DNA of 64,000 nt, taken from assembly GCA_018693855.1 (NCBI GenBank), contig JABHMO010000043.1:72154-136153 (forward strand). The letters run 5' to 3'. The notes beneath the pieces are model-generated. The model was not told where the DNA came from, ran no database searches, and worked only from the letters and a program-made list of their open reading frames with translations. This document shows, one piece after another, positions 1-64,000 of the stretch (its first letter is position 1; each line of letters starts with the position of its first letter). Position numbers and translations under genes: made by a program. This DNA is from Candidatus Falkowbacteria bacterium. Its GTDB lineage: Bacteria; Patescibacteriota; Patescibacteriia; UBA11705; JABHMO01.

Positions 1-1
1 G

Positions 2-1048
2 GAAATAGTGACAGAAGCACATCTAAGTACACCAAGTGAAGCAAAAATTTTCGGACAAGAGATTCAGTTAATAATGAAACATCTGGAAGTCTCACATGCA
101 AACATGGAAAAAGGAGAGCTTCGATGTGATGCAAATATTTCATTACGTCCGGTTGGTGATATCAATTTATACACAAAGACTGAAATAAAAAATATTAACT
201 CTTTTCGAGCATTAGAAAGAGCTCTTCAGTTTGAAATAGAAAGACAGACAGTGCTTTGGCATAATAATATGGCACCGAAACAGCAAGAGACTCGTGGTTG
301 GGATGAAGGCAAGCAGGAAACGTATTCACAAAGAGTAAAAGAAGAAGAACATGATTATAGATATTTTCCAGAACCAGATTTACCACCACTTGAGATAAGT
401 GATGAGCAAATTAAAGAGATAAAAAGTCTTCAACATGAACTACCTCAAGCAAAAAGACGTAGATTCATGGAAATGTACAGTTTCACTGGAGAAGAAGCCA
501 AGATTTTAACAGAAAATAAAAAATTATCATTCTATACTGAACAAATCATTTCAGAACTAAAAGACTGGTTAAATACAATTGCCAAAGAAGAAGGGACTGA
601 AGAAGAAATTTGGGAAAAGAATAAAAAGAAACTTGTTAAACTAGTTTCAAATTGGTTAATCAACAAATTCATCCCGATAATCACCGAAAAGAAAATTTCA
701 TTCAAAAATAACAAAGTAACAGCTGAAAATTTCGCAGAGTTCATAACACTTGTCTACACAAGTAAAATCAACAGCGCAGCTGCCCAAATAATTCTTGAAG
801 AGATGATCAAAACAGGAGCTGATCCGTCTCATGTAATGGACGATAAAGACCTAAGCCAAATGGACAGTTCAAGTGACTTAATCGATATTGTAAAAAAAGT
901 TATCGACAGCAATACAGACCAAGTTGAAGAGTATAAATCAGGTAAAGAACCTGTAATTAAATTCCTTGTTGGACAAGTCATGAAAGAATCAAAAGGGAAA
1001 GCTAACCCGCAAAAAGCAGAGGAACTATTAAAGCAAAATATAAAATAG
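2..1048 (+). CDS. gatB: Asp/Glu-tRNA(Asn/Gln) amidotransferase subunit B, C-terminal part (5' end lies outside the window)
   Basis: The translation has a GatB-typical core (…GELRCDANISLRP…) and a C-terminal GatB/YqeY-type domain. The reading frame is open to the window edge. Confidence 0.85.
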   Translation, partial: EIVTEAHLSTPSEAKIFGQEIQLIMKHLEVSHANMEKGELRCDANISLRPVGDINLYTKTEIKNINSFRALERALQFEIERQTVLWHNNMAPKQQETRGWDEGKQETYSQRVKEEEHDYRYFPEPDLPPLEISDEQIKEIKSLQHELPQAKRRRFMEMYSFTGEEAKILTENKKLSFYTEQIISELKDWLNTIAKEEGTEEEIWEKNKKKLVKLVSNWLINKFIPIITEKKISFKNNKVTAENFAEFITLVYTSKINSAAAQIILEEMIKTGADPSHVMDDKDLSQMDSSSDLIDIVKKVIDSNTDQVEEYKSGKEPVIKFLVGQVMKESKGKANPQKAEELLKQNIK

Positions 1049-1054
1049 AGTATC

Positions 1055-1088
1055 AAAAAACCGAGAATGGTCATTCTCGGTTTTTTAT
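1055..1088 (+). terminator. Rho-independent terminator after gatB, built from a REP-like palindrome
   Basis: An A-run is followed by the hairpin CCGAGAATGG/TCATTCTCGG and then TTTTTT. It is the same palindrome family as the hairpin at 4293-4316 and those flanking the RAYT gene. Confidence 0.7.
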
Positions 1089-1134
1089 CTTGCGCATAAA
1101 AATGCCTAATTTTAGTTAAAAATGCCCCCAAAAC

Positions 1135-1163
1135 TTGACAAATAATTTTTATTAATATATAAT
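1135..1163 (+). promoter_or_regulatory. Consensus sigma70-type promoter (TTGACA-17-TATAAT) driving a short non-coding transcript
   Basis: TTGACA sits at 1135-1140, a 17-nt spacer follows, and TATAAT sits at 1158-1163. No plausible CDS lies downstream before the terminator at about 1236-1270. Confidence 0.55.
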
Positions 1164-1167
1164 TTGA

Positions 1168-1272
1168 GTACAAATTCACAAAAATGTGTTATATTACATC
1201 GACGGCGTGGGATACGTTTCCACAATCACCACGCCCCCCGGACTGCCCTCTTAGGCGGTCCGGTTTTCTTTT
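1168..1272 (+). ncRNA. Candidate small RNA of about 100 nt, identity unknown
   Basis: It is bounded by the consensus promoter and an intrinsic terminator (CCGGACTGCC…GGCGGTCCGG followed by TTTTCTTTTT). The region is locally GC-rich and has nested stems (GGCGTGG…CCACGCC; GTGGGA…TTCCAC). Only spurious ORFs overlap it. Confidence 0.4.
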
Positions 1273-2174
1273 TATTCATTTTTCAATATTTTATTCACTT
1301 GATTATAATTATCTATCCAACTAATTGTTCTATCCCTTTTAAACCAAGTCATCTGTCTCTTTGCATATCGCCTATTATCTCTTTGATTAAGTTCAATAGC
1401 ATCTTCCATACTAATCTCATCTTGCAAGTATTTTACCACATTTTTGTATCCAATTCCACTTAGAGCAGGTGATTTAGAATCTATTCCATTATCAAGCAAG
1501 TTCTTCACTTCCTCAACTAAACCTTCATCAAACTGTTCCTTGGCTCGTTTATCAAGCTTTTCGCACAGTTTTTCACGTTCAGTTTTCATTCCAAATTGGA
1601 CAAATTCATACTCTGACTCCCCTTTTTCAAAGGTCAGAGGCTCCCTTGTGCTTGAACAAATTTGGTATGCACGAAGCACTCTCCGAGAGTTAGTTGACTC
1701 AATTTTGTGTTCAATCTCCGGATCGATCTTTTTTATTTCTGATAATAAATATTCAATCCCTTTTGTTTTGAGTAGTTTCTCAGCTTTTTGTCTTAATTTA
1801 GGATCATATCCCTTGCCCAGCTGATAATTATTAACCAAAGCTGAGAGATATAAACCTGTTCCTCCAACAATGACAGGCAATTGATCAGGGTGATCTTTAA
1901 TACACTTTTTACAAGCCTTTAGCCAGTCATCAAGCGTAAATTCCTTATCCGGAGCAACTATGTTAACAAGACACTCTTCTATCCCCTTCCAGTAGTATTT
2001 TCCATTTTCAAGCTCAACTGGGTCCTTATTAGTCCCAATAGCCATTTTCTGATAGATCTGCCGTGAATCAGCCACAATCAAAAAACCATTAAAATCTTTA
2101 GCTATTTTATAAGCAATTTCAGATTTCCCTGAACCTGTCGGCCCAAGTACAATTATGACTTTCTTTTTATCCAT
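1272..2174 (-). CDS. miaA: tRNA dimethylallyltransferase
   Basis: The protein has an N-terminal P-loop (GPTGSGKS), an ADSRQIYQ motif, and the length and architecture typical of MiaA. Confidence 0.9.
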   Translation of the reverse strand: MDKKKVIIVLGPTGSGKSEIAYKIAKDFNGFLIVADSRQIYQKMAIGTNKDPVELENGKYYWKGIEECLVNIVAPDKEFTLDDWLKACKKCIKDHPDQLPVIVGGTGLYLSALVNNYQLGKGYDPKLRQKAEKLLKTKGIEYLLSEIKKIDPEIEHKIESTNSRRVLRAYQICSSTREPLTFEKGESEYEFVQFGMKTEREKLCEKLDKRAKEQFDEGLVEEVKNLLDNGIDSKSPALSGIGYKNVVKYLQDEISMEDAIELNQRDNRRYAKRQMTWFKRDRTISWIDNYNQVNKILKNE

Positions 2175-2219
2175 ATATTTGATACCATGATTATAACGAT
2201 ATTTAACTAATTTTACAAT

Positions 2220-2792
2220 ATGAAAACTATTTATCTAATCCATGGTTGGGACGGGAGTCCTAAGGAACCAATGCATCAATGGATTAAAACTCAACTTGAA
2301 CAAAAAGGATACACAGTCATTATTCCGAAAATGCCAGATCCTGAAGTACCAAAAATTGAAACATGGATCCCCTTTTTAACAGAAATCATACTGAACTTAG
2401 ATGAAAACAGTTATTTAATTGGACATAGCGTTGGTTGCCAAGCTGTTTTGCGATTTATGGAAACCTTGCCAGAAGAAATTAAACTTTCTGGAGTAATTTT
2501 GATCGCACCATGGATGCATCTTGATGAACAAACTATTAAGGATGAGGGGGAAGAAATTGTTGAGATTGCAAAACCTTGGATGGAAACACCAATCGATTGG
2601 AAAAAAGTTAAATCTCATACAAATAACTTTACTTGTCTTCTCTCTGACAATGATCCATACGTTCCCCTTTCAAATAAAGAACTATTCGAAAAAAGTCTTA
2701 ATGCAAAAATTATAATAGAAAAAAACAAAGGTCATTATACAGAAGACGATTCAATCATTGAAAATCAAACTGTAATTGATCTTATTCGTTAA
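2220..2792 (+). CDS. Alpha/beta serine hydrolase of the YdeN/RBBP9-like family
   Basis: It begins IHGWDGSP…HW, carries a GHSVG nucleophile elbow, and is about 190 aa long. Confidence 0.65.
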   Translation: MKTIYLIHGWDGSPKEPMHQWIKTQLEQKGYTVIIPKMPDPEVPKIETWIPFLTEIILNLDENSYLIGHSVGCQAVLRFMETLPEEIKLSGVILIAPWMHLDEQTIKDEGEEIVEIAKPWMETPIDWKKVKSHTNNFTCLLSDNDPYVPLSNKELFEKSLNAKIIIEKNKGHYTEDDSIIENQTVIDLIR

Positions 2793-2811
2793 TACTTCTA
2801 GCATTTTTCAT

Positions 2812-3918
2812 ATGAAACAAGCATTACAAGACCTAGTAAAACAAGCTGACATTCAAATTAATGGCGATCGACCTTGGGATATTCAAGTTAAAAATGAGGA
2901 CTTTTATAAACGAGTTCTGGCCGGTGGGTCTTTGGCTCTTGGAGAATCCTATATGGATGGTTGGTGGGAATGCGAAGCACTTGATCAGTTTATTGATCGA
3001 GTTTTAAGTATTGATTTGGATCAAAAAGTAAGGAATTCAAAAAGCTTACTTTGGAGTGTAGTAAAAGCAAAGCTTTTTAATCAACAAACAAGAACAAAAT
3101 CAAAAGTTGTTGGAGAAAAACATTATGATGTTGGTAATGATCTGTATCAACAAATGCTAGACAAAAACATGTGCTACAGTTGTGGGTATTGGAAAGAGGC
3201 TGACAACCTTGATGATGCACAGGAAGCAAAGCTTGATTTAATTTGCAAAAAATTAAAACTTAAACCAGGTATGACAGTTTTAGATATTGGTTGTGGCTGG
3301 GGCAGTTTTGCAAAATTCGCAGCAGAAAAATATCAAGTAAAAGTTGTTGGATTAACTATTTCAAAAGAACAAGCCAAACTAGCCAAAGAAAGATGTGAAG
3401 GACTTGATGTAGAAATTCGTCTCCAAGATTATAGAGATGTAAATGAAAAATTTGATAGAATTTTGTCAATTGGTATGTTTGAACATGTTGGATGTAAAAA
3501 TTACAGAGAATACTTCAAAACAGTTAACAGATGCCTTAAAGACAATGGATTAACGTTAATTCACACAATTGCAGGCAACAGATCAGTAACAGGAACTGAG
3601 CCTTGGATCGGTAAATATATTTTCGCAAATAGTATGCTCCCTTCAGCTGTTCAAATAACAAAAGCTTACGAGGGACTATTCAGACTTGAAGATTGGCACA
3701 ATTTTGGAACTTATTACGATACAACACTGATGGCATGGCACAAAAACTTCAATGACAACTGGGAAAAAATAAAAGACAACTACGATGAGCGTTTTTTCAG
3801 AATGTGGAACTACTATTTACTTTGCTGTGCAGGATCATTCCGATGTCACAAGAACCAACTCTGGCAGATCGTCTTTTCTAAGGTAAAATCAAAAAGCATC
3901 TATGAGAGCATTAGATAA
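2812..3918 (+). CDS. cfa: Cyclopropane-fatty-acyl-phospholipid synthase family SAM-dependent methyltransferase
   Basis: It has the SAM-binding motif DIGCGWGS and a Cfa-like N terminus (INGDRPWDIQVKNEDFYKRVL…GESYMDGWWE). The start was moved to ATG 2812 to match the Cfa N terminus. Confidence 0.85.
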   Translation: MKQALQDLVKQADIQINGDRPWDIQVKNEDFYKRVLAGGSLALGESYMDGWWECEALDQFIDRVLSIDLDQKVRNSKSLLWSVVKAKLFNQQTRTKSKVVGEKHYDVGNDLYQQMLDKNMCYSCGYWKEADNLDDAQEAKLDLICKKLKLKPGMTVLDIGCGWGSFAKFAAEKYQVKVVGLTISKEQAKLAKERCEGLDVEIRLQDYRDVNEKFDRILSIGMFEHVGCKNYREYFKTVNRCLKDNGLTLIHTIAGNRSVTGTEPWIGKYIFANSMLPSAVQITKAYEGLFRLEDWHNFGTYYDTTLMAWHKNFNDNWEKIKDNYDERFFRMWNYYLLCCAGSFRCHKNQLWQIVFSKVKSKSIYESIR

Positions 3919-3930
3919 TTATATATATCA

Positions 3931-4293
3931 ATGACATCTAACACTTCTTTTTCTATGAAAAAAACACTAACTTGGTTACCGAGAATTTTAACAATCATTT
4001 TCATCTGCTTCATCAGCATGTTTGCGCTAGATGCGTTTTCAGATCCAAACGGGTTTTGGTTAAATTTAGCAGGCTTTTTAATTCACTTAGTTCCAAGCTT
4101 TGCTTTAATTATCTGCCTAATTTTGGCATGGAAAAAACCGCTTATAGGCGGCATTATTTTTATATTTCTATCAGTTGTGTTCACTTTTGCATTCGACACT
4201 TATGAAGATGTAGTAACTTTGCTTATAATTTCATTCCCATTACTACTTGTAGGCATACTTTATCTTGTTGATTTTCACTTGCGTAAGAAATAA
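3931..4293 (+). CDS. Small integral membrane protein, hypothetical
   Basis: It encodes 120 aa with three or four hydrophobic helices and is followed directly by a terminator. Confidence 0.4.
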   Translation: MTSNTSFSMKKTLTWLPRILTIIFICFISMFALDAFSDPNGFWLNLAGFLIHLVPSFALIICLILAWKKPLIGGIIFIFLSVVFTFAFDTYEDVVTLLIISFPLLLVGILYLVDFHLRKK

Positions 4294-4323
4294 CCGAGAA
4301 TGCGCATTCTCGGTTATTTTTTA
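4293..4323. terminator. Bidirectional intrinsic terminator built from a REP-like palindrome
   Basis: The hairpin AACCGAGAATGCGCATTCTCGGTT is flanked by an A-run on one side and a T-run on the other. It lies between the convergent genes at 3931-4293 (+) and 4314-5588 (-). Confidence 0.7.
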
Positions 4324-5588
4324 ATAGTCCCTTTCAACACCCACTCTACCGCCTCTTTTACTTCTACGTCAATAAGATCACCTTCATTACAATCACAATC
4401 ATAAACACGAACTCTCTTCATCTCACGTGAATTGCCCTCACAAAATTCGGACGTTTTTTTATCTATTAAAACAGATACTGTTTTACCAATAAACTTCTTA
4501 CTTTTTTCAAGAGCAATCTTCATCATAACTGCGTGAAGTTCATGCCATCGACGTCGTTTCTCATCTTGAGAAACATCATCTTCAAGATTAGCAGAAGCTG
4601 TTCCACCTCTAGGTGAATAAGTTGCGTTAAATGAAATATCAAACTTAACTTTTTTATAAAATTTCAGAGTGTTTTCAAACATTTCTCTTGTTTCACCGGG
4701 AAAACCGAGCATAATGTCTGTACCTATTGCAATATTTGGATTAAATTTTCTTAACTTTTTTACAATACGAAAATAATCGCGCGCTGTATAGTTTCGATTC
4801 ATTGCTTTTAGAATATCATCATCACCACTTTGCAAAGGCAGATGTAAATAGTTCAATAATTTTGACAAACCTAAAGCATGCAAAACTTCATCACTCATAT
4901 CTTTTGGATGTGATGACGTAAAATGAATTCTTGATATATAATTAATTCGGTTAACTTCCCAAAGCAATTTCGCAAAATTATGATCATATGGATTGTCTTT
5001 TGCAAAATTTTCAACATCTACTGGATCATAAGAGTTTACATTTTGACCTAACAGTTGTATTTCTTTATAGCCCTTTTTTGCCAAAGCCTTAATTTCCGCT
5101 AAAACATCCTTCACTGTTCGACTAGTCTCTCTACCTCGGACATAAGGGACGGCACAGTATGAGCAATAATTATTACAGCCTGTCATAATTGGAACAAATG
5201 CTTGATAACTGTTTGAATATGATGGCAAAACATCAAAATAGTCTTCATTAACATATTCACTTTCATCATGTAAAAACTTCTCTAATTCAGAAAGATCTTT
5301 TATGTTGAAGATTAGATCAAACCGTTTTTTATACTTTTCTTTATCTTCAGGTAACACACAACCAGTCAATATTCGCTTAATTTGCGGTTTCTTTTCTAAT
5401 TCTTTAAGCAGCCCCAAAGCACGATCCATAGCAGTTTGTCTAACACTGCAAGCATTGATAACCACAAAATCAGCTTGTTCCATCTCATCAACAAGTGAAT
5501 ACTTTAAGTGTTCAAAAACAGACTTAATTCGCTCTGAATCAGACTTATTCATTTGGCAACCAAAGGTAATAATGTGGTATTTGCTCAT
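4314..5588 (-). CDS. miaB: Radical-SAM methylthiotransferase, MiaB-like tRNA 2-methylthioadenosine synthase
   Basis: It has an N-terminal MTTase domain (ITFGCQMN), the radical-SAM cluster CNNYCSYC, and a C-terminal TRAM-like region. Discrimination between MiaB and RimO is not certain. Confidence 0.75.
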   Translation of the reverse strand: MSKYHIITFGCQMNKSDSERIKSVFEHLKYSLVDEMEQADFVVINACSVRQTAMDRALGLLKELEKKPQIKRILTGCVLPEDKEKYKKRFDLIFNIKDLSELEKFLHDESEYVNEDYFDVLPSYSNSYQAFVPIMTGCNNYCSYCAVPYVRGRETSRTVKDVLAEIKALAKKGYKEIQLLGQNVNSYDPVDVENFAKDNPYDHNFAKLLWEVNRINYISRIHFTSSHPKDMSDEVLHALGLSKLLNYLHLPLQSGDDDILKAMNRNYTARDYFRIVKKLRKFNPNIAIGTDIMLGFPGETREMFENTLKFYKKVKFDISFNATYSPRGGTASANLEDDVSQDEKRRRWHELHAVMMKIALEKSKKFIGKTVSVLIDKKTSEFCEGNSREMKRVRVYDCDCNEGDLIDVEVKEAVEWVLKGTIKK

Positions 5589-5675
5589 AAGATGTAGCTA
5601 TTGCAATTTTATTTAATTTTACGTAAAATAGCATAACACATTAATAAAACAATATCAACAGACTACCACTTCATT

Positions 5676-6107
5676 ATGTACGAAAAAAGTGGTATAATTA
5701 TCAATATGTTAATTCACTTCTATAAAATTGTAAACAGTTTCAAGACAAATCCAGCAAAACGAGATAAACTAATCATTATTTCACTAATTTTGTCTGTAAT
5801 AATCAACCTTTTAATTTGGATTCTTATTTACACTAAATTAAAACCAGCCATCATACTGAGCGGAAAAGCGGAAGCTTTTATTCCCTTACACTACAACATT
5901 TACATGGGGATTGATTCATTTGGAAACTGGAAATGGATATTCTTATTACCAGTAATCGGATTATTGTTTACTTTTGCAAATGGCATTATTTCTTTCCTAC
6001 TTTATAACAAAAAAAAGATACTTAGTTACTTTCTATCGTTAACAATGCCTCTTATTCAAATTTTACTATTACTTTCGACTCTATTTATTGTTTTAATAAA
6101 TATTTAA
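5676..6107 (+). CDS. Hypothetical polytopic membrane protein
   Basis: It encodes 143 aa and is strongly hydrophobic with four predicted TM segments. It sits directly upstream of mraY. Confidence 0.4.
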   Translation: MYEKSGIIINMLIHFYKIVNSFKTNPAKRDKLIIISLILSVIINLLIWILIYTKLKPAIILSGKAEAFIPLHYNIYMGIDSFGNWKWIFLLPVIGLLFTFANGIISFLLYNKKKILSYFLSLTMPLIQILLLLSTLFIVLINI

Positions 6108-6108
6108 T

Positions 6109-7158
6109 ATGGAAACAGCAATTATGTTTAAAATTGGACTTCTATCTATCATATCGTTTTTAGTTGCTTTTTTTGCAACTCCGTTATTAACTCATTTTTT
6201 ATTCAAAAAGAAATTCGGCAAGCAAATCAGAGACTCAAAATCAGCTCCAATTTTCGCAGCACTGCATAAACAGAAAGCTGGGACACCAACAATGGGTGGT
6301 ATTCTAATTTGGGGAACAGTATTAGTTATTTCCTTAATTTTCGCTGCCCTTGCATACTTTGCCCCTGACACATTCTTTGAGAAATTAAATTTCCTAACAA
6401 GAGAACAAACATTACTTCCATTAGGTGCTTTGATTTTCACAGCCATTATCGGACTTGTAGATGACTATCTAGGTGTCAGAAAAATTGGTCCAAAGGGTGG
6501 TGGGTTAAATGTTGGTTATAAATTAGTATTATATACATTAATAGCAGCGATTGGAGCAGTTTGGTTTTATTTCAAATTAGATTGGGACGTTTTTCACGTT
6601 CCCTTTATTGGCAATTTTGAAATAGGTCTTTGGTATATTCCTATTTTTATATTAGTTTTAGTCGCAACGTCATTTTCAGTTAACGAGATAGATGGACTAG
6701 ATGGACTAGCTGGTGGAACTGTGGCTGCAGTTTTAGCAGCTCAAGGAGCGATTGCCTTTACTCAAGGTAAATTTGAATTAGCTGCTTTTATCGGAGTTCT
6801 AATAGGTGCCTTGATCGCTTTTCTTTGGTTCAATATCAACCCAGCACGATTTTTCATGGGAGATACTGGTTCAATGAGCTTAGGTATAACAATCGGAATT
6901 ATTGCCATGTTAACGAACACTGCCCTACTATTACCAATCATTGGATTCATCTTTGTTATTGAATCGCTATCAGTGATAATTCAATTACTATCTAAAAAAT
7001 TCCGACATAAAAAAGTCTTTTTATCAGCACCAATCCATCATCATTTCCAAGCCAAAGGTTGGACAGAACCAAAAGTAGTAATGAGATTCTGGTTAATCAG
7101 CGCTGTCAGCGCCGTCGCTGGAGTAATTATCTTTTTGATGGACAAAGGCTGGTATTAA
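6109..7158 (+). CDS. mraY: Phospho-N-acetylmuramoyl-pentapeptide transferase
   Basis: It carries the MraY motifs VDDYLGV, NEIDGLDGLAGG and FFMGDTGSMSLG and has a polytopic membrane profile. Confidence 0.95.
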   Translation: METAIMFKIGLLSIISFLVAFFATPLLTHFLFKKKFGKQIRDSKSAPIFAALHKQKAGTPTMGGILIWGTVLVISLIFAALAYFAPDTFFEKLNFLTREQTLLPLGALIFTAIIGLVDDYLGVRKIGPKGGGLNVGYKLVLYTLIAAIGAVWFYFKLDWDVFHVPFIGNFEIGLWYIPIFILVLVATSFSVNEIDGLDGLAGGTVAAVLAAQGAIAFTQGKFELAAFIGVLIGALIAFLWFNINPARFFMGDTGSMSLGITIGIIAMLTNTALLLPIIGFIFVIESLSVIIQLLSKKFRHKKVFLSAPIHHHFQAKGWTEPKVVMRFWLISAVSAVAGVIIFLMDKGWY

Positions 7159-7177
7159 GGGAACACAAAAATACAAA

Positions 7178-7240
7178 TAAGTTACAAATTTACAAATGTG
7201 TTTGGATAGGGTCATCTAAGTACATTTGTAAATTTGTATG
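7178..7240. promoter_or_regulatory. Perfect 16-bp inverted repeat (ACAAATTTACAAATGT / ACATTTGTAAATTTGT) in the mraY-murD spacer
   Basis: The two arms are exact reverse complements separated by about 22 nt. The surrounding sequence is rich in TTGTA/TACAA repeats. Confidence 0.5.
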
Positions 7241-7260
7241 CAATTTGTAATTTGTATTCT

Positions 7261-8583
7261 ATGAAGTTTCCTAATTATAAAAATAAAAAAGTACTTATAC
7301 TCGGTCTAGGTTTACTAGGGCGAGGAGTTAAGGATGCTATTTTTTTTGCTGAGAAGGGTGCTAGCGTTACAGTTACTGACTTAAAGTCAAAAGAAGAATT
7401 AACTGAATCACTTGAGAAGCTAAAACCATACGATATTAAATACACTCTAGGTGAGCATAAAAAAGAAGACATTATTGGATCTGACCTTATAATTCGAAAT
7501 GCAGCAGTACCAGCTGATTCAAAATTTTTAAAATTAGCACAAAAACATAAAATTCCTGTTGAGATGGACGAATCACTATTTGCAAAGTACTGCCCCTGCC
7601 CTATTATCGGAATCACTGGGACTCGCGGAAAAACAACTACAACAATTTTACTTGGAGAAGTTCTAAAAGAAAATATAAAAGATAAAAATATTTTAGTTGC
7701 TGGAAACCTTCAAGGTCAAGCGACCTTACCTCTAATTGATCAAGTAAAAAAAGACGATATCGTTATATTAGAACTATCAAGTTGGCAATTACAAGGATTT
7801 GAAAAAAATGAGATTTCTCCTCAGATAGCAATTTTCACAAACGTATATCCAGATCACTTAAACAGCTATAAAACAATAAAAGAGTATGTGGCTGATAAAA
7901 AGAATATTTATAAATTTCAAAAAAAATCAGATCATTGCATACTTAACAAAGAAAATGGCTATACAAATAAGTTAGAAAAAGAAGTTCCATCACAAATCAC
8001 TTGGTTTAGAAAAAAAGATGTTCCGAAAAAACTAAAAACTAAATTGCTAGGGAATCATAATCTAGAAAATATTGCAGCTACACTCGCAGTGACAAAAATT
8101 TTAGATATTCCAATAGAACAAGTAATAAAAAGCATTGAAAAGTTCAAAGGAGTTCCTCATCGACAAGAATTTGTAAAAAACATCAATGGAATTGATTTTA
8201 TTAATGATACTACAAGTACAACTCCAATTGCAGGTAAAAAAGCCTTAGATAGCATTACAACACCGATCATCTTAATTGCTGGTGGAGCAACGAAGAATTT
8301 GAATCTGAATCCATTTGCAAAAGCTATTACAAAAGAATGTAAAGCCGTTATCTTACTTGAAGGTACAGCCACTGACGAACTTGAAAGAAAAATTAGAAAA
8401 AATGGCGGGAAAGAACTTATCATTGATAGATTTGATGATTTTCAGGCAGCGATTGAAAAAGCTTATTCTCTAGCCTTACCAAATGACACAGTACTCCTGT
8501 CTCCAGGTGCAGCAAGCTTTGGTATATTTGCAAATGAGTTTGATAGAGGTGACCAGTTCAAAAGAATAGTTAATCAACTATGA
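7261..8583 (+). CDS. murD: UDP-N-acetylmuramoylalanine--D-glutamate ligase
   Basis: It has the Mur ligase ATP-binding motif GITGTRGKTTTT and an N-terminal Rossmann region KKVLILGLGLLG. Its position after mraY matches dcw-cluster order. The start was moved to ATG 7261. Confidence 0.9.
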   Translation: MKFPNYKNKKVLILGLGLLGRGVKDAIFFAEKGASVTVTDLKSKEELTESLEKLKPYDIKYTLGEHKKEDIIGSDLIIRNAAVPADSKFLKLAQKHKIPVEMDESLFAKYCPCPIIGITGTRGKTTTTILLGEVLKENIKDKNILVAGNLQGQATLPLIDQVKKDDIVILELSSWQLQGFEKNEISPQIAIFTNVYPDHLNSYKTIKEYVADKKNIYKFQKKSDHCILNKENGYTNKLEKEVPSQITWFRKKDVPKKLKTKLLGNHNLENIAATLAVTKILDIPIEQVIKSIEKFKGVPHRQEFVKNINGIDFINDTTSTTPIAGKKALDSITTPIILIAGGATKNLNLNPFAKAITKECKAVILLEGTATDELERKIRKNGGKELIIDRFDDFQAAIEKAYSLALPNDTVLLSPGAASFGIFANEFDRGDQFKRIVNQL

Positions 8584-9692
8584 GTAATCATCATAAACCT
8601 GATTATTTATTGATTATTGCTTTTGCCGCAATAATTCTTTTTGGACTGTTAATGCTCAGCAGTGCTGGCGCAGCCATTAGTTACCAACAGTTTGGAGACA
8701 GCTTTTATTTTGTAAAACATCAAATCTTACTTGGTTTAATTCCAGGTATTTTTTTATTGTTAATAATGGCAAAAATAAATTATCAGTTCTGGAAAAAGCT
8801 AACTATTCCCCTACTTGGAGCGTCAATATTTTTATTAATTCTTGTTTTCATACCTGGAGTGGGTGCTGAATTTGGAAGCGCCCGCAGTTGGGTTCACGTT
8901 GGAAATCTTTTCTCATTCCAACCAGCCGAGCTGGTAAAGATAACGTTCCTTCTTTATCTTGCCAACTGGTTAGAGAAAAGAGGCGCGACTGGAATAAAAG
9001 ACTTCTACTACGGATTTCTACCATTTTTATTTCTACTTGGAGTAATCTCCATTTTAATGATCAAACAACCTGACATGGGAACACTGTCAGTCATCATATT
9101 CATGAGTATGGCCGTGTTTTTTGCCTCTGGAGCGAAGATAAAACACGTAGCGATGATGGTTGGCGGAGGAGTAGCAGCTATTTACGCAATGATACTGTAC
9201 TCACCTTATCGTGCGGCTAGATTAACAACTTTCTTGCATCCAGAACTTGATCCTCAAGGGATTGGTTACCACATCAATCAAGCTTTTCTAGCAATTGGTT
9301 CAGGTGGATTTTGGGGAAGAGGATTTGGTCATAGTAGACAGAAATTTCAATACCTACCAGAAGCAATCGGTGACTCTATCTTCGCAATTATTGGAGAAGA
9401 GTTAGGATTCATCTTTTGCATTATAATTTTAGCACTGTTTATTTTCATCATGTACAGAGCAATCTTAGTCGCAAAAAGTTCAATTGATCAGTTCGGCAGA
9501 TTAGTTGTCATTGGAATTATCAGTTGGTTCACATTTCAAGCATTTTTCAACATTTCATCAATGATTGGTTTAACACCAATGACTGGAATTCCTTTACCTT
9601 TCATAAGTTATGGAGGAACAGCCCTTGCTGTGAACATGGCAGCAATTGGTATTTTGATTAATATTTCCAGACAAACAAAGAAGAGCAATTAA
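8580..9692 (+). CDS. ftsW: SEDS-family peptidoglycan glycosyltransferase FtsW
   Basis: It has ten TM segments and the SEDS family signature, sits downstream of murD, and has a 4-bp overlap consistent with translational coupling. Confidence 0.9.
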   Translation: MSNHHKPDYLLIIAFAAIILFGLLMLSSAGAAISYQQFGDSFYFVKHQILLGLIPGIFLLLIMAKINYQFWKKLTIPLLGASIFLLILVFIPGVGAEFGSARSWVHVGNLFSFQPAELVKITFLLYLANWLEKRGATGIKDFYYGFLPFLFLLGVISILMIKQPDMGTLSVIIFMSMAVFFASGAKIKHVAMMVGGGVAAIYAMILYSPYRAARLTTFLHPELDPQGIGYHINQAFLAIGSGGFWGRGFGHSRQKFQYLPEAIGDSIFAIIGEELGFIFCIIILALFIFIMYRAILVAKSSIDQFGRLVVIGIISWFTFQAFFNISSMIGLTPMTGIPLPFISYGGTALAVNMAAIGILINISRQTKKSN

Positions 9693-9699
9693 TTATATA

Positions 9700-9738
9700 A
9701 ACAAAAAAGACTTCTAAGTGAAGTCCTTTTTTATTACA
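9700..9738. terminator. Bidirectional terminator between ftsW (+) and the cysteine desulfurase gene (-)
   Basis: The hairpin AAGACTTC…GAAGTCCTT is flanked by A- and T-runs. Confidence 0.55.
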
Positions 9739-9751
9739 TTGATATATTTAT

Positions 9752-10918
9752 TTACGGTGCCATTTTTCGAAGTTTTTCAATAACAACTGAAAGAGCTTTT
9801 ATAAAAACAGCCACTTCGACTTCGCTATTAAATTTACTTAAAGAAATTCGGATACTTCCATGTGACCATTCAGGTTTTCGCCCCATTGCTGATAAAACGT
9901 GAGACGGTTCAAGTGAACCAGAAGAGCAAGCTGAGCCAGTTGAAATAGCAATGCCTTCCATATCTAGCATCATTAAAATACTTTCGCCTTCAGCTTTTAG
10001 AAAACTGACATTCAAAATATTTGGTAATGAAGTACTTAAATCACAGTTTATTTTAATATTATCTATTTTACTAATTTCTTTAACTAATTTATCTCTTACC
10101 TTTTTTACCTTTTTGAAATTTGCTTTACCTTCACTTGAAATAAGTTCAATCGCTTTTGCTAAACCAACTATCCCAGGAACGTTAGCTGTCCCAGGTCGAA
10201 CACCAAACTCTTGATGTCCACCAAACTGTACGGGTGAAAATTTGACACCTTTTTTAATAAACATTGCACCAATACCTTTTGGTCCGTTTATTTTATGGCC
10301 TGACATTGTTAAAAAATCACAGTTAAGTTCAGAGACGTCACAATCAAGATAGTTCACAGCTTGTACGGCGTCTGTATGGAAATATAGAGGTAATTTTTTG
10401 TCTCTTTTTTCATTCTCTGTTTTAATTAGTTCCCCAATTTCTTTAATTGGTTGAACAGAACCAACTTCATTGTTAGCATACATAACAGAGACTAAAACTG
10501 TATTTGATTTTATCAATTTTTGTAATTTACCAACTAGAACAACCCCATTTTCATCAACTGGAACATAATCAATTTTCACTCCCCTTTTCTTCATCTCTCG
10601 ACAAGTTTCAAGTACAGAAGGATGTTCAATTGCTGAACAAATAATATGTATATTCTCTTTGAATTTGTTTACAACTCCCTGAATCGCAATATTATTCCCT
10701 TCAGTTGCTCCCGCAGTAAAAATAATTTCTTGATTTTCACAATTGAAAAACTTAGCCACAGTTTCCCGTGCTTTTTCAACTGCATCAAGAGCAATCTGCC
10801 CTTGCGAGTGAACGGCATGAGGATTTGCAAAATGTTCCGTATAAAACGGAATCATCTCTGCAATCACCCTATCATCAACCTTAGTTGTAGCTGCATTGTC
10901 GTAGTATATATTCTTCAT
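9752..10918 (-). CDS. iscS: Cysteine desulfurase (class V aminotransferase, NifS/IscS-like)
   Basis: It has the PLP-lysine region SGHKINGPKGIGA and a C-terminal active-site-Cys loop (…STGSACSSG…). It lies in an operon with iscU and nfu. Confidence 0.85.
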   Translation of the reverse strand: MKNIYYDNAATTKVDDRVIAEMIPFYTEHFANPHAVHSQGQIALDAVEKARETVAKFFNCENQEIIFTAGATEGNNIAIQGVVNKFKENIHIICSAIEHPSVLETCREMKKRGVKIDYVPVDENGVVLVGKLQKLIKSNTVLVSVMYANNEVGSVQPIKEIGELIKTENEKRDKKLPLYFHTDAVQAVNYLDCDVSELNCDFLTMSGHKINGPKGIGAMFIKKGVKFSPVQFGGHQEFGVRPGTANVPGIVGLAKAIELISSEGKANFKKVKKVRDKLVKEISKIDNIKINCDLSTSLPNILNVSFLKAEGESILMMLDMEGIAISTGSACSSGSLEPSHVLSAMGRKPEWSHGSIRISLSKFNSEVEVAVFIKALSVVIEKLRKMAP

Positions 10919-10925
10919 AAAGAAA

Positions 10926-11088
10926 CGATGCTAATTTGCGAATTATGCGAATGCTGCGAACGCTTCGCCATGCTAATTTGCGAATTACGCGAATAGTTAA
11001 TATTCGTATCATTAGAGTAATTCGCAAATTAGCATCCCAGTACATTTTCGCATCATTCGCATAACATTCGCGGATTTGCATCGGTTTA
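10926..11088. repeat. Copy 1 of a roughly 160-bp imperfect palindromic intergenic element (MITE/REP-like)
   Basis: It contains GCTAATTTGCGAATTA(C/T)GCGAATA…TATTCGTA…TAATTCGCAAATTAGC. It fills the nfu-iscS spacer exactly and is near-identical to the copies at about 35929-36080, 36417-36535 and 46128-46292. Confidence 0.8.
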
Positions 11089-11313
11089 TATTTTTTCAAC
11101 ACCACTCACCTCTGGTATTTGTTTTTTAAGATAAGTTTCTATTCCTTGGTGAAGAGTAATTTCTGCCATGGGACAACCGTGGCATGCACCGGTTAATTTT
11201 ACCTTTACAATCCCCTCCTCCGTTACTTCAACAAATTCAACGTCTCCCCCATCTGCTTGTAGTGAAGGTCGAATTTCGTTTAGAACTTCTTGTATTTTCT
11301 TTTCGTCTATCAT
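11086..11313 (-). CDS. NifU-like C-terminal domain protein (Nfu-type Fe-S cluster carrier)
   Basis: It encodes 75 aa with a CxxC motif (GACHGCPMAEITL) characteristic of the Nfu/NifU C-terminal domain. Confidence 0.7.
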   Translation of the reverse strand: MIDEKKIQEVLNEIRPSLQADGGDVEFVEVTEEGIVKVKLTGACHGCPMAEITLHQGIETYLKKQIPEVSGVEKI

Positions 11314-11320
11314 AATTATA

Positions 11321-11362
11321 GTGAATCGAAGTAAATCGCAGTAAAGCGAAGTAAATCGAAGC
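11321..11362. repeat. Tandem array of 10-bp units (GTAAATCGAA-like) filling the iscU-nfu spacer
   Basis: The units are gtgaatcgaa, gtaaatcgca, gtaaagcgaa and gtaaatcgaa. The same unit family occurs at 40051-40110, 41891-41930 and 60821-60869. Confidence 0.75.
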
Positions 11363-11366
11363 TAGA

Positions 11367-11747
11367 TTATTTTTCTTTATTTTTATAATTAGTTATAGCG
11401 CTCTGTAATCCTTCTTCCGCTAGGATTGAACAGTGATATTTTACAGCGGGCACATCACCTCCTAAATGAGCGACTACATCGTCCTTTGTAATTGCTAACG
11501 CTTGATCAAAGGTTTTCCCTTTTGCAAGTTCAGTCAAAGCAGAGGAAGCTGCGATCGCAGCAGCACATCCAAGTGTTTCAAATTTAACATCTTTAATAAC
11601 TTCCTTATCTTTATCAACTTTAATATATATTTTCATGATGTCTCCACATTTAATATTTCCAACCTCACCAACTGCGTCAGCATCTTTAATAACACCTTGA
11701 TTTCGAGGTTTCTTAAAATGATCGAGTAATGTTTCACTATATTTCAT
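11367..11747 (-). CDS. iscU: Fe-S cluster assembly scaffold, IscU/NifU N-terminal domain
   Basis: It encodes 126 aa with three conserved Cys (…GNIKCGD…, LGCAAA…, …HCSILA…). Confidence 0.85.
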   Translation of the reverse strand: MKYSETLLDHFKKPRNQGVIKDADAVGEVGNIKCGDIMKIYIKVDKDKEVIKDVKFETLGCAAAIAASSALTELAKGKTFDQALAITKDDVVAHLGGDVPAVKYHCSILAEEGLQSAITNYKNKEK

Positions 11748-11829
11748 ATATGTTATGTTAAGAAATTTAATTTAAATTTAGATTCTCACTTTAATCTTTC
11801 AACTTTTTACTTTAATCTTTTCCCTATAT

Positions 11830-12213
11830 TTATAATGAGTTTAATGTTTTATTTTTTAGAACTTTTTCCAATGATTTATAGATTTCTACCCAGATACGAT
11901 GGACAGAGCAACCACCAGGTTTACAAACAGCTCCGTCAGCACATTTATACGGTTTAACATCACCTTCCAAAACGATGATAACATCAAAAAGTTTAATTTG
12001 TCCGGCTGGTTTAGCTAAATAGTATCCGCCCTTTTTACCAAGATCAGCTTTTACGATTTTGGCTTTTTTTAATGAGGCAAACATTCTTTCTAGATAAGCT
12101 AATGAAATCTTTTCTTCTTTTGCGACAGACGCCAAAGAAACCGCTTTTTTACCGGTTTTATCTAGCTGACTCAGGGCTCGCAAGCCATACTCTGTTCTAG
12201 TTGAAAATTTCAT
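11830..12213 (-). CDS. iscR: Rrf2-family transcriptional regulator (IscR-like)
   Basis: It has an N-terminal wHTH (RTEYGLRAL) and a Cys cluster (KCADGAVCKPGGCSVH), and is the first gene of the isc-like operon. Confidence 0.8.
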   Translation of the reverse strand: MKFSTRTEYGLRALSQLDKTGKKAVSLASVAKEEKISLAYLERMFASLKKAKIVKADLGKKGGYYLAKPAGQIKLFDVIIVLEGDVKPYKCADGAVCKPGGCSVHRIWVEIYKSLEKVLKNKTLNSL

Positions 12214-12242
12214 AATGCCGACTTAATTAGTAGGTTAAAGAC

Positions 12243-12271
12243 ATCATAACAATTTTGTAAAAAATTGTCAA
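12243..12271 (-). promoter_or_regulatory. Sigma70-type promoter for iscR (TTGACA-17-TATGAT on the minus strand)
   Basis: On the plus strand the -35 box is tgtcaa at 12266-12271 and the -10 box is atcata at 12243-12248, with a 17-nt spacer. It lies about 30 nt upstream of the iscR start. Confidence 0.55.
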
Positions 12272-12322
12272 TAATAAAAACAGCGCTGTTATTTACAGCC
12301 CTGTTACTTTTTATAAAAGTGA

Positions 12323-12745
12323 CTAGGTGCTTGGCATCATCACAGAGCACCAATCTTTTGAATCAACCGGTCGCTGCAATACGTCAAACCTATGTAGAGT
12401 ACCTTTTCCCGTCCTTGCATCATAGAATCCATTAAGAATCATCACTTTCAGGCTTAAACCGTCTTCACTCAGTATTTGTGGAGTAACACAGACGATTTGC
12501 AAGTCCCGTATTCTCACCAAGGATGACCACCTTGAACATCCAAGTATAAACAATTCAACCCTTTTTGATGTTTTATTCATTTTGTCTGATTCCACAATTC
12601 TAAAAATTTTGGACCTCCTACGAGTCAATGCTCGAAAAAAAGATCGTCCACGAGGCCCCTTACCTACTATCTCAAAAGGATCGAACGGAAAGTCAAAAAT
12701 ACAAGATGCTTTTTTTATAGGCAATTCAAGCTGGTTCCAAGTCAT
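12323..12745 (-). CDS. Hypothetical protein (140 aa); could alternatively be a non-coding or pseudogenic segment
   Basis: It has an AAGGAG Shine-Dalgarno 7 nt before the ATG, which is atypical for this genome. Local GC is elevated and there is no recognisable domain. An overlapping plus-strand ORF at 12582-12833 has equally atypical composition. A minus-strand promoter lies at about 12850 and a terminator at about 12285. Confidence 0.25.
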   Translation of the reverse strand: MTWNQLELPIKKASCIFDFPFDPFEIVGKGPRGRSFFRALTRRRSKIFRIVESDKMNKTSKRVELFILGCSRWSSLVRIRDLQIVCVTPQILSEDGLSLKVMILNGFYDARTGKGTLHRFDVLQRPVDSKDWCSVMMPST

Positions 12746-12893
12746 AACAATCTCCTTTAATCTAACTGATGTTGTTTATGCTACAACATGGATTATCTTT
12801 TTAGACCGAATATATAAGGTTACACAAAAATAACAAATTTGTCAATATACAAAAAAATCGCCTAACATGACGATTCATTTGTAATTATTTAAG

Positions 12894-13730
12894 TTATTTC
12901 TTGATAATCAAAATCCTCGCTTCACCACGCAGAATACTCATTGCTTTTTGCTCATCTGTCATATCAGCTTCGTAAAGTCGGATTGGTTCATCATTCTCAT
13001 CTTCTGGTAGATCATGGATTGCGTTTAGAACTGTTTTGAATTTGAATTTATAGCCTCTCCCACTCATAATACCAACGTCATTTGTAATAAACTGATCACC
13101 ATCATAGCCTCTTATTAAAATATAGTGATAGATTGGACCGAGGTTACTATAGTATGGATTTCCGAGTAGACGACCAGCTGTTGGTACAATTACAAGATTA
13201 CCATCAGCTAACTGATTTTTTATATTATCTAAACTGATGTCGTCAGTAATCTCAGTATTTAAGTTATAATACTCTCGCGCAATCTGATCCACTTCCGCGA
13301 GTGAAGTATCAGTATATGAACCGAATTTATCCATCTGCCAATCAACAACTGATTTGATTTCCTCATCCATCTGATCAGCTGTAATCGTTTGATTATTAAA
13401 GTAACGATGAGCTAAAATCAAAACTGCCTCTTCACATGCTTCCTGATATGGCATCCCCCAATTTCGATGTGGAGCTTGCGATTGGAATGGAACATCTAAA
13501 TCAATCATTGCTGCTGATAAATTTTCTTCTAAAACAGGATCCTCAACTTGATCAGCAGGTTCAACGTCTTCATCGTTACTAATTTCCACTGCGTCATTTT
13601 CATCTTGAAGTTCAGTTTCCTCAATTTTGGGGTCATTAGTACCACTTTCTTCCACAACAAAGTTCTCTGACTCATTAGTACAGGCAGTCAGAGAAAAAAC
13701 TAGTAAAATTAGTATAAATAGTTGCTTCAT
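12894..13730 (-). CDS. Lipoprotein with a C39-like (papain-fold) cysteine peptidase domain
   Basis: It has a signal peptide with a lipobox (LTAC) and an acidic low-complexity linker. The C-terminal domain has a Q…C (QEAC) and His (GPIYHY) arrangement resembling the Peptidase_C39-like family. Confidence 0.45.
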   Translation of the reverse strand: MKQLFILILLVFSLTACTNESENFVVEESGTNDPKIEETELQDENDAVEISNDEDVEPADQVEDPVLEENLSAAMIDLDVPFQSQAPHRNWGMPYQEACEEAVLILAHRYFNNQTITADQMDEEIKSVVDWQMDKFGSYTDTSLAEVDQIAREYYNLNTEITDDISLDNIKNQLADGNLVIVPTAGRLLGNPYYSNLGPIYHYILIRGYDGDQFITNDVGIMSGRGYKFKFKTVLNAIHDLPEDENDEPIRLYEADMTDEQKAMSILRGEARILIIKK

Positions 13731-13770
13731 AGTTACATTTTACTACAGATCGATAAATAACACAATCAGC

Positions 13771-13799
13771 TTGACATCTTCATTGAAATAATGTAGAAT
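13771..13799 (+). promoter_or_regulatory. Sigma70-type promoter for rpmA (TTGACA-17-TAGAAT)
   Basis: TTGACA sits at 13771-13776, a 17-nt spacer follows, and TAGAAT sits at 13794-13799. Confidence 0.6.
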
Positions 13800-13886
13800 G
13801 TTGATACACGTAAATATAAATTGGTTAAACGACTTAGCAGACCTCTTATTGGTCTTCTATAGCCCTCTTTAGCCTTCTTAATAAGT

Positions 13887-14171
13887 ATGGCACATAAAAA
13901 GGCAGGTGGAAGTACTAGTAATGGACGAGATTCCAATGCTCAACGGCTTGGTGTAAAAAGATACGGTGGACAAACTGTTGTATCTGGTAATATCTTGGTC
14001 CGACAACGAGGTACAAAATTTCACCCAGGTGAAAATGTAATGAAAGGTAAAGATGACACCCTTTTTGCAACTATCAACGGAATCGTTGAATTCACACATA
14101 AAAAAGTCAAAAAGTTCACTGGTAGATTAACCAAAAGAACTTTCATCAATATCGTTCCAGAAAAAAAATAA
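13887..14171 (+). CDS. rpmA: 50S ribosomal protein L27
   Basis: The protein begins [28 protein letters not shown]…[11 protein letters not shown], a clear L27 signature. Confidence 0.95.
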
Positions 14172-14183
14172 CTTCTTAAAAAA

Positions 14184-14212
14184 CTCAGCCGTAGGGCTGG
14201 GTTTTTTGTTTG
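14184..14212 (+). terminator. Intrinsic terminator after rpmA
   Basis: The hairpin CAGCCgtagGGCTG is followed by GGTTTTTTG. Confidence 0.65.
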
Positions 14213-14222
14213 ATGAATTTCA

Positions 14223-14876
14223 TTATGGCAGTTTATCAATCATATTTGTAAATTCTGAATTAAGGGATGACCAAGGATAATTCTGCCAACTTTCAGCAAT
14301 GCCGTGTTTAGAAGGGTTTCTATGGATGTAATTAAGTTTGTTCATTAAATCAGATTTATTCCTTGCATATCTATCATGAAAAGATTTATGCCATTTGAAT
14401 TTAGGATATTCCATCAAAGAATGCTTATTTATAAAATCATTTTTAAGTCTAGATAGTCTATTCCATCTATTCATTTGTTTTTCATATTGATTAATTAAAG
14501 AAATATCAATAGAATCTTTATTATCCCGAGAATGAGAATCTTTATTATCCTGAGAATGCGAGTCTTTATTATCCCGAGAATGCGGATTCTCGGGTACTGA
14601 AAGTTGATTATGGGAGAGGATTCTATTGATATTTTGGGAAGAATTCTTTTTTATTGATTTCATGATATTTGAAATGGATTCATCATTTGATCTAATGAGC
14701 ATATGAAAATGTTCTAAATTTATAATAAATGCAAAAAGATCAAAGCCATAATAATCCTTTGATTCTTTTATCTCATCAATTAAGCATCTGCTTAAAATAG
14801 GATTCTCAAAATATTCAATATTTCGAAACGTGTTTGTCGTCGTCAAATAATATTTCCCTTTATAAAAATTCCTCAT
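14223..14876 (-). CDS. REP-associated tyrosine transposase (RAYT) / IS200-like Y1 transposase
   Basis: It has a HuH motif (LEHFHML), and a C-terminal region typical of the IS200/Transposase_17 fold (…DRYARNKSDLMNKLNYIHRNPSKHG…). REP-like palindromes sit at its 5' end and inside the ORF. The start is placed at ATG 14874-14876; the ORF-track GTG start lies within the palindrome. Confidence 0.65.
   Translation of the reverse strand: MRNFYKGKYYLTTTNTFRNIEYFENPILSRCLIDEIKESKDYYGFDLFAFIINLEHFHMLIRSNDESISNIMKSIKKNSSQNINRILSHNQLSVPENPHSRDNKDSHSQDNKDSHSRDNKDSIDISLINQYEKQMNRWNRLSRLKNDFINKHSLMEYPKFKWHKSFHDRYARNKSDLMNKLNYIHRNPSKHGIAESWQNYPWSSLNSEFTNMIDKLP
14523..14594. repeat. Three tandem 24-bp units derived from the REP palindrome, lying inside the RAYT coding sequence
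   Basis: The units are atcccgagaatgagaatctttatt, atcctgagaatgcgagtctttatt and atcccgagaatgcggattctcggg. They encode the repeat HSRDNKDS/HSQDNKDS. Confidence 0.8.
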
Positions 14877-14893
14877 ATCTTTATTAATCAGTA

Positions 14894-14915
14894 CCCGAGA
14901 ATCCGCATTCTCGGG
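14894..14915. repeat. REP-like palindrome CCCGAGAATCCGCATTCTCGGG at the 5' end of the RAYT gene
   Basis: It is a perfect 9-bp-arm palindrome of the same family as the hairpins at 1061-1080, 4293-4316 and 14573-14594. Confidence 0.8.
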
Positions 14916-14949
14916 CACTGATTTGATTTTAATTATTATTAATTATAAC

Positions 14950-14979
14950 TAGGGACAACTTTGTCGTTGTCCCTAAATT
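14950..14979 (-). terminator. Hairpin terminator downstream of the 706-aa secreted protein gene
   Basis: It has perfect 10-bp arms, TAGGGACAAC/GTTGTCCCTA, followed by an AT-rich tract. Confidence 0.45.
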
Positions 14980-14997
14980 TTTGAATAAATTGTGTCA

Positions 14998-17118
14998 TTA
15001 CCAACACTGAATGCCTGGGAACCAAATCTCCCCTTCTCCATTCCCGCCGGCACGGCGATCGAATGGCAAGTTGCACTCAATCGTTGCAACCGTATGGTCA
15101 TAGCATGACCATAATGACGGGTACAGACAAGCACAGTTGAAATCAATCCATGGCTGACCTCGCAAACAGATATCACGAAGCGGGCTGTTGACGGTCACGC
15201 TCGGTGAGCCTATGGCTTCGCCAAAACTGGCGTACCAAGCATATGCCTGCATATCTGCCGGGCAAGTGAACGTGCACGTAACAAGGTCGTCCATACTTGG
15301 ACAATTATCTTGTTCTTCTGGCGAATCAGGCTCCATTTCAGCTTCAGGCTCATCCTCGATCTGATCTTGATCAGGTTGTTGAGGTGTATTACAAACACCA
15401 TTCAGACAACCAAACTGACAAGGAATGATTTCGCGATGGCAATAGCCTTCGTATAGACAGTATCCTGAAAACGAGACCTGATTATTACCATCACAACTGT
15501 CAAACGCATAGCAATCTTGCTCGGTTCGACAGCTAAGACAATGAGATACACCCTGACAAGGATCTTGTTCAGGTTCGATCTCGTCTTCAAGCTCTTCTGG
15601 TTCAGGTTCTGGCTCCACCAAATCCTGATCAGTGAACGTTTCCTGATAATAACACCCTGCCAAACCAAGACAGGTCGCGCCGTCAGGACAAAGTTTCCCT
15701 TCATCCGTAAACGAGTTACAGTTATCATCAAGCCCATTACATGACTCTGTTGCACCGGGATGCATGAGAGGATCTGCGTCATCGCAGTCCCCTTTGTTCA
15801 CAGTATACCCATCATTATCCATATCCATCTCGTTCTCATCATAGCTACCGCCAGTGATGTAGTACGAGTTCAGGCAACGATGAGCCATCTCCATTGTGAT
15901 ATCAGGGTCAAACAGCCGAAAACTGCCTTCTAGCTCGTTCTGATTAGCATGATAGAGGTATTTATCAGCATACCCCATCTCGTTGTATGCTTGCTCAGTT
16001 GAGAATGCCCGCAATCGGCCATTGCCAGAGGCAACGAAAACCACGCCGCGCCCAAATCCGGAAATCGGATAGTTGGGTTTAACAAGGGTGCCGTCACGCA
16101 CGTACAAGGTATCCATCAAGTCACATCGCCAGAAATACTGGTCTTCAGCTTGCTGATCCGTTAAAACTTGCAATCGTTCATCGATTGTCCAGCTTCGGTA
16201 AGCGAATTCTGAAGAGAACTCATACAGAGCGCAGTGACTTGAGTCGTGACTGGCTTTTTCATACAGAAGGATTGTGCCGTCTTCCACTTGGAAGAGTTCA
16301 CGAACTGGTTGCCAATCAACGATGAAACCATCATCGTAACAACTCAGTTCAAGGTCACTGACCTCAATCACCATGTCACGTGGAAAATCATGCGCTTCGA
16401 AAACCTGATCGCTATCGATCAGATTTTTCTTGCCATCAATGAGCACGTATACATCAGACTCGTTGACCGAGCTGATCAAAGCTCCATCTGGATGCCAAGT
16501 CACAACTTGCTCTTCAACGAAGAGTGAAGCACAGTTGGACGCTGTACGCCATGAATTGACGAATGTATCCAAATCGTAGCGATTGAACTGTCCAGCTGTT
16601 CGTCCTGGATCGTGAACAATCACTTCACTGTCGGTCATTCCGATGACGACCATGAAGTGTCCCAGTTTAGCTGTATTCATTTTGATATGAACAGCCACCA
16701 TGACGGGGTTGTCTTTTTCGATCTCCTGCCGGAGTTTATCGAGGTGACAGGCGTTACGTTTGATAACGAAGCCTGTTTGCCAATGATTTTCCAGCAATTT
16801 TTTGAGTTGCCCCATATTGGTTAGGTTGCCGTCATAGTGCTCAGCACCGTAACTTGTTTGCGGGACAATATAGTTGTTGTTATACAGCCAATCGATAGCT
16901 GTTTTCAGATGCTCGACCGTAGGTGAGAAATCTTGGAGATAACTCGCCATGATTAGAGCAGCGGTTGGTCCGCAATTGGAATTAAAACTCCAGTCGCCCG
17001 GAGGCGACTGGGGTAAAAATTGGACTTCGTCCAAGAGGATCTGATTGTTGTTCTCGGCCAAGACCGAACCGGTGATGGACACAAGAATCAGAATGACTAG
17101 AATAGCTACCTTTTTCAT
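14998..17118 (-). CDS. Secreted protein with an N-terminal C39-like cysteine peptidase domain and a C-terminal Cys-rich region of putative metal-binding repeats
   Basis: It has a signal peptide and a Cys/His peptidase arrangement (NSNCGPTAAL…, …GHFMVV…). The C terminus has repeated DCDD…NP…CNG.DDNC-type motifs and acidic PEPEPE linkers. GC content is markedly higher than the genome, and an AGGAG Shine-Dalgarno lies before the ATG. Confidence 0.5.
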   Translation of the reverse strand: MKKVAILVILILVSITGSVLAENNNQILLDEVQFLPQSPPGDWSFNSNCGPTAALIMASYLQDFSPTVEHLKTAIDWLYNNNYIVPQTSYGAEHYDGNLTNMGQLKKLLENHWQTGFVIKRNACHLDKLRQEIEKDNPVMVAVHIKMNTAKLGHFMVVIGMTDSEVIVHDPGRTAGQFNRYDLDTFVNSWRTASNCASLFVEEQVVTWHPDGALISSVNESDVYVLIDGKKNLIDSDQVFEAHDFPRDMVIEVSDLELSCYDDGFIVDWQPVRELFQVEDGTILLYEKASHDSSHCALYEFSSEFAYRSWTIDERLQVLTDQQAEDQYFWRCDLMDTLYVRDGTLVKPNYPISGFGRGVVFVASGNGRLRAFSTEQAYNEMGYADKYLYHANQNELEGSFRLFDPDITMEMAHRCLNSYYITGGSYDENEMDMDNDGYTVNKGDCDDADPLMHPGATESCNGLDDNCNSFTDEGKLCPDGATCLGLAGCYYQETFTDQDLVEPEPEPEELEDEIEPEQDPCQGVSHCLSCRTEQDCYAFDSCDGNNQVSFSGYCLYEGYCHREIIPCQFGCLNGVCNTPQQPDQDQIEDEPEAEMEPDSPEEQDNCPSMDDLVTCTFTCPADMQAYAWYASFGEAIGSPSVTVNSPLRDICLRGQPWIDFNCACLYPSLWSCYDHTVATIECNLPFDRRAGGNGEGEIWFPGIQCW

Positions 17119-17147
17119 GATTTTTCTCCTGTTTGCGTATTGCTAGT

Positions 17148-17777
17148 TTAGAACGAGAAGTTCTGGATGAAGTCTTTGAAAACTTCTTGAGCTTGACCTT
17201 CGTCAACTCCATTCACATGGAGAGCGATGTCGTAGACAAACTCGCCTGATCGGATGAAGTATCTCGGATCACCAAGATAGACGGCGTTGTGAGATGTCGC
17301 TTGGACAGTCTCATTATCGGTCAAAAAACTCAGGTCAACGGTTTCAAAGCCGGTCACGCTATCAGGATAGTACTTCGCGAAGAAGTCATCCCAGCCCTCT
17401 GAGCTTTGAGTTACGTTAACATTGATCAGAGCGTAGTAATTGGTATACTTCTGTGAATTGATCTCACTCTTGCCACTGACTTCGATATAGTAGTCGTCAG
17501 GGGCAGAGCCACCTAGGACAACTTCTTTGTCAGTGTTTTTTACTAGTAAAGAGTAGATCAGCTCATCATTCTCACCATGACGTTGTGCCAACTCGACGAA
17601 CCAGCCGTCTGGGTAGTTGAACTCAAAATCATTTGCAGTGTAAGCAATCCAATCACCGGCTGTAGTAGGCTCGTTGTCTTGCTTGCCTTCTTCGTACCGA
17701 GTACACCCGGAGATGAAGAGAGCTGTAGCGATCACAACGGCTACGATCAAAAAGTTACGAAATTGAAATTTACGCAT
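17148..17777 (-). CDS. Hypothetical lipoprotein
   Basis: Its signal peptide ends in a lipobox (FISGC). The gene is GC-rich and an AAGGAG Shine-Dalgarno lies 9 nt upstream. The start was moved to the internal ATG. Confidence 0.5.
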   Translation of the reverse strand: MRKFQFRNFLIVAVVIATALFISGCTRYEEGKQDNEPTTAGDWIAYTANDFEFNYPDGWFVELAQRHGENDELIYSLLVKNTDKEVVLGGSAPDDYYIEVSGKSEINSQKYTNYYALINVNVTQSSEGWDDFFAKYYPDSVTGFETVDLSFLTDNETVQATSHNAVYLGDPRYFIRSGEFVYDIALHVNGVDEGQAQEVFKDFIQNFSF

Positions 17778-18042
17778 ATCGATTTTCTCCTTTTCGAGGT
17801 TTGTTAGAATGGGTCCTCGTTTTACCCTTAACATACTAACGTTAGCATGCTAAAACTGATTGTCAATGGACAAGAAGGCCACAGCCTTCGTTTCCTATTT
17901 CGATTAAACCACACAAAGATTATTTTCCCCACGAAAATGTTATCCACACTCGTCAGAATATAAAAAACAGCGATTTTACTAAGGGAAAATCGCGTTTTTC
18001 TTGTCGAGGTAGGTCGTCAAGATTTTAGAGTTAAATTATTAC

Positions 18043-18080
18043 AAACAAAAAATCTCGAGTTTTTATCGAGATTTTTTATT
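18043..18080. terminator. Bidirectional hairpin terminator (AAAAATCTCGAG…TCGAGATTTTTT)
   Basis: An 11-bp stem is flanked by A- and T-runs, downstream of the minus-strand gene at 18089-18769. Confidence 0.55.
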
Positions 18081-18088
18081 CTATGAAA

Positions 18089-18769
18089 CTATTTGAAATA
18101 TTTATCATCCTTAACCAATTCAACCGCTTCATCATACATTTTTTGCAAATCATGATGTTCTTGCCAATTTATGAGCATAGCTTCTCTTAAATTTTCATGA
18201 ATTTTATATCCAAAATCCTTATCGTTTGTTATTTCTGTAAACGGACCATTCAAAATAACGGTTGAAGCTTCCTTTATAAACTCGTACTGCTCTCGAGTAA
18301 CTTGTTTCCAGATCTTTTCACCATAATATGCGAAGAATTGAAAATGTAACAGTTCATGAATGAAGGTCATCAAGTTACGATCAAGTGAATCATCGACGAC
18401 AAGCCAGACATAACCATTATCAAAACTATACGGGCATCTTTTTATTGTTGTAATAAAACAAGTAAAATCATCACGATATATTTTATGACCAGTTAAATTT
18501 TCCATTATCTGAAACAATTTGTCTTTACTGTCATCAAAACCTTGCTGAAGCGAAGACACAACTTTTTCTATATCAAAATCCTCATACAATTTTTCTAGAA
18601 TCGGTTTTAGATAGGCATAAGCTTCTGCCTCTGTTTTCCCAATAATAAACGGCCAATGCTTTTCGTCTATCCTTTGCTTCCAATCAACGCCATGAGAACT
18701 GTTATTACAAGCATGCCACCAGTTCCAAGTGTCTTTTTTGATATCTAGTTTCATTTCTATTGTTGGCAT
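18089..18769 (-). CDS. Hypothetical protein with an HExxH motif (possible zinc metallopeptidase fold)
   Basis: It encodes 226 aa with a FIHELLHFQF motif and no signal peptide. Composition is AT-rich and host-like. Confidence 0.4.
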   Translation of the reverse strand: MPTIEMKLDIKKDTWNWWHACNNSSHGVDWKQRIDEKHWPFIIGKTEAEAYAYLKPILEKLYEDFDIEKVVSSLQQGFDDSKDKLFQIMENLTGHKIYRDDFTCFITTIKRCPYSFDNGYVWLVVDDSLDRNLMTFIHELLHFQFFAYYGEKIWKQVTREQYEFIKEASTVILNGPFTEITNDKDFGYKIHENLREAMLINWQEHHDLQKMYDEAVELVKDDKYFK

Positions 18770-18894
18770 ATATAGAATATTATTGATAATAAATCCATAT
18801 ATATATTATATCATTGCCCTATAAGTAATAAAACAATGCCTTAACGTAAAACTTTTCACAATTTGACAAAATGCGTCAAAAATGCCAAACATCA

Positions 18895-18923
18895 TTGACA
18901 AATATTGATAAATGTACTATATT
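18895..18923 (+). promoter_or_regulatory. Sigma70-type promoter (TTGACA-17-TATATT) for the lipoprotein gene at 18975
   Basis: TTGACA sits at 18895-18900 and TATATT at 18918-18923. A GGAGGA Shine-Dalgarno lies 8 nt before the ATG. Confidence 0.55.
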
Positions 18924-18974
18924 GAAAATGAATAGTAGCTGTAACAAAAACCCCAAGCCTGTGGAGGAAAGATA

Positions 18975-19526
18975 ATGAAACGCTACACTTCGTTCTTTTA
19001 TATCATGCTTTTCGTATTTCTCCTGTCGCCGGCCTGCACCGGTGGCGGAGCGCCCGATCAGGGCGACAACGACGTCTACGACACAGATGAAGGTAACGTC
19101 GGCGACATCGATCAGATCGATGTGACTGACAACACCGAAATCAACGACGAAACGCCGAGCGACACGGCTGAGGAGCCGGTCGAAGAGGTTGAAGAGCCGG
19201 ACACGCAAATCGATCCACGTACTCCATTCCTGCCACTCGAGGGTGAATGGGAATGCGTAGAAGGTGATGGTTTTTACCAAGGAGATATCGTCAACCTACG
19301 TATTGCTGAATGGGACGCTGAACGGGAAGCCGTCAAGGTCATTGGCATCCAGCCATGTCCACGACTAGGCTTTTCGCAAAAAATCGCAGAAGATATTACG
19401 TTCTATGGTGCAATGGGCACTAAGTTCGAAGAAATTCTTTGCGACAACGGCACATTCAATCAAGGAATGAACATACTAACGTTCGATGCTGACGGAATCT
19501 TCTTCCAATACGAAAAACTGGAGTAG
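18975..19526 (+). CDS. Hypothetical acidic lipoprotein
   Basis: Its signal peptide ends in a lipobox (LSPAC), followed by a D/E-rich linker. The gene is GC-rich with a strong Shine-Dalgarno. A hairpin terminator lies at 19531-19562. Confidence 0.5.
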   Translation: MKRYTSFFYIMLFVFLLSPACTGGGAPDQGDNDVYDTDEGNVGDIDQIDVTDNTEINDETPSDTAEEPVEEVEEPDTQIDPRTPFLPLEGEWECVEGDGFYQGDIVNLRIAEWDAEREAVKVIGIQPCPRLGFSQKIAEDITFYGAMGTKFEEILCDNGTFNQGMNILTFDADGIFFQYEKLE

Positions 19527-19659
19527 TAAAGCCTGCTGGAACTTCGTCCACAGGCTTTTTCAATTCAAAAATCAATAGACAAAAACAGAGGCCTAATACC
19601 CCTGTTTTTATATTTTTTTTTATAACCATCAACGAACAAATGACTCAAGCAATAAACTT

Positions 19660-22600
19660 CTAGAAAAAATCCTGTGTACTTTGATCAGCAGCTGACTCTG
19701 GTCGAACATAAATATAAGAGCTGTACCACTGTCCTGTAGATTCATCAGATGATCTCATAAGACACTCACCATCGTTGCCATTTAGCCCGTCACCTAACTG
19801 GTAAACTTCTACAACATTTTGATTACACCAATTCCAATTGTCAGATACTGTAACGCGTGGTTTATATCGACACCACAGATTACCTTCTCGTAATACATGA
19901 CAATTTTCATTAACAACTTCATCGTCCTCGTCAACTGAACCACAAACAGGTAAACTCTCAGGTGAAGCACAAGTATAAGAATGAGAATAGTTAAAGTAAT
20001 CATCCGTACATGATTCAAAGGTATCACCCCAATTATCATAAGTATCAGTAGAGCAAGTGGCTGGTCTTCCAGTAAAATCAATTATACCATCACAATCAGA
20101 AGTTGAAGAGCAAGAATATCCAGGGATCATCTGACCATTATCTAGACACAGTCCAAGTTTTTCATGTTCTTGCCTTTGACATCTAGGTTTATGGTTTTTC
20201 AACTTACCAGTTGGTCCAGTTGGATCACTCTTATCTCCCCAATCAATTTTGACTTTTTTAATTGGCATTGCGTTTCTATCAGCCCATGCATAGAACTTCA
20301 AACTGACATCTGCTTGCGCACCAATTATTTCAACTGGCCCAGAACTGCTAGCACCGTCACCTGAAACAACTGTAATTGTGTTTGGAATAGCAGTATTAAT
20401 ATCATTATCATTAACAGTCTCAGCTACTCCCATTACAATCGGAGAATACACTTTATCGCCTAAACCTGCAGAAGAGTTAAAACTTTTCGTTAAATTATCC
20501 CAAGGCAAAGATGAAGTTGTATCTTCTACGTATTTCCATGCATACAAACCAACATTATCTCCAGCAGAAGTGCTATCATAGCTATGATCAAATACTGAAC
20601 TAGATTGAGCAAATAATCTTTTCAACTGCCAGTCCGAAACATTAGAGCTAGATTCCTTACTGATATCAAAACACATTGTTCCGCCGGCATAAGCAGCTTT
20701 AGAACCTAAGTTTAATCCTTGATCTACCACACCTTGACACTCTTTACGATTGGATTGAAGAGAAGATTCTCTAGAATTATCCTCACCAACCGCCAAATAA
20801 TTATACATGAAGAAACTACTAGTATCTTGAAGTGAGCTTGAATCATCAGGCAGAGCACCTAGAAAGCCACAAGCTTCAGGATATTCCAATGATTCTTCAA
20901 TAGACATTAGTGAAGCTTTTTCAGCGTCTAAATTACTTCCAATTAAATTATCCATTGAACCTCCGCTGAATGTATTACAGTTCGCCAAACCAACAGAACC
21001 TGTATCGCCACCACTTCTCACTTTATAATAATGATCTGAATAAATAGGACTAGAACTTGGAATTACCACGTACTTTGAGCAAACAGGAGCATCAGCTTCA
21101 TACAGCTCAATAGATGGTGTTCCTTGTCTTGTGATTAAATGCTTTGCCGCAATCATATTTGGTTCTTGATACTCTTTTGTATGTACTTGTCTATCAGAGT
21201 TATACTCTACTTGTATCTTTGCGTAGCAGTATTTAGTACCTAGACCACTTGGTTTCTTACAAGACATCTCCTCATCACAATCAGAATCACTATTACACAG
21301 ATTATCTGAACTTAAAGAATTTGTTGCATATCTAGTTCCTGAATCATTAATACAACTTAGATATTCACAGTCATCATCTGTACTTTCACAATTAGCATCG
21401 CCAGTATACAGTGCTCCACTAAACTTAAAATCTTCTTTTCCATCTCCATCATTATCAATATCGTCATCACACTGTTTTTTAGTTGTGTAAACACAATCCT
21501 CACAAAAGATATGATCACCTGAAGATGTATCTATACTATAAGAATGAACTCCGTTCGCTGTATAGTCTCTATTCAGGGCACTGCTTGCAAAATTCGGACC
21601 ATTATCAAAATACCATGAAAGTTTTGAATTATCAGCATTAGCATCTGTCACGCCAGTATACTCAGGAATGCATTCATGATGAGTAACAATAGTATCAGCA
21701 ATCTCTCGTTTATCACCAACACCTGGAACAAACGGACCTCCTTTATACAACTTCCATGATTTTGCATCAAAAAACGTTGTCAGACCTGGACGATATCCTT
21801 CTGGACAAACTGGTCCATTATAATCAGGACCAAAAGACCCTGTCCACGGATCTTCAATCGCAGCATCTCCATTGTTTTTAGCTCCACACTGTCTGAGGAG
21901 AGCTTTTGCAATAGTTAGTGAATCAAAAGCTTTCTGATTATAACTTGTTGGATCTGATGCTAAATTAGTTGTCCCAGCAATTAAACTATTAAAATAATCT
22001 TTATACTCTGGCCAATAATCATTACTAGGAACATTCGGCATATTATAATGAAGAGCGCCTTCATAACCATCTGAATAAGAATACATTCTATAAACATCCT
22101 CAAAAGAGGCTCCATGGAAGAACTCCCACCAAGGAGTACCATTAGTCCACTTCACATACGCAGAATTCCAATCAGATTGTTTATATTGCGTGTTTGGTTT
22201 CCAGTCACCGACCTTAGTATTCATCATATTTCCTTCGTTCTGTGTAATCGTAAATGACTGATCACCATCTTTACTATAAAAATTCCGAGGTGCAGCCAAC
22301 TCATCGTCATAATCCAGACTTAAATTGGAATTTAAACCATCATAATCACCACAACTTAAACTTCCGTCAGTTCTAGCAATGTAAGTATGACGTTTTTCCC
22401 ATCGCTCTGGTTCCACACAAAATTTAGGATCATCAGTACCTGCATATTCATCATCAATATAGAAACCAGCTTCTTCATGATTATCACGCAAATTGTTCAA
22501 ACCTTGCATGTTGTTTGTTGGATACCAGATTAAACATGGATGTTCTGATGTGTCATAAAGTACAGTTGATTCATCGTATTGCAAACAATATCCACTCAAA

Positions 22601-25600
22601 CCAGTATATTTAACTTTGTTCTTGTTTGCTTTTGCACATAAACCATTGTCTCCACAATCTTTAGTAGAGCAAGACTGATCTGTATCAATTACTGGATACT
22701 CTGAATCAGTGTCAGGAATTTTTTCAGGTGTTAAATCACAGGTACACGCAACATCTAAGTTATTCATACAGAATCCTGCATCAGGTGCTGGACTATAATC
22801 TGAATAGTTTGGATAGAACCGTTCATCAGAGCCATATCGATAACTCGTATAGAAACAACCATAATCTTTGTTATCACGTCCGGCAGGATTTTCTCGATGT
22901 GCAGAACTTAATGTAATAGTATTCACATTCTCATATCCTTCAACAGTATTTTCATCTATATATGATGGAAACGGAGATTCTTTCTGCGGATAAACTCGAC
23001 AACTCACAGCTGCTGAATCAGACAACGTTTCACTACCCGTTATAGACATTAAACATCTTCCATCAATATATTTACATTTTGCATCCAAGTCATTGTTACA
23101 CAGAGCACGACACTCGCTTCTAGTTGTATACTTATAACTAACTAATCTAAAATTCTCATCTGGGTATTCACATTTTGTATCACATGGATAATCTTCTCTT
23201 TCACCACATGAGTACGGTACATTATTTGGATTTGGACAAGAATTACCCGGTTCAACATAATTACCATCATCACATTTATTCAAATTACATTCTGTGTCAG
23301 TACTACAAATAGGATTTCCAACAGTACCACCACAGAATCGCGCTACTCTACAAATATTTGTACCCGTACAGTCATTATTGTTATAACATGCAACACCGGT
23401 GGACTCACCAGTTTCTCGACTATAACAGTACTTAGTGTTAACATCGATCGCTGTGTAATAGTTAAGTGGTGCCTTATCAACAATCGCATATCCAGAATAA
23501 TCCAAATCAAACCAACCCGTGTTTCTCGTTTTATATTTATCACCCGAAGTTAATGGTTCATTATTAGATAATAAATTTCTGGCAATTGGTGTTGTTACAA
23601 AATGTGCACATTTTCCATCAGCAGCAAGTTCTGTACATAAACCAAGCTCGTCACATTCTTCAACGTACGTATTGGCACGAGAGTCCCAACTCCAATGAGT
23701 ACTCTTACAGCCATACCAAGATGAACAAACTCTATCCTTCTTAACTTTAACAATTAAATTCGAGTCATTTTGTAATAATTTTCTAGCTGTACACTTGGCA
23801 TTTGTCTCAAGCAAATCTTCACTAATAGCCGTACTTCCCCCATCAGCACAAACAAATTGATCACCACTAACACCTGGAGCTGCATCTATCTGTTTTATTT
23901 TATCTAAACATAAATCAACCATGTCATTTCCAGCGTCCTCATAGATGGCCAGACATGCCTCCATTGCTCGACAATAAGTATATTCAGGAGAGCTACAATT
24001 TGGTTCAGTAATAATTGTATCTACATTATTATCATTATATTTCAGAGGCGACTGTGGTACATTCTCCTGTCTAACTTTGAAATATGTTTGATAAGCATTT
24101 CCAAGTTCATTACTTGACTGTGAAGTATCGCTTAACATCACACAACCAATATTTCTATCAACAGCACTATTACAACTTGTTTTATCAATATTTTCGTCGT
24201 TTAGATAATAGTAAGCCTTACCTCCATAATTTTTTAATAATGAAGCACCACTACCAACCATATTCTCTCGATCTGTTGGATCTAGGAAAGCAGTACATTT
24301 ATCAGCTTTGTTTTCACAAATTCCAACATAACCATCATAATCAGCGTCATCATTTCTAACAACATGATCCGTACCGTCATAATAATAATCTTTTGTTTCA
24401 CAAGGAATATCACCTTCATAATCATCTAAATCTGATTTTCTAATAAACCAACCTTCATAAGTATTACTTGCTCCAAGTAGAGAAACTGCTGTACCTTGAC
24501 GATATTCACAAACCCTATCATACGGATTTCTAAAATAGTAATTTGAACCATCCTTGTCAGTAAACTCTTCACATCCCTCTTCCGTTTCAGAACACAGAAT
24601 ATTTGAGTTCAATAAGTTATCAGGATTTATTACATAGAACTCTTCATCATATATACCTTGACCTTCTTTTTCTTTAACCACAGTACTACTGACTGTTGGA
24701 ATTAATAATAGATTCCCCGGATTATTTGGATCTTCAATAGAAACGCTTTGATTTGAAACAACGGTTAATTCAGGTTTCCCAACCGCAGTACAACCTTTTG
24801 ACCCAGCAGGACAACGACTATCATCATTTAAAACGAGATACAACCATTCATCAGCTCCGAAATTAATATATGACTTATCAGGATCTACCGATCCTGCCTG
24901 TTCAACTGGTGATGTATTTGCTGCAATTTCAATTGATTTTGGTTGATAGTCCTGACTGTTCTTTGTATCTATAACAGCTTCACAACCAACCTTGCTTTCA
25001 TCACAAAGTGAACTAAATCCTTTTAGATAATGAGTTGCACCATCTTTATCATTATACTCACGACATCCAACCATTGCTCGAGGTAGATCTCGAGTTGTGC
25101 TGTTTAATGTTATATCATTATCACAAGTCACAGGAATATCCCATGAATCTTTTATCAAATAATTAACATCATTCTTTTGAGCAATCTTATAATTATCTAT
25201 ATAGAAAGTGTTTTCACCAATAGACATAATCTCTACAGTTAAATTTGCTGAGATATTACCCTGAACTAAGAAATTAAATGTTTTGTACTCCCAATTTGAC
25301 TGACTAACACTAACAACACCAGAATCAAACGTTTCTCCACTAGGAGTTCCATCAGTAACAATCACTCGAATATCTGACGTTGCTGAACTTGCATCAGCTT
25401 TAATCCAGAAAGACAAAGCGTAATCGCCAAAACCACTTGCGACCAAATTTGTATATTCAGGTTTCGTACTTAATGTTTGTGAAACACCTCCAAAAACCAA
25501 GATTGGACCTTGATCTCTTGATTCAACTCTAAGAATTCTTTTCTGTTCTTCCTGTGATACATAATCAAATGCAGCACTTTTCTCTTCCCAATCAGAGAAG

Positions 25601-28600
25601 TTTGTTTCCAAAATAGTCTGTTCATCACCAGCAAAATTACCTCTATACTCTCGACATCCAGCACTATCAGAATCACAGGTTATACCTTCTCCAGGAATAG
25701 CCATGAAAATACATTCATTGTTCTGCCAAACACCTTTTCGCTGTTCACACTGAGACTGAGCTAGGACTGTAACAAACTGAGTACCTGTAAATTCAGTATA
25801 ATCTTGATATTGAAGAGTTCTTCTGTATGGATGACAGTTTTCACTACAAGAAATAACCTGAGAACTTAATCGATATGAAGCTTTTCCATCCTCATCGTAA
25901 TACTCTAGACAATCAGGGTTAGATTTACCTGCAAAAACATCAGCATTACAGCTAGCAGCGTTTGTCGCAGCGTCCAAAGTCGCGGGTTGAGTAACGTTGC
26001 TATCAGATTTCAAATAATGTGATTTTAACTGATATCCAGCATCTTCACTTGATTCCCAAGTAAAGTACATTGCACAACTACTTTCATTTTCAGGAACTTT
26101 CACGCAATGTTTCAACTGTTTGTAATACTCTTTTCCTTCCCCACCAACAGCTAGTTCGTCTAAATTAGTAAACTCTTCACAACCAACATTCTGAGCATCA
26201 CACTTCTCAGCACTTCTTGTAATTAAATATATAGGAAACTCTTCTTGTTCATAAAAAGTTTCTTCTTTTTTGAATGATTTATAACCAGCACACTCTTGCG
26301 GACAGTAATCTTGTGCTGAAGCAATACCGTAAACCTCACTTCCACCATCAGTTGGTCTATACTCATCACAACCAACTTCCTTTGCAGTACAGATCTCTGC
26401 AAAGTTTTCACAACCTCGTGGAAATGGACCTTGATCTTGGTTAGTCGCTGCTGTGCTTGCTAAAACAACTGAACTATCATACGGAGTTCCATAAATAGAA
26501 GCACTATTATAGCTAGTATCATAACAACCAATATACGAAGGCGCTTTTTGAACATAATTAATATTATTCAATGTAGAATCAGCACCATACGGTACGTATG
26601 AATGAGTTAAACCTTCCGCAGGAAAACTAATCTCCTCAACCATAATATCATCAATCTTCGCTCCTCCTGTTACTGTGAAAATCGGTTGTATCCAGATCCT
26701 ATTTTCTCGTAAAAAAGTTAAATCACTATTTTGAATATTGTTTGGAACAGTCTCAATTATTGAATAAATTCTATCCCAACTACCAGCAACAACCTCATCA
26801 CTACTATAAGAGCTAAAGTCTGTTGTTGTGTACAGAGTTGGTTTCGCAGCAGAGACGTGCGGTGAATACAGGTCAATTGCAACAGTTGAGCTATCTGATT
26901 CTTTTTTAATAAAAGCGGAAACAACAAAGTACCGTTTATTCTTCTTATAAACATTACCTATCTTCGGTCCATTTAAAACACCACTACTAGCAAAACTAAC
27001 AGCTGCAGTTCCTGACATTGCATCGTCAACCAAGAAACAGTTACTACCTCCACAATTAATACCAGCAGCTAAATTAGCATCATCCATTGCGCCTACATAT
27101 TCTTCAAAACTACTGTTTGGAGCTTGGTTTGAACCATAATCAACTTTTGTTCTAACAACTTCTGTACAACCTTCATCTGTTCGAGAACAACTTTGTGCTT
27201 CAACATTTTTATTTAATCTTATAATTGAATTACTAATATTATCATGAGAATAATCACTATTTTCATCATCTAACCAGTTCCACTGGTCTGTTACTTTTGA
27301 CATAGCAAGAGCGTACCATGAGCAACCAGCATTTGCACCATCACACATTCTATTATCAACTGTTTTATATACATAACCTTCAGTTCCACCACCTCGAATC
27401 TTCAAGCTTTTACAACTATCAAATGAAGCGAAACATTCATTTCCACCGAACTTCCAACTGTTCTTTTCTGCGGCACAGTATCCCCATGACTCACATTCTC
27501 CATTATCACTTTCCTTAATACAAGTCTTTACATCAGCACAATAAGAATTACGAGCATTTGTTCCTGGTGCAAGTAATTCTTCACCGTATCCTTCAATTTC
27601 ACATTTTGCTTTAGGGTATTTTAATATCCAATTTGGATTAATTAACCCTTCATACGGACTACCTGAAATATTAAACCCGTCTATTACTGTATTTAACGAG
27701 ACATTACCACCCGATGTTTCATTTAGAGTCGCAGCAATCTCCCAACCAATAGGTATAACTCGAGAGGTTCTAAGCTTTACTAAATTTGAATAACAAAAAC
27801 CTAACTCATAACAAGTATCAGTTGAATTTCTTGCATCATTTTTATGTATAATAGGTTTGTTACCATTGATATATTCCTGTTCAATAGCTTGAGCAACTGT
27901 TAAAGGTTCTCTTTGAGTTGCCATTCGAACAGCTTGCGCAAAGTTATGATCCATTACACAGTTGAACATGGTTGCATTTTTTGGACAACTAACAAAGTCA
28001 GATAATAGATTTATTTCCTTTGGATTATAATTTACACTAACTTTTTGTACTGTTGAATTAGCAAAAGATCTTTCGATTCTATCATCTCTTTTTTGTTGAC
28101 TTAAGTATCCAAAAGCAGCTCCCTGTGGTGGCACATACTCATCTGCTTCACTCTTAATACCAAAATCAAGTAATTTTTGAGTAGCAACTTTTAATCCCTG
28201 AGAAACAAATGTTGTTAAAAAAGCACTTAAAACTGCTGCGGGAATATCAGACATAACATGCATAGCAGGACCAAGTTCCGTTTTTTCCGCTTCCTGAATA
28301 GCTGAGACTTCATTCATGATATACCCACGCCTCAACCAGGCTGGAGTGGTAATATCTTTTCCAGAAATACTAGTTTTTGCTTTCATTCCTTGTCCTTCTC
28401 GTCGCTGTTCTTTCTCTGCAGAGAGAAGCTCGGCTTTAGTCTTATTTAATTGACCTTCAACAGTTAAAGCTATTCCGATATCAGCAGTTTCACGACTGGT
28501 TGCCACTTCCCAGCCAGACTCGAGCATCTTACCAGTCATAAAAGCAGCCAATTTATTTGGATCGTCTTTATATAAGGACTCATATGAACGATATTTTTCT

Positions 28601-29190
28601 GCTAGACTTGCACCAAGTGCTTCATAGTTACCTTTAATTTTAGTAAAAGTACAAAGAGGTTTCTCCTGCTCTTGATCATCCGGAATATCAAGTCCAAGTG
28701 TAATCTGCATTTTCAAACTAACATCAGGATCACAGATATCAAATCCAAGAGAATCCCAAACAGAGCCACGCAATGAATCTAAAAACTTACCAGTCGTATT
28801 ATCCACTATATCTTTTTGGAACTTTGCCCAAGTTTTTGAATAAAACATTGGATCACCTTTACCTTGCATGGCTTTTAGTGATTCAATAGCAGCCGTCCTA
28901 GCCAGACTTACCATTGCATTCCTCATTGTCAAAGCTGCCGTCAATTTAATCGAATTCCATAATTCAACAGTAATCGCCTCTTCAAGCTCATCAGCCAATT
29001 CATTCGCAGTATCAGTAAACCACTGATTAATATCTGTAGCTAAAGAAGTCGATTCAATCGCTTCTAACGCTGGAGCAGAGACAACTTGTCCAAACGCAAC
29101 ACCTGGTGCAACCAATTGAAAACAAACCAAAAATATAACGACTTTTGTAAATAGACGATTTAAACGATTAGGTCGATGAGAAGAATTCAT
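19660..29190 (-). CDS. Giant secreted Cys-rich protein (3176 aa), probably a cell-surface or adhesin protein
   Basis: It is a single uninterrupted ORF with host-like codon usage and an N-terminal signal peptide. It is extremely rich in Cys, Asn, Asp and Gly, with many CxxC/CxC clusters. The membrane-anchored TSP3-repeat protein gene sits immediately upstream. Confidence 0.7.
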   Translation of the reverse strand: MNSSHRPNRLNRLFTKVVIFLVCFQLVAPGVAFGQVVSAPALEAIESTSLATDINQWFTDTANELADELEEAITVELWNSIKLTAALTMRNAMVSLARTAAIESLKAMQGKGDPMFYSKTWAKFQKDIVDNTTGKFLDSLRGSVWDSLGFDICDPDVSLKMQITLGLDIPDDQEQEKPLCTFTKIKGNYEALGASLAEKYRSYESLYKDDPNKLAAFMTGKMLESGWEVATSRETADIGIALTVEGQLNKTKAELLSAEKEQRREGQGMKAKTSISGKDITTPAWLRRGYIMNEVSAIQEAEKTELGPAMHVMSDIPAAVLSAFLTTFVSQGLKVATQKLLDFGIKSEADEYVPPQGAAFGYLSQQKRDDRIERSFANSTVQKVSVNYNPKEINLLSDFVSCPKNATMFNCVMDHNFAQAVRMATQREPLTVAQAIEQEYINGNKPIIHKNDARNSTDTCYELGFCYSNLVKLRTSRVIPIGWEIAATLNETSGGNVSLNTVIDGFNISGSPYEGLINPNWILKYPKAKCEIEGYGEELLAPGTNARNSYCADVKTCIKESDNGECESWGYCAAEKNSWKFGGNECFASFDSCKSLKIRGGGTEGYVYKTVDNRMCDGANAGCSWYALAMSKVTDQWNWLDDENSDYSHDNISNSIIRLNKNVEAQSCSRTDEGCTEVVRTKVDYGSNQAPNSSFEEYVGAMDDANLAAGINCGGSNCFLVDDAMSGTAAVSFASSGVLNGPKIGNVYKKNKRYFVVSAFIKKESDSSTVAIDLYSPHVSAAKPTLYTTTDFSSYSSDEVVAGSWDRIYSIIETVPNNIQNSDLTFLRENRIWIQPIFTVTGGAKIDDIMVEEISFPAEGLTHSYVPYGADSTLNNINYVQKAPSYIGCYDTSYNSASIYGTPYDSSVVLASTAATNQDQGPFPRGCENFAEICTAKEVGCDEYRPTDGGSEVYGIASAQDYCPQECAGYKSFKKEETFYEQEEFPIYLITRSAEKCDAQNVGCEEFTNLDELAVGGEGKEYYKQLKHCVKVPENESSCAMYFTWESSEDAGYQLKSHYLKSDSNVTQPATLDAATNAASCNADVFAGKSNPDCLEYYDEDGKASYRLSSQVISCSENCHPYRRTLQYQDYTEFTGTQFVTVLAQSQCEQRKGVWQNNECIFMAIPGEGITCDSDSAGCREYRGNFAGDEQTILETNFSDWEEKSAAFDYVSQEEQKRILRVESRDQGPILVFGGVSQTLSTKPEYTNLVASGFGDYALSFWIKADASSATSDIRVIVTDGTPSGETFDSGVVSVSQSNWEYKTFNFLVQGNISANLTVEIMSIGENTFYIDNYKIAQKNDVNYLIKDSWDIPVTCDNDITLNSTTRDLPRAMVGCREYNDKDGATHYLKGFSSLCDESKVGCEAVIDTKNSQDYQPKSIEIAANTSPVEQAGSVDPDKSYINFGADEWLYLVLNDDSRCPAGSKGCTAVGKPELTVVSNQSVSIEDPNNPGNLLLIPTVSSTVVKEKEGQGIYDEEFYVINPDNLLNSNILCSETEEGCEEFTDKDGSNYYFRNPYDRVCEYRQGTAVSLLGASNTYEGWFIRKSDLDDYEGDIPCETKDYYYDGTDHVVRNDDADYDGYVGICENKADKCTAFLDPTDRENMVGSGASLLKNYGGKAYYYLNDENIDKTSCNSAVDRNIGCVMLSDTSQSSNELGNAYQTYFKVRQENVPQSPLKYNDNNVDTIITEPNCSSPEYTYCRAMEACLAIYEDAGNDMVDLCLDKIKQIDAAPGVSGDQFVCADGGSTAISEDLLETNAKCTARKLLQNDSNLIVKVKKDRVCSSWYGCKSTHWSWDSRANTYVEECDELGLCTELAADGKCAHFVTTPIARNLLSNNEPLTSGDKYKTRNTGWFDLDYSGYAIVDKAPLNYYTAIDVNTKYCYSRETGESTGVACYNNNDCTGTNICRVARFCGGTVGNPICSTDTECNLNKCDDGNYVEPGNSCPNPNNVPYSCGEREDYPCDTKCEYPDENFRLVSYKYTTRSECRALCNNDLDAKCKYIDGRCLMSITGSETLSDSAAVSCRVYPQKESPFPSYIDENTVEGYENVNTITLSSAHRENPAGRDNKDYGCFYTSYRYGSDERFYPNYSDYSPAPDAGFCMNNLDVACTCDLTPEKIPDTDSEYPVIDTDQSCSTKDCGDNGLCAKANKNKVKYTGLSGYCLQYDESTVLYDTSEHPCLIWYPTNNMQGLNNLRDNHEEAGFYIDDEYAGTDDPKFCVEPERWEKRHTYIARTDGSLSCGDYDGLNSNLSLDYDDELAAPRNFYSKDGDQSFTITQNEGNMMNTKVGDWKPNTQYKQSDWNSAYVKWTNGTPWWEFFHGASFEDVYRMYSYSDGYEGALHYNMPNVPSNDYWPEYKDYFNSLIAGTTNLASDPTSYNQKAFDSLTIAKALLRQCGAKNNGDAAIEDPWTGSFGPDYNGPVCPEGYRPGLTTFFDAKSWKLYKGGPFVPGVGDKREIADTIVTHHECIPEYTGVTDANADNSKLSWYFDNGPNFASSALNRDYTANGVHSYSIDTSSGDHIFCEDCVYTTKKQCDDDIDNDGDGKEDFKFSGALYTGDANCESTDDDCEYLSCINDSGTRYATNSLSSDNLCNSDSDCDEEMSCKKPSGLGTKYCYAKIQVEYNSDRQVHTKEYQEPNMIAAKHLITRQGTPSIELYEADAPVCSKYVVIPSSSPIYSDHYYKVRSGGDTGSVGLANCNTFSGGSMDNLIGSNLDAEKASLMSIEESLEYPEACGFLGALPDDSSSLQDTSSFFMYNYLAVGEDNSRESSLQSNRKECQGVVDQGLNLGSKAAYAGGTMCFDISKESSSNVSDWQLKRLFAQSSSVFDHSYDSTSAGDNVGLYAWKYVEDTTSSLPWDNLTKSFNSSAGLGDKVYSPIVMGVAETVNDNDINTAIPNTITVVSGDGASSSGPVEIIGAQADVSLKFYAWADRNAMPIKKVKIDWGDKSDPTGPTGKLKNHKPRCQRQEHEKLGLCLDNGQMIPGYSCSSTSDCDGIIDFTGRPATCSTDTYDNWGDTFESCTDDYFNYSHSYTCASPESLPVCGSVDEDDEVVNENCHVLREGNLWCRYKPRVTVSDNWNWCNQNVVEVYQLGDGLNGNDGECLMRSSDESTGQWYSSYIYVRPESAADQSTQDFF

Positions 29191-29216
29191 AATATTTTAT
29201 TTTAAGTAAATATAAA

Positions 29217-30044
29217 TTATTGTTGTGCTTGAGCTTCAGCAAGAGCTCTTGAAAAGATAGATTTAAGGTCTTCATCAGAAACTTGATCCAAATCTGAATC
29301 ACTATAACCGTTCTGTCGTAACATTTCCCTTATTTGGTCTGCAGAATAGTTATATGGATCAACAACATCCGTACCAGTAGACAAATCCATATCCTGCATA
29401 GCATTAAACGCATCTGGATTTTCTTTTATTGCGGCTGTATAGAAAGCGACTAACTGTTCATCAGTAAATTGGTCAACTTGAGCTTGAGTCGCAACGCCAG
29501 ATTCTAGAATTAGAGCTCGGAGTGTATCAACAGGAGGAACAACTATTTCTTCATCGGGCACGTCCAGCAAACTGTCAGTTCCGCCCTCTCCACCATTTCC
29601 TGATCCAGAAAAACAGGTATATCCATCTGGACAGTTTGGATCTGTCCCTGCATAGATCTCTTCATAATCAGAAAGTCCATCACTATCACTATCAGCAAGA
29701 AACACGCTTGTTTCATAAACAAACTCTTCATCGTAATCATTTATTCCATCCGCGTCTGTATCTTTTTGCCGAAGAGCAATTGAATCTTCATTATCGTTTA
29801 ACAGTTCCTTAACATCAACTGCGTTATCACCTTTATTTTGAGCGACTTCAGCCAAAGGAACATTTAACAAAGCACTCATTCGAGCAAAACCAATCAAAAC
29901 TATGACAAATAAAATTATCACAAATCCAATAATAACTGTTTTGCGTCTTTTGTTATTTTTTTCTAATAGAGCCTGATCTTCTTCACTTACAACCACTTCG
30001 CCTTCGATCGGCTCTTGGTTTTCACCAGAGAATTCTTCATTCAT
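29217..30044 (-). CDS. Single-pass membrane protein with thrombospondin type-3-like Ca-binding repeats
   Basis: It has one TM helix and acidic DxDxDGxxDxxE repeats (DTDADGINDYDE, DSDSDGLSDYEE). It is paralogous to the genes at 44239-45435 and 45535-46119. Confidence 0.6.
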   Translation of the reverse strand: MNEEFSGENQEPIEGEVVVSEEDQALLEKNNKRRKTVIIGFVIILFVIVLIGFARMSALLNVPLAEVAQNKGDNAVDVKELLNDNEDSIALRQKDTDADGINDYDEEFVYETSVFLADSDSDGLSDYEEIYAGTDPNCPDGYTCFSGSGNGGEGGTDSLLDVPDEEIVVPPVDTLRALILESGVATQAQVDQFTDEQLVAFYTAAIKENPDAFNAMQDMDLSTGTDVVDPYNYSADQIREMLRQNGYSDSDLDQVSDEDLKSIFSRALAEAQAQQ

Positions 30045-30135
30045 AAGCTAAATAAAACAAAAAAATAATTTTGTTCTTTAAACAAATGATTTCACTAAAT
30101 TTATTATACCATAAATTCACTCTTCTAACTAAAAA

Positions 30136-30150
30136 AATAGTGGATAATAT
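30136..30150. promoter_or_regulatory. Candidate operator palindrome GTGGATAaTATCCAC upstream of the TSP3/giant-protein operon
   Basis: It has perfect 7-bp arms around a single central nucleotide, about 90 bp upstream of the 30044 start. Confidence 0.3.
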
Positions 30151-30249
30151 CCACATTCTTTTCCACTAAAATTAGTTAAATATTTTTCGTTTGATTAATC
30201 GCGAAAAATTGTACTTAAAACAACGTTAGTGATAAAAGTTTACTTAACG

Positions 30250-30620
30250 AAATTGGATTCCTGCCTACGCAGGAATGACGATTTGAAGGTACGTTATTCC
30301 AATACACCAAGGGGTCTGGGGGGCGACTGTCTAAGCGTCATTAATCAACGCACAAAAAGTCGCTAAATAGAACATAGTGAGTTTTAGCTCCCCAGCAGTT
30401 TTCTTGCCTTGCCGAAGCTTATGTAATAGCGAAGGCGGGTGGTTACTTTTGGCGCCAAAAGCAACTCGACCGAGAGGGCGAAAAATCAACGCAGCAAACA
30501 ATATTCAATTTTCGACATATTTTCACCGAATCCACAAATTTTACCTGGTGTATTATAAAGATCCCTCCAGCCCATCCTACGCTAATAGCTTCGGAGGGCA
30601 GGCAAGGTCGGGATGACAAA
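30250..30620. ncRNA. Candidate structured RNA of unknown class in a 600-bp gene-free, GC-elevated spacer
   Basis: It has long-range complementarity (CCTTGCCGAAGCTTAT…ATAGCG at 30407-30437 with CGCTAATAGCTTCGGAGGGCAGGCAAGG at 30572-30603), an internal palindrome CTTTTGGCGCCAAAAG, and GGG/CCC-rich stems. No convincing ORF is present. The strand is undetermined. Confidence 0.3.
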
Positions 30621-30640
30621 AGATTAAGAGAACAAACACA

Positions 30641-31459
30641 CTATCCAAAAAGCTTCACCAACTTCTTCCAATCATCCAACTCCAACTCCTGAGCCCTCAC
30701 ATTCTCATCCAAACCTAACTCTTCAAAAAAACTATGCAATAATTTTTTATCAAAACTTTTACCTAAATTCCCAATCAACTTCTTTCGTTTGCTTGAAAAT
30801 CCAGTTTTAATTAACTTGAAAAACAGATCCTGCTCTTTCCGAGATAAGTCAGATTTCAACAACTCGAGCCGAATCACAACACTCTTAACTTTTGGGGCCG
30901 GAAAAAAACAGCTTTCTGAAACAGTGAACAAAATTTTCGGTTTGGAAAAAAGCTGTACACTCAAAGCTAAAATATTCATGTCCGGCGACTTCGCCAACAT
31001 CCTCTCCCCCACTTCCTTCTGAATCATCAAAACCATTTCACTTGGTTTGTTTTTGGCTTCTAAAAATTTTCTAATGAAATTACTGGTAATCGAGTATGGC
31101 AAATTAGCAACAATCTTATAATTCTTCCCTAAATTTTTCGTAATTTCCTTTTCCTCAACTTTCAGAACATCCTTATGAAGCAACTTCAAATTAGAGGATT
31201 CACTATACTCATCCTCTAAAAATTGATGTAATTTTCGATCAAATTCAACTGCCAACACCTTTTTTGACTTATCAATCAACTTTGCTGTTAACGATCCAAA
31301 TCCAGGCCCCACCTCCAAAACTCGATCAGTTTTTTTTATATTCGATTCACGTACAATTTTATTCAAAATATTATCATCAATCAAAAAATTCTGCCCACGC
31401 AACTTCGTAGGATGAATCCCCAACTTTTCCAAGTTTTCCATCAAAACAGATATTTTCAT
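30641..31459 (-). CDS. rsmA: 16S rRNA (adenine1518/1519-N6)-dimethyltransferase
   Basis: It carries RGQNFLIDDNIL, and has the SAM motif VLEVGPGFGSLT. Confidence 0.9.
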   Translation of the reverse strand: MKISVLMENLEKLGIHPTKLRGQNFLIDDNILNKIVRESNIKKTDRVLEVGPGFGSLTAKLIDKSKKVLAVEFDRKLHQFLEDEYSESSNLKLLHKDVLKVEEKEITKNLGKNYKIVANLPYSITSNFIRKFLEAKNKPSEMVLMIQKEVGERMLAKSPDMNILALSVQLFSKPKILFTVSESCFFPAPKVKSVVIRLELLKSDLSRKEQDLFFKLIKTGFSSKRKKLIGNLGKSFDKKLLHSFFEELGLDENVRAQELELDDWKKLVKLFG

Positions 31460-31462
31460 AAA

Positions 31463-32101
31463 CTATATTTTCATTGACTTAATTTCAGACGCAATACGTT
31501 TTGCTAATTTTGCATGTTCTGCAGAGTCAAAATGCACACCATCAGTACCAACTGGCAAATCACTTGAATCTACTAATTTACAACCATTCGTTTTTGCTAT
31601 TTGAGAATATGTTTTTTTAAATAACTTAGATTTCGCCGTACCACCAACGTAGTATTTAGCATAATCAGTTTTTTCATTAATAATGGGAGGAACAACCAAA
31701 ACTAATTTCGGCTGTATAGATCTAAATTGCGATTTTCTTGCCAAGATAACTTTCACAAAATGCTTTTCCAGCAATTTTCCAATCTGTTTTGTTGTTTTTC
31801 GATAACTTGCCTTTAACTCATTTGTACCTAACATAAGAACAACTGCGTCAATGGGATCATGAGAATCTAAACATGGAATAATATATTGACTTCCGCTTCT
31901 CCCCTCTTTCCCTGGCCGTTTGTCATCAGAAACCAACGTTCGACTAATCAATCCTTCTTCAATAATTTCAAAATTACGTCCAAGTAATTTTTGCAAAACT
32001 TTTGGAAACCGAATATTCTCTCCAAATCTTTCATGATCAGAATCAGGAATATATCCCCAGACATAAGAATCGCCAAAACATAAGATCCTCTTTTTGCTCA
32101 T
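31463..32101 (-). CDS. SGNH/GDSL-family hydrolase
   Basis: It has GDS(Y) block I (LCFGDSYVWGY) and a DGVHF catalytic block near the C terminus. The start was moved to the internal ATG. Confidence 0.7.
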   Translation of the reverse strand: MSKKRILCFGDSYVWGYIPDSDHERFGENIRFPKVLQKLLGRNFEIIEEGLISRTLVSDDKRPGKEGRSGSQYIIPCLDSHDPIDAVVLMLGTNELKASYRKTTKQIGKLLEKHFVKVILARKSQFRSIQPKLVLVVPPIINEKTDYAKYYVGGTAKSKLFKKTYSQIAKTNGCKLVDSSDLPVGTDGVHFDSAEHAKLAKRIASEIKSMKI

Positions 32102-32108
32102 ATAGTTA

Positions 32109-33119
32109 TTATTCTTCAAAATCAAGTTTCAAATAATCTAAGACGTCCAGTTTCTTTTCTTCAGAAATAAACTCTGGTTGATTATCGTTAATTTTAATTG
32201 GGTAAAAATCTATCTTCTTAACACCCTCCAAAGAAAAAGAAACTTGAGCAATCACACCTTGCAAGGCGGTTGCTGGCCAATTTTCAGGATAGATTAAGTT
32301 ACCTAAACCGTATAAGATATACTTGTTTTTATATACTTCTGTCTGCTGAACGAGATTTGTTCCATTACCAATAACTAAATCAGCTCCTAAATCAATCGCC
32401 CTGCGAGCAAACGATTCCTGAGTTTTTGAGACGGTTCGTTTATTCTCAAGACCTGAATGCATAGAAACAATCAAGAAGTTAACTTGTTCACGATACTTTT
32501 TCATATCTTTTTCCAAATCTTGCAGATTCATCATAAAAACACCAGCCGTAGTTTCGGTTGCTTGATGAATTGCTGGACCATAACTGTAACAAAGGAATCC
32601 AAACTTAACGTTCTCAACTTCTACAATTGCCAATTTATTCTGATCACTATTCACTGATGCCCCACAAAAATCGATCTCACTATTTTGCAACAGCTGAACA
32701 GTTTCAATCAAATCATCTTGACCATTCTCCATCACCTTATCATTCGCTAAATCAACAATTGCAATATTATTATCAGACAAGAAGAAACTGTCCTCTAACG
32801 GATTGTTAATATTAGCAAAAACAAAATCTGAATCCACTAATTTTTCTTTAACTAATTGCGGTAAAGTTGAACGCTGTCTCTCAGGACTTAGCGTCAAATC
32901 TGGCGCGAAAGTTACTTTTATTTCCAAATCCTGTCTCTGTTCAAGCAACTCTTGAGCTCTTTTTTGTTTCACAAACTTATCAAGCGAAATCAAACCATCG
33001 CCCTCAAGTTGCGACACAGTGTAGATATCATCTCCGTCCAGTCCACCATTCTGCCACATTAGAAAAGCACCTGCAGCGAGGCAGACTAGACCGAATAGGA
33101 TTATAATTATTTTTTTCAT
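32109..33119 (-). CDS. CapA/PGA_cap-family metallophosphatase-like protein with an N-terminal membrane anchor
   Basis: The pattern …LIVSMHSGLE…ADLVIGNGTNLVQ matches the CapA signature, with the HPH triad replaced by NGT, so it may be non-catalytic. It has an N-terminal TM anchor. Confidence 0.55.
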   Translation of the reverse strand: MKKIIIILFGLVCLAAGAFLMWQNGGLDGDDIYTVSQLEGDGLISLDKFVKQKRAQELLEQRQDLEIKVTFAPDLTLSPERQRSTLPQLVKEKLVDSDFVFANINNPLEDSFFLSDNNIAIVDLANDKVMENGQDDLIETVQLLQNSEIDFCGASVNSDQNKLAIVEVENVKFGFLCYSYGPAIHQATETTAGVFMMNLQDLEKDMKKYREQVNFLIVSMHSGLENKRTVSKTQESFARRAIDLGADLVIGNGTNLVQQTEVYKNKYILYGLGNLIYPENWPATALQGVIAQVSFSLEGVKKIDFYPIKINDNQPEFISEEKKLDVLDYLKLDFEE

Positions 33120-33284
33120 AGAATCGCAAGGAGACTATACGGGGCCAGCCCGCAATGTCTACGCATAGCGTTGCTGGCGGGCTAAACGAGGCCATTAAGG
33201 AGGCTAACCCCAAATTATGTCACTCCGGACACGCCTGCCCTCCGTAGTTTTCTAAACGAAGGTGGGATCCGGAGTCTGGCCAAG
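33120..33284. repeat. Composite GC-rich leader/intergenic element (AGAATCGCAAGG-GGCTATA motif, a 52-bp conserved core, and an ACTCCGGA…TCCGGAGT hairpin)
   Basis: The 52-bp core GGGGCCAGCCCGCAATGTCTACGCATAGCGTTGCTGGCGGGCTAAACGAGGC is near-identical at 45446-45500. The AGAATCGCAAGG(R)G(R)CTATA part is shared with the hisS leader at 59231-59272. The hairpin is shared with the element at 57826-57856. Confidence 0.75.
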
Positions 33285-33298
33285 TAAAAAAGCCGAAC

Positions 33299-34396
33299 TT
33301 ACCCTTTTGCAACCTGTTTTAAGTGAGCCTCGATAAACTCGATCAAGTTACCATCTAAAACTGAGTCAACTTGATCAGTTTGAAAATCTGTTCGATGATC
33401 TTTGACCATCTTATAGGGATGTAATACGTATGATCTAACTTGATTTCCCCAGGCAGCTTCGCTGAACTCGCCTCTTAATTTCTGTTTTTCTTCCTCAACT
33501 TCAGTTTCATGATATTTTTGTAATTTTGATTTTAGAACTTTTAACGCAGTTTCCTTATTCTGCTGTTGTGATCGTTCATTTTGACAAGTCACAACGATTT
33601 TTGTTGGTAAATGAGTAATCCGAACAGCACTATCAGTTGTATTTACACCTTGCCCACCATGACCACCTGACCGATAGGTATCGATTCTTAAATCCTTTTC
33701 GTCAATTACTAGATCAACAACTTCATCTACATGAGGCAGCACTTCAGCTAAAGCAAACGAAGTGTGTCTCATCTTTTCTGCGTCAAATGGAGAAATTCTA
33801 ACTAATCTGTGAACACCTGCTTCTGATTTCAAAAACCCATATGCATTATACCCTTTTACTTCAAACATGACACTCTTTATCCCTGCTTCTGATCCTGCAG
33901 ACACATTTATAATCTGAGTTTGCCAATCATTCTTTTCCGCAAAACGTAAAAACATTCGCAACAACATCTCAGCCCAATCTTGAGCATCAGTTCCACCAGC
34001 ACCAGCGTGGATTGCCATGATCGCGTTACTATGATCATATTTATCCGAAAACATGACGTTTAGTTCCAGTTTATTCATTGTTTTTTCAATAGTAGCGAGC
34101 TGAGACTCTATCTCTTTTCTCAAATTAACGGTTTTATCATCCTTATCAATTTCAGTAATTTCAAAAAGGTCTTTCAAATCCCGTTTTACTTTGTCCCAAA
34201 TTTCAACTTCAAATTCAAGGTGACTGGACTCCTGACTAATCTTTTTTGCCCTATCATTATCAGACCAAAAACCAGACTCCCCCATTTTCGATTGAAGCAG
34301 TATTATCTCTTGACGTTTTTCATCAACTTTAGCAATCTGCCAGAGTGAGTTCAGACGGTCTTTTAGATGAGTTATTTTATTTATCAAATCTTGCAT
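33299..34396 (-). CDS. prfB: Peptide chain release factor 2
   Basis: It has the GGQ motif (SGGHGGQGVNTTDS) and the SPF tripeptide (VRISPFD) that specifies RF2. The ORF is contiguous with no programmed frameshift site. Confidence 0.9.
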   Translation of the reverse strand: MQDLINKITHLKDRLNSLWQIAKVDEKRQEIILLQSKMGESGFWSDNDRAKKISQESSHLEFEVEIWDKVKRDLKDLFEITEIDKDDKTVNLRKEIESQLATIEKTMNKLELNVMFSDKYDHSNAIMAIHAGAGGTDAQDWAEMLLRMFLRFAEKNDWQTQIINVSAGSEAGIKSVMFEVKGYNAYGFLKSEAGVHRLVRISPFDAEKMRHTSFALAEVLPHVDEVVDLVIDEKDLRIDTYRSGGHGGQGVNTTDSAVRITHLPTKIVVTCQNERSQQQNKETALKVLKSKLQKYHETEVEEEKQKLRGEFSEAAWGNQVRSYVLHPYKMVKDHRTDFQTDQVDSVLDGNLIEFIEAHLKQVAKG

Positions 34397-34711
34397 AGAA
34401 ATGAGTACAGGTAAATATGTGTAAAGACAAGTAAAAATATGAAAATATAAGCGAGTCTAGACAAGTCTAAGTAAATCCAAGTCTGACTACATAACCACTT
34501 AGCTCTTATCGTTCATCGCCCATTTATCTCAATTTACGTTTAAAAGACTCTAATTTCAGTTGTCCTATTTATTGGGACAACTGACCAACTTCAACTATAC
34601 GATTTTTTCGAACAGTTCTTTTTATAAAAGTTCAGTTGGTTACAACTTGTAACCAACGAACTTACCTTTGGATAAAAGTGTGATTGATTTGGATTTTTTA
34701 TCAAATTCAAC

Positions 34712-35920
34712 TTACTCTTCCCTCTCTTCCAACTTCACCTTCACAATCATTTCCTCTCCATCTCGCACAACTTTTAATTCAACCTCATCGCCAGGTTTAT
34801 ATTTAGCGATTTCATTAACAAGGGAATGAGTATCGTCTAACTGTTGGTTATTAACTTCTACAATAATATCACCTTCAGCTAAACCTGCCTTATCAGCGGG
34901 AGAATCTTCAACAACAGCTAACGCATCAGGACTGTCACCTCGGATGATCAAAGATCCATAATCAACGCTTAAACCATTCTTTTCAGCAATTGACTCATTT
35001 ATCTCGACATATCTAACTCCAAGCCAAGGACGGACAATTCTGCCATTCTCAAGCACGCTTGTAACAATAGTCTTAGCCTTATTTATAGGTATTGCAAACC
35101 CAAGAGAACTACCTTGAGCATTGATGGCTGTGTTAATTCCAATAACCTGTCCTGAAATATTTAATAACGGTCCACCAGAGTTTCCAGGATTAATAGCTGC
35201 ATCTGTTTGAATAGCGCTGTCAAGCACTTCCGCACTACCAAAACTATCACTTGCCACCACTCGACGATCAATTCCACTGACAACACCTCGAGTAACTGTA
35301 TTATTATATTCTCCGAGTGCATTGCCGATTGCAATAACAGTTTGTCCAATCTGTATATTATCAGAATCGCCCAGTTCAATTACAGCTAGATCTGTTGCTT
35401 CAATTTTCAACACAGCAATATCTAGAACTAAGTCTCTACCGAGAACAGTTGCTTTATATTCAGTTCCGTCATTTAGAATAACTGTGTAATCAGCGGCTTC
35501 ATCTTCAACGACGTGACGATTAGTCAGAACTAAACCACTTTCATCAAAAACAAACCCACTACCAGTTGCAACCTCTCTTTTCCCACTAGAATTCGGTTCA
35601 TCATAAAAAAAGAACGGCAAAACACTTGGCCCTGTTTGATCATAATAACTTTCAAGTTCTTTAGTTGCCACAATACTAACAACTGCCGGACTGGCCTTCT
35701 TCACGACCTCTATCGTTGGTGAATCTTCTGTAATACTAATAACTGTATCATCGCCTTGACTGTTCACCTGATTTGCAATATTCGTTTGCAAAAACGATCT
35801 TCCCCAAGAAGTATTTTCCAAATACGGTTTCAAAAAGAATGACCCAAAAGCACCACCGACGGCGCCTACGATTAGACTTAGTAGGATTAAGATTAGGAGT
35901 TGATTTGATAATTTATGCAT
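34712..35920 (-). CDS. htrA: HtrA/DegP-family serine protease with a C-terminal PDZ domain
   Basis: It carries the trypsin-fold motifs TNRHVV, GNSGGPLLN, and has a PDZ region and an N-terminal membrane anchor. Confidence 0.85.
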   Translation of the reverse strand: MHKLSNQLLILILLSLIVGAVGGAFGSFFLKPYLENTSWGRSFLQTNIANQVNSQGDDTVISITEDSPTIEVVKKASPAVVSIVATKELESYYDQTGPSVLPFFFYDEPNSSGKREVATGSGFVFDESGLVLTNRHVVEDEAADYTVILNDGTEYKATVLGRDLVLDIAVLKIEATDLAVIELGDSDNIQIGQTVIAIGNALGEYNNTVTRGVVSGIDRRVVASDSFGSAEVLDSAIQTDAAINPGNSGGPLLNISGQVIGINTAINAQGSSLGFAIPINKAKTIVTSVLENGRIVRPWLGVRYVEINESIAEKNGLSVDYGSLIIRGDSPDALAVVEDSPADKAGLAEGDIIVEVNNQQLDDTHSLVNEIAKYKPGDEVELKVVRDGEEMIVKVKLEEREE

Positions 35921-35928
35921 ATAAAGGT

Positions 35929-36080
35929 GATGCTAATCTGCGAATGACATGCGAATGCCGCGAACGCTTCGCTATGCTAATTTACGAATTACACGAATAA
36001 TAATTATTATTATTCGTATCATTCGCAAGGACATTCGCATCATTCGCATGTCATTCGCAGATTCGCATCGCGTTCCGCGA
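35929..36080. repeat. Copy 2 of the roughly 160-bp palindromic intergenic element
   Basis: It reads ATGCTAATCTGCGAATGACATGCGAATGCCGCGAACGCTTCGCTATGCTAATTTACGAATTACACGAATA…, then TATTCGTATCATTCGCA… It starts 9 bp upstream of the htrA start codon. Confidence 0.8.
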
Positions 36081-36134
36081 TTAACTAAATAGAACCAAAA
36101 CTTACGTTCTGGTCAAATTATATATATTTTAAAA

Positions 36135-36407
36135 TCATTTAAGTAAATTTTCTAAGAAAGAAGCTGATGGACCTTGATTGAGTTCATTCAAAGTTCCCAT
36201 TATCTCTTTGTACTGATCCATTGTACTACTGAGGTAAGGGACAGCGAAGATAAGACCAATTGCAACTGGGATTACGATGACAAGTACTTTAATCACGCCA
36301 AAAACTCGTTGCCACATAATATATCGTTTCACCTTTTGCAGATCTTCATGAATTTCCTTACTGAATTCCAAATTTTTTTTAAGAAGTTTTAATAGTTCCT
36401 CCTGCAT
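36135..36407 (-). CDS. Small hypothetical membrane protein (90 aa)
   Basis: It has one TM helix and is flanked on both sides by copies of the palindromic element. It is a low-confidence gene. Confidence 0.3.
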   Translation of the reverse strand: MQEELLKLLKKNLEFSKEIHEDLQKVKRYIMWQRVFGVIKVLVIVIPVAIGLIFAVPYLSSTMDQYKEIMGTLNELNQGPSASFLENLLK

Positions 36408-36416
36408 ATAGACGCG

Positions 36417-36535
36417 ATACTAATCCACGAATGCATGCGAATGATACGAATGCTTCGCTATACTAATTTACGAACTACGCGAATAATTGAGTTCGTGGTG
36501 CGATTATTGGTATCGCGATTAGTATCATTAGTATT
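36417..36535. repeat. Copy 3 (more diverged) of the roughly 160-bp palindromic intergenic element
   Basis: It reads ATACTAATCCACGAATGCATGCGAATGATACGAATGCTTCGCTATACTAATTTACGAACTACGCGAATA… and fills the spacer between nrdG and the small ORF. Confidence 0.7.
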
Positions 36536-36551
36536 ATTTGTATATTAGTAT

Positions 36552-37244
36552 TTAAACCCCACGAAGTTCGCAAAGCTCGAACCAATCTTTTATTTCTTCT
36601 ATTATACCATCTAATTCTTTTTTTGTGTATGGACGAGTTTGACTATGTTTTGGATCGACTAGTTTTTCAGCTGGCATGAACTGCTGAATGAAGTATTTTT
36701 TTGCTCCTTTGATCTGTTGTGCCATCTCGATAATGTCTGATCTAGGATGAAGTGGTGGTAGCACAGTTGATCGAAACTCGTGTTCAACTGTTGATTCTTT
36801 TATCAGTTCAAAACTCCTTTTAATCTTTTCAACATCAATCTCACGATCAACAACTTGATTATATTTTTTCCAAGGTGCTTTTATATCCATAGCTATGTAA
36901 TCAAGCAAGTCGTCTTTAATTAAAAGCTCTATAACTTCTGGTTTTAATCCATTAGTGTCTAGTTTAACTAAAAAATTTTGATCCTTAACTTTTTTAATAA
37001 ACTCATAAAGATCTGGCTGCAAAGTCGGTTCTCCACCAGTAATACAAACCCCATCAATCAACTTCTTCCGTTCATTTAGAAACTCAAAAAACAACGACTC
37101 ATCAATCAAATCAGCGCTGCAGTTAACTAATTCCGGATTATGACAAAACGGACAGTTTAAATTACAACCAACCGTAAAAATGGTCGCTGCGACTTTACCT
37201 GGAAAATCCAGTAAAGTAGTTCGTTGTAGTCCACCGATTTTCAT
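36552..37244 (-). CDS. nrdG: Anaerobic ribonucleoside-triphosphate reductase activating protein (radical SAM)
   Basis: It has the CNLNCPFCHN radical-SAM cluster near the N terminus, is about 230 aa, and sits immediately downstream of nrdD. Confidence 0.85.
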   Translation of the reverse strand: MKIGGLQRTTLLDFPGKVAATIFTVGCNLNCPFCHNPELVNCSADLIDESLFFEFLNERKKLIDGVCITGGEPTLQPDLYEFIKKVKDQNFLVKLDTNGLKPEVIELLIKDDLLDYIAMDIKAPWKKYNQVVDREIDVEKIKRSFELIKESTVEHEFRSTVLPPLHPRSDIIEMAQQIKGAKKYFIQQFMPAEKLVDPKHSQTRPYTKKELDGIIEEIKDWFELCELRGV

Positions 37245-37431
37245 AGAAGATTTAAATTACTTGTACCTTTATATGTTCATCTTATCTTGATGAGTTGAGC
37301 AAGTCAAATATTTTAAATTAGCCTCATTGATAGCCTCATATAGCCCCATTAGTATTAAAAAAGCCTAAAGCAATGAGTCTTAAATTTTTAGATACTAAAA
37401 ACTTAGGACTTAAAACTTTAGGCAGAAGCAC

Positions 37432-37578
37432 CTATTCTTTTGTAGCGCAAACTTTATAGTTAGTTCTATCATCAAATTCTGCCTTTTTTCCATTGTTCCA
37501 TCTGTTGATAGGACTTAGATAACCAACGACTCTAGAATAAACCTCGCATTTTGTTCTTTCTAATTTTTGTGAAGCCAT
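37432..37578 (-). CDS. Separate 48-aa ORF encoding the NrdD glycyl-radical motif (C-terminal NrdD fragment)
   Basis: My own translation gives MASQKLERTKCEVYSRVVGYLSPINRWNNGKKAEFDDRTNYKVCATKE. The YSRVVGYL…WNNGKKAEF stretch matches the class III RNR glycyl-radical consensus (E. coli …YSRVTGYLG…WNDGKRAEF). It is absent from the ORF track because it is shorter than 60 aa. Confidence 0.6.
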   Translation of the reverse strand: MASQKLERTKCEVYSRVVGYLSPINRWNNGKKAEFDDRTNYKVCATKE

Positions 37579-37664
37579 AGTAAATAGAAATTGGAAATTA
37601 GAAATTTGAAATCAGGGTAGTCAATCAGACAAATCCTTATTTCAGTTTCATTTCCTATTTATTT

Positions 37665-39833
37665 TTATTTTTGAATTGGACTCTCAGGTTGAACAACTGG
37701 GGCAGGGGCTGCTTCTTGTGTTTGAATAGGGCTTTCAGGTTGAACTACTGGGGTAGGAACTTCCTCTAATTTTTGAGTTGGAGCTTCGACTTGATAGTTT
37801 TGTCCTTCGAAATAACCTTTTTCTTGATCACAGTAAGGACAGTATTCGTGCTCACCAGCAATATAACCATGGACTGGGCAAACACTGAAAGTTGGAGTTA
37901 AAGTAAAGTATGGTAATTTGAAATTCTCAGCAATTTTTCTAACTAATGCCTTTGTACTTTCAACTGAAGGCAACTTTTCACCAACAAACCCGTGCAAAAC
38001 TGTTCCACCTGTATATTTTGTTTGCAGGTCATCTTGCAGCTTAAGTGCTTCAAAAATATCATCAGTATGTCCAACTGGTAGATGTGATGAATTTGTATAG
38101 TATGGATCAGCACCTTGAGTTTTAACAGCTGTTTCATTAGCCGCGATAATCTCTGGATATTTTTCTTTATCAAGTTTTGCGAATCGGTATGATGTTCCCT
38201 CAGCAGGAGTTGCTTCTAGATTAAACAGTTCATTTGTTTCATTCTGATAATCCATCATCCTCTCTCTCATGAAATCAAGAACCTGACCAGCGAACCGGTG
38301 TCCTTCTTCTGTTGTTATATCAACTTTTAATAAATTGATAATCGCTTCATTTAAACCATTTAAACCGATTGTATTGAAATGATTTTTCCAATAAGTACCA
38401 AATCGTTCTTTTATTGCAGACAGATAATGTCTTGAATATGGATAAAGTCCTCCATCAATGAATTTTTCTAGAATTGTTCTCTTAATCATCAAACTTTCCT
38501 TACCAAGATCCATCAATTCTGACAATTGAGTAAAGAACTCTTCCTTCGTATTGGCAGCATATCCAATTCGAGGTAAATTAATCGTTACTACCCCAATACT
38601 TCCTGTTAATGGATTCGCACCAAACAGTCCACCACCTCGTTTTCGAAGTTCTCTATTATCAAGACGCAGACGACAACACATACTTCTTGCATCGTCTGGA
38701 CTCATATCACTGTTAATAAAGTTTGAAAAATAAGGAATACCGTACTTGGCAGTCATATCCATAATCTGCTCAATAATTGGCGCGTCCCAGTCCCAATCAC
38801 TTGTTACATTATAAGTTGGGATAGGCCAACTCAGAACTCTTCCTCGTTGATCACCTTCAAGCATTACCTCAATAAACGCTTTGTTAAACATATCCATCTC
38901 AACCTGGAACTCACCATAAGTCTCTTTCTGAGGTTTCCCTGATATAATAACTGCTTCATTTGCTAATGTTGATGGAGAAAATAGGTCTAAAGTTACATTT
39001 GTAAACGGTGTCTGGAACCCAACTCGAGTTGGTACGTTCATATTAAACAAAAATGTCTGAACTTTCTGTTTGACTTCTTCATAAGTTAATCCATCGTATC
39101 GAATAAAAGGTGCCAGTAATGTATCTAAACTAGCCACAGCTTGAGCTCCAGCAGCTTCACCTTGCAGAGTATAAAAGAAATTAACTAACTGACTCAAAGC
39201 ACTTCCAAAATGTTTCGCTGGTTTACTCTCAACTTTGCCACGAACACCGCCGAAACCACGGACCAAAAGGTCCTGAAGATCCCAACCGCAACAGTATGGA
39301 CTTAGAAGTTGCAAATCGTGAATATGTAAATCGCCAGAAACATGAGCGTTTTTAATATTTTCTGGATAGACTTTGTTCAACCAATAGTTAGCACTAATAG
39401 TTGAAGCAACGTAGTTATTCAGCCCTTGTAGAGAGTAGTCCATGTTTGAGTTTTCTTTTACTTTCCAATCAAGTTGTTTCAGGTATCCTTCCATTAGTTC
39501 ATCAGAATTAACCATTGACTCAATGTCTCTCATCTTTGATCTCTGATCACGATAAATTATGTAAGATTTAGCTACTTTGATCAGTTTCTGTTCAATTAAA
39601 ATCTCTTCTACGATATCTTGAATCTCCTCAACCGCAGGGATTGATCGTTCATGAAATTTCTTATTAATCCTTTCAACTACTAAATCAGCAACAGCTTCAG
39701 CTTTCTCCTGGTTTGGTTCACCAACAGCTCGCATTGCATTAAAAACAGCGCTATTTATATTATCTTGATCAAAATCAACAATTTTATTGTTTCTTTTCAC
39801 GATTTGGATAATCTGATTGCCTTGATAAACCAT
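37665..39833 (-). CDS. nrdD: Anaerobic ribonucleoside-triphosphate reductase (class III), main body, with an N-terminal ATP-cone
   Basis: It has an ATP-cone at the N terminus, the class III RNR core, and a Cys-rich Zn-ribbon region (CPVHGYIAGEHEYCPYC). It then ends in a Pro-rich repeated tail (PVVQPESPIQ x2) without a glycyl-radical motif. Confidence 0.9.
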   Translation of the reverse strand: MVYQGNQIIQIVKRNNKIVDFDQDNINSAVFNAMRAVGEPNQEKAEAVADLVVERINKKFHERSIPAVEEIQDIVEEILIEQKLIKVAKSYIIYRDQRSKMRDIESMVNSDELMEGYLKQLDWKVKENSNMDYSLQGLNNYVASTISANYWLNKVYPENIKNAHVSGDLHIHDLQLLSPYCCGWDLQDLLVRGFGGVRGKVESKPAKHFGSALSQLVNFFYTLQGEAAGAQAVASLDTLLAPFIRYDGLTYEEVKQKVQTFLFNMNVPTRVGFQTPFTNVTLDLFSPSTLANEAVIISGKPQKETYGEFQVEMDMFNKAFIEVMLEGDQRGRVLSWPIPTYNVTSDWDWDAPIIEQIMDMTAKYGIPYFSNFINSDMSPDDARSMCCRLRLDNRELRKRGGGLFGANPLTGSIGVVTINLPRIGYAANTKEEFFTQLSELMDLGKESLMIKRTILEKFIDGGLYPYSRHYLSAIKERFGTYWKNHFNTIGLNGLNEAIINLLKVDITTEEGHRFAGQVLDFMRERMMDYQNETNELFNLEATPAEGTSYRFAKLDKEKYPEIIAANETAVKTQGADPYYTNSSHLPVGHTDDIFEALKLQDDLQTKYTGGTVLHGFVGEKLPSVESTKALVRKIAENFKLPYFTLTPTFSVCPVHGYIAGEHEYCPYCDQEKGYFEGQNYQVEAPTQKLEEVPTPVVQPESPIQTQEAAPAPVVQPESPIQK

Positions 39834-40050
39834 AGATATAGTAATTTAAGATTAATTTTAGAAAATTAGAGAGAAAAAAAACCAGTACCCACTTGTACCT
39901 CAGTTTTCAAACTTTTCTTACCTCTATTTTACCCCATATCGAACCTTACAGCAACTTTCACAAATACTAATTTTATCATCTAAATTTCAATCAAAATCCA
40001 GCGTCGTAAATTTCTACGTTTTAAACTGTGGATAAAGTTGGGAAGCGGAG

Positions 40051-40110
40051 CGAAGTAAATCGAGGTAAATCGAGGTAAATCGGAGTGAATCGCAGTTAAT
40101 CATAATGATT
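40051..40110. repeat. Tandem array of 10-bp units (GTAAATCGAG-like) upstream of nrdD
   Basis: The units include gtaaatcgag x2, gtaaatcgga, gtgaatcgca and gttaatcata. Confidence 0.7.
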
Positions 40111-40246
40111 AATCGATAACTAGAAAAACTAACCTCCTATAGCCTTCTTTGCGACTAAAAAAGCACCCGCAATTTTACTCACGAGCACTTTCATATGATT
40201 AAAGTTCGTACTGTTCGTACATTAGTTCGTAGTTCGTAATATTACC

Positions 40247-41521
40247 CTACATCATCTTCCTCCGAATAAACGCCGGAATCTCCAAATCCTCATCATCAGC
40301 ATTCGCTTCTCCGGGCTTTGAAATGACTTCTTCTGGTTTAATTCTATCAACATCTTTTTCTTCAGGATTTAACGTATCTTGCTCTAACTTCTTGGCATCG
40401 TAACTAAAAGGACTCTGTACTGGAGTAGAAGCTGGTGCAACAGGTGTTGAAACTGGAGCTGGTCGTTCTTCTACTTTTTCTTCCCTTCTCGGTTCTTGAG
40501 CAACGAAGTAATGAGGAGTTTTATCAAGCGCATTATTAGACTGACGAATAATATTGCTTTGCCCAGGAATGTCGTCGAAACCAGTTGCGACAACAGTGAT
40601 CTTTAACTGATCCTTTAGATTTTCATCAACAACCGCTCCAAAGATAATCTTAGCATCACCATCAACTGACTCAGTAATTGATTTCGCAGCTTCACTGACT
40701 TCGTACATTGTTAAATCAGGTCCACCTGTAATTGTAAATAGAATACCTTTTGCTCCTTCAATAGACATTTCGAGCAATGGACTTGAGATAGCAGATTTCG
40801 CAGCTTCAATCGCCCTGTTATCACCTGAAGACTCACCCATTCCCATTAACGCAGAACCACTATCTGACATAATTGTCTTAACATCAGCGTAATCAACGTT
40901 AATTAAACCTGGAAGCGTAATTAATTCTGAAATACCTTGAACACCTTGTCTTAACACTTCATCAACAACTCCGAAAGCTTCAAGTAATGGTGTCTTTTTA
41001 TCAATAATCTGCCAAATTCTATCGTTTGGAATAGTAATTAGTGTATCAACTTTATTTTTAAACTCTTTCAGCGCTTCCTCAGCAATCGTTTTTCTTGGAC
41101 CACCTTCAAATGAGAACGGTTTTGTAACAACAGCAATTGTCAAAGCGCCCAACTCTTTTGCGATTTCAGCGATTTTTGGAGCAGCACCTGAACCAGTTCC
41201 ACCACCAAGACCACAGGTTATAAATACTAAATCAGCACCTTTTAACATTTCACGAATCTCATTTTGAGACTCTTCTGCTGATTTACGACCAACAGCCGGG
41301 TTCATACCAGCGCCAAGCCCTTTTGTGGTGCTTTTACCAATATGAATTTTATTAGAAGCTAAATTAGACTGCAACGCTTGTAGATCAGTATTAGCCACTA
41401 AAAATTCAACCCCTTTGATTCGACATTGAATCATACGATTGATTGCGGCTCCTCCTCCCCCTCCAACACCTACAACTTTGATTTTTGCAAATGTTTGAAT
41501 TTCTGGTTTTACTTCTGGCAT
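40247..41521 (-). CDS. ftsZ: Cell division GTPase FtsZ
   Basis: It has the tubulin signature [10 protein letters not shown] and an N-terminal [13 protein letters not shown], with an acidic and Pro-rich C-terminal tail. Confidence 0.95.
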
Positions 41522-41890
41522 AGATTATAAAGTTTATTAAGTTTAAATAGTTAAAAAAGTTAAAATAGTTTTTAGGTAATTGAGAAAATATAAAAAACAC
41601 AGACAAAAACAAACCATCTTTTGGTTAATCATTTATTTTTGTTATGTGTTTTTGTTTTTACTGACTCTTTATTTTTGTTTTCTAACTTTTTATTTTTTCT
41701 TTTTATTTTTCTAGATATCCCTTTTCAATTATTTAACTTTCATTACCTCAATTTCAACCCAATATCCTCAATTTCAACTTAATCTCCTTTTTTATTTTTG
41801 TTTTATGATTCACAATCTGCTCCGATTTACTGCCGCTTTTATTTTACAGATGTGCTATCGCAGACTAAAGTCGTACGTGAAATTATGGCG

Positions 41891-41930
41891 TTTACTTCGA
41901 TTTACACCGATTCACTTCGATTTACTTCCC
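41891..41930. repeat. Tandem array of 10-bp units (TTTACTTCGA-like) in the ftsA-ftsZ spacer
   Basis: The units are tttacttcga, tttacaccga, ttcacttcga and tttacttccc. These are the reverse-complement orientation of the family at 11321-11362. Confidence 0.7.
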
Positions 41931-41932
41931 AT

Positions 41933-43183
41933 CTACGATACCAAATTCTTAAACCAACCCTTAACTTTCCCCGCAGCATCCTTTACTGACTGTAAATTAT
42001 TCAATGTAAACTTTGACCCACCTGCTCCACCTCCTTGATTAAATCCCCAAAGTACAAGACCAAGTGCTGTGCAGTATGTTGGCTCATTCACCTTATCAAC
42101 CGCTGTATTGAATTTCTTATTTATTCCAAGTGAAACAGGTAACATTGTTTTTCGTTTTGAAACAGGTACAATGCCTGCTAATTTCGAACCTCCACCGATT
42201 AACACGAGTCCTGCTGGTAACAATCCACTTCTGTTTATCTTCTGTAACTCTAAGTCTACTTTTTCAAAGATTTCTTCTGTTCTAGCTTCAATTATTTCAG
42301 CAATATATTTTTTAGAGAAAGCTTGATCATCTCCACCAAAGTCACGTAAGTTGATCTCGTCAGTTTTTTCAAAGCTACTTGGTGAAGCACTTCCAATATC
42401 AAGTTTTATTCGTTCAGAAACATCAAGTGATGTTTGCAATCCAATCGCTAAATCAGCTGTAATATGATCAGATCCTACTGGTAAAACAGAAATATGGATT
42501 AGATCACCCTCTTCATACACTGCCAACTTAGTTGTCGCAGCTCCGATATCAACCAAACAAACTCCTAACTCTTTTTGTCTTACACTTAGAACTGATTCAC
42601 TAGCTGCTAGAGTTCCAAAAACTAAATCATTTATATCAATACCTGCTCGATAAACACATTTCGTAACATTACTAATCTGAGAACTAAGTCCTCGTACAAC
42701 TTGAGTTGTTACTTCCAGCCGAATACCACTCATGCCAACTGGATCCTTCACACCTGTTTGATTATCTATTGAAAATGTTTTTGGAATGACATGCAGTACT
42801 TCATAATTAACAGGAGCTGCCACACTTCGAGCTGCTTCAATAACTCTTTCTACATCAGTCTCTTGAATCTCGCCACTAGTTTTTGTAATAGCAATTACAC
42901 CATTGCTTTCTTGTGATCGGATATGAGATCCACCAACTCCAACGTAAACATTTTCAATTGGCAACCCAATCATTCGTTCAGCTTTTTCTAGGGCAGCAGA
43001 AATACTACTGACAGAATCTTCAATACTAACAATTGAGCCTTTATTAAGACCTTGAGCAGGAACGTCAATAACTCCAATGATGTTAAGTTGTTCACTTTCA
43101 TTGGTTTTGACAATTTGTCCTACAACAATCCTAATATTAGATGACCCAATATCAAGCCCAGCAATGATATGTTCGTTTGCCAT
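41933..43183 (-). CDS. ftsA: Cell division protein FtsA (actin-like ATPase)
   Basis: It has an N-terminal IAGLDIGSSNIR phosphate-1 motif and the FtsA architecture, and lies upstream of ftsZ. Confidence 0.9.
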   Translation of the reverse strand: MANEHIIAGLDIGSSNIRIVVGQIVKTNESEQLNIIGVIDVPAQGLNKGSIVSIEDSVSSISAALEKAERMIGLPIENVYVGVGGSHIRSQESNGVIAITKTSGEIQETDVERVIEAARSVAAPVNYEVLHVIPKTFSIDNQTGVKDPVGMSGIRLEVTTQVVRGLSSQISNVTKCVYRAGIDINDLVFGTLAASESVLSVRQKELGVCLVDIGAATTKLAVYEEGDLIHISVLPVGSDHITADLAIGLQTSLDVSERIKLDIGSASPSSFEKTDEINLRDFGGDDQAFSKKYIAEIIEARTEEIFEKVDLELQKINRSGLLPAGLVLIGGGSKLAGIVPVSKRKTMLPVSLGINKKFNTAVDKVNEPTYCTALGLVLWGFNQGGGAGGSKFTLNNLQSVKDAAGKVKGWFKNLVS

Positions 43184-43337
43184 AATAATAATTTTCTATA
43201 TCTTAAATTATAGTATATTTTTTTGATTCTGCCAAACAAAAACTGTGAACATCAAAAAAGACCTAAAATAGCCTTGAATCAAATTGTTTTGCACACTAAA
43301 TTAGTTCAGGCAAAACAATGTCTTAAATAAAAACTTG

Positions 43338-43700
43338 TTACATTGCAAGAAAATAAGGTAAAAATATGATCAATCCTATAATAACACTAGTTATTGCTGC
43401 GATGAAAACGATTGAGCTCATCACATCCTTTATTTCTTTGACGTAAAGATGAACACGAGGTTTCAACATATCAACAAACCGTTCAAATACAGTGTTGAGC
43501 ATCTCCAAAATAAGAACCATTGCGATCATTAAAATAACTAATGCCCATTCCCAAACTTTTATTTGAAAATAAAAACTTAAAAATAAGACAAAAATACCAG
43601 CAATCAGATGTATCCGAAAATTTTGTTCTCGTTTAATTAACGAACCTAATCCTGAAAAAGAGTACTTAAAACTTTTCAAAAGTCGCTTAAATCTGATCAT
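43338..43700 (-). CDS. dgkA: Diacylglycerol/undecaprenol kinase family protein
   Basis: It encodes 120 aa with three TM helices and the motifs EQNFRIH and EMLNTVFE of the DgkA family. Confidence 0.75.
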   Translation of the reverse strand: MIRFKRLLKSFKYSFSGLGSLIKREQNFRIHLIAGIFVLFLSFYFQIKVWEWALVILMIAMVLILEMLNTVFERFVDMLKPRVHLYVKEIKDVMSSIVFIAAITSVIIGLIIFLPYFLAM

Positions 43701-44118
43701 ATTTATTCAAAATTTTTGTTTCTAAACTTTCCATTTTCTCAGCCTCCTTCTCTTTCATGTGATCATACCCAATAAGATGCAAAAATCCATGTAAAACCAG
43801 GCGGTTCATCTCTTTTTTCAAACTATGCTTCATCTGTTTAGCCTGTTTCTTTGCGACTGATAAACAGACAAGGATTTCACCCAGCGGCTCTTCCCTGCTC
43901 AATCGGTCATCATTCTCAAATGACAAAACATCAGTCACCTGATTTTTCTTTCGGTAAATACTATTAAACTGTTTTATCTTTGTTTCACCAACAATCCCCA
44001 AAGAAACCGTTTCTTCACTACTTTTCTTCGCCTGCTTCTGAGCCAGATTCAACAGTCTTTCCAAACTCCTCCGACAAACATGCGTCTTCGTTGTATTATT
44101 CATCTCTAAATTTATCAT
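43687..44118 (-). CDS. ybeY: rRNA maturation endoribonuclease YbeY
   Basis: It has the HGFLHLIGYDH metal-binding motif and is about 143 aa. Its end overlaps the dgkA start by 14 bp. Confidence 0.85.
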   Translation of the reverse strand: MINLEMNNTTKTHVCRRSLERLLNLAQKQAKKSSEETVSLGIVGETKIKQFNSIYRKKNQVTDVLSFENDDRLSREEPLGEILVCLSVAKKQAKQMKHSLKKEMNRLVLHGFLHLIGYDHMKEKEAEKMESLETKILNKYDQI

Positions 44119-44238
44119 ATTGCGGATGTGCGGATCATTTGCAGATTATGCAGATTAATATTTTGATAAAGTAAAATAATGTCTATTACAATTAGATATG
44201 ACTTTAAGAATGGGATTCCAATCCGCAATATCTGCAAC

Positions 44239-45435
44239 CTAAGGGCACGCCGCAAACTCACAATCCGGCCCAGTCCTCCCAACAGAACTACCATCCGGAC
44301 AGATCTTAGCTTCCTCGGTACAAGCAATTACATTATCAATCGGTTCATCTGGCGCAACAGGTGCTTCAGCAAAGTCCCCTTCAATAAAGTTAAAACTATC
44401 AACCATCATCTTAAACATTGCAGGATAAAAAGCCTCTACTTTCTGACCAATTCCATAGTTGATAACGTAGACCATGTCTTGCTTTGCAATGAAAACAGTA
44501 AATCCATCCGGTGATTCAATAACTGGGATATCGTAATGATTGTTGTAAAATTTCAACTGAGTTCTAGTTGCTCGTGGATTCAACCGTAGATACCAATCAA
44601 CAATAGATTCTTCAGAATTCTTGTTCGCAATGAATACATTAACAAACTCATTATTACTTGAAGTAAACAGTACATCTTCAGTATCAAGAGGATCAAGTGA
44701 ATCAGCTAACCAACTTTTTGGATATAGAAGTTTATAACTGTACATTGTATTCTCATACTCTGCAACAAAATCACCTTCTTCTAACTTTACCATACTTTGA
44801 GTTGGACTGTAAAAATTCATTAACTCAGAACCATCAGCATAACCATCACCATCTGAATCAGCAATTGTTGCGTTTGTGTTAATTAAAAGTTCTTCCTGAT
44901 CAGTCAGACCATCATTATCACTATCAACTGATGCCATAACATTTACATTGAATCGATTTGCATAACTATAATCAAACTCTTTCGCAGGTACTAAATTATC
45001 AGGTAAAACATCATCAACTGGATCATCCGCTGGCTCCTCTGTATCTAATTCATCAGGTTGTGGTTCATCAGCATCATCTTGATCAACGACTGGATCAACT
45101 GTCTGAGGTTCGAAAACAACTTGATTTTGATTATCTTCACTAGAAGGTAAATATGTATAGACAAGTAATCCAATTGAAGCTAAAACTAAAATTGCTAGAA
45201 TTACCATGATAAGAATAACACCCAGTTTACTCTTCTTATGTTTAGGTGCGCCGTTAGAAGGTTTAGAAGCAGTTGCAGTCCCCTTTGATCCTTTTGTCGC
45301 AGAAACTGTTTTGTCCCCTAAATAATACTCCATGGGCATAGTATGAACTTGCTCATCTTGTGGAGATTTTTCTTGTTCTTCTTTAAGCGGTTTATTTACT
45401 TTATTGTCTAATTTTGGTTGTTCATCGTCAAACAT
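44239..45435 (-). CDS. Single-pass membrane protein with TSP3-like Ca-binding repeats and a C-terminal Cys-containing region
   Basis: It has a TM helix (GVILIMVILAILVLASIGLL), an acidic linker, and DSDNDGLTDQEE / DSDGDGYADGSE repeats. The start was moved to ATG 45433-45435 because the ORF-track N terminus is encoded by the 52-bp repeat element. Confidence 0.55.
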   Translation of the reverse strand: MFDDEQPKLDNKVNKPLKEEQEKSPQDEQVHTMPMEYYLGDKTVSATKGSKGTATASKPSNGAPKHKKSKLGVILIMVILAILVLASIGLLVYTYLPSSEDNQNQVVFEPQTVDPVVDQDDADEPQPDELDTEEPADDPVDDVLPDNLVPAKEFDYSYANRFNVNVMASVDSDNDGLTDQEELLINTNATIADSDGDGYADGSELMNFYSPTQSMVKLEEGDFVAEYENTMYSYKLLYPKSWLADSLDPLDTEDVLFTSSNNEFVNVFIANKNSEESIVDWYLRLNPRATRTQLKFYNNHYDIPVIESPDGFTVFIAKQDMVYVINYGIGQKVEAFYPAMFKMMVDSFNFIEGDFAEAPVAPDEPIDNVIACTEEAKICPDGSSVGRTGPDCEFAACP

Positions 45436-45522
45436 AGGAAAAGGGGCCAGCCCGCAATGTCTACGCATAGCGTTGCTGGCGGGGCTAAACGAGGCTATAC
45501 GAGGCTATAAAAGGCTTTCGGA
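45436..45522. repeat. Second copy of the 52-bp GC-rich core plus GAGGCTATA direct repeats, immediately upstream of the start codon
   Basis: The sequence GGGGCCAGCCCGCAATGTCTACGCATAGCGTTGCTGGCGGGGCTAAACGAGGCTATACGAGGCTATAAAAGGC is near-identical to 33140-33192. Confidence 0.75.
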
Positions 45523-45534
45523 TAGTCCTTGTAA

Positions 45535-46119
45535 TTAATTTATATTCAAATTGTCTTTAGCTTCTTGAAAATTCAATAACTTACCTGCCCCGTTGGGGTT
45601 GTATCCGGATTGAACCTCTTGTCCGTCAAGATAACCATCATTGTCACTATCTGTATCATTTGGATCTGTTTTATAAAACATAATCTCATCTCGATCAAAA
45701 AGTCCATCATTATCACTGTCAGCCTTGCGAGGATTTGTTTTATACTGTTTTTCTTCCTCGTTAGTTAATCCATCAAAATCAAAATCATCACCACTTGCTT
45801 CTTCAATCTGTTTTTTGACTTCATCAACATCTTCATTCATTCCTAAACCTTCAGTTTGATCAACCTGCGCTTCTTCATAGTCTTCTGGGACTGGAATATA
45901 CGTCTGATGATAAACTTTATTTCGATAATAAGCCAAAGCTCCTCCAGCAATTACAACTACTACTACAATAACAATAACAATCTTCCATGGAAACTTTTTC
46001 TTTTCTAAAACAGGTTCTGGACTAACATCCGAACTTTCAACTTGAGATTGTACTGGCGCTTCTTTCGGCCCAGCATCAACCTCATCAAAAATATCCTCAA
46101 CTTGTTTATCTTCATCCAT
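45535..46119 (-). CDS. Single-pass membrane protein with TSP3-like Ca-binding repeats
   Basis: It has a TM helix (WKIVIVIVVVVVIAGGALAYY) and DSDNDGLFDRDE / DSDNDGYLDGQE repeats. It is paralogous to 29217-30044 and 44239-45435. Confidence 0.6.
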   Translation of the reverse strand: MDEDKQVEDIFDEVDAGPKEAPVQSQVESSDVSPEPVLEKKKFPWKIVIVIVVVVVIAGGALAYYRNKVYHQTYIPVPEDYEEAQVDQTEGLGMNEDVDEVKKQIEEASGDDFDFDGLTNEEEKQYKTNPRKADSDNDGLFDRDEIMFYKTDPNDTDSDNDGYLDGQEVQSGYNPNGAGKLLNFQEAKDNLNIN

Positions 46120-46127
46120 ATATATTG

Positions 46128-46292
46128 ATGCTAATCTGCTAATGATATGCGAATGCCGCGAACGCTTCGCTATGCTAATTTACGAATTACACAAATAGTT
46201 AACTATTCGTAGTATTCGTGTAATTCGCAAATTAGCATCTCAGCAATTTTCGTATCATTCGCATGCTTTTCGTGGATTAGCATCGGTTTACT
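46128..46292. repeat. Copy 4 of the roughly 160-bp palindromic intergenic element
   Basis: It is near-identical to copies 1 and 2. It spans from 9 bp upstream of the TSP3 gene start to the TAA stop of the 2830-aa gene; the stop lies inside the element terminus …CATCGGTTTA, as also seen in copy 1 with nfu. Confidence 0.8.
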
Positions 46293-49200
46293 TATAAATA
46301 TAATCACAATCCCCACCACTAATACAAATATCACCAGTAGCTGTTTTTCTCTTTGGTAATACTCTGAATTCATTATAGAAACGGAACCCTTGCTTTTCAG
46401 TGTTGTAGCCAGCTGCATAACCATCTAAAGTGAAATCTATATTGTAAGCATTTGGTCCTAAAGCTTGATAATGATAAACAGGGTTATCTGAAATTATACT
46501 ATAAACAGTTGAATAGAACTCTGGTAAGTTTGCTCCAGTAACATCACTACTGTAACAAGTATACTTATCGTAATCATGATCACCGTCAGACGCGGCACTT
46601 GGACAGATTGAACACCACTGACCAGGTACAACACACTGTTTCTGACCTTGGCAATAAAGTTCAACTGAACCAGCACTTAAATCCTGACAGATCTCACCCT
46701 GCGGTGTTGGATTTGTTGTTGCTTGTTCCCAAACAAAATGATTATCAGGATCAACAGGCAACGCACCACCAAGCATACTACCAAAAACCCTTTGCCAACT
46801 TGGCCAAACACTAAACGTCTCCCCTCTTACATATGTACCACTTTCTAACTGAGGAACCTTATTACTATTTTGAGAACGATAACCATCAAGTAATAAATGA
46901 ACTAAATTAATATCTTGAACTCGTCGAATATCTTTCATGACTGACTGTTTCGCTGTTGTTCCAGTTGTACCTTCTGACAAGTTGTTAATATTAAACTTAA
47001 TCGTCTCAATCATTTGAGAGAAAATATTTTGCGTATTTGAATTTGCACCTGAATTATATCCGAGTAAGTAGATATTATTATAAAGAGTTCCTGTTGTTGA
47101 AATATTACCAGCTGCAATATAGACTGAGTTATCTTCTTTTCCACCTTGATAACAAAACTTGCCAGTTGAACTTTCTAAACAATCAATATCTAAAGATGAA
47201 ATATTACCAGCATTTGGTGCATATTTCATATACCATAACTCTGGAGCCAGTGCTTCAGGGTTTTCATATATTCGAAGAGAGATAACATCCTCTGATTCGT
47301 CAAAATTATCATCTAACGCAACGTCAGTTCGACTTAAGAAATACTGTGCAAGTAAAGCTGGCTCTTCCCAATTATCATTAGCGTCATTACACTTCGGATC
47401 TTCCAGATCACTTAATCCATTCAAATCATTATCAATACCATCTTGGCACTGTTTAATAACTTGATCAGGATTTGCAGGGGTTTTTTGTCCTGCTTCAACA
47501 AAATCACTAAATATATCAGTTGATAGTACTTTTAATTTAGGTAAATCATCATGTTCTCCAGCCATTAAACATTTTCCATTACCAATCTCCGAACAGTCAG
47601 TATCAGAACTACAAGATGTAACTCCATCAGAACAAACAAGTGGAGCTCGACATAGCTGATCACCAATACCAGCACAGTCAGCATCATCGTAACAAGCTTG
47701 ACCATTGTAACAACTTTTCACAAGTGGCTGACCTAAATCACGACAGTAGAAAAGACCAACATTATAAATTTTGTGATATAGATGAGTTAAGTATCCTGAA
47801 TCAGTACCATACATACTAAAATCACCACTGTAATCAGTTGGAGCCCAAAGTTTGCTGCAGATAAACACTTCTAGATTTGAGTAACCAGAAACTGATGCGC
47901 CGCCAGTACTACTATCACTAACAGTATCATCTGTTATAATAGTTTTTGCCTCAATCGCTGTTTGTCCATTTTTATTGAAACTAGCAACATTAACTTTACT
48001 TGGATCTTCTGTGTCCACATAAGAACCAACATTTGCGATTGAAGTATCTAAACTGTTCCATGCCCATTTCCAACTATAAACATTAGGAATGCTTTGAATT
48101 GGCTGATCATAGTTTTGAGCAATTGCTTGATACTCTGCATTCACATTAGGTTTTGTTACAAATCGATCAGCTGGATTGATATAAACATTGTTCACTCGGC
48201 AAATCTCATCACCAGTTGTAAAACTAGTTCCAATACTACTTGCTTTACCGCAAACATTTTCAATACTATTAAACTCTAAATTATATTTTGTATTTTCACC
48301 TAATAAATAATGAGGAACAACTAAAACCTCTGTATTTCCAAAAGAATTTTCCGTTACTGAGAAATTAAATCCAACATCACAACGTTTCGGAGCAGCTGCC
48401 CAACCACTTTTTACTAATAAATCACGAACAGTTAACTTGACTTTTTGGTATCCATTATAGATAGACTGTTTAACGGCTTTGACTGGATTTTTAGTAAACT
48501 TATAGTTTAAACTATTAACAGCCACACCATCGCCAGTTATTGATTGATAGTACTGTGTCATTTCGTCCTTTAATAAGAGCTGTTCAAAAACAGTAAACTC
48601 ATCAATTGCTCCATCAAACCCAGCCCAGTCAAGCTGAGGATTTTCCATTCTATTACCAATTGATAAATCATCTAAAGCAACTTTCGTAACTAATGAGAAA
48701 GTGCTTTTACTTTTTCCTTGTCCATCAATATTAACAAAAATATTACCTAGACCATCATAACTAATCATGATATGAGACCACACGTTTTCAGGAATTCTCA
48801 TACCTGAAAAATTATTTATTCGAGGATCACCTTTCTCGCCAGTTTTCAATAACAGTATGTTCCCCTTAAAGACAGCTAAACCAATTGATTCATTTGAGCC
48901 ATCAGCGGAAGCAGTGAATATAGTCTTTGGCTCAGCGGCAAGACTAGCAGGGTTTATCCAAGCACTAACTGTCCAAGGTTTAGCCTGACCAAATGAAGAA
49001 GTTGATGTTTTGACAACAGAATCTTGGCCATCGAATTCAAGAGCTTGTCCGACCTGTCCGTCAACAAACACTCCAGCTACGACTTCTGCTTGATTATTTA
49101 GAATTGAATCATAAGTAGACTGACCAGAGCCTTCATCAAAACCATAATGAGAGATCACAACAGGTAGATCAACCGGACAAGTTTCATTAGCTGGAATTTC

Positions 49201-52200
49201 TTTGGTTAATTTAAGACTATCTCTATTTAGACTAATAGGATTTATCTTGCCATCAAACGTAGCGTAAATTAGAGAGTTAGTACAAACATCTGTATCATTA
49301 TCAGTTGGTTTTATATCAGTTAATGTAACCTGAGGTAATAAACACTGTTGAGTTACATAACTTAACTCTGACGAACCAGTCACTTCGACAGCTTCTTCTA
49401 CTGCTTTTGCTTCGATATCAGTGTCTCCCTCGGTAAATAAAGATAAGTAGTTAAAATTGAACAAACAAGAACCACCACTAGTGAAACAAACATTTGCAGG
49501 ATCGGCAAGTAAAGTATTAATAGCAGGATTAACAGTTGCTGTTTGATACGGTCCAACATTAGTACCAGCCGCAGTATCACATTCAGGATCTTCACTGTTT
49601 TCAATCACGCCATTTCCACAAAGTTCTTGATTAGAACCAGTTTTTAGACATTTATTATTACAACCTTCAGGCATTGTACAAACACATCCATCATCTCCAT
49701 AAGAACAAGATTGACCATCCTTCACGCAGATTGCTTCACACTCTTCATCAATTCCAGCAACACCATCTAGATCTTGCAGAATACCATTACCACAACAAGG
49801 TGTTAAAGAATATCCAGGAACAGTACAGGTACAGTTTATTGGTACTTTTTCACTACATTCTATTGAAGTGTCTTCTTGACAGTATAGTTTATTTAATGAA
49901 CCACAAGTAGGGAACCCTTGCCAGACACAAGAAGCTGTACAGTATGGGTTTAAATCTTCACCAATTTTCGTATCACACTCTTCTCCTTCGTCAACCAGAC
50001 CATTACCACAAAGTTTGTCTGCATCTTCAAGATCAGCTTCATTATTACCAACAACTAAACAACTATTACTACAAAAATCCGGTTTAGCTGCGTTATATGT
50101 ACCCGCGGTTACAGTTGCGATTCTATCCTCTACACTACTCCAGTCCCAATCATACTGATACGCATTCAGAGGCTGACCTGTTGCACTACAGCTATCAGGA
50201 ACACTAAATGGAGTTGATACATAATCAACTGTTTGACCAGCTGTCTGAGAAACAAAATCAGATGGAGCAACTTCAACTCTATCAATTAGACATTTACCGT
50301 CCCCTTCCTTTGTTCTAAATGTCCAACTAAATGAATCTAATAACACCGTTTCACCACCTTCATAATCACCAGCCAATTCACAAGATTTATCTGGACTATA
50401 ATATGTATAATTTGTTCCTCTTAATAACGCAGCAAAATCATCTGTAAGTTCTAACAGTTCATCAGTTACTAAATTTTGACATTTGAAATCAATCGCTATC
50501 AACTCTTTACATTTTGCAGCTGCAGGATCTTTTGCGTAAGATTTGAATGAGTTACTATCAGAATCAAAACAACCACAAGCAAAATCAACTTTTTCATCAC
50601 CGTCAGCATCATAACCGCCTGTTTTATCAATCTTACCATTTTCATTATCATCTTCTCTGTTAGCACAGTCACCTGAACCACTTTGAGTACTGTAATTTAG
50701 CCCTGCTAGATTCTCACCACTCACACTTGTTACGTCGTCCATAACAATTGCTCGATAACTTGTATCTGGTGATAGATCTTGAGCTAAATTAATGTCTAAT
50801 CTATTTACATAATGGCCACTACCATCATTACTATATGTATAGTTAATATTTGCAGAATTTAAATTAACAGCTGTACCATAGGTCACACACTCTGAAGTTA
50901 CACATGGATACAGTTTTAGATTTGCAGGAGCCTCAACAGAGGTCGCATTCATCTTAGTATTGAAATGTGCTTGAATTTGAGTATTAATACATGCTGAATC
51001 ACATCGCGGAAAATAATTAACTACTTTCGGATCGATAAAATCGATCAATAAACCAGCATCTTTTGTTAAATTCTTAACAACAGTTCCAGTCGTTGTTTCA
51101 ACATTAACTGCAGCTGAGGTTCTAACTGTAATTGGATTAGATTTATCAGTTTGAATATCTGCTGATACTAGTCCATTCTGAATTAAATCTGATTTTATTT
51201 GATAGATACCAAAATCTTTACGAACAGTAACATACTCGCTCGCACTAATATATTTATCTACATCAAACGTACCAACAACTGGACAGATCTCATATTGATC
51301 TCCGTAAACTCGGCATAGATGTCCAAATAACTCTACCTTTGCTCGATCACTTTCAAAAGGCAACTGCCAATTCCAATCTTCATCACCTAAATTTAATATT
51401 TCACATTGATTTAATCCGCTAACTTTATAAATTTCTTGTTCATCAACTGTTTCGATCAAACCTTGAGCAGGAGTTATAGCAATGTCTGTTGGTAAACAGT
51501 CATCTGCTTTTGTTTTAAATTTCCAACGATAGCTGTTTGGCATTGTATAAACAGGATCTGTTCCACTCGCCGTAGCACCAGCCACACCAAACTCACCACC
51601 AAGGATCTCTACTTGATACCAAGTATTTCCAACTAAAGGAGTATCTATTTCTAATCGAGAAACAGTTTCACAAGTAGTGACATCATCAACATCAGTAGTA
51701 CAGATATTATCAGACAACTTATTTGCCGCTGTTAAAGTTGCATATTCGGTCGTAATACAGTCACCATCAGAACAGCTATCTAAATCACAGTTTGGAATAG
51801 ACTCCCCCGTTGTATCAGGAGTACTACACTGTTTTGTTTTTACTTTTACAACTTGACCAGTTTCTGTTGCCTGCGCTTCAAAACTTGGCCAAGACATTAC
51901 AGTATTAAAGGTCGCTGAAATTACTGAATTTTTACAAACAGTTCTTTTATTTTTCATCGGAGCTGGTGAAGCCATTAAATTATTTTCCGCGTCACAACTT
52001 CGTTCTATCACTTTTGGATATTTTGGTAATGCACCTGTACTCACCATCCAAGAAAACTCTGTTTCGCCAAAATCAGCGTCTTCACTACAACCTTCCACTA
52101 TATCTTTACAAATACCACTTGAACAACAGGTCTCACCTGTTAAACAACTGTTATTTGTACAGCTGCCAACTCGAAATCCTACCTGATTACTTACTGCATC

Positions 52201-54780
52201 AAGAGTATCTTCGTTGGCTAAATAAATATTTCCACTAAAATCAGTTTCAGAAACTTTTGCCCCAAGAATGCTTTCCTTCTGCCAATCATATCCTTGTTCT
52301 ACAGTTAAAAACGATTCAACCTTACCTCCATTTTCAAAAACAATATCGTAAACAGAATCATTCTCAAAATTTTCACCAAACAAATTGAAAACTGTATTAA
52401 CTGGACCATTATTTGGACTTAATTGACAGATACCTGGCCCTGGTTTTTCTGAATTGATTGTAAGGTTAATTGGAGCACTTTCTAAATTAGAAGAACTATA
52501 AACTCGAATCTGGATATCTTTTGTACCAGTTTCAATTGCAACTTCTTCTGGAATCTTCACAGAGATCTCACCATCCGTCCATCCTGATTCACCACAACTT
52601 AGTTCACCAACGTAGGCTCTATCAATATCAATAAAATCAACTCGACCTGCACTATTCCCAAAGTTTACACCTTTTAATGTGATTAACTGCTGTGCTGGAG
52701 CTGGATCTGGATTTACTGAATTGATCTGTGGTAGATTCGCAGGTGCTTCAATCTTAAATTTATATGGATTACTATAAATATCTCGACAGATACAGTCATC
52801 TACCTCATCACAAGTTGAAACTTCTGTACAAGCACAAGTCTCATCACCTATATTATCAATACAATCAGGACACGAGATACATTGTTCCCCTGCCTTTAAC
52901 ACAACAGTACTATAACCATTTGCTAAATTTGGTATTTGTAAATTTGTAATTGATACATTATCCCAAGCACCACCACCTTGCATTGAAGCAATGACTTGAT
53001 CAAAATATAAATCAGAGTCACCTCTACTATTACCGAAACCACTACCTTCTACATTAACTAAACCGGAAACTGGCCCTGCCGCACAATCGGTTTCACCTGA
53101 TTGTTGACACTCTTGCTCTGAGACAGCACAGATGCCGGGCATCTGCAGATTTTCATCATAAACAAAATCATCTTGCCAACCACGATCATTCTCAGTATCA
53201 TCGTACAGTTCGTATCGATTTATGATCTTAACTGGTCCAGTTATTACACCACTATCAGGAACTCTAACGATAATCTGATCATCTCGCCAAGAAGAGTTTG
53301 TATCACAACTAAACTCACCGGTCATATAACCTTCGGAACAGTTTTCACCACTTGAACATGAGAAGTAAACAGAACTAGTATCAGTTTTATAAGACGAGAA
53401 ACCATTTCCAACAATAGTTACAAGATTACCTGGTCCACCACGTGGTAAAACAACATTATCAATCGTTGGCAGGGTCTTGCACTGTCCCTCTAGACAAACT
53501 CCGGATGCACAGTCAGAATCCTGAGTACAACCACCACTACATGACGGGCAAGCAGGATTTGTACTTGAACAATCGATCTCCCCTAGTTCATCACAACAGT
53601 CTGACGGAACAATATTGAAATTTTTCTTTTTTATTTTTGTATGGTCAGCTAGGTCAACTGCTGCTGCCACAACTTTGTGGGAACCTAGTTCATAATCAGA
53701 ACTTTCTGGCCAAGGATCTGAATAAGTATAACTTGTAGGTGAATCATTTAAGACAACCTGATAAATAGTAGAGAAATCTTCCCATGAATCAGCGTCTGCT
53801 AGATCAACTTGGAAAAGTAACATTGATAATGCAACGTCGTCACTTCCAAAGATGGAAACGTCCATAGGAACAGCTGAGCCCTGACAGATACTAGTATTAT
53901 AAGAAGGGTTTTCTATTACAACAGAAGGATCTCTTTTGTCACAAACCGAACCAGTGTTGAATTCAGAGACACAGTCACTTATACCATTACAACTCAGAGT
54001 CAATTTTTCACCATCACGATCAGTTTGTATTGACTGTAATACGTTTGGAGTAACGGTAACTTTATATGCACTATCTTTATCAAAACAGTTTTGATCTTCA
54101 CAATCACTACATACCTTATCTGGCACAAATTTTACAATTCGATTTTCATTAAATAAGTTGAACTCACCAGGAACTTCCTCAAAAGTTCCGTCCACACTTT
54201 TTTCAACCTTAACATTATTCTCTATATCTGTAGCTGAGCTACTATCAAGTGGATAGTTGAACATTAACTTAACAGGGAAAGAGTATAGTACCGTATCGCC
54301 CTCTGGGACAAGGTCTACTTCCAAAGTTCGGAAACCTGATACAACTATCGTACCGTTTCCATTCCCATCACCATCACCTGATGAATTATAATTATTTGCA
54401 TCGAGTAAACTATCAAACACAAAAGCCGTTATAGCATACGCTGACAAAATTATTGCTAGACCTATAGCAGCTGAAATTAAAATCTTTTTCGCGTTACCAA
54501 TCTTCTCTTCACTACCGCCAGCTGTCATGTAGACGAAACCACCATACAGAACTAAGCCTATTGCTAAAACACCAAGAAAACCAAGTATAACTTTCAGTAT
54601 TCTTCCAATAATCGCTTTTGGATCTTCATTTCCAAGATCAGTCTGTTCCGCGACAGTATCCAACCCGTCTTGAATATTATTCTGAGCAAAAATAGGTTGA
54701 ACAGAGAGTAATACGAAAAATAAAGCGACAACTATAAAAATAGCACCAAATAATTTTTTGTTTTTAAGTTTGTTAAGCAT
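46288..54780 (-). CDS. Giant surface protein (2830 aa) with an N-terminal VirB2/TrbC-pilin-like two-TM module and a huge Cys-rich extracellular region
   Basis: It has a signal peptide, then two TM helices separated by a short loop (…VLYGGFVYMTAGGSEEKIGNAKKILISAAIGLAIILSAYAITAF…). This is followed by IPT/TIG-like segments (…GGPGNLVTIVGNGF…), a LamG/concanavalin-like segment (…WTVSAWINPASL…), and many CxxxxC clusters. Confidence 0.7.
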   Translation of the reverse strand: MLNKLKNKKLFGAIFIVVALFFVLLSVQPIFAQNNIQDGLDTVAEQTDLGNEDPKAIIGRILKVILGFLGVLAIGLVLYGGFVYMTAGGSEEKIGNAKKILISAAIGLAIILSAYAITAFVFDSLLDANNYNSSGDGDGNGNGTIVVSGFRTLEVDLVPEGDTVLYSFPVKLMFNYPLDSSSATDIENNVKVEKSVDGTFEEVPGEFNLFNENRIVKFVPDKVCSDCEDQNCFDKDSAYKVTVTPNVLQSIQTDRDGEKLTLSCNGISDCVSEFNTGSVCDKRDPSVVIENPSYNTSICQGSAVPMDVSIFGSDDVALSMLLFQVDLADADSWEDFSTIYQVVLNDSPTSYTYSDPWPESSDYELGSHKVVAAAVDLADHTKIKKKNFNIVPSDCCDELGEIDCSSTNPACPSCSGGCTQDSDCASGVCLEGQCKTLPTIDNVVLPRGGPGNLVTIVGNGFSSYKTDTSSVYFSCSSGENCSEGYMTGEFSCDTNSSWRDDQIIVRVPDSGVITGPVKIINRYELYDDTENDRGWQDDFVYDENLQMPGICAVSEQECQQSGETDCAAGPVSGLVNVEGSGFGNSRGDSDLYFDQVIASMQGGGAWDNVSITNLQIPNLANGYSTVVLKAGEQCISCPDCIDNIGDETCACTEVSTCDEVDDCICRDIYSNPYKFKIEAPANLPQINSVNPDPAPAQQLITLKGVNFGNSAGRVDFIDIDRAYVGELSCGESGWTDGEISVKIPEEVAIETGTKDIQIRVYSSSNLESAPINLTINSEKPGPGICQLSPNNGPVNTVFNLFGENFENDSVYDIVFENGGKVESFLTVEQGYDWQKESILGAKVSETDFSGNIYLANEDTLDAVSNQVGFRVGSCTNNSCLTGETCCSSGICKDIVEGCSEDADFGETEFSWMVSTGALPKYPKVIERSCDAENNLMASPAPMKNKRTVCKNSVISATFNTVMSWPSFEAQATETGQVVKVKTKQCSTPDTTGESIPNCDLDSCSDGDCITTEYATLTAANKLSDNICTTDVDDVTTCETVSRLEIDTPLVGNTWYQVEILGGEFGVAGATASGTDPVYTMPNSYRWKFKTKADDCLPTDIAITPAQGLIETVDEQEIYKVSGLNQCEILNLGDEDWNWQLPFESDRAKVELFGHLCRVYGDQYEICPVVGTFDVDKYISASEYVTVRKDFGIYQIKSDLIQNGLVSADIQTDKSNPITVRTSAAVNVETTTGTVVKNLTKDAGLLIDFIDPKVVNYFPRCDSACINTQIQAHFNTKMNATSVEAPANLKLYPCVTSECVTYGTAVNLNSANINYTYSNDGSGHYVNRLDINLAQDLSPDTSYRAIVMDDVTSVSGENLAGLNYSTQSGSGDCANREDDNENGKIDKTGGYDADGDEKVDFACGCFDSDSNSFKSYAKDPAAAKCKELIAIDFKCQNLVTDELLELTDDFAALLRGTNYTYYSPDKSCELAGDYEGGETVLLDSFSWTFRTKEGDGKCLIDRVEVAPSDFVSQTAGQTVDYVSTPFSVPDSCSATGQPLNAYQYDWDWSSVEDRIATVTAGTYNAAKPDFCSNSCLVVGNNEADLEDADKLCGNGLVDEGEECDTKIGEDLNPYCTASCVWQGFPTCGSLNKLYCQEDTSIECSEKVPINCTCTVPGYSLTPCCGNGILQDLDGVAGIDEECEAICVKDGQSCSYGDDGCVCTMPEGCNNKCLKTGSNQELCGNGVIENSEDPECDTAAGTNVGPYQTATVNPAINTLLADPANVCFTSGGSCLFNFNYLSLFTEGDTDIEAKAVEEAVEVTGSSELSYVTQQCLLPQVTLTDIKPTDNDTDVCTNSLIYATFDGKINPISLNRDSLKLTKEIPANETCPVDLPVVISHYGFDEGSGQSTYDSILNNQAEVVAGVFVDGQVGQALEFDGQDSVVKTSTSSFGQAKPWTVSAWINPASLAAEPKTIFTASADGSNESIGLAVFKGNILLLKTGEKGDPRINNFSGMRIPENVWSHIMISYDGLGNIFVNIDGQGKSKSTFSLVTKVALDDLSIGNRMENPQLDWAGFDGAIDEFTVFEQLLLKDEMTQYYQSITGDGVAVNSLNYKFTKNPVKAVKQSIYNGYQKVKLTVRDLLVKSGWAAAPKRCDVGFNFSVTENSFGNTEVLVVPHYLLGENTKYNLEFNSIENVCGKASSIGTSFTTGDEICRVNNVYINPADRFVTKPNVNAEYQAIAQNYDQPIQSIPNVYSWKWAWNSLDTSIANVGSYVDTEDPSKVNVASFNKNGQTAIEAKTIITDDTVSDSSTGGASVSGYSNLEVFICSKLWAPTDYSGDFSMYGTDSGYLTHLYHKIYNVGLFYCRDLGQPLVKSCYNGQACYDDADCAGIGDQLCRAPLVCSDGVTSCSSDTDCSEIGNGKCLMAGEHDDLPKLKVLSTDIFSDFVEAGQKTPANPDQVIKQCQDGIDNDLNGLSDLEDPKCNDANDNWEEPALLAQYFLSRTDVALDDNFDESEDVISLRIYENPEALAPELWYMKYAPNAGNISSLDIDCLESSTGKFCYQGGKEDNSVYIAAGNISTTGTLYNNIYLLGYNSGANSNTQNIFSQMIETIKFNINNLSEGTTGTTAKQSVMKDIRRVQDINLVHLLLDGYRSQNSNKVPQLESGTYVRGETFSVWPSWQRVFGSMLGGALPVDPDNHFVWEQATTNPTPQGEICQDLSAGSVELYCQGQKQCVVPGQWCSICPSAASDGDHDYDKYTCYSSDVTGANLPEFYSTVYSIISDNPVYHYQALGPNAYNIDFTLDGYAAGYNTEKQGFRFYNEFRVLPKRKTATGDICISGGDCDYIYK

Positions 54781-54890
54781 GGGAAATACTGTAAGTTTTT
54801 ACAAATTACGTATAATTGCAAATAAACAAATTAAGCTTCTACTTTACTAATTTGTACATTTGTAAGTATCTGTAATTAAAAAGATAAAGA

Positions 54891-56930
54891 CTATCGTCCT
54901 GGTAAGCTACATTCAGATACACCGGCTTGATCTTCAAGCTGGTAAGTGTCTCCAATGTAAACAGGGCAACACGAAGTACCACGATTATTCGCTGTTATAG
55001 AACCACAATCTGTATTTAAGTCTTCTTCTCTACTCGGATTAAAACAGTTTTGTCGCAAATCTTTGACCTGACTTTTTATAACTGGGAAATAGATAGGAAT
55101 AACAGGAGGGTCCGCAGTTTCAAGAGCGCTCGAGAAAGGGCCATGAGTAATAAATATCTTTTTCATATCAGTTACTTTGTTTCCGTCAGCATCAAGATTG
55201 TATCCCATATTAGGATCAACCCAAGCATCAAATGGCTCAGAACCAGATCTTTCACCATAAATTTTCACTTCCCTATCAACTGAGTATGGTTCCAGACTTT
55301 CATTAAACTCTGCTGCTAAAGTTTGATCTACCATAACTTGCTCTGTATTATGATCAGGACTCAAACCAATAATATACGGAGCATCTAAATCAACCTCAGC
55401 ACCTGTTTGGAAACTCCAATCGAAATTATCAAAAGCAGGACCGTCTGATGTACCATTGCTATCACCATCTAAAGAGTTTGACGAAGTATCAACAATTCCC
55501 GTACCAGGTGTTCCAGTATTTCCGTCACCGGTTAATTCAGCCGCCGTAATTAGATTGTCTATTAAAGAATTTTCAGGTAAACAGAAAGCTTTCTCACCAC
55601 AAGTGGTATAAGCTCCTGATGAACATTCCGTACTACTTAAAAACTGAACTGTTTTATATCCATTCAATCCGACTCGCCAATTACCAGGAACATGAGAAGT
55701 TGCGCAGGTTCCATTAGCTTCGCCTGAATTTAGTTTTACTTGAATTTCATTATCATCATCACCAGCGCTACAGTCTTGCAACTGTTCCAATGGTGGAATT
55801 ATCGGTTCACTAAAATTCACTACTATAATTTGATTAAGATAAACACCACCGTCCTCCCCTATCGTGTCATTTTTTATAGTAGCATCTATTCCAGCCTGAT
55901 CTAATGGAATAACTGACTCAACAACTGGTGGAGTCAAATCAAGAAAAGTGCCAGTTACAAAACGCCATTGATAGTCCTGACCAACCGAGAACACGCTATT
56001 TCCATCTGAATTAGTTATAGAGTTAGTTAAGTGAACAATATAAGCAACATCATCGGATTGAGAACCTAAATGCTCAGTTTGACTGTTGCCGTATGGATTG
56101 ATAACAATAGTTCGACGATCAGCTGTTAAGAAAGCATAAGTGTCTCCTGTAGAACCAAGGAAATCACTAGCTGGTGCATCTTCAATAATCAAATCAGCAC
56201 ACTGTCCAGGAGTACGATCAGTATCGTCAGTTGGCCAGTTTCCCATAGCATCACATCGAAATATTCTAATATTGTTTGTTTTTAAGGCTCCGCACATCTT
56301 TCCGTCACCAAGCAAAGCATCAGGACATCCGCTTGAATCAGATAAATCAATTACAGAATTTTCATCAATTGAATCTCTGAATGTAACCATTATCATTGTA
56401 TTTCTAGATACATCATCTTGTTCTGGTTCTGGATAATGACTCTGGATCACACTTCCAAAAGCGCCGCCAGAAAGACTATAACCTTGCGGTCCAATTCCAG
56501 CAATGTTAACTCCTCCACCACCGTCTCTATCACCTATTAAGGAATCAAATATAAAAGCTGTTATTGCATACGCACTTAAAATAATAACTAAACCAATTGC
56601 AGCGTTAATTAAAACTTTCTTTGCTTTATCAACTTTATCTTGTTGACCACCTGCGGTCATGTATAGGAATCCTCCGTACAGGACTAGAGATAAAGCAATC
56701 ACACCAAGGAATCCCATTATTGCTTTAATTATTCCACCAATAATTGAAGTTAAACTATTGGTTGGCAGGTCAGTCTGTTCAGCAATTGCATCAAGATCCT
56801 GATTAATTGTTTCCTGCAAGTCTCCTTGAGCCTGGACAACTGGAGCAAATAAAAAAACCGCCAATAAAAACACAAAACAACTGGCAGTTATTTTAATAAT
56901 TAACTGAAAATTTTTATCAGTTTTTTTCAT
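54891..56930 (-). CDS. Paralogous surface protein (about 680 aa) with the same N-terminal pilin-like two-TM module
   Basis: Its N-terminal 130 aa are about 70% identical to the 2830-aa protein (…IAEQTDL…GFLGVIALSLVLYGGFLYMTAGGQQDKVDKAKKVLINAAIGLVIILSAYAITAF…). The start is probably ATG 56928-56930; the ORF-track GTG start lies 3 bp upstream. Confidence 0.65.
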   Translation of the reverse strand: MKKTDKNFQLIIKITASCFVFLLAVFLFAPVVQAQGDLQETINQDLDAIAEQTDLPTNSLTSIIGGIIKAIMGFLGVIALSLVLYGGFLYMTAGGQQDKVDKAKKVLINAAIGLVIILSAYAITAFIFDSLIGDRDGGGGVNIAGIGPQGYSLSGGAFGSVIQSHYPEPEQDDVSRNTMIMVTFRDSIDENSVIDLSDSSGCPDALLGDGKMCGALKTNNIRIFRCDAMGNWPTDDTDRTPGQCADLIIEDAPASDFLGSTGDTYAFLTADRRTIVINPYGNSQTEHLGSQSDDVAYIVHLTNSITNSDGNSVFSVGQDYQWRFVTGTFLDLTPPVVESVIPLDQAGIDATIKNDTIGEDGGVYLNQIIVVNFSEPIIPPLEQLQDCSAGDDDNEIQVKLNSGEANGTCATSHVPGNWRVGLNGYKTVQFLSSTECSSGAYTTCGEKAFCLPENSLIDNLITAAELTGDGNTGTPGTGIVDTSSNSLDGDSNGTSDGPAFDNFDWSFQTGAEVDLDAPYIIGLSPDHNTEQVMVDQTLAAEFNESLEPYSVDREVKIYGERSGSEPFDAWVDPNMGYNLDADGNKVTDMKKIFITHGPFSSALETADPPVIPIYFPVIKSQVKDLRQNCFNPSREEDLNTDCGSITANNRGTSCCPVYIGDTYQLEDQAGVSECSLPGR

Positions 56931-57024
56931 CACCTCCAGGAATGAGTTAATACAGTTAATAAAGTTAAAATAGGTTAAACTAAATTAACAAAACATTAAC
57001 AATTTCACTCAAATATCAATTTTT

Positions 57025-57468
57025 TTATTTTAGTTTTTCTTCTAAAACTTTTCTAACTACTCCGCCATCAGCCTGGCCACCCACACGCTGCATGACTGCG
57101 CCCATGACTTTTCCGAAATTAGATTTATCTTCATCAGACAAAGTTGTTAAAACTTCATCAACAATCGAACCGATTGATCCTTCATCTAACTGTTCAGGTA
57201 AAAATTTTTCTAAAATTTTTATTTCAGACAGTTCTTTATCTGCCAAATCAGACCGATCAGCAGCTGAAAAAGAATCAGCAGAATCTTTTCTTTTCTTAAC
57301 TTCAGTCTTCAAGACAGCTAGAACTTCTTCATCTTTCAACTCTCGTTTAATTTCGATTTCTTTGTTCTTTAGACTACTTTTCAGCATTCTCAAAACAGAC
57401 AAATCTAGTTCTTGTTTTGCTTTGAAAGCAGTTAAGAATTCTTGTTCGATTTGCTTTTGTAATTGCAT
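57025..57468 (-). CDS. yqeY: GatB/YqeY-domain protein
   Basis: It encodes 147 aa and its C-terminal region (…GKVMGAVMQRVGGQADGGVVRKVLEEKL) is typical of YqeY. Confidence 0.7.
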   Translation of the reverse strand: MQLQKQIEQEFLTAFKAKQELDLSVLRMLKSSLKNKEIEIKRELKDEEVLAVLKTEVKKRKDSADSFSAADRSDLADKELSEIKILEKFLPEQLDEGSIGSIVDEVLTTLSDEDKSNFGKVMGAVMQRVGGQADGGVVRKVLEEKLK

Positions 57469-57514
57469 AGTAATTATAGCAAAAATTTCTGTTAATTAAA
57501 AACAGTTGTACACA

Positions 57515-57766
57515 TTATCGACCACCTCTTCGTTTACCTTTAAATCGATCTTCAGGTAACTTGCCGATTTTCTTTAGAAATTGAATTTTGTCCTTGTATT
57601 TCTTTCGAGCAACTGCAACAGTCTTTTGCAAATTTCGACTTTCATCCTTTGCGTGATAACGTTTTGATTTGAATTCAAAAATCACACCACTTTGAATAAG
57701 TCTCTTGTTAAATCGTCTCAAAAATGACTCAAATGATTCCCCCTTTTTTCGTTTTGCTTCTAACAT
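57515..57766 (-). CDS. rpsU: 30S ribosomal protein S21
   Basis: It encodes 83 aa, is strongly basic, and matches the S21-like pattern (…ESFESFLRRFNKRLIQSGVIFEFKSKRYH…). Confidence 0.7.
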   Translation of the reverse strand: MLEAKRKKGESFESFLRRFNKRLIQSGVIFEFKSKRYHAKDESRNLQKTVAVARKKYKDKIQFLKKIGKLPEDRFKGKRRGGR

Positions 57767-57780
57767 GTTATAACTCCTTG

Positions 57781-57856
57781 ATTATTAGAGGGCTAGAGAG
57801 GGCTACAGAAGGCTTTATCTATACTGAGTCACTCCGGCAAAAGCCGGAGTCTGACC
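57781..57856. repeat. GGCTA-motif direct repeats plus the ACTCCGGC…GCCGGAGT hairpin in the rpsU leader
   Basis: It reads GAGGGCTAGAGAGGGCTACAGAAGGCTTT followed by GAGTCACTCCGGCAAAAGCCGGAGTCTGACC. It is the same family as the element at 33120-33284. Confidence 0.7.
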
Positions 57857-57895
57857 AGATTCAAAAGCCATCCTTATCCTTTTTAACCATCCTAA

Positions 57896-59230
57896 TTATT
57901 TTTTCTTCTTATAAATTTCTTTTAATCTTTTTTTAACTTCAGGAACAACGTTACTTAGACTGATGACTTCTTGGATACCGCTATCTTCTTCTCTGACAAT
58001 GATAGTGCCTTCGGTTACTTCCTTTTGACCTAGAATCAGAATGATTTTTGCTTTACATTTTCGAGCTAGATCCAACTGTGATTTCAGTGCTCCTTTTGAA
58101 AAATTAGCTTTGACTGAAAAATTCTCTGCTCGCAAAGCTTCAAAGAAAGTAAATGCTTTCTGTCTGGCCTGTTCACTCAATTGAGCAACAAACACATCCG
58201 GACCCTTTTTTGCTGGTAATTCAACTTGTTGATGTCGGATTTCAGAGACTAAACGTTCTATTCCAAAACTAAATCCTGACATTGGAGTACTTTCTCCACC
58301 TAGCATTTCAATTAAATTATCACAACGACCACCACCTGCTAAAACAATAGTTTCTCTTCCTTCCTGAGGAGGTGTTGTTATTTCAAAAATAGTTTTCGTA
58401 TAGTAATCAAATGTTCTTGAAAGAGTTGGGTCAAGAGTGTATTCAACTTTCACTTCATCTAGATACTCTAAAACCTTAAATAAATGGTTACGACAGTCAT
58501 CACACAAGAAATCAACTGTTTGCGGAGCATCTTCAAATGCTTTTACACAACGTTGACTGTTACATTGAAAAACTTTCAATGGATCTTTTGTAATCAACTT
58601 TCTTAGATCAGCAGGGATAGCAGCTCGTTTTGATTTCAAGTACTCTGCTAAAACTTTTTTATATTCTGGTCGACATAACGTACAACCGACACTATTTAAT
58701 TTTACTTGTCCATTTATTCCTAAATTTTTCATCAAGAAATGTGCCATGATAACAAGTTCACCATCAATTGCCGCTGACTCGTCTCCAACAATTTCGAAAT
58801 CAACTTGAGAGAACTGTCTCAGTTTATTTGTTTCTATTTTACCTTGACGGAACATTGATCCCCAAGTATAAACTTTTAACGGCATCTGAGAAGCGCTCAT
58901 GTTGTGATCGATAAAAGCTCGAGCAATAGAAGCAGACGCTTCTGGTCTCAAACAAAGTTTTTCACCTCGATCAGTAAAAACAAAAGCCTCTTTTTCTAAA
59001 ACATTATTCTGCCTAAATAAAGAATGATTAAAAAGTTCAAACTTTTCCAAAAGTGGAGTTTCCATACGATGATAACTGTAATCAGAGATCAATCGTCTAA
59101 CCTGATTCTCAACAAAATTCCAATGCTTCGCATCATTTGGCAAAACATCTTTCATACCCTTAACAACGGGTGGAGTTTTAATTGTCTTTATAGGTTCTCT
59201 TGGTTGTTCTTCTTTTTTTCTTCTAGGCAT
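57896..59230 (-). CDS. hisS: Histidine--tRNA ligase
   Basis: It has class II aaRS motifs, a HisRS-specific N terminus (…GMKDVLP…), and a C-terminal anticodon-binding domain. Confidence 0.9.
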   Translation of the reverse strand: MPRRKKEEQPREPIKTIKTPPVVKGMKDVLPNDAKHWNFVENQVRRLISDYSYHRMETPLLEKFELFNHSLFRQNNVLEKEAFVFTDRGEKLCLRPEASASIARAFIDHNMSASQMPLKVYTWGSMFRQGKIETNKLRQFSQVDFEIVGDESAAIDGELVIMAHFLMKNLGINGQVKLNSVGCTLCRPEYKKVLAEYLKSKRAAIPADLRKLITKDPLKVFQCNSQRCVKAFEDAPQTVDFLCDDCRNHLFKVLEYLDEVKVEYTLDPTLSRTFDYYTKTIFEITTPPQEGRETIVLAGGGRCDNLIEMLGGESTPMSGFSFGIERLVSEIRHQQVELPAKKGPDVFVAQLSEQARQKAFTFFEALRAENFSVKANFSKGALKSQLDLARKCKAKIILILGQKEVTEGTIIVREEDSGIQEVISLSNVVPEVKKRLKEIYKKKK

Positions 59231-59272
59231 AGAATCGCAAGGGGGCTATAGGGGGCGAAGGAGGCTATAGAA
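59231..59272. repeat. GGCTATA-motif leader element abutting the hisS start codon
   Basis: The sequence AGAATCGCAAGGGGGCTATAGGGGGCGAAGGAGGCTATAG shares a 25-nt near-identical leader with the capA-like gene at 33120-33140. Confidence 0.75.
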
Positions 59273-59359
59273 AACTACTTTTGAAAAAGCAAAATCCTAT
59301 TTATTTAGTCTCCTCACCGCACAGCCAATTTGTATATTTGTATTTAAGCTCTAATAAAT

Positions 59360-59941
59360 CTAGTATTCGATATTATCAAAAAAAGTTAATCTCCAGACAG
59401 GCCAACCTCGGAACCAGACTTTTCCGACGATTAGATCTCGATCAACTGGACCAAAACTTCGAGAATCAAGACTGTACTCTCGATTATCACCCAAAACATA
59501 GTATTCATCAGCGCCAAGTGTCCACGTAGTAGTACCTCTGGTTCTAGCACCGTCTTCTAAATAGATTGCTTCATCAAGAATCATTTTCTTATCATCACTA
59601 TGCACGTAAACCATGTTATCTTTTATTTCAACTTTTTCACCCGGTAGTCCGATTATTCTTTTAATGAAATACTGTGATGGATCTTTTGGATATTTGAAAA
59701 CGATAATATCACCTCGGACAGGATCACCAAATCTATAACCAATTTCATTAATGATCAAATACTCATGATCATAAAAACTTGGCTCCATTGAAGCACCTTT
59801 TACATAAAAGGGCTGTATTAAAAAATATCTAACTGGAATAATGATAGCTAATGAAACAGCTACAACCTTGACTAAATCCCAAACAAATTGCAGAGTTTTC
59901 TGCATTGGGCTTAATTCTTCAAAATACTCTCTTTCACTCAT
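59360..59941 (-). CDS. lepB: Signal peptidase I
   Basis: It has the S26 catalytic regions (…KGASMEPSF…, …GDNREYSLDSRSFGPV…). The start was moved to ATG 59939-59941; upstream of it lies a GGCTATA-type motif at 59950-59978. Confidence 0.85.
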   Translation of the reverse strand: MSEREYFEELSPMQKTLQFVWDLVKVVAVSLAIIIPVRYFLIQPFYVKGASMEPSFYDHEYLIINEIGYRFGDPVRGDIIVFKYPKDPSQYFIKRIIGLPGEKVEIKDNMVYVHSDDKKMILDEAIYLEDGARTRGTTTWTLGADEYYVLGDNREYSLDSRSFGPVDRDLIVGKVWFRGWPVWRLTFFDNIEY

Positions 59942-60136
59942 AAAACAAAGAAGGCTATACAGGGCTAAAGAAGGCTTAAAAATAAACAAAATTAAGACCT
60001 TTTTCACTCTCTTAGGTGTTAAGTTGCCATTATTATAACAAATTTTCAAACTTAATGCAAGTTTATCAAATAGAATGTTTTGTTAATAAATTTACAAAAA
60101 GAAAAAGACGACGCAAGACGCCGTCACTAGCAATGT

Positions 60137-60664
60137 TTAGCCAAAATCACGATCACGTTCATCTAATCTTTTTTTCCGAAAAGAGGTGTGCATCAGACTA
60201 CTACCACTTGGCCACTTTTCAGGTGTTCTTTCAAGCTCATAGTTTAGCTCCAGATACCTAACAGACCGTGGAACTCCAGCGATAATTCGTCTAAAATACA
60301 GCGCCAATTCAGAACCTGCAATCAACTTGAACCCAACACTTGTCATAGAACCATACAACTTTGTTCGGAAAAAGTACCGTGCAAGAAATGTTTCTTCATA
60401 CAAACTGCCAAAAAAGGCAAGCCTCAATTCCTTCACATCCTCCATCCATGACGTCCATTCATGAGGATTACTAAGGAAAAAGAGATAATCAGGATCACTC
60501 TTCTGTACAAGTTTTTTATATCTCAATAAAAGGTCATATCCTCTTTTCTTTTCGCTTTCAGGGAGTTTTTCCCACAGACGAACGAGATCCATCAAGCTGA
60601 GATCCAACCTAAACCGTAAACGTAAATTTTGCAACATTTCTTGAGCAGTTTTTGGTTCTGACAT
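60137..60664 (-). CDS. Hypothetical protein (175 aa)
   Basis: It has host-like composition and is basic. No recognisable motif was seen. Confidence 0.4.
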   Translation of the reverse strand: MSEPKTAQEMLQNLRLRFRLDLSLMDLVRLWEKLPESEKKRGYDLLLRYKKLVQKSDPDYLFFLSNPHEWTSWMEDVKELRLAFFGSLYEETFLARYFFRTKLYGSMTSVGFKLIAGSELALYFRRIIAGVPRSVRYLELNYELERTPEKWPSGSSLMHTSFRKKRLDERDRDFG

Positions 60665-60820
60665 CGATCACCCTCCCGTGATGAATGTGACGAGACAAAC
60701 AACTACTAATTATAGAGAAAATCACGATTTTGTCAAGCTTGTTAATTAATTAACTTTAGGGTATAATATCTACACGAAGAACACATAATCTTTATTAGAT
60801 TTTATTTTAAAATTAATACT

Positions 60821-60869
60821 TACTTCGATTCACTCCGCTTTACATCGATTTACCTCGATTCACCTCCCT
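60821..60869. repeat. Tandem array of 10-bp units (TACYTCGATT-like) abutting the start codon of the LCP gene
   Basis: The units are tacttcgatt, cactccgctt, tacatcgatt, tacctcgatt and cacctcccta, followed directly by the ATG. Confidence 0.7.
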
Positions 60870-62291
60870 ATGACTCCAAATTTCAAATCAAAACCAATAG
60901 AAGTAGATACAAAGGTCAATCTTTTGGACCAGAACGATAATAGACGACCAAAAGGTAAGAAAATTTTTAAAGTTAGTAAATTCATTATATATCTACTGGC
61001 TGTTATGATTGTGGCGTTTTTTGTATTCTCTTTTCAAGTTTTATTCACTGATAATAGCATTTCAAAAATCTTTGCTGGAAAAACAGGGTTTTTCGCGCAA
61101 CTAACAAGCTTGGCAGGAAACAGTTCTCCCCTATCCGGTGAAGCAGAAGACCGAATAAATATTTTACTACTTGGAATGGGTGGAGCTGGACATGATGGTC
61201 CATATCTAACAGACACAATAATGTTAGCCAGCATAAAACCATCAACGAAAAAAGTTTCAATGGTTAGTATTCCTCGTGACCTACTTGTTGAGATTCCTGG
61301 TTATGGTTATTGGAAGATTAATAACGCTAACGCTTTTCATGAACAGAAAAACGCTGGCAATGGCGGAGATCTGACAAAGGAAGTTGTTTCAAAAACTTTT
61401 GACATCCCAATTCATTATTATGTTAGAATAGATTTTGCTGGTTTTGAAAAAATCATTGACGAAATTGATGGAGTAAAAATAAATGTTGATAACAGTTTTA
61501 CTGATTACCAATACCCAACAAGTGATCACAAATATCAAGTTGTTTCATTTGAAACAGGAAATCAAACAATGGATGGTGAGACTGCTCTGAAATACTCTCG
61601 TAGTCGACATGGAAACAATGGCGAAGGATCTGATTTTGCAAGAAGTCAACGACAACAAAAAGTTCTGCAAGCGTTCAAACAAAGATTACTATCATACGAC
61701 TTTTTATTAAATCCAACAAAAATTAAAAAATTATCAAGAACATTATCTGACCATATTCGCACAGACCTTGAACTTTGGGAGACAATTAAATTAGCTCAAT
61801 TAGTCAAAGAAGTTGATACTGAAAATATTATTACAGAAGTGCTTGATGATAGTCCGGATGGATATCTTTATGCAAACATTGTAAATGAAGCCTACGTACT
61901 ATTACCAAAAGGAGACTCATTTTCTTACATCAATCATTTAATTAAGAATATTTTCAATCAAAACGATGAACAAGTCATTGCCGAAATAGAAGAAACTCAA
62001 GTCACAGTTGAAATCCGAAATGGAACAACGACTCCGGGACTCGCGTCTATCAATTCACAAGATTTGAAGTTCAAAGGATTCAAAATTTCAAAGATCGGAA
62101 ATGCACCTGTTCAAGATTACGAAAAAACACTTATTTACAAACTTTCTAATACTGTTTCTGAAAAAGAGACTGTATTAAAAGAAAAATATAATACAGAAAT
62201 ACTAGAAATAGCTATTCCTGATTGGGTAAAAGATCAAGCCGCTCCAGATTTAGATTACTTTGTAATTCTGGGTACGGATTTGAGTAAGTAA
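60870..62291 (+). CDS. LytR-CpsA-Psr (LCP) family cell-envelope phosphotransferase
   Basis: It has an N-terminal TM anchor and the LCP core (…LLLGMGGAGHDGPYLTDTIMLASI…SIPRDL…). A C-terminal LytR_C-like domain is present. Confidence 0.8.
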   Translation: MTPNFKSKPIEVDTKVNLLDQNDNRRPKGKKIFKVSKFIIYLLAVMIVAFFVFSFQVLFTDNSISKIFAGKTGFFAQLTSLAGNSSPLSGEAEDRINILLLGMGGAGHDGPYLTDTIMLASIKPSTKKVSMVSIPRDLLVEIPGYGYWKINNANAFHEQKNAGNGGDLTKEVVSKTFDIPIHYYVRIDFAGFEKIIDEIDGVKINVDNSFTDYQYPTSDHKYQVVSFETGNQTMDGETALKYSRSRHGNNGEGSDFARSQRQQKVLQAFKQRLLSYDFLLNPTKIKKLSRTLSDHIRTDLELWETIKLAQLVKEVDTENIITEVLDDSPDGYLYANIVNEAYVLLPKGDSFSYINHLIKNIFNQNDEQVIAEIEETQVTVEIRNGTTTPGLASINSQDLKFKGFKISKIGNAPVQDYEKTLIYKLSNTVSEKETVLKEKYNTEILEIAIPDWVKDQAAPDLDYFVILGTDLSK

Positions 62292-62458
62292 AAAGGTTAA
62301 TCAAAACGTTAACCAAGTTAATCGAAAGGTTAACCGAGTTAGTCGCAAGATTTCTCACCCAGACTAGACGGCTAATTCTTATTAGATTACGGGTTTGAAA
62401 CTTGTGCGGTCGTATGACCGTATGACAAGGACGAAGGAATTAATCTTAAAACATCACT

Positions 62459-63859
62459 ATGCGAAAACATATAACAGATAAAAATATAGTTTCATTAATA
62501 GGTCGTACCAACGTAGGTAAATCGACTCTATTTAATAAACTGACAGAAAAAAAAGCTGCGCTTATTTCAAATGTAGCTGGGACAACTCGAGACAGAAGGT
62601 TTGGAGAGGTTTTATGGCGAGGAGAAACTTTTGTAATCTCAGACACTGCTGGTCTTGATGTAGAGTCTGAAGCTGAGATTGATATTGAATCAATCAAGAA
62701 AGCCAAGCAAGCATTAAAAGAGTCTGCTTTAGTTTTATTTGTTGTAGAAGCTGGTGACGGACTGATGCCTCAAGATAAAGAGTTTAACAAATTAATTAAA
62801 AAACAGAATAAAAACATAGTTTTAGTTGTCAATAAAGTTGATAACCCGACAAGATTGAATCAAATTGGTGAGTTTGAGAAACTGGGAATTAAAAACAGTT
62901 TCGCAGTAAGTGCAAAAACAGGTGCAGGACTAGGAGATCTACTTGATTATGTTTATGATAATTTGAAACTTGATAAAAAAGAAAAAGAAGAAGCGAAACT
63001 TACTCAAGAAGAGAAAGATCTAATTGCAAATGAGATTAAAATTGCGATTTTAGGTAAACCAAACGTTGGAAAGTCTTCATTAATCAACAGTATTATTGGA
63101 AAAGATGAAGTAATCGTTTCACCAATCGCACATACAACGAGAGAAAGCCAAGATCTAACAATTGAGTATAAAAAAGAAGATAAAAAATACAGGCTGACTT
63201 TTATTGACACTGCTGGCATGATTAAAAAAAGAAAAATCAGCGACAAATTTCAAGAACAAAGTATTGAACAAAGTTTAGGATCACTTGCTTACAGTGACCT
63301 TGCACTTCTAGTTATCGATGCGGACAAAGAGATCACAGCTCAAGATAAAAACATTGCCAAAGAAATTCTTGAAAGAAGTAAATCTTTAATGTTTATCGTT
63401 AACAAATGGGATCTAGTAAAAGACAAGGACACACATAGTGATAAAGTTTATATTGAGTTCCTACACCGATCATTCCCCTACTTAACTTGGGCACCAGTCA
63501 TCTTCACTTCAGCTAAAACAGGATTTCGAGTAGCCAGATTAATTGATGAAGTTCTTGAAATTAATGACAATCAAACTAAAAAAATATCAGAACAAGAGTT
63601 AGCTGAATTCAAGAGATTCATTATCAGAAAACAGTCTCCGAAAAAAACAAAAGGTACTAAACCACCTTTCATCCATATCATCAGACAGATAAAAACAAAA
63701 CCTCAGACTTTTGAAATCATTGCTGACACAGCCGACAACATCCATTTCTCATACCGTAGATTCATAACAAATCAACTAAGAGAAAAATACGGACTTTGGG
63801 GTTGTGGAGTGAAGTTGGTTTTAACAGAAAAAAATCCGAAAAAATCTCATCAAACATAA
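62459..63859 (+). CDS. der: Ribosome-associated GTPase Der/EngA
   Basis: It has two tandem GTPase domains with G1 motifs GRTNVGKST and GKPNVGKSS, and a C-terminal KH-like domain. Confidence 0.95.
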   Translation: MRKHITDKNIVSLIGRTNVGKSTLFNKLTEKKAALISNVAGTTRDRRFGEVLWRGETFVISDTAGLDVESEAEIDIESIKKAKQALKESALVLFVVEAGDGLMPQDKEFNKLIKKQNKNIVLVVNKVDNPTRLNQIGEFEKLGIKNSFAVSAKTGAGLGDLLDYVYDNLKLDKKEKEEAKLTQEEKDLIANEIKIAILGKPNVGKSSLINSIIGKDEVIVSPIAHTTRESQDLTIEYKKEDKKYRLTFIDTAGMIKKRKISDKFQEQSIEQSLGSLAYSDLALLVIDADKEITAQDKNIAKEILERSKSLMFIVNKWDLVKDKDTHSDKVYIEFLHRSFPYLTWAPVIFTSAKTGFRVARLIDEVLEINDNQTKKISEQELAEFKRFIIRKQSPKKTKGTKPPFIHIIRQIKTKPQTFEIIADTADNIHFSYRRFITNQLREKYGLWGCGVKLVLTEKNPKKSHQT

Positions 63860-64000
63860 TTAGCCATTCTCCCCACCCGCCCGCCCTAATTTGTGCTGGC
63901 GCACGGCCGGTTTCGTTCGCTTTCACTCACTCAACCATTATTTAGTTATCTATCAACCTTAAAAACTAAACTCAATCCAAACAAATTGGTAGATTTGTAG

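Follow-up and report, generated by a model that had tools for sequence, protein, structure and literature searches.

Tandem arrays of a 10-bp unit in transcribed intergenic spacers of Candidatus Falkowbacteria and their possible relation to intervening-sequence-like elements

OmpR/PhoB/CpxR boxes, MetJ/omega/ParR operators and iterons are made up of direct repeats that recur every 7-11 bp, number 2-10 and are bound cooperatively. In Candidatus Falkowbacteria (Patescibacteria/CPR) four imperfect intergenic arrays, in which the unit yCGaTTyACy recurs strictly every 10 bp, are found in a window of 64,000 nucleotides, i.e., the whole stretch of DNA analysed here, and they raise the question of what such arrays represent and whether they concern DNA or RNA. 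A preceding reading of the sequence alone (hereafter the sequence-only reading) regarded them as binding-site arrays or iteron-like elements which replace ordinary promoter sequence, an interpretation that was partly supported overall.

The four arrays in the window

All four arrays were recovered where the sequence-only reading had placed them or within a few bases, and its gene names (IscU, Nfu, IscS, NrdD, FtsZ, FtsA and LCP) were confirmed by Pfam. Its description of the unit, the 10-bp period, the intergenic location and the orientations was likewise accurate: relative to the gene that follows, three arrays run as CGATTTAC and S3 is reversed.

S1, 11320 to 11361, minus strand: 42-nt solo forward (F) arm, TCGATTTACY on the minus strand, with the four units TCGATTTACT TCGCTTTACT GCGATTTACT TCGATTCACT in this order
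S2, 40044 to 40103, minus strand: forward (F) arm, four good units (40054-40093) and degenerate flanking units
S3, 41887 to 41930, plus strand: reverse (R) arm relative to ftsA/ftsZ, three good units and one partial unit
S4, 60820 to 60869, plus strand: solo forward (F) arm, four units (60825-60864), a partial unit and a TCCCT tail
Lone unit CCGATTTACT, 41822 to 41831, plus strand: in the ftsA-ftsZ spacer, oriented as S3
Perfect DnaA box TTATCCACA, 40027 to 40035, minus strand: 8 nt from the degenerate end of S2

S1 fills the 52-nt iscU-nfu spacer, with the iscU stop codon 5 nt away and the nfu ATG (11311-11313) 6 nt away (ATAATT), while S4 is part of the LCP 5' leader, which is devoid of a Shine-Dalgarno (SD) sequence, and touches the ATG at 60870 with its TCCCT tail. 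S3 starts 2 nt past the ftsA stop codon (41933-41935), the ftsZ ATG following 369 nt further. S2 is preceded by the ftsZ stop codon at 143 nt and followed by the nrdD ATG at ~220 nt; it is situated upstream of the nrdD promoter region, with the DnaA box and the nrdD leader directly downstream. A terminator-like hairpin sits between ftsZ and S2.

Along the unit, six nearly invariant positions (CG.TT.AC) alternate with four variable ones in a 3-nt rhythm, and the forward unit, as read from the sequence, is free of ATG, GTG and TTG starts and of stop codons in all frames. That units might be scattered at random density was checked as an alternative: at no more than one mismatch the window holds 24 matches vs 9.1 +/- 3.1 in shuffled sequences, 12 of them inside the four arrays and the remaining 12 as singletons at chance level, and no array of at least three in-register units appeared in 100 Markov simulations, so that the arrays exceed chance. 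Among all short-period arrays of the window, 17 of 19 are confined to the 10% of non-coding DNA (P = 1e-15).

Position at ORF boundaries, place in transcripts and constancy

In a metagenome scan the unit family was encountered at ~23 distinct loci. Twelve distinct arrays are oriented forward and end 0-10 nt before a start codon, none with an SD, the genes downstream including murI, an rseP-like gene, atpD, DHFR, efp, a beta-CASP RNase, LCP and nfu. Six are reversed and start at most 5 nt from the stop codon of ftsA, cvpA, an epimerase, tig, dnaG or rpsR, and in tig and dnaG the TAA stop itself forms part of the first reverse unit. Of 23 distinct arrays, 18 (19 of 24 table rows) have their 3' end (...TTTACY-3') no more than 10 nt from an ORF boundary, and only 3 of 21 have their 5' end so placed (Fisher P = 2e-5); the ...TTTACY-3' end is almost always directed toward an ORF, and this outward-end rule is followed in 18 of ~23 loci. 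The flanking genes are unrelated housekeeping genes with no shared functional or regulon-like theme. Only five of 46 genes carry an SD core. G makes up 8-16% of the F arms, whose folding is weak (-4.5 to -13 kcal/mol over 70 nt), and the leader regions had at least as much structure as shuffles of matched composition (z about -1).

The claim that the arrays replace ordinary promoter sequence was not borne out when promoters were located.

60739 to 60767, plus strand: sigma-70-type LCP promoter TTGTTA-17-TATAAT, 52 nt upstream of S4, kept in species B
60709 to 60736, minus strand: 12/12 promoter, back-to-back with the LCP promoter
12243 to 12271, minus strand: promoter TTGACA-17-TATGAT upstream of the Rrf2 (iscR-like) gene

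S4 corresponds to about +46 to +95 of the LCP transcript, and no -10 element follows the arrays. Since the single strong promoter of the Rrf2-iscU-nfu-iscS cluster is the one upstream of Rrf2, S1 is intra-operonic, and the arrays L152 (atpG-atpD) and L153 are located inside operons as well. Besides S4, 14 other start-proximal or forward-oriented arrays were checked from 220 nt upstream of the array, through the array itself, to 40 nt downstream, and no promoter of at least 10/12 was detected near them. Judged from these promoter positions, the arrays are transcribed parts of mRNAs, either 5' leader or intercistronic spacer, and not promoters, and as their position is fixed against start and stop codons and not against promoters, an RNA-level or structural role is favoured. 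Their action, if there is any at all, would take place in the RNA, in SD-less leaders or in processing stems.

An assembly artefact, also considered beforehand, is contradicted by independent assemblies, in which the arrays are identical: S1 in nine other assemblies, S4 in three, and S2 and S3 in five further ones, where the sole mismatch in 2675 nt compared falls outside the arrays; no variation in array copy number was seen in any assembly examined. The sister species B possesses S1 with the same four units (36/42 identity, 86%) and S4 with equal length and unit number (45/50, 90%), although species A and B agree at four-fold degenerate sites with an identity of only 0.37-0.71; synonymous sites are near saturation, yet the copy number of S1 and S4 is unchanged. 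A family-2 array before rpmA is also kept across species with saturated synonymous sites. Species B lacks S2, having a Bro-N gene inserted at the site, yet the DnaA box beside it is kept. In the more distant relatives C, D and E the orthologous LCP and nfu leaders carry neither array nor SD, so initiation without an SD does not require the array. Unit families are numerous, with turnover from species to species at orthologous spacers.

Inverted pairs and the intervening-sequence-like explanation

Within the related loci that were fetched, all five genes of the family PF05635 (Avd-like, '23S rRNA intervening-sequence protein') lie between inverted tandem-unit arms, and these arms belong to five different unit families, one of them the yCGaTTyACy family. 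At L176 the order is S18 stop codon, R arm, PF05635 gene, F arm and efp ATG, the arms being 44 nt long and 82% complementary. S3 and S2 likewise form an inverted pair, which brackets ftsZ (38 nt, 84% complementary, 1801 nt apart). The sequence-only reading had proposed to look for a DNA-binding protein gene that co-varies with the unit; the PF05635 genes between family-specific arrays are a candidate for a nucleic-acid-binding protein gene of this kind, but the 64-kb window itself lacks PF05635 genes. Four further spacers of the window form hairpins with tandem-unit arms, the outer ends of which abut the flanking ORFs.

7168 to 7253: whole-spacer hairpin, tandem-unit arms
10927 to 11036: whole-spacer hairpin, tandem-unit arms
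35924 to 36074: whole-spacer hairpin, tandem-unit arms
46127 to 46284: whole-spacer hairpin, tandem-unit arms

We tentatively propose, at a rough probability of 0.45, that the arrays constitute one lineage-specific dispersed family and are arms of intervening-sequence-like inverted-repeat elements in transcribed intergenic spacers. A complete element would comprise, after the upstream stop codon, an R arm (RGTAAATCGA)n, a cargo and an F arm (TCGATTYACY)n before the downstream ATG, with the ...TTTACY-3' end of each arm pointing outward; S3 and S2 would be one pair around ftsZ, and S1 and S4 solo F arms. The stems of rRNA intervening sequences are cut by RNase III. Like the ends of 23S rRNA intervening sequences, paired arms could fold together into a long RNA stem, which would be a likely substrate of RNase III, separating the cistrons; for S3 RNA, pairing with the S1, S2 and S4 leaders is predicted at -43 to -48 kcal/mol (shuffles -18). 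A solo F arm would remain single-stranded, G-poor and free of start and stop codons, an SD-less leader at the position of the ribosome-binding site, and may have arisen from a complete element by loss of the cargo and the other arm, or by single-arm copying.

Family-1 arrays stand in cis pairs in only two of ~23 cases and enclose a PF05635 cargo in one pair only; most are solo, although some partners may fall beyond short contig ends. Two independent arms may flank ftsZ by coincidence, in which case the gene would not be 'cargo'. Moreover, tandem-unit arms differ from classical terminal inverted repeats, which counts against an element, and we know of no mobility mechanism for elements of this kind. 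PF05635 was named after 23S rRNA intervening sequences and resembles Avd (PMC10053308). The likeness to these sequences consists in a PF05635 gene within complementary ends able to form a long stem, whereas the elements described here are placed between protein-coding genes and not inside rRNA, their arms are tandem arrays of 7-10-nt units, most family copies are solo arms without cargo, and processing is only putative.

Rival readings and related systems

A possible, if doubtful, alternative is that forward arrays are sites in the mRNA for a post-transcriptional regulator or the ribosome and replace the SD, with a short bS1, a cold-shock protein or a lineage-specific factor as candidate binders. 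The 12 sense arrays directly before an ATG in a host so poor in SD cores argue for it, as do the near-invariant positions and 3-nt rhythm expected of a recognised motif, and the retention of S1, S4 and the rpmA array despite saturated synonymous sites. An anti-SD motif was found in just 48% of Parcubacteria, and CPR bS1 has 3-4 S1 domains (PMC9297842). The closest precedent is offered by the TAACTGA heptamer direct repeats of marine Beggiatoaceae, some Cyanobacteria and Bacteroidetes (MacGregor 2015, PMC4679880), with 2-6 copies per set at many intergenic loci, mostly forward and ending few nt before a start codon with no SD, a minority facing stop codons; their downstream genes are without functional theme, and an RNA-level role, in place of the SD, was proposed as a candidate (PMC4679880). 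The arrays share with them the short unit, the many intergenic loci and the mostly forward, SD-less position near starts with a minority at stops, but have a unit of 10 and not 7 nt, a host among Patescibacteria/CPR, about a quarter of arrays reversed and starting at a stop codon, and inverted pairs around cargo genes, which were not reported for TAACTGA. Against a translational signal stand the six reverse arrays after stop codons, which present a different RNA sequence, the position of S2, far from its ATG and upstream of the nrdD promoter region, and the lack of a common theme downstream; moreover, the same position is taken by several unit families with no relation to one another, so one factor cannot read all of them, and orthologues in relatives manage without array, SD or substitute.

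Transcriptional operators, where a regulator (an OmpR/PhoB/CpxR-type winged-helix protein or a ribbon-helix-helix repressor of the MetJ/omega/ParR kind) binds helically phased direct repeats cooperatively, e.g., as a roadblock, are unlikely, even though the exact 10-bp period, the 8-bp conserved core in 3-8 copies and the sequence kept by species A and B would suit them. GTAAA-N5-GTAAA within the unit equals the E. coli CpxR box consensus, the two orientations resemble omega and MetJ operators, in which both occur, and each PF05635 gene has arms of its own unit family on either side, as might be expected of a binder that regulates its own gene. However, phased operators and iterons are found at or in promoters and origins, whereas the arrays lie in leaders and intercistronic spacers, set by start and stop codons, S4 within its transcript and S1, L152 and L153 inside operons, with no -10 element following; they are dispersed beside housekeeping genes that suggest no regulon, and no regulator gene was found in the window. 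Functionless minisatellites, born by local replication slippage and tolerated in the spacers of an SD-poor genome because they are G-poor and codon-free, hence harmless, are distinctly unlikely. The near restriction of short-period arrays to non-coding DNA, the many families with their turnover at orthologous spacers and the unrelated perfect 10-bp minisatellites with similar units found in many other organisms speak for them, but independent birth is no explanation for one imperfect unit family at ~23 loci, nor do the polarity toward ORF boundaries, the constant copy number among assemblies and in a species with saturated synonymous sites, or the inverted pairs around cargo genes fit. Replication-origin iterons or phase-variable contingency repeats deserve hardly any credence, being already contradicted by dispersal and invariance: the repeats are direct and in tandem, and one perfect DnaA box adjoins S2, but the units measure 10 and not 17-22 bp, are dispersed over many loci beside unrelated genes, and have no rep or dnaA gene or AT-rich unwinding element nearby, species B has the DnaA box without the array, and copy number is constant in every assembly.

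Other repeats resemble the proposed intervening-sequence-like arms in part. Enterobacterial REP/BIME and MITE-like sequences are, as here, dispersed, strictly extragenic families within a genome, transcribed in operons and forming hairpins when paired; family-1 arms, unlike REP/BIME, have no internal palindrome beyond TCGA and are tandem direct repeats, mostly unpaired. Cyanobacterial STRR heptamers, with units of 7 nt in contrast to the 10 nt described here, provide another case of several short tandem-repeat families in the non-coding DNA of one lineage; to our knowledge, they show neither polarity toward start or stop codons nor inverted pairing around cargo genes. The window also holds a Y1-transposase gene and separate REP-like palindromes, the sequence of which differs from that of the arrays.

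Occurrence, unit and polarity of the arrays

All four arrays of a 10-bp unit that had been reported at intergenic loci by the sequence-only reading were present (S1 to S4), and their neighbours were identified by Pfam as IscU, Nfu, IscS, NrdD, FtsZ, FtsA and an LCP protein.

Family-1 arrays in the window (each reads TCGATTTACY on the strand given)
S1: 11320-11361, - strand, four units; occupies the 52-nt iscU-nfu spacer
S2: 40044-40103, - strand, upstream of nrdD; four good units at 40054-40093
S3: 41887-41930, + strand, ftsA-ftsZ spacer
S4: 60820-60869, + strand; tail TCCCT touches the ATG of the LCP gene at 60870

Chance does not account for these arrays. Allowing up to one mismatch, 24 matches to the unit (family 1) were counted in the window versus 9.1 +/- 3.1 in shuffled sequences; half of the matches (12/24) were the arrays themselves, the other 12 were singletons at chance level, and an in-register array of at least three units was never obtained in simulated sequences. 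A profile of 99 units gave the consensus yCGaTTyACy, in which positions 2, 3, 5, 6, 8 and 9 are near invariant, while positions 1, 4, 7 and 10 vary. Comparison with independently assembled metagenome contigs encoding the same proteins revealed S1 to be identical in nine and S4 in three other assemblies, and S2 together with S3 in five more, with no copy-number polymorphism between assemblies (3-9 other assemblies per site). Neither a spread of units through coding DNA nor a variable copy number, both named at the outset as grounds for discarding the arrays, was found, and the arrays survive. Phase-variable contingency repeats are likewise ruled out, the arrays being identical across assemblies and the unit number being the same in the sister species (species B). 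Two small ORFs overlapping S2 (29 aa, 21 aa) were treated as spurious. A perfect DnaA box (TTATCCACA, 40027-40035) upstream of nrdD and the nrdD leader, about 170 nt long and including a T-run (39834-40020), are both kept in species B without a neighbouring S2.

Beyond the window, GTDB species-representative genomes scanned with a two-unit pattern yielded 98 matches, about the chance expectation, and no related genome; the matches inspected were mostly coding (rpoB, ruvB), two others being short repeat arrays of an unrelated kind. Two perfect repeats, both unrelated, were obtained from viral contigs. JGI metagenomes scanned with a three-unit pattern gave more than 117 stretches, mostly unrelated perfect minisatellites, and the imperfect family-1 unit was found on about 20 low-GC contigs, many of them derived from sample Ga0233431, the home of a sister species. 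Window and JGI contigs together provided 24 arrays, 23 of them distinct (four in the window, about 19 elsewhere).

The position of these arrays relative to genes is strongly polar. Among the 23 distinct arrays, twelve have their end 0-10 nt ahead of an ATG on the same strand, none of them with an SD; these precede murI, atpD, efp and genes for an RseP-like protease, DHFR, a beta-CASP RNase, the LCP protein, Nfu and others. Six arrays, read in reverse, begin at most 5 nt from the stop codon of ftsA, cvpA, an epimerase gene, tig, dnaG and rpsR, and in tig and dnaG the TAA stop belongs to the first array unit. The 3' array end ('...TTTACY') abuts an ORF boundary in 19/24 arrays, the 5' end in 3/21 (P = 2e-5). 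No functional theme was detected among the genes flanking family-1 arrays.

Transcript position and start-codon context

The arrays are transcribed and are not promoters. S4 starts 52 nt downstream of a TTGTTA-17-TATAAT promoter, which lies back-to-back with a 12/12 promoter of the divergent gene, both being kept in species B. S1 is intra-operonic, because the one strong promoter of the Rrf2-iscU-nfu-iscS cluster is situated upstream of Rrf2. For the other forward arrays, the 220 nt upstream, the array itself and the sequence just behind it contained no promoter scoring 10/12 or better. Thus there is no support for the claim that ordinary promoter sequence is replaced by the arrays. A weak promoter-like site before S3 (+ strand, 9/12) is at chance level.

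An SD core at -4 to -18 was found in only five of the 46 window genes (11%). The window's FtsZ is 100% identical to a protein that NCBI lists under 'Candidatus Falkowbacteria bacterium'. Falkowbacteria belong to the Parcubacteria group of Patescibacteria, and an anti-SD motif is detectable in just 48% of Parcubacteria, while bS1 of CPR bacteria possesses only 3-4 S1 domains (PMC9297842). Regions upstream of the 46 gene starts contain 11.5% G. Some unit junctions (GATTCACCTC) resemble the 3' end of 16S rRNA, but in rare unit variants only.

Inverted arms, PF05635 genes and other short-unit families

PF05635, the '23S rRNA intervening-sequence protein', is Avd-like (PMC10053308). In the Falkowbacteria loci fetched, every one of the five PF05635 genes is enclosed by arms of short tandem units in inverted orientation, and each has a distinct unit family.

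PF05635 elements on related metagenome contigs
L176 4823-5472: family-1 arms, 44 nt, 82% complementarity
L236 2856-3530: family-2 arms, 28 nt, 96% complementarity
L228 3505-4025 and 11425-12275: one gene with (CACGTAA)n arms, 31 nt, 97%, the other with (GTTAATCAT)n arms
L118 2060-2722: arms of a fifth unit family

The order in these elements is upstream stop codon, R arm (reverse, (RGTAAATCGA)n in family 1), cargo, F arm (forward, (TCGATTYACY)n in family 1) and downstream ATG, the F arm being seen directly before this ATG where the latter is visible (L176, L228 3571-3921, L118). In L176 the '...TTTACY-3'' ends point outward. The inverted-arm structure is invariant to flipping of the element, and its geometry alone thus yields F arms before starts, R arms after stops and the outer, not the inner, end at the ORF. 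The 64-kb window holds no PF05635 gene; S3 and S2 form an inverted pair (38 nt, 84% complementary, 1801 nt apart) enclosing ftsZ instead, S1 and S4 each being a solo F arm.

Short units are not confined to family 1. The window is 90% coding, yet non-coding DNA contains 17 of its 19 tandem arrays of period 6-13 (P = 1e-15), and nine arrays of this period range end at most 15 nt from a start codon. About one third of the intergenic spacers in this Falkowbacteria lineage consist of short tandem units, often as inverted arms that reach the flanking start and stop codons with their outer ends; complete hairpins of this design were found in window spacers at 46127-46284, 10927-11036, 35924-36074 and 7168-7253.

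Other short-unit features in the window
Family 2 (10-nt unit TAGCCYTCTN):
13854-13879, + strand
33120-33199, - strand
45483-45516, - strand
57787-57814, - strand
59240-59270, - strand
59947-59976, - strand
40130-40150
Family 3 (hairpins of about 110-160 nt, arms of 9-nt ATTCGCA-type units):
10927-11036
35924-36074
36410-36551
46127-46284
Hairpin filling the mraY-murD spacer:
7168-7253, arms of TTACAAAT units, 40 nt, 80% complementary, 6-nt loop

Family 2 occurs directly upstream of rpmA, a PGA_cap gene, a TSP3-repeat gene, rpsU, which has an SD as well as its array, hisS and an S26 peptidase gene, and two copies have the tail CCTTGCGATTCT-ATG in common. Each family-3 hairpin separates two co-directional genes, filling their spacer and stopping 3-9 nt ahead of the ATG, the genes that follow being iscS, an HtrA-like protease gene, a 90-aa ORF and a TSP3-repeat gene. 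Units of TTAAC type precede ftsZ. The murI coding sequence of a relative (L117, ~430-560) contains in-frame 9-nt (GTTAATCAR) and 7-nt (CAACCAAT-type) tandem repeats, which resemble the intergenic GTTAATCAT family.

Turnover, possible function and comparison with known repeats

Between the window's species (A) and species B the LCP protein is 84% identical, and four-fold degenerate sites are near saturation (0.37-0.71 identical). S4 is of equal length in species B (45/50 identity) within a 205-bp spacer 91% identical, and S1 retained its four units (36/42 identity). The differences exchange one recurrent unit variant for another; such swaps suggest exchange among arrays. S2 is missing in species B, which has a Bro-N gene insertion there. 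The array of family 2 that precedes rpmA was kept in species A, B and the more distant C, and those preceding hisS, rpsU and the gene for the S26 peptidase correspond to other repeats or plain AT-rich sequence in species B. Family 1 is absent altogether in the distant relatives C, D and E, which carry other short repeats in the corresponding spacers, e.g., TTYACTA heptamers upstream of the LCP gene. With S1 and S4 conserved and other arrays replaced, the arrays are thus constrained where present, yet turn over by replacement. They are dispensable for SD-less initiation. Straight after the ftsZ stop, species B contains about 140 nt of (CACGTAA)n in 20 copies (L234 1479-1620; TRF consensus) and the window TACGAAC-type repeats (40205-40245), and stop-proximal arrays therefore turn over between species as well. 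Over the last ~85 nt of iscU, species A and B show 100% identity even at third codon positions (11370-11455 vs L236 9413-9496), with four-fold sites of iscU overall only 53% identical; an RNA element that overlaps the gene or local recombination may be responsible.

Solo F arms contain 8-16% G, and none of their frames has a canonical start or stop codon. Array leaders fold weakly (-4.5 to -13 kcal/mol), owing to their G-poverty; a 'structure-free leader' as a special property was rejected, since shuffled sequences fold at least as weakly (z about -1). An S3-type R-arm RNA could pair in trans with F leaders at -43 to -48 kcal/mol, compared with -18 for shuffles. Transcript position, polarity, pairing geometry, conservation and SD-poor context are observed properties of the arrays; what follows is inferred. 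Paired arms would form long stems resembling the ends of rRNA intervening sequences and likely serving as processing sites, and solo F arms would stay single-stranded, forming the leader where a ribosome-binding site would be. Possibly a sequence-specific RNA-binding factor or a DNA-binding regulator is involved, PF05635 proteins being candidate binders. It is conceivable, with a probability of roughly 12%, that each Avd-like PF05635 paralogue reads its own unit family and that the F and R arms, dispersed at the starts and stops of dozens of housekeeping genes, constitute a network of RNA-RNA and RNA-protein contacts setting processing and SD-independent translation. The ftsA 3' region, for example, might pair with the nfu and LCP leaders, or proteins might bind in a family-specific manner. 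Such a network would represent a new layer of post-transcriptional control, derived from intervening-sequence-like elements in a reduced CPR bacterium.

An operator array for a transcription factor (OmpR/PhoB/CpxR or ribbon-helix-helix type) would overlap or border its promoter, in place of the -35 element or across the -10/+1 region, and no such placement was seen at S4, S1 or the other arrays; the window holds no regulator gene. Iterons are units of about 17-22 bp at one origin beside rep or dnaA and an AT-rich unwinding element, and the label 'iteron-like' chosen in the sequence-only reading does not fit 10-bp units scattered over ~23 loci without a rep gene nearby. REP/BIME copies are imperfect palindromes with a hairpin of their own, in contrast to the direct repeats of family 1, which pair only with a distant inverted partner, and this identity was therefore dismissed. 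TCGA methylation sites, DNA-uptake sequences and A-tract curvature were dropped because other unit families occupy equivalent positions without those features. At gathering score Rfam gave no match in the window or in 18 related loci, and a tRNA search found none.

The closest described phenomenon are the TAACTGA heptamers of Beggiatoaceae, which lie near start codons with a forward bias, without an SD and without a functional theme (PMC4679880). One short unit in tandem sets at many intergenic loci is common to both, but family 1 is an analogue, not a member: its unit has 10 nt (yCGaTTyACy) instead of 7 nt, the hosts belong to different phyla, and it differs by a sizeable reverse class near stop codons and by inverted arms around PF05635 cargo. 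The latter link family 1 to intervening-sequence-like elements, in which complementary ends enclose a PF05635 ORF, as at L176 and in four other unit families. No paper linking Falkowbacteria with tandem repeats was found in the literature.

CPR/Patescibacteria make up a large part of bacterial diversity, and in many of them no anti-SD motif is detected. Should the arms take part in RNA processing or in recruiting ribosomes, they would offer a testable handle on SD-independent expression in CPR bacteria and the first function suggested for the widespread, uncharacterised PF05635 family; if they are selfish, they would represent small mobile or expanding elements of a new type, shaping many leaders in a minimal genome.

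Further repeats of the window include REP-like palindromes (CCGAGAATG...CATTCTCGG) at 1055-1103, 4271-4323 and 14573-14600 / 14888-14915. A perfect 28-nt inverted pair lies inside or around a Y1 (IS200-like) transposase gene (14223-14918, - strand), which also holds a 24-bp tandem repeat (14512-14584); palindromes and transposase gene may form a RAYT/REP-type system. The 600 bp at 30045-30640 contain no convincing ORF and carry small palindromes (GTCATCCCGACC...GGAGGGATC and GTCATTCCTGCGTAGGCAGGAATCC); a permissive Rfam search of non-coding 30000-30680 gave an FtrB match only, sub-threshold, and parts of the region match related loci (L183, 75% over 210 nt, and L137). The - strand also has two giant ORFs, one of 3176 aa (19660-29190) and one of 2830 aa (46288-54780), and in the latter precomputed Pfam marks T4SS_pilin and Laminin_G_3.

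Follow-up and report, generated by a model that had tools for sequence, protein, structure and literature searches.

What is a short GGCTATA repeat doing in the leaders of several housekeeping genes of a Falkowbacteria-like Patescibacterium, a host with a tiny genome and, in the 64,000-nucleotide stretch analyzed here (the window), a GC content of 36%? A first-pass annotation of this DNA offered three answers: a shared promoter, a translation initiation element for genes without a Shine-Dalgarno (SD) sequence, or a small mobile leader cassette. The second is the best supported of the three.

A dispersed family of tandem decamers

The proposed motif family is real. GGCTATA occurs 11 times in the window against 3.7 ± 2.0 in shuffled sequences, and the two-unit pattern TAGCCYYSTNTAGCC, with at most 1 mismatch, gives 11 matches at 8 loci where 0.02 is expected, all 11 of them in intergenic DNA. 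Read in either direction, GGCTATA/TATAGCC is the unit of an element of about 30 nt built from three head-to-tail decamers, and nine copies align to the mRNA-sense consensus AAGCCTTC-TnTAGCCCTC-TATAGCCYYC-TT. This A element holds a 5-bp core at a strict 10-bp spacing between variable flanks, is about 50% GC in a genome of 36% GC, and seems, from the copies found, to have spread across 5' leaders and intercistronic spacers of one species. Its opposite strand carries many SD-like GGAGG/GAGG sequences. The loci, with the two promoters discussed below, are as follows.

13771-13799, plus strand: sigma-70-type promoter of rpmA, TTGACA-17-TAGAAT, read from the sequence
13857-13879, plus strand: A element in the rpmA 5'-UTR, 2 units, TATAGCCCTC TTTAGCCTTC; rpmA ATG at 13887
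33120-33140, minus strand: proximal leader of the capA-like gene, degenerate units, GTATAGTCTCC TTGCGATTCT-ATG
33175-33212, minus strand: distal degenerate A units of the capA-like gene, TTAGCCTCC TTAATGGCCTCG TTTAGCC
37318-37352, plus strand: 3-unit A element in reverse orientation, reading GGCTA relative to the adjacent minus-strand genes
40130-40156, plus strand: reversed copy of 1.5 units, CCTCCTATAGCCTTCTTTGCGACT, just 3' of the ftsZ terminator
45481-45519, minus strand: 4-unit A element preceding core copy 2
57787-57816, minus strand: 3-unit A element between hisS and rpsU, ending 24 nt before the rpsU ATG
59231-59272, minus strand: hisS leader, A element TATAGCCTCC TTCGCCCCC TATAGCCCCC, then TTGCGATTCT; the 10-bp-period array spans 59240-59272
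59947-59979, minus strand: A element in the lepB 5'-UTR, 3 units; lepB ATG at 59941
60032-60060, minus strand: canonical sigma-70 promoter of lepB, TTGCAT-17-TATAAT

Six loci out of eight have TAGCC in the mRNA sense, among them rpmA, which lies on the opposite DNA strand; two copies are reversed, of which the one at 37318-37352 had been recognized and that at 40130-40156 had been missed. The former sits between a terminator hairpin with its T6 tract and the -35 of the nrdG-activase promoter (TTGACT, 37307-37302), and it is probably untranscribed because it lies upstream of that promoter. Placement directly before a start codon holds for rpmA, hisS, lepB, and the capA-like gene. It does not hold for the rpsU array, after which comes a normal SD, AAGGAG (57779-57774), or for the array placed at 45490-45522 before a TSP3 gene; there the core described below intervenes, and the array (45481-45519) lies within the 98 nt that separate the stop of gene 45535-46119 from the start of gene 44239-45436.

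Position and structure of the leaders

The rpmA and lepB promoters are each some 80 nt upstream of the ATG, which puts the arrays inside the 5'-UTR. In six cases the last TAG(C/T)C ends 11 to 14 nt before an ATG (rpmA, 12; lepB, 11; hisS, 13; capA-like, 13; ATGs within the cores, 13 and 14) against a 3-nt-window background of 0.048, the independent sample being about four spacing events; two copy pairs stem from recent duplication. The first-pass annotation would have been refuted by a motif that is not enriched before start codons or is equally common in coding regions; within the window, the element occurs in intergenic DNA alone, and TAGCC stands 11 to 14 nt ahead of an ATG at six of the eight loci. 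As the spacer sequences differ, a positional constraint beyond that of a mere copied block is indicated. A second family in the same genome behaves likewise, with TTCAC-N6/7-ATG found in four leaders with four differing spacers. An SD is present in about 7 of the 47 window genes, most genes having none, and the array-bearing genes lack one, with the exception of rpsU, where the SD is kept and the array is more distant.

Across the clade, regions whose arrays abut the start codon (-45 to +15) are predicted to be less folded than other leaders (-4.4 versus -7.4 kcal/mol; z of +0.28 versus -0.25; Mann-Whitney p = 0.005). The lepB leader (z ≈ 0) and the lytR leader are both predicted to be unstructured.

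The duplicated core and associated hairpins

Further features accompany some of the copies.

33116-33166, minus strand: uORF of 16 codons, MRRHCGLAPYSLLAIL and stop, starting in the core 13 nt past TAGCC
33141-33192, minus strand: core copy 1, the exact 41-bp duplicate followed by GCTAAACGAGGC
33222-33275, minus strand: long-insert ACTCCGG…CCGGAGT hairpin, flanked by the prfB stop and the A units
45443-45495, minus strand: core copy 2, with an internal ATG (45468) in frame with ORF 44239-45436
57831-57850, minus strand: hairpin ACTCCGGC-TTTT-GCCGGAGT of the ACTCCGG…CCGGAGT type, in the hisS-rpsU spacer
59306-59326, minus strand: degenerate inverted A-like partner of the hisS array, GGCTGTGCGGTGAGGAGACTA; z = -4.2

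What had been described as a duplicated 52-bp core is exact over 41 bp (33141-33181 and 45443-45483), after which a 1-nt indel precedes 11 further common bases. The core is predicted to fold as a hairpin in which a loop joins an A unit (TTTAGCCCGC) to an inverted unit (GCGGGCTGG). The TGA of the uORF overlaps the capA-like ATG (ATGA). The near-identity noted between the hisS and capA-like leaders is borne out, with 21 of 24 nt in common when counted through the ATG. The ACTCCGG…CCGGAGT hairpin does occur twice, as reported, although its 10-mer alone (2 matches versus 1.0 expected) is within chance. On the other strand, 30589-30621 is a degenerate third relative.

Arrays in relatives and across the clade

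GGCTA arrays were found in none of about 84 loci of relatives, including the same genes of a sister species whose HisS is 83% identical. In that species the promoter, terminator, SD, and start codon of these genes are conserved and the leader holds another repeat or none; at lepB, terminator and promoter are conserved but the 5'-UTR is not. In the relatives the same SD-less genes have unrelated leaders, those of sister species carrying other repeat families or plain A/U-rich sequence.

Many further tandem-array families, absent from the first-pass annotation, occur in the window and the clade. Intergenic arrays number 19 in the window (0.3 in shuffles) and, for periods of 7 to 10 across the clade, 203 (8.9 in shuffles), at a density of 2.1 per kb of intergenic versus 0.13 per kb of coding DNA and with roughly twofold enrichment within 12 nt of start codons. 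One family, AACTWTTTW, precedes ftsZ in the window.

Interpretation and alternatives

The reading that we favor, tentatively, is that the A element assists translation initiation. Transcribed from ordinary upstream sigma-70 promoters, it would form the distal part of the initiation region of genes without an SD. Its pyrimidine-rich, G-poor direct repeats should be unable to self-fold and end 6 to 8 nt before the AUG; it is because the tract is unfoldable, pyrimidine-rich, and close to the AUG that we propose that it offers the 30S subunit an open landing or standby site, with landing plausibly mediated by protein bS1. The exact leader sequence would be unimportant, given that sister species have other repeats or A/U-rich leaders before these genes. 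Arrays would arise by tandem duplication through slippage and pass between leaders by recombination, and beside a start codon only the pyrimidine-rich orientation would be tolerated, the opposite strand being SD-like. The suggestion of an element for SD-less genes thus stands as regards arrays abutting SD-less starts at a fixed distance, but the element is species-specific, missing in relatives, and to all appearances dispensable.

Several points weigh against a landing site. The element seems not to be required, as the same genes of relatives lack GGCTA arrays, and the lengths of orthologous spacers, about 0 to 50 nt without arrays and 150 to 500 nt with them, suggest dispensable accretions. 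The orientation is inverted in two copies, of which that at 37318-37352 is upstream of a promoter, and the exact 10-nt period has no obvious rationale at the RNA level. The orientation bias in the clade is weak: start-proximal arrays have C>G in 38 cases and G>C in 32, without consistent G-poverty, and in a WOR-3 genome GGCTA/GGGTA arrays are located 3' of genes.

Much of this could also be accommodated, though we consider it somewhat unlikely, if the element were a neutral or selfish interspersed minisatellite that slippage, template switching, or recombination (or some unknown mobilizing activity) leaves as a by-product. Functionless arrays would pile up in the few noncoding sites of a streamlined genome, and their orientation and spacing would reflect which insertions are tolerated near a start codon, namely, those presenting neither an SD-like or AUG-bearing strand nor structure. 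The restriction of the family to one species, the orthologous spacers (0 to 500 nt), which have other arrays or are themselves almost missing, and the reversed copies away from start codons are all consistent with this, as is the origin of the same unit in another phylum at 3' positions. The 41-bp identity and the near-identical hisS and capA-like leaders speak of recent copying; long spacers have a strong palindromic character (z as low as -12), as template switching predicts; and an IS200-like Y1 transposase remnant and REP-like palindromes show interspersed repeats to be active in this genome. A minisatellite does not readily explain a fixed distance to the ATG across differing spacers in two families, an array in the lytR leader that is about 92% conserved between sister species where flanking coding DNA is about 77% conserved, CGAAT- and GTTAA-type arrays kept in five to six genomes, or the lack of copy-number variation across six near-identical strain contigs. 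Nor were terminal inverted repeats or target duplications seen: of the mobile cassette, the dispersal of homologous 3-unit copies within one species survives, and hallmarks of transposition were not found.

An operator array, in which a repeat-reading regulator of the OmpR/PhoB winged-helix or MetJ/Omega ribbon-helix-helix type binds cooperatively to three direct repeats helically phased at 10 bp, is improbable. Such a protein would block or activate transcription of a regulon of rpmA, rpsU, hisS, lepB, and the capA-like and TSP3-like genes. The strict 10-bp spacing of a 5-bp core between variable flanks would suit it, as would the second family, GTAAA-N5-GTAAA, which has the layout of a CpxR box, and the conservation between sister species of the unit core of the lytR array. 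One A copy lies 12 bp upstream of a -35, at roughly -48 to -80, the classical activator position. Six of eight copies, however, are downstream of the transcription start, at the start codon, where operators would therefore act as constitutive roadblocks on essential genes, and the constant distance is to the ATG rather than to the promoter. A Pfam scan of 20 window proteins gave no candidate regulator, the only regulator being of the Rrf2 type (11830-12213); the regulon would need inventing within one species, and arrays across the clade most often have a period of 7 rather than 10 to 11.

It is less probable still that the pyrimidine-rich array serves as a hairpin arm, pairing in RNA or DNA with a degenerate, purine-rich inverted copy upstream in a long imperfect stem from the upstream stop to the downstream start, with roles in processing, mRNA stability, termination, or translational coupling. 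The hisS array and its inverted partner fit this, as does the 41-bp core, itself a hairpin of unit, loop, and inverted unit. In the rpsU spacer (z = -3.0, mostly through composition) the array lies in an outer stem, its pairing with purine-rich 57853-57895 enclosing the 57831-57850 hairpin. Clade-wide, stop- and start-proximal 40-mers are complementary (≤ -15 kcal/mol) in 23% of cases versus 12% of noncognate pairs (p = 1e-4), stop-proximal arrays are A-rich in sense (53 versus 13), and the 41-nt arms formed by TGCGAAT blocks show 88% complementarity. Yet hisS is the only one of six A arrays whose partner exceeds composition or chance, the lepB and lytR leaders are unstructured, relatives offer no homologous sequences for covariation, and an Rfam search gave no match.

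That TATAGC(C) is a -10 element with very short leaders, the shared-promoter idea, is very unlikely: TTGCTT-17-TATAGC does precede the first hisS unit, TTACAA-17/19-(T)TATAG(C) precedes gene 44239, and the capA-like copy reads TATAGT, but TATAGC lacks the invariant -7 T that ends a -10 element, rpmA and lepB have good canonical promoters upstream, and promoter-like sites are not in excess there by a consensus scan of the region (61 versus 63.8).

Comparison with known systems

Like SD-independent enhancers and standby sites, the A element lies in the 5'-UTR just upstream of the start, is unstructured and pyrimidine-rich, has no anti-SD complementarity, and serves SD-less genes. Known examples are the pyrimidine- or A/U-rich leaders that bind S1 and the epsilon of T7 gene 10, UUAACUUUA, which the AACTWTTTW family resembles. 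The A element differs in being a dispersed family of ordered tandem decamers of about 50% GC in one species, its enhancement being putative. With REP/BIME, ERIC, BOX, RUP, and Correia repeats it shares a short, GC-richer, strictly extragenic, multicopy, and lineage-specific character, sometimes as inverted pairs between co-transcribed genes, and the presence of a Y1 remnant in the window. It is, however, a direct repeat and not a palindrome, without terminal inverted repeats or target duplications, and is anchored to starts in 5' leaders rather than 3' ends; the palindrome flanking the Y1 gene (CCCGAGAATGCGGATTCTCGGG) is distinct from it.

Direct-repeat operator arrays include CpxR GTAAA-N5-GTAAA, ArcA multirepeat sites, MetJ metboxes, and Omega heptads. 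OmpR/PhoB and ribbon-helix-helix arrays likewise have two to four head-to-tail short cores at 10-bp spacing common to several genes, and one A copy is just upstream of a -35; the A copies, in contrast, are mostly downstream of the transcription start, anchored to the ATG, not conserved at orthologous genes, and without a cognate regulator found. Borg elements of Methanoperedens reportedly carry intergenic tandem repeats, which resemble the arrays described here in being short, very dense, and quickly turned over between relatives of an uncultivated lineage. The repeats of Borgs are longer, almost perfect, and frequently inside genes, whereas these are imperfect, chromosomal, of 2 to 5 copies of 7 to 10 nt, and often at stop or start codons.

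In conclusion, the A element is one family among the many intergenic repeat arrays of its clade, and it may, as our tentative best explanation, represent a fast-evolving, pyrimidine-rich, unstructured, SD-independent leader module for translation initiation.

The GGCTATA element and its duplicated core

The repeated GGCTATA heptamer, singled out by the first-pass annotation, departs clearly from chance: the window holds 11 copies against 3.7 expected, and the two-unit pattern TAGCCYYSTNTAGCC (at most one mismatch) gives 11 matches against 0.02 expected, at eight loci that are intergenic without exception. Both TRF and a regular-expression scan place the units head to tail as decamers, in two to four copies 10 bp apart (spacing mostly 10, 10, with exceptions of 9 and 12). 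Since nine copies fit one ordered consensus, AAGCCTTC-TnTAGCCCTC-TATAGCCYYC-TT, they are homologous copies of an approximately 30-nt, three-unit element, referred to here as the A element, and did not expand independently.

Beside A units at the capA-like gene and at the gene at 44239-45436, a GC-rich block is duplicated as described, but the proposed 52 bp reduce to an exact identity of 41 bp (33141-33181 = 45443-45483), followed by a 1-nt indel and 11 more bases. In the predicted fold of this core, an A unit (TTTAGCCCGC) is followed by a loop and then by an inverted unit (GCGGGCTGG); the ACTCCGG…CCGGAGT hairpin is likewise present in two copies in the window. A scan of a viral contig collection gave no match to the core, and a further ~6 kb leftwards (loci L137 and L138) contains no canonical GGCTA array, only B-like (see below) and GAGGMTGG arrays.

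Like REP/BIME sequences, the A family is multicopy and strictly extragenic (eight loci in 64 kb); the REP unit, however, is an imperfect palindrome of 20 to 40 nt, whereas A units are direct decamers and only the 41-bp core is hairpin-like. The Y1 gene of the window is flanked by CCCGAGAATGCGGATTCTCGGG palindromes rather than by the GGCTA units that a RAYT relationship would call for, and inspection of the nine-copy alignment revealed neither terminal inverted repeats nor flanking duplications, the hallmarks of MITEs. The Y1 gene itself, an ORF at 14223-14918, encodes part of an IS200-like Y1 transposase domain (E = 8.6e-7) between perfect 28-nt inverted copies of CCCGAGAATGCGGATTCTCGGG and adjoins a 24-bp repeat in three tandem copies; the same palindrome also follows other genes as a terminator-like hairpin. 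Together, the ORF and palindromes look like a REP/RAYT-type system distinct from the GGCTA family.

Repeats associated with the Y1 ORF
1055-1080
4294-4313
14573-14600
14888-14915
14512-14587

Gene content and start sites

The window (36.3% GC) carries small-genome housekeeping genes, mostly on the minus strand (gatB, miaA, murD, ftsW, iscS/nifU, rpmA, ksgA, prfB, htrA, nrdD/G, ftsZ/A, ybeY, rpsU, hisS, lepB, lytR, and der), and encodes two giant proteins with T4SS-pilin domains. Homologues of HisS and FtsZ are labeled Parcubacteria, Falkowbacteria, or Patescibacteria, and sequence identical to the window is found in MAG GCA_018656425.1 as well as in contigs from marine metagenomes. ARAGORN detected no tRNA or tmRNA in the window.

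Only about 7 of 47 genes have a GGAG-like Shine-Dalgarno (SD) sequence. Several genes carry TATAAT so near the ATG that their mRNAs would be leaderless or almost so. The trinucleotide TCT immediately precedes ATG in six of the 47 (capA-like, prfB, nrdG, nrdD, ftsZ, and hisS), well over the expectation from composition, and may reflect a start-context preference. The anaerobic ribonucleotide reductase gene appears to be split, with a 722-aa nrdD followed downstream by a separate 48-aa ORF for a C-terminal NrdD-like segment; a relative is organized likewise, with a 53-aa ORF assigned to PF13597.

Split anaerobic ribonucleotide reductase
37432-37578
37665-39833

A 600-nt stretch without genes (30045-30640) combines an AT-rich part, with DnaA-box-like TTATCCAC/GTGGATAA pairs at ~30140-30165, and a part of ~48% GC (30240-30620) with hairpin-forming segments, one of which (30589-30621) is related to the hairpin at 33218-33247. 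No Rfam, tRNA, or tmRNA match and no similarity among the loci of relatives was found for it, and it may be an uncharacterized RNA gene or repeat cluster.

Position of the arrays relative to promoters and start codons

Canonical promoters lie ~80 nt 5' of the ATG of both rpmA (TTGACA-17-TAGAAT, 13771-13799) and lepB (TTGCAT-17-TATAAT, 60060-60032). The lepB terminator and promoter are ~90% conserved in the sister species (L007, HisS 83% identical), and the 5' untranslated region (5'-UTR) downstream of them is unalignable. This places the arrays in 5'-UTRs or between cistrons. As TATAGC also lacks the -7T, the shared promoter suggested by the first-pass annotation does not hold, although its idea of a leader element, perhaps one copied as a cassette, comes close to the reading favored here. 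On these grounds we discarded a sigma-70 promoter identity; a consensus scan, in itself uninformative, gave no excess of promoter-like sites.

The distance from the last TAG(C/T)C to the annotated ATG is 12 nt for rpmA, 11 for lepB, and 13 for both hisS and the capA-like gene, and within the two core copies the corresponding distances to an ATG are 13 and 14 nt, where the chance of an ATG within a 3-nt window is 0.048. Because the intervening spacers differ in sequence (AATAAGT, TGTTTT, and GCGATTCT), what stays constant is the position. Only rpsU departs from it, at 24 nt, and none of the other genes listed has an SD of its own. TAGCC stands in mRNA sense at six of the eight A loci, including rpmA on the opposite DNA strand. 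The element does not qualify as an SD: its mRNA reads CCUUCU, CCCUCU, or CCUCC, a likeness of the anti-SD rather than a complement to it. As the 16S rRNA gene lies outside the window, the anti-SD is taken to be canonical on the basis of the GGAGG-type SDs of the genes at 18975 and 60137 and of rpsU.

Both core copies contain an internal ATG. At the capA-like gene it opens a 16-codon upstream ORF, the TGA of which shares bases with the gene's start codon (ATGA; 33116-33166). In the other copy (45436-45468) it is in frame with the ORF at 44239-45436 and would add 11 codons; the orthologue of this ORF in a relative begins at the downstream MFDD… The arrangement may be coincidental, at a joint chance estimated at a few percent, or may mark the core as a portable start cassette.

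Comparison with relatives and other genomes

The gene order lytR-x175-lepB-hisS-rpsU-yqeY-pilin is kept in relatives whose HisS proteins are 83, 73, 64, and 63% identical. GGCTA-N5-GGCTA is absent from these four relatives, and also from 80 loci around FtsZ homologues (49 to 84% identity) in a metagenome scan; on this sequence comparison the motif is private to the source species among the relatives compared. At the same positions the relatives carry different tandem repeats or plain A/U-rich leaders.

Tandem repeats in the corresponding leaders of relatives
Sister species, lepB leader: TTACCACTTC TGTCACTTC
Sister species, rpsU leader: TGCGGAT, four copies
L008, hisS leader: TTTTAGAC, four copies
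L009, hisS leader: ACTTTATA, three copies

Across relatives, the SD and start codon of rpsU are conserved and all sequence further upstream is replaced. A good SD (A/GGGAG, 6 to 8 nt 5' of ATG) precedes rpsU, which encodes bS21, in all five genomes (the window at 57774-57779, L007, L008, L009, and L010); most other genes have none, and the retention is reminiscent of the autoregulation through bS21 and the anti-SD known from Bacteroidia. Orthologous spacers that lack arrays measure ~0 to 50 nt, and those that carry arrays, which are predicted to fold strongly (z down to -12), measure 150 to 500 nt. The arrays are therefore dispensable accretions, as are the hairpins. In six contigs of the same species the arrays are free of indels, although at 99.8 to 100% identity these are too close to inform on copy-number variation.

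A scan of a genome collection with RGGCTANANNRGGCTANANARGGCT, in which the source species is not among the matches, gave 44 matches, nearly all from unrelated taxa and either single or part of unrelated tandem arrays. Comparable intergenic GGCTA/GGGTA arrays occurred only in L049 (candidate division WOR-3), where they lie 3' of genes; similar arrays thus also arise outside the Patescibacteria. The L049 decamer arrays, of 10 to 11 units directly 3' of genes, grade from TTCACCC through TTTACCC and TTCGCCC to TTTAGCCC; the same locus has GGAATTT heptamer arrays that precede a TTGAAA-TATAAT promoter by ~100 nt.

Arrays in L049 (DAIRCK010000001.1)
800-915
2120-2220
3214-3285

In the sister species, two Avd/23S-rRNA-IVP-like genes are inserted beside pilin genes (L007 214-582 and 8358-8708), one of them bracketed by inverted (T/A)ATCACG/AACACGT heptamer arrays of ~10 copies (8254-8322 and 8747-8774).

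Other arrays in the window and across the clade

The view of GGCTATA as an isolated motif was incomplete, for it is one private family within a far wider system of intergenic tandem arrays.

Other tandem arrays in the window, and B-family arrays outside it
11320-11361, 40034-40115, 41891-41928, 60810-60866: B family, 10-bp arrays of unit GTAAATCGAG (other strand; TTTAC/TTCAC-N5 in mRNA sense)
L007 2284-2330 and L137 8716-8774: B family outside the window
41531 and 56945: 9-bp arrays of AGTTAAAAA
10924-11090, 35924-36075, 36414-36551, 44119-44160, 46126-46290: TGCGAAT/ATTCGCA blocks in direct and inverted order
37585: TAGAAAT heptamers

B arrays end as TTCAC-N6/7-ATG before lytR (in the window and the sister species), before the NifU-like gene at 11313, and before a thyA-fusion gene just outside the window, with four spacers to the ATG that all differ in sequence. 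The lytR leader, including its TTYAC array, is ~92% identical between window and sister species, against ~77% for coding DNA. The form GTAAA-N5-GTAAA equals that of the CpxR box. The TGCGAAT blocks make long hairpins with 41-nt arms that are 88% complementary, and the spacer at 35921-36134 has a fold z of -12.

Counting as an array any repeat of period 6 to 13 with at least 2.8 copies, we found 19 intergenic arrays in the window, where dinucleotide shuffles gave 0.3, and 203 in 96 kb of clade-wide intergenic sequence, where shuffles gave 8.9±3.1. Shuffles were chosen as the baseline because unrelated genome-scan loci are biased, each having been selected for containing an array. Array density is 2.1 per kb in intergenic and 0.13 per kb in coding DNA, and periods of 7, 9, 8, and 10 account for 106, 42, 33, and 14 occurrences. 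Arrays are enriched about twofold within 12 nt of start codons, and likewise of stop codons, values that are approximate, as are array-to-start distances and the comparison of leader folding, because the genes of relatives are simple longest-ORF calls. Stop-proximal arrays are A-rich in sense, and in a minority of spacers the stop-proximal segment is complementary to the start-proximal one. CGAAT-type arrays occur in six genomes (at least six to seven related genomes, at differing genes, when CGGAT-type units are included) and GTTAA-type arrays in five, with GGCTA in the window only. Searches of the available literature found such arrays nowhere described for Patescibacteria, and the broader pattern of start-anchored arrays at SD-less genes appears to be undescribed.

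Proposed function and alternatives

The evidence on function, that of leader folding, is indirect. Across the clade, the regions from -45 to +15 in which an array ends within 15 nt of the start are predicted to fold at -4.4 kcal/mol, against -7.4 for other leaders (approximate values; z of +0.28 against -0.25, p = 0.005), and also slightly less than composition-matched shuffles; the lepB leader is predicted to be as unstructured as its own shuffles (z ≈ 0). Being G-poor and directly repeated, the A unit is unable to pair with itself. One feature of S1- or standby-type leaders is found here: a G-poor, pyrimidine-rich tract, predicted to be single stranded, directly 5' of an SD-less start. Low predicted folding, 5'-UTR location, absence of an SD, sense orientation, and fixed distance to the AUG lead us to suggest, tentatively and from sequence features, that the A element is a putative SD-independent translation-initiation leader module, a reading whose chances we place somewhat short of even. 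The array could then act as an open, pyrimidine-rich landing tract for initiation, its sequence would be free to turn over, and it might spread through duplication and recombination.

A somewhat less likely reading is that the A family is a neutral or selfish interspersed minisatellite. Species specificity, turnover, and dispensability would all follow, and the orientation bias could be a simple filter, the opposite strand being full of GGAGG/GAGG; it accounts less well for a spacing that stays constant as the spacer sequence varies, and for the conservation of the lytR array. An array of DNA-level operators for a repeat-binding regulator is improbable. The exact 10-bp phasing suits it, as does the copy at 37318-37352, 12 bp upstream of the nrdG -35, and OmpR/PhoB operators similarly have at least two direct repeats at 10 to 11 bp center to center. 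Unlike those operators, however, A copies are mostly not at or upstream of a -35: six lie in 5'-UTRs by the ATG and only 37318-37352 is upstream of one. Moreover, the 20 window proteins scanned with Pfam include no candidate regulator. Still more doubtful is a function as hairpin arm, which describes the hisS array (z = -4.2) and the core itself but fails for the A family, as only hisS passes the shuffle control and arrays paired with cognate flanks do on average no better than with non-cognate ones (-18.7 against -17.4 kcal/mol). Stop-to-start coupling hairpins are real as a minority architecture and leave the A family unexplained; three-frame stops, elemental pause sites, Rho rut sites, and TRAP/HutP-like UAG repeats match some families and not others, and an Rfam search of the whole window returned nothing at gathering thresholds and nothing relevant at E <= 5.

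Beyond the leader-module reading of the A element, it could be speculated that the start-anchored repeat families of this Patescibacteria clade (TAGCC-, TTTAC/TTCAC-, CGAAT-, GTTAA-, and GAAATT-type) are sequence-addressable substitutes for the SD and transcription-factor layer. Each family would be recognized by its own RNA- or DNA-binding protein specific for the repeat, and small post-transcriptional regulons, rewired fast between species, would be defined by the leaders. Ribosomes would be coupled into the downstream gene by the 41-bp core, serving as a portable start cassette (TAGCC-13 nt-AUG-short ORF). Taken as a whole, we consider this combination quite improbable.

Implications for Patescibacteria

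Patescibacteria (CPR) have tiny genomes with few recognizable regulators and, in the source species, few SDs; to our knowledge it is largely unknown how they start and tune translation. The GGCTATA motif itself is of moderate interest; the broader array pattern is experimentally testable. Should the arrays be neutral, they would serve to mark very rapid turnover of intergenic DNA and would warn that conspicuous shared upstream "motifs" in such genomes need not be regulatory. A large share of the scarce intergenic DNA of Patescibacteria consists of short tandem repeats, and two repeat families of the source species, A and B, end at a fixed distance from SD-less starts. Together, these two findings offer a concrete way to test how initiation proceeds independently of an SD, and how leaders evolve, in uncultivated bacteria.

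Follow-up and report, generated by a model that had tools for sequence, protein, structure and literature searches.

A conserved gene pair for a small TSP3-repeat membrane protein and a giant Cys-rich secreted protein in Falkowbacteria and relatives, a candidate cell-envelope module

The SlaA and SlaB proteins of Sulfolobales are encoded by adjacent, co-transcribed genes and combine a small membrane-anchored stalk with a large secreted outer protein that has no anchor of its own. Cys-rich extracellular proteins have been described from Peribacteria, in Peregrinibacteria, where about 20 proteins of about 1650 aa with 7% Cys, including a 14-gene cluster, were reported and a role in rigidity or attachment was proposed (Anantharaman et al. 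2016, PMC4736985). Giant proteins of the dockerin type are found in Omnitrophota (bioRxiv 10.1101/2023.11.21.568195), and OmpA has TSP3 repeats with an intra-repeat Cys pair (Dai et al. 2017, as cited in the same preprint). The DxDxDG ('EF-hand 2/3') loops in the B-domain of Staphylococcus aureus Bap sense Ca2+ experimentally and regulate amyloid assembly (PDB 7c7r/7c7u; PMC7785521).

The window analyzed here, a stretch of 64,000 nucleotides from Candidatus Falkowbacteria bacterium (GCA_018693855.1 JABHMO010000043.1:72154-136153), contains a gene pair of about 10.4 kb that shares features with each of these systems. The sequence-only reading had described a TSP3 membrane protein followed by a 3176-aa secreted giant, and both ORFs proved to be real: they lie on the minus strand at 30044..29217 (275 aa) and 29190..19660 (3176 aa), with 26 nt between them. 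Among the other products of the window are signal peptidase I, an LCP enzyme, and MraY, MurD and FtsW, and the cell therefore has a walled envelope. The small gene, its parts and the signals flanking the pair are as follows.

30140..30154, no strand assigned: 15-bp palindrome GTGGATAATATCCAC, 95 nt upstream of the TSP3 ATG
30103..30111, minus: extended -10 promoter element TGgTATAAT, read from sequence, about 60 nt upstream of the TSP3 ATG
29217..30044, minus: gene for a 275-aa single-pass membrane protein with TSP3 repeats and two three-helix modules, the proposed membrane dock
29886..29936, minus: transmembrane helix, residues 37-53, preceded by KNNKRRK (from sequence and an AF2 helix at pLDDT 84-95)
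29610..29762, minus: two TSP3 repeats of the Ca-binding type, DTDADGINDYDE and DSDSDGLSDYEE, and a Cys-clamped half repeat DPNCPDGYTC, residues 95-145 (from Pfam TSP3_bac, invariant columns, AF2 model and a PDB profile match to Bap)
29223..29531, minus: two copies of a three-helix module of about 40 residues, residues 172-217 and 235-274, motif LRxLLxxxGxxxxxLDxxSDEDL (pLDDT 84-96)
19579..19611, minus: hairpin resembling an intrinsic terminator, 14-bp stem and then a T-rich tail, 49 nt past the stop codon of the giant

The 275-aa protein has a single hydrophobic helix, followed by an invariant Cys pair, and would have its N-terminus inside and its C-terminus outside the cell. The exact motif D.D.DG..D..E (canonical DxDxDGxxDxxE) occurs twice, at residues 95 and 118, and Pfam PF18884 (TSP3_bac) is matched at residues 118-137 with 29.7 bits against a cut-off of 25. 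The same family is matched by 19 of 20 homologues of the small protein (best E 8e-11), and D95, D97, D99, G100, E106, D118, D120, D122, D126 and E129 are invariant in 20 sequences. The AF2 model, which is a prediction and not a structure, has pLDDT>90 at residues 90-140 and fits the part of S. aureus Bap 7c7r with the DxDxDG loops at 0.7 Å over 47 columns with 30% identity. The motifs and the model suggest that these loops bind Ca2+. The motif is nearly identical to that of Bap (DTDGDGKNDGDEVVNYKTSP vs. DTDADGINDYDEEFVYETS), where, however, the loops lie inside one giant wall-anchored adhesin and not in a separate single-pass protein. A similar comparison holds for TSP3 docking and for dockerin and cohesin in the cellulosome, which likewise use short duplicated DxDxDG loops in extracellular assemblies; the Cys pair is as in the TSP3 repeats of OmpA. 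In contrast to the dockerin systems, the Ca-binding-type repeats here are on the small membrane protein rather than on the giant, in which no cohesin-like module was identified.

The three-helix module is present in one to three copies per homologue, and PDB profile, Pfam and fold searches matched it to no solved fold or Pfam family. Matches to EAD1 and LEM in homologues of the TSP3 protein were weak, limited to one to three members, and were dismissed as noise.

The giant belongs to a family of 1283 clusters at 50% identity from at least 581 GTDB species, with Falkowbacteria, Uhrbacteria, Magasanikbacteria and Komeilibacteria among its taxa. All its database records are named 'hypothetical protein', and no description of the family was found in open-access literature text. 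Conserved adjacency in relatives had been set beforehand as the test on which a partnership of the two genes could fail, and it was found without exception: a TSP3 gene lies immediately upstream of the giant gene, on the same strand and usually after ksgA, in 76 of 76 related loci. These are the loci with upstream DNA; they come from different species, and their giants are 26-39% identical over the N-terminal 700 residues. The gap between the two genes, taken between stop-to-stop ORFs, is mostly -90 to +70 bp, and five loci checked by hand show the same upstream TSP3 gene. The pair occupies a single conserved locus among housekeeping genes (prfA, ksgA), in most relatives 4-100 bp after ksgA. 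One could still suppose that the adjacency is fortuitous and the 'TSP3' segment mere acidic low complexity, in that many secreted proteins of bacteria carry short motifs resembling TSP3. That explanation is refuted and retains next to no probability: the 76 conserved loci speak against chance, and the invariant motif residues, the passed Pfam threshold and the confident model on solved DxDxDG loops support the DxDxDG geometry, whose absence had been named beforehand as the second ground for rejecting the partnership. The TSP3 and giant genes together probably encode a core cell-surface structure of the lineage.

In this genome both genes would be co-transcribed, starting at their own extended -10 promoter and ending at the hairpin 19611..19579. 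The extended -10 block is unchanged in the close relative L088, where the upstream region of about 190 nt is about 95% identical; a consensus promoter scan did not list the element, as it has no good -35 at 16-18 nt. The 15-bp palindrome noted earlier upstream of the pair is indeed present, reading GTGGATAaTATCCAC and then TATTTTTTT on the transcribed strand, and L088 retains it minus the central base, but it is not statistically unusual, with 11 palindromes of the 7+1+7 type in the window against about 6 in shuffles. It was rejected as a regulatory motif on the grounds that the window has a single, unenriched copy and that most relatives lack the feature, ksgA abutting the TSP3 gene there and the spacer being mostly missing. 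Its form would suit an operator or, alternatively, a weak hairpin of the terminator type that insulates the pair from ksgA. Rfam gave no match in the window. Relatives carry GIY-YIG genes in what is here a 596-bp spacer, and no remnant of one was found in the window. A convergent downstream gene (18975..19526) was considered as part of the module and set aside, being conserved in four loci only.

The giant can be divided into the following parts.

19660..29190, minus: gene for the 3176-aa secreted Cys-rich giant
29089..29190, minus: signal peptide, residues 1-34, predicted cleavage AFG|Q (from sequence and the family-wide AxA|Q pattern)
28036..29088, minus: N-terminal conserved region, mostly helical and Cys-poor, residues 35-385 (helices at low pLDDT)
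27586..28035, minus: most conserved part, an alpha/beta core domain, residues 386-535, with invariant R474, R477, G482, W483 and E484 (pLDDT 70-86)
26581..27075, minus: CBM4/16/22/61-like beta-sandwich 1, residues ~706-870
25156..25548, minus: CBM-like beta-sandwich 2, residues ~1215-1345 (hhalign against domain 1: probability 84%, E 8e-6)
22441..25155, minus: long run of conserved Cys-rich C-x6-C hairpin modules, residues 1346-2250 (from the alignment and invariant Cys columns)
20359..22440, minus: hypervariable region, residues 2251-2944, occupancy 0.3-0.65 and identity 0.11-0.22 in the alignment
19663..20358, minus: conserved C-terminal Cys-rich domain, residues 2945-3176, motifs FYAWAD..MPI, WGD, KNHKP.C and DNWGWCN (from the alignment), with no membrane or sortase anchor

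The ordinary signal peptide proposed for the giant is confirmed, as is the lack of a pilin module; T4SS_pilin is found instead on the other giant of the window (giant2, below). Judged from sequence, the peptide is of type I, with R6, R9, R12 and K16 ahead of an h-region at residues 17-31 (KD 2.08) and the end A32-F33-G34|Q35. An end of the AxA|Q type is present in 24 of 24 homologues with an intact N-terminus, as ANA|Q, AQA|Q or AHA|Q in relatives. It is the only strongly hydrophobic segment of the window's giant, in which no second one was found. Lipobox anchoring was rejected, the candidate C23 lying inside the h-region and not being conserved, and so was sortase anchoring, with LPxTG absent from all 26 family members inspected and no C-terminal TM segment.

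The exceptional richness in Cys, Asn, Asp and Gly that had been claimed for the giant stands for Cys, of which it has 121, largely conserved (3.8% vs. 1.2% in the window's other 33 ORFs, or about threefold), whereas the excess of N, D and G is slight (6.9/8.3/7.1 vs. 5.2/6.9/6.4) and smaller than that of S and Y. The 'many CxC/CxxC clusters' of the same reading come down to one CxC and one CxxC, and the spacing that recurs is C-x6-C (CxxxxxGCxE[YF]), at least 12 times. After removal of the signal peptide an even number of Cys, 120, would be left, and Cys accounts for most of the family's invariant columns. Compared by description only, the Peribacteria proteins are similar in being large, Cys-rich and equipped with a signal peptide in CPR bacteria of small genome size. 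The present case differs in being one orthologous family of about 3000 aa that contains CBM-like domains and 3.8% Cys, and whose gene keeps a fixed genomic position beside an obligate TSP3 partner.

Searches of the whole giant against Pfam (E<=0.1), NCBIfam and PDB sequences yielded no family. Residues 1-1200 were modelled with AF2 on an alignment of 26 sequences; the mean pLDDT is 56, and only the blocks 390-530, 710-870 and 1000-1180 are usable. Residues 35-385, which include a borderline hydrophobic conserved helix at 312-330, are a candidate partner-binding or base region. Profile searches of the core domain 386-535 against PDB and Pfam gave matches at chance level only and no relative. 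The beta-jelly-roll fold of the CBM-like domain, which dominated the fold searches, matches solved CBMs (CBM4/9/16/22 superfamily), and the modelled fold suggests that the giant is of the sugar-binding type. Pfam CBM_4_9 does not match the window's giant and matches 5 of 16 family members (best E 8.9e-7, match positions not given). CBM-like folds are also known from toxins and phage receptor-binding proteins, which weakens the case for a surface fibre that binds glycans. Cys-rich modules similar to the long run are present at residues 536-705 and 871-1214. Conservation extends over the proximal 2250 residues and gives way to hypervariability in the distal third. For the C-terminal domain, Pfam on 12 sequences gave no match and a PDB profile search gave chance-level matches only; an impression that WGD and DNWGWCN are PKD-like found no support in Pfam on these 12 domains.

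These features also bear on whether the giant may be a secreted offensive effector, lytic or pore-forming, that is targeted by its CBMs to prey or host envelopes while the small protein serves in delivery or self-protection. The helix at 312-330 in the N-terminal helical region and a core domain with invariant R, R, W and E and no assigned family could be accommodated by such a function. However, the toxin matches are all confined to the CBM-type beta-sandwich, a generic fold, and searches of Pfam, NCBIfam and PDB revealed neither a catalytic nor a pore-forming family. Effectors moreover usually vary in presence and location, and this pair is fixed in a syntenic housekeeping locus. We consider an effector role improbable.

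A reading to which we give about an even chance is that of a two-gene cell-envelope module, composed of a Ca-dependent membrane dock and a secreted glycan-binding surface fibre or envelope protein. The product of the first gene would be a single-pass membrane protein whose outer part comprises a pair of TSP3 loops that bind Ca2+, a half repeat clamped by a disulfide, and the two three-helix modules. The giant, of about 3000 residues, would be exported by Sec, lose its AxA|Q signal peptide and fold outside the cell with about 60 disulfides into a chain of small C-x6-C modules with two CBM-type sandwiches between them, followed by a hypervariable region and, at the end, a conserved cap. As the giant lacks an anchor and the small protein consists of little else, the latter may act as a Ca2+-dependent dock that keeps the giant at the membrane by its conserved N-terminal end. 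From there the giant would extend across the wall to form a rigid fibre or sheath on the surface, and the CBM modules and variable distal part would touch glycans, most probably those of a host or partner cell, as expected of an episymbiotic CPR bacterium.

The complementary topology of the two proteins, one with a TM helix and the other with a signal peptide and no anchor, counts for the dock model, and so do the strict adjacency, the loops of the Ca-binding type, the size of the family, the walled envelope and the second pairing of TSP3 proteins with a giant in the window (giant2, below). An extracellular, rigid and glycan-binding giant is favoured by the conserved Cys, the even mature Cys count, the CBM-like folds and the division into conserved proximal and hypervariable distal parts. 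Docking by the N-terminus is weakened by the low confidence at which the 385 N-terminal residues of the giant are modelled, and its C-terminal domain, which is also conserved, could equally be the anchored end.

The strict single-locus synteny with prfA and ksgA would be as natural for a structural component of the envelope as for an adhesin. It is possible, though we are doubtful, that the pair forms an S-layer-like or wall-spanning scaffold, with the small protein as stalk, the giant as canopy and the CBMs on the cell's own wall glycans. This arrangement follows the same anchor-plus-large-subunit logic as the dock model and would agree with a single locus kept across at least 581 species representatives, with the conservation of two thirds of the giant, and with an organism that builds a cell wall and has an LCP enzyme. 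In most relatives, however, the short distance to ksgA leaves no room for a strong promoter of the S-layer type, and a hypervariable distal third is more typical of proteins facing partners or predators than of lattice formers. Pfam, NCBIfam and PDB searches found no S-layer family and no similarity to a known S-layer protein, by sequence or fold. The likeness to SlaA and SlaB is limited to the logic of an anchor plus a large protein: the gene order is reversed, SlaB is a coiled-coil stalk and does not have the TSP3 repeats found here, and the giant, which includes a hypervariable region, is double the size of SlaA.

A second giant of the window, giant2 (46288..54780), contains a T4SS_pilin module and Big_5, TIG and LamG domains and has 4.0% Cys. 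The order of transcription is a pilin and Big_5 protein, giant2 and then two TSP3 proteins; the gene order had been thought to match that of the first locus, but TSP3 genes are downstream of giant2 and upstream of the 3176-aa giant. Both giants are Cys-rich, syntenically fixed and accompanied by single-pass TSP3 proteins. Their sequences are essentially unrelated (best BLASTP E 9e-4 over 87 residues), and only giant2 has its own T4SS_pilin-type membrane module (PF18895) and Pfam domains. All three ORFs with TSP3 motifs in the window adjoin a giant gene and share a tail-TM-TSP3 build, and their C-terminal parts all differ. By protein search and contig look-ups the pairing with giant2 is kept in all three distant relatives compared; one close locus came from scanning metagenomes for relatives of giant2. 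The functional partnership of TSP3 proteins and giants that had been suspected thus gains support from true TSP3 repeats and from the adjacency at both loci.

The same-build proteins next to giant2, in the opposite order, suggest a generic rather than a lock-and-key role for TSP3. Under such a role the two products would share an operon without physical contact: the TSP3 protein would serve as a general helper (a Ca2+ store, or a chaperone for oxidative folding or export of giants) or an independent wall or membrane organiser, and the giant would be held otherwise or released. The differing C-terminal parts of the three TSP3 proteins agree with this. Against it, a specific orthologous TSP3 protein with conserved helical modules accompanies the giant at every one of the 76 loci, which indicates a dedicated partner, and a generic factor need not stay beside each client. 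We consider a general helper unlikely.

Going beyond the dock model, we tentatively suggest, at clearly less than an even chance, that the pair is an undescribed surface organelle defining the lineage of Falkowbacteria, Uhrbacteria, Magasanikbacteria and Komeilibacteria. In this view a glycan-binding fibre, latched by Ca2+ and stiffened by disulfides, would be the primary means of recognising and holding the host, the distal third would set host range, and residues 386-535 (R..R....GWE) would constitute a functional module of a new kind, possibly an enzyme.

Patescibacteria (CPR) represent a large share of bacterial diversity and usually have very small genomes; Falkowbacteria, within this group, are tiny-celled groundwater bacteria. 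To our knowledge, attachment to partners and the building of the envelope are obscure for most CPR lineages outside Saccharibacteria. The pair occupies about 10.4 kb of a presumably very small genome, and it would add an uncharacterised variant to the giant proteins already known from CPR cell surfaces. At least three new domain families would be justified, for the N-terminal region with its alpha/beta core, the C-x6-C module and the C-terminal domain. The small partner protein, the two CBM-like domains and a hypervariable region that can be related to host or habitat offer experimental handles, and make the pair a candidate, open to concrete tests, for a surface structure at the core of an entire deep lineage.

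The gene pair described in the sequence-only reading, a small single-pass membrane protein with TSP3 repeats and an adjoining giant Cys-rich protein, is real, with both ORFs and the transmembrane (TM) helix present as described; several descriptive details of that reading are wrong. The ORFs share the minus strand, with 26 nt between them, in a Candidatus Falkowbacteria MAG (window GC ~36%) whose source taxon NCBI taxonomy places in the Patescibacteria group, Parcubacteria group. The small protein is 100% identical to NCBI HN958_04270. An Rfam search of the whole window matched no family. The locus is laid out as follows.

30641..31459, ksgA, upstream of the small-protein gene across a 596-bp spacer (30045-30640)
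30140-30154, palindrome, just before the extended -10 element, with a T-run after it
30111-30103, extended -10 element TGgTATAAT inside the spacer, read from sequence
30044..29217, minus strand, small-protein ORF, 275 aa
29190..19660, minus strand, giant ORF, 3176 aa
19611..19579, terminator-like hairpin with a 14-bp stem, 3' of the giant stop codon

The order ksgA, small TM protein, giant on one strand is kept in all five relatives inspected by hand, whose giants are 25-39% identical. A wider scan took in 80 loci of different species and searched them with a small-protein HMM and, for KsgA, with phmmer; a small-protein homologue lies directly upstream of the giant on the same strand at every locus with enough upstream DNA (76/76), which refutes chance adjacency; the two genes form a fixed unit. 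Directly upstream, ksgA is found at 58 of 69 loci, and the convergent gene that lies downstream of the giant in the window is not conserved. Most TSP3-giant gaps, measured on stop-to-stop ORFs, fall within -90 to +70 bp. Two others measure ~550 bp, and in at least one, on the L001/L008 contig of a relative, a small GIY-YIG gene has been inserted. Small GIY-YIG nuclease genes occupy 5611-5916 and 16181-16486 of L001, at the TSP3-giant junction and downstream of the giant, and 4247-4585 of another relative (L003), between ksgA and the TSP3 gene; a tblastn search of the window found no GIY-YIG remnant. Many TPA MAG records with the gene pair (L010, L014, L015 and ~30 other loci) are titled 'uncultured Gammaproteobacteria bacterium', probably a placeholder or a wrong label.

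Alignments of 20 homologues and of 6 synteny-derived homologues give the small protein a variable acidic N-terminal tail, K/R residues, the TM helix, a linker, the TSP3 block and helical modules, in that order. In both alignments the TSP3 block is nearly invariant (KDTDxDGxxDxDE-x3-Y-TSPYL-DSDSDGxxDxxE-x5-DPxCPxGxxC), and the window's protein carries two exact D.D.DG..D..E motifs, in agreement with the repeats claimed earlier. Pfam TSP3_bac scores 29.7 bits against a cut-off of 25 and matches 19 of the 20 homologues. Confident regions of the AF2 model (mean pLDDT 74 overall) are the TSP3 block (>90), the two helical modules (84-96) and the TM helix. The closest solved motif is in S. aureus Bap: superposed on the B domain (7c7r), the modelled block deviates by 0.7 Å across 47 columns (30% identity), and a PDB profile search singled out the same segment, DTDGDGKNDGDEVVNYKTSP. 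The matched region of Bap carries the DxDxDG loops that mediate its Ca2+ response (PMC7785521). The repeats are bona fide DxDxDG repeats, and with the invariable adjacency they uphold the earlier proposal of a TSP3-giant partnership, which strongly survives both of the refuting conditions attached to it; a helper role in which the TSP3 protein does not bind the giant is rated improbable.

The C-terminal part of the small protein is built of three-helix modules of ~40 residues each (LRxLLxxxGxxxxxLDxxSDEDL), of which homologues have 1-3, and would lie outside the cell, given the positive-inside rule and a conserved Cys pair. Fold, Pfam and PDB profile searches returned no known match for these modules; their LRxxLxxxG pattern loosely recalls SAP/HeH motifs, and a weak LEM match (E 0.097) in one homologue was judged noise. 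The JGI label for the TSP3 protein begins 'predicted nucleic ac…'.

No sequence relative of the giant was found in Pfam, NCBIfam or PDB. Its homologues, all annotated hypothetical, are 2600-3650 aa long, and the family is present in no fewer than 581 GTDB species representatives. Exhaustive phmmer with residues 1-1200 gave 1283 representatives of 50%-identity clusters, with E<=1e-30 for 1074; the best 150 of the 1283 are nearly all 2400-3900 aa. The reported Cys enrichment is borne out (121 residues or 3.8%, vs 1.2% across the window's 33 other ORFs). The 'many CxC/CxxC clusters' reduce to one of each; instead Cys-Cys spacings of 6 and 7 occur most often, and a C-x6-C hairpin (CxxxxxGCxE[YF]) recurs at least 12 times. 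The conservation profile divides the giant as follows.

Residues 1-34, signal peptide (…VAFG/Q), of the ordinary type reported earlier
Residues 35-385, helical, Cys-poor
Residues 386-535, block of highest conservation, with R474, R477, G482, W483 and E484 invariant
Up to ~2250, Cys-rich modules whose invariant columns are mostly Cys, interrupted by two CBM-like beta-sandwiches (~706-870 and ~1215-1345)
Residues 2251-2944, hypervariable, occupancy 0.3-0.65
Residues 2945-3176, conserved again

Every one of the 24 relatives whose N-terminus is intact has an AxA-type signal peptide, LPxTG occurs in none of 26 family members, and the only strongly hydrophobic segment of the window's giant is its signal peptide. 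The giant combines a signal peptide, conserved cysteines and CBM-like domains with no anchor, its proximal part being conserved and its distal part variable. The hypervariable region, like the close spacing of ksgA and the TSP3 gene in the majority of genomes, counts somewhat against the main rival explanation, in which the anchoring logic is kept and the assembly is a structural envelope layer; we consider this rather unlikely. AF2 modelled residues 1-1200 poorly overall (mean pLDDT 56), with usable parts at 390-530, 710-870 and 1000-1180. A conserved, borderline-hydrophobic helix at 312-330 (28201-28257, minus strand; VMSDIPAAVLSAFLTTFVS; KD 1.51; family motif IPxxxxxAFLNTFVS) may be either buried in the protein core or associated with a membrane. 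The C-terminal domain (2945-3176; 19663-20358, minus strand) bears the motifs FYAWAD..MPI…V.WGD…KNHKP.C…DNWGWCN, which suggested a PKD-type beta-sandwich carrying Cys-rich insertions; no assignment found support in Pfam or in profile searches of PDB.

The gene order, said to be alike at both giant loci of the window, differs at the other one (44239-56933, minus strand), which reads:

Upstream, T4SS_pilin+Big_5 protein, 680 aa, not TSP3
46288..54780, pilin-headed second giant, 2830 aa
45535..46119, TSP3 protein, 194 aa, downstream of the second giant
44239..45468, TSP3 protein, 409 aa, likewise downstream

The window's order, flanking genes included, recurs in three distant relatives (L090-L092) as hisS … pilin+Big_5, pilin-giant, 2-3 TSP3, ybeY, dgkA, ftsA, ftsZ, and the second giant therefore also belongs to a fixed, core locus beside cell-division genes. 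The window has only three TSP3-motif ORFs, all flanking giants; their products have the tail-TM-TSP3 part in common (26-30% identity) and differ in their C-termini.

The weight placed on the palindrome upstream of the pair is not justified. It occurs once in the window, as one of eleven 7+1+7 palindromes where ~6 are expected, and most relatives, having ksgA immediately next to the TSP3 gene, lack the spacer that bears it. A close relative retains it minus the central base, within a ~190-nt block ~95% identical throughout. The palindrome looks like a weak terminator on the transcribed strand, and no role can be assigned to it. The window's spacer also holds GC-rich hairpin-like pieces, e.g. 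cattcctgcgtaggcaggaatc.

Beyond the giant, window positions 16001-18000 have a GC content of 0.453 (~0.36 elsewhere) and span a C39/MopE gene and a PsbP_2-like gene. The former encodes a 706-aa protein (14998-17118, minus strand; 4.5% Cys) in which a Cys-rich metal-binding motif of MopE type accompanies a Peptidase_C39_2 domain; another C39_2 protein, of 278 aa, is encoded nearby (12894-13730, minus strand). These C39-like peptidases might be candidate processing enzymes for the giant. An IS200-like Y1 transposase ORF (231 aa) lies at 14223-14918 (minus strand), and a Y1_Tnp gene is also near the giant in one relative (L005).

In the model that we propose, the two genes would be co-transcribed, and the giant would be exported by Sec and its signal peptide cleaved (a signal peptidase I gene lies at 59360..60049), form about 60 disulfides and dock onto the small protein in a Ca2+-dependent manner, the resulting surface fibre or sheath contacting glycans. 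We give this model as a whole about even chances, and regard an offensive effector role for the signal-peptide-bearing, anchorless giant as very improbable. Functionally, the nearest analogue is a stalk/canopy pair of the SlaB/SlaA kind, to which no homology was found. Open-access text yielded no published description of the giant family or its obligate partner. Large Cys-rich secreted proteins are known from CPR genomes, with a proposed role in attachment (PMC4736985), and giant proteins rich in TSP3 and dockerin from Omnitrophota (10.1101/2023.11.21.568195). Relative to the CPR giant surface proteins, what is new here is a dedicated membrane partner, predicted to bind Ca, together with new domains.
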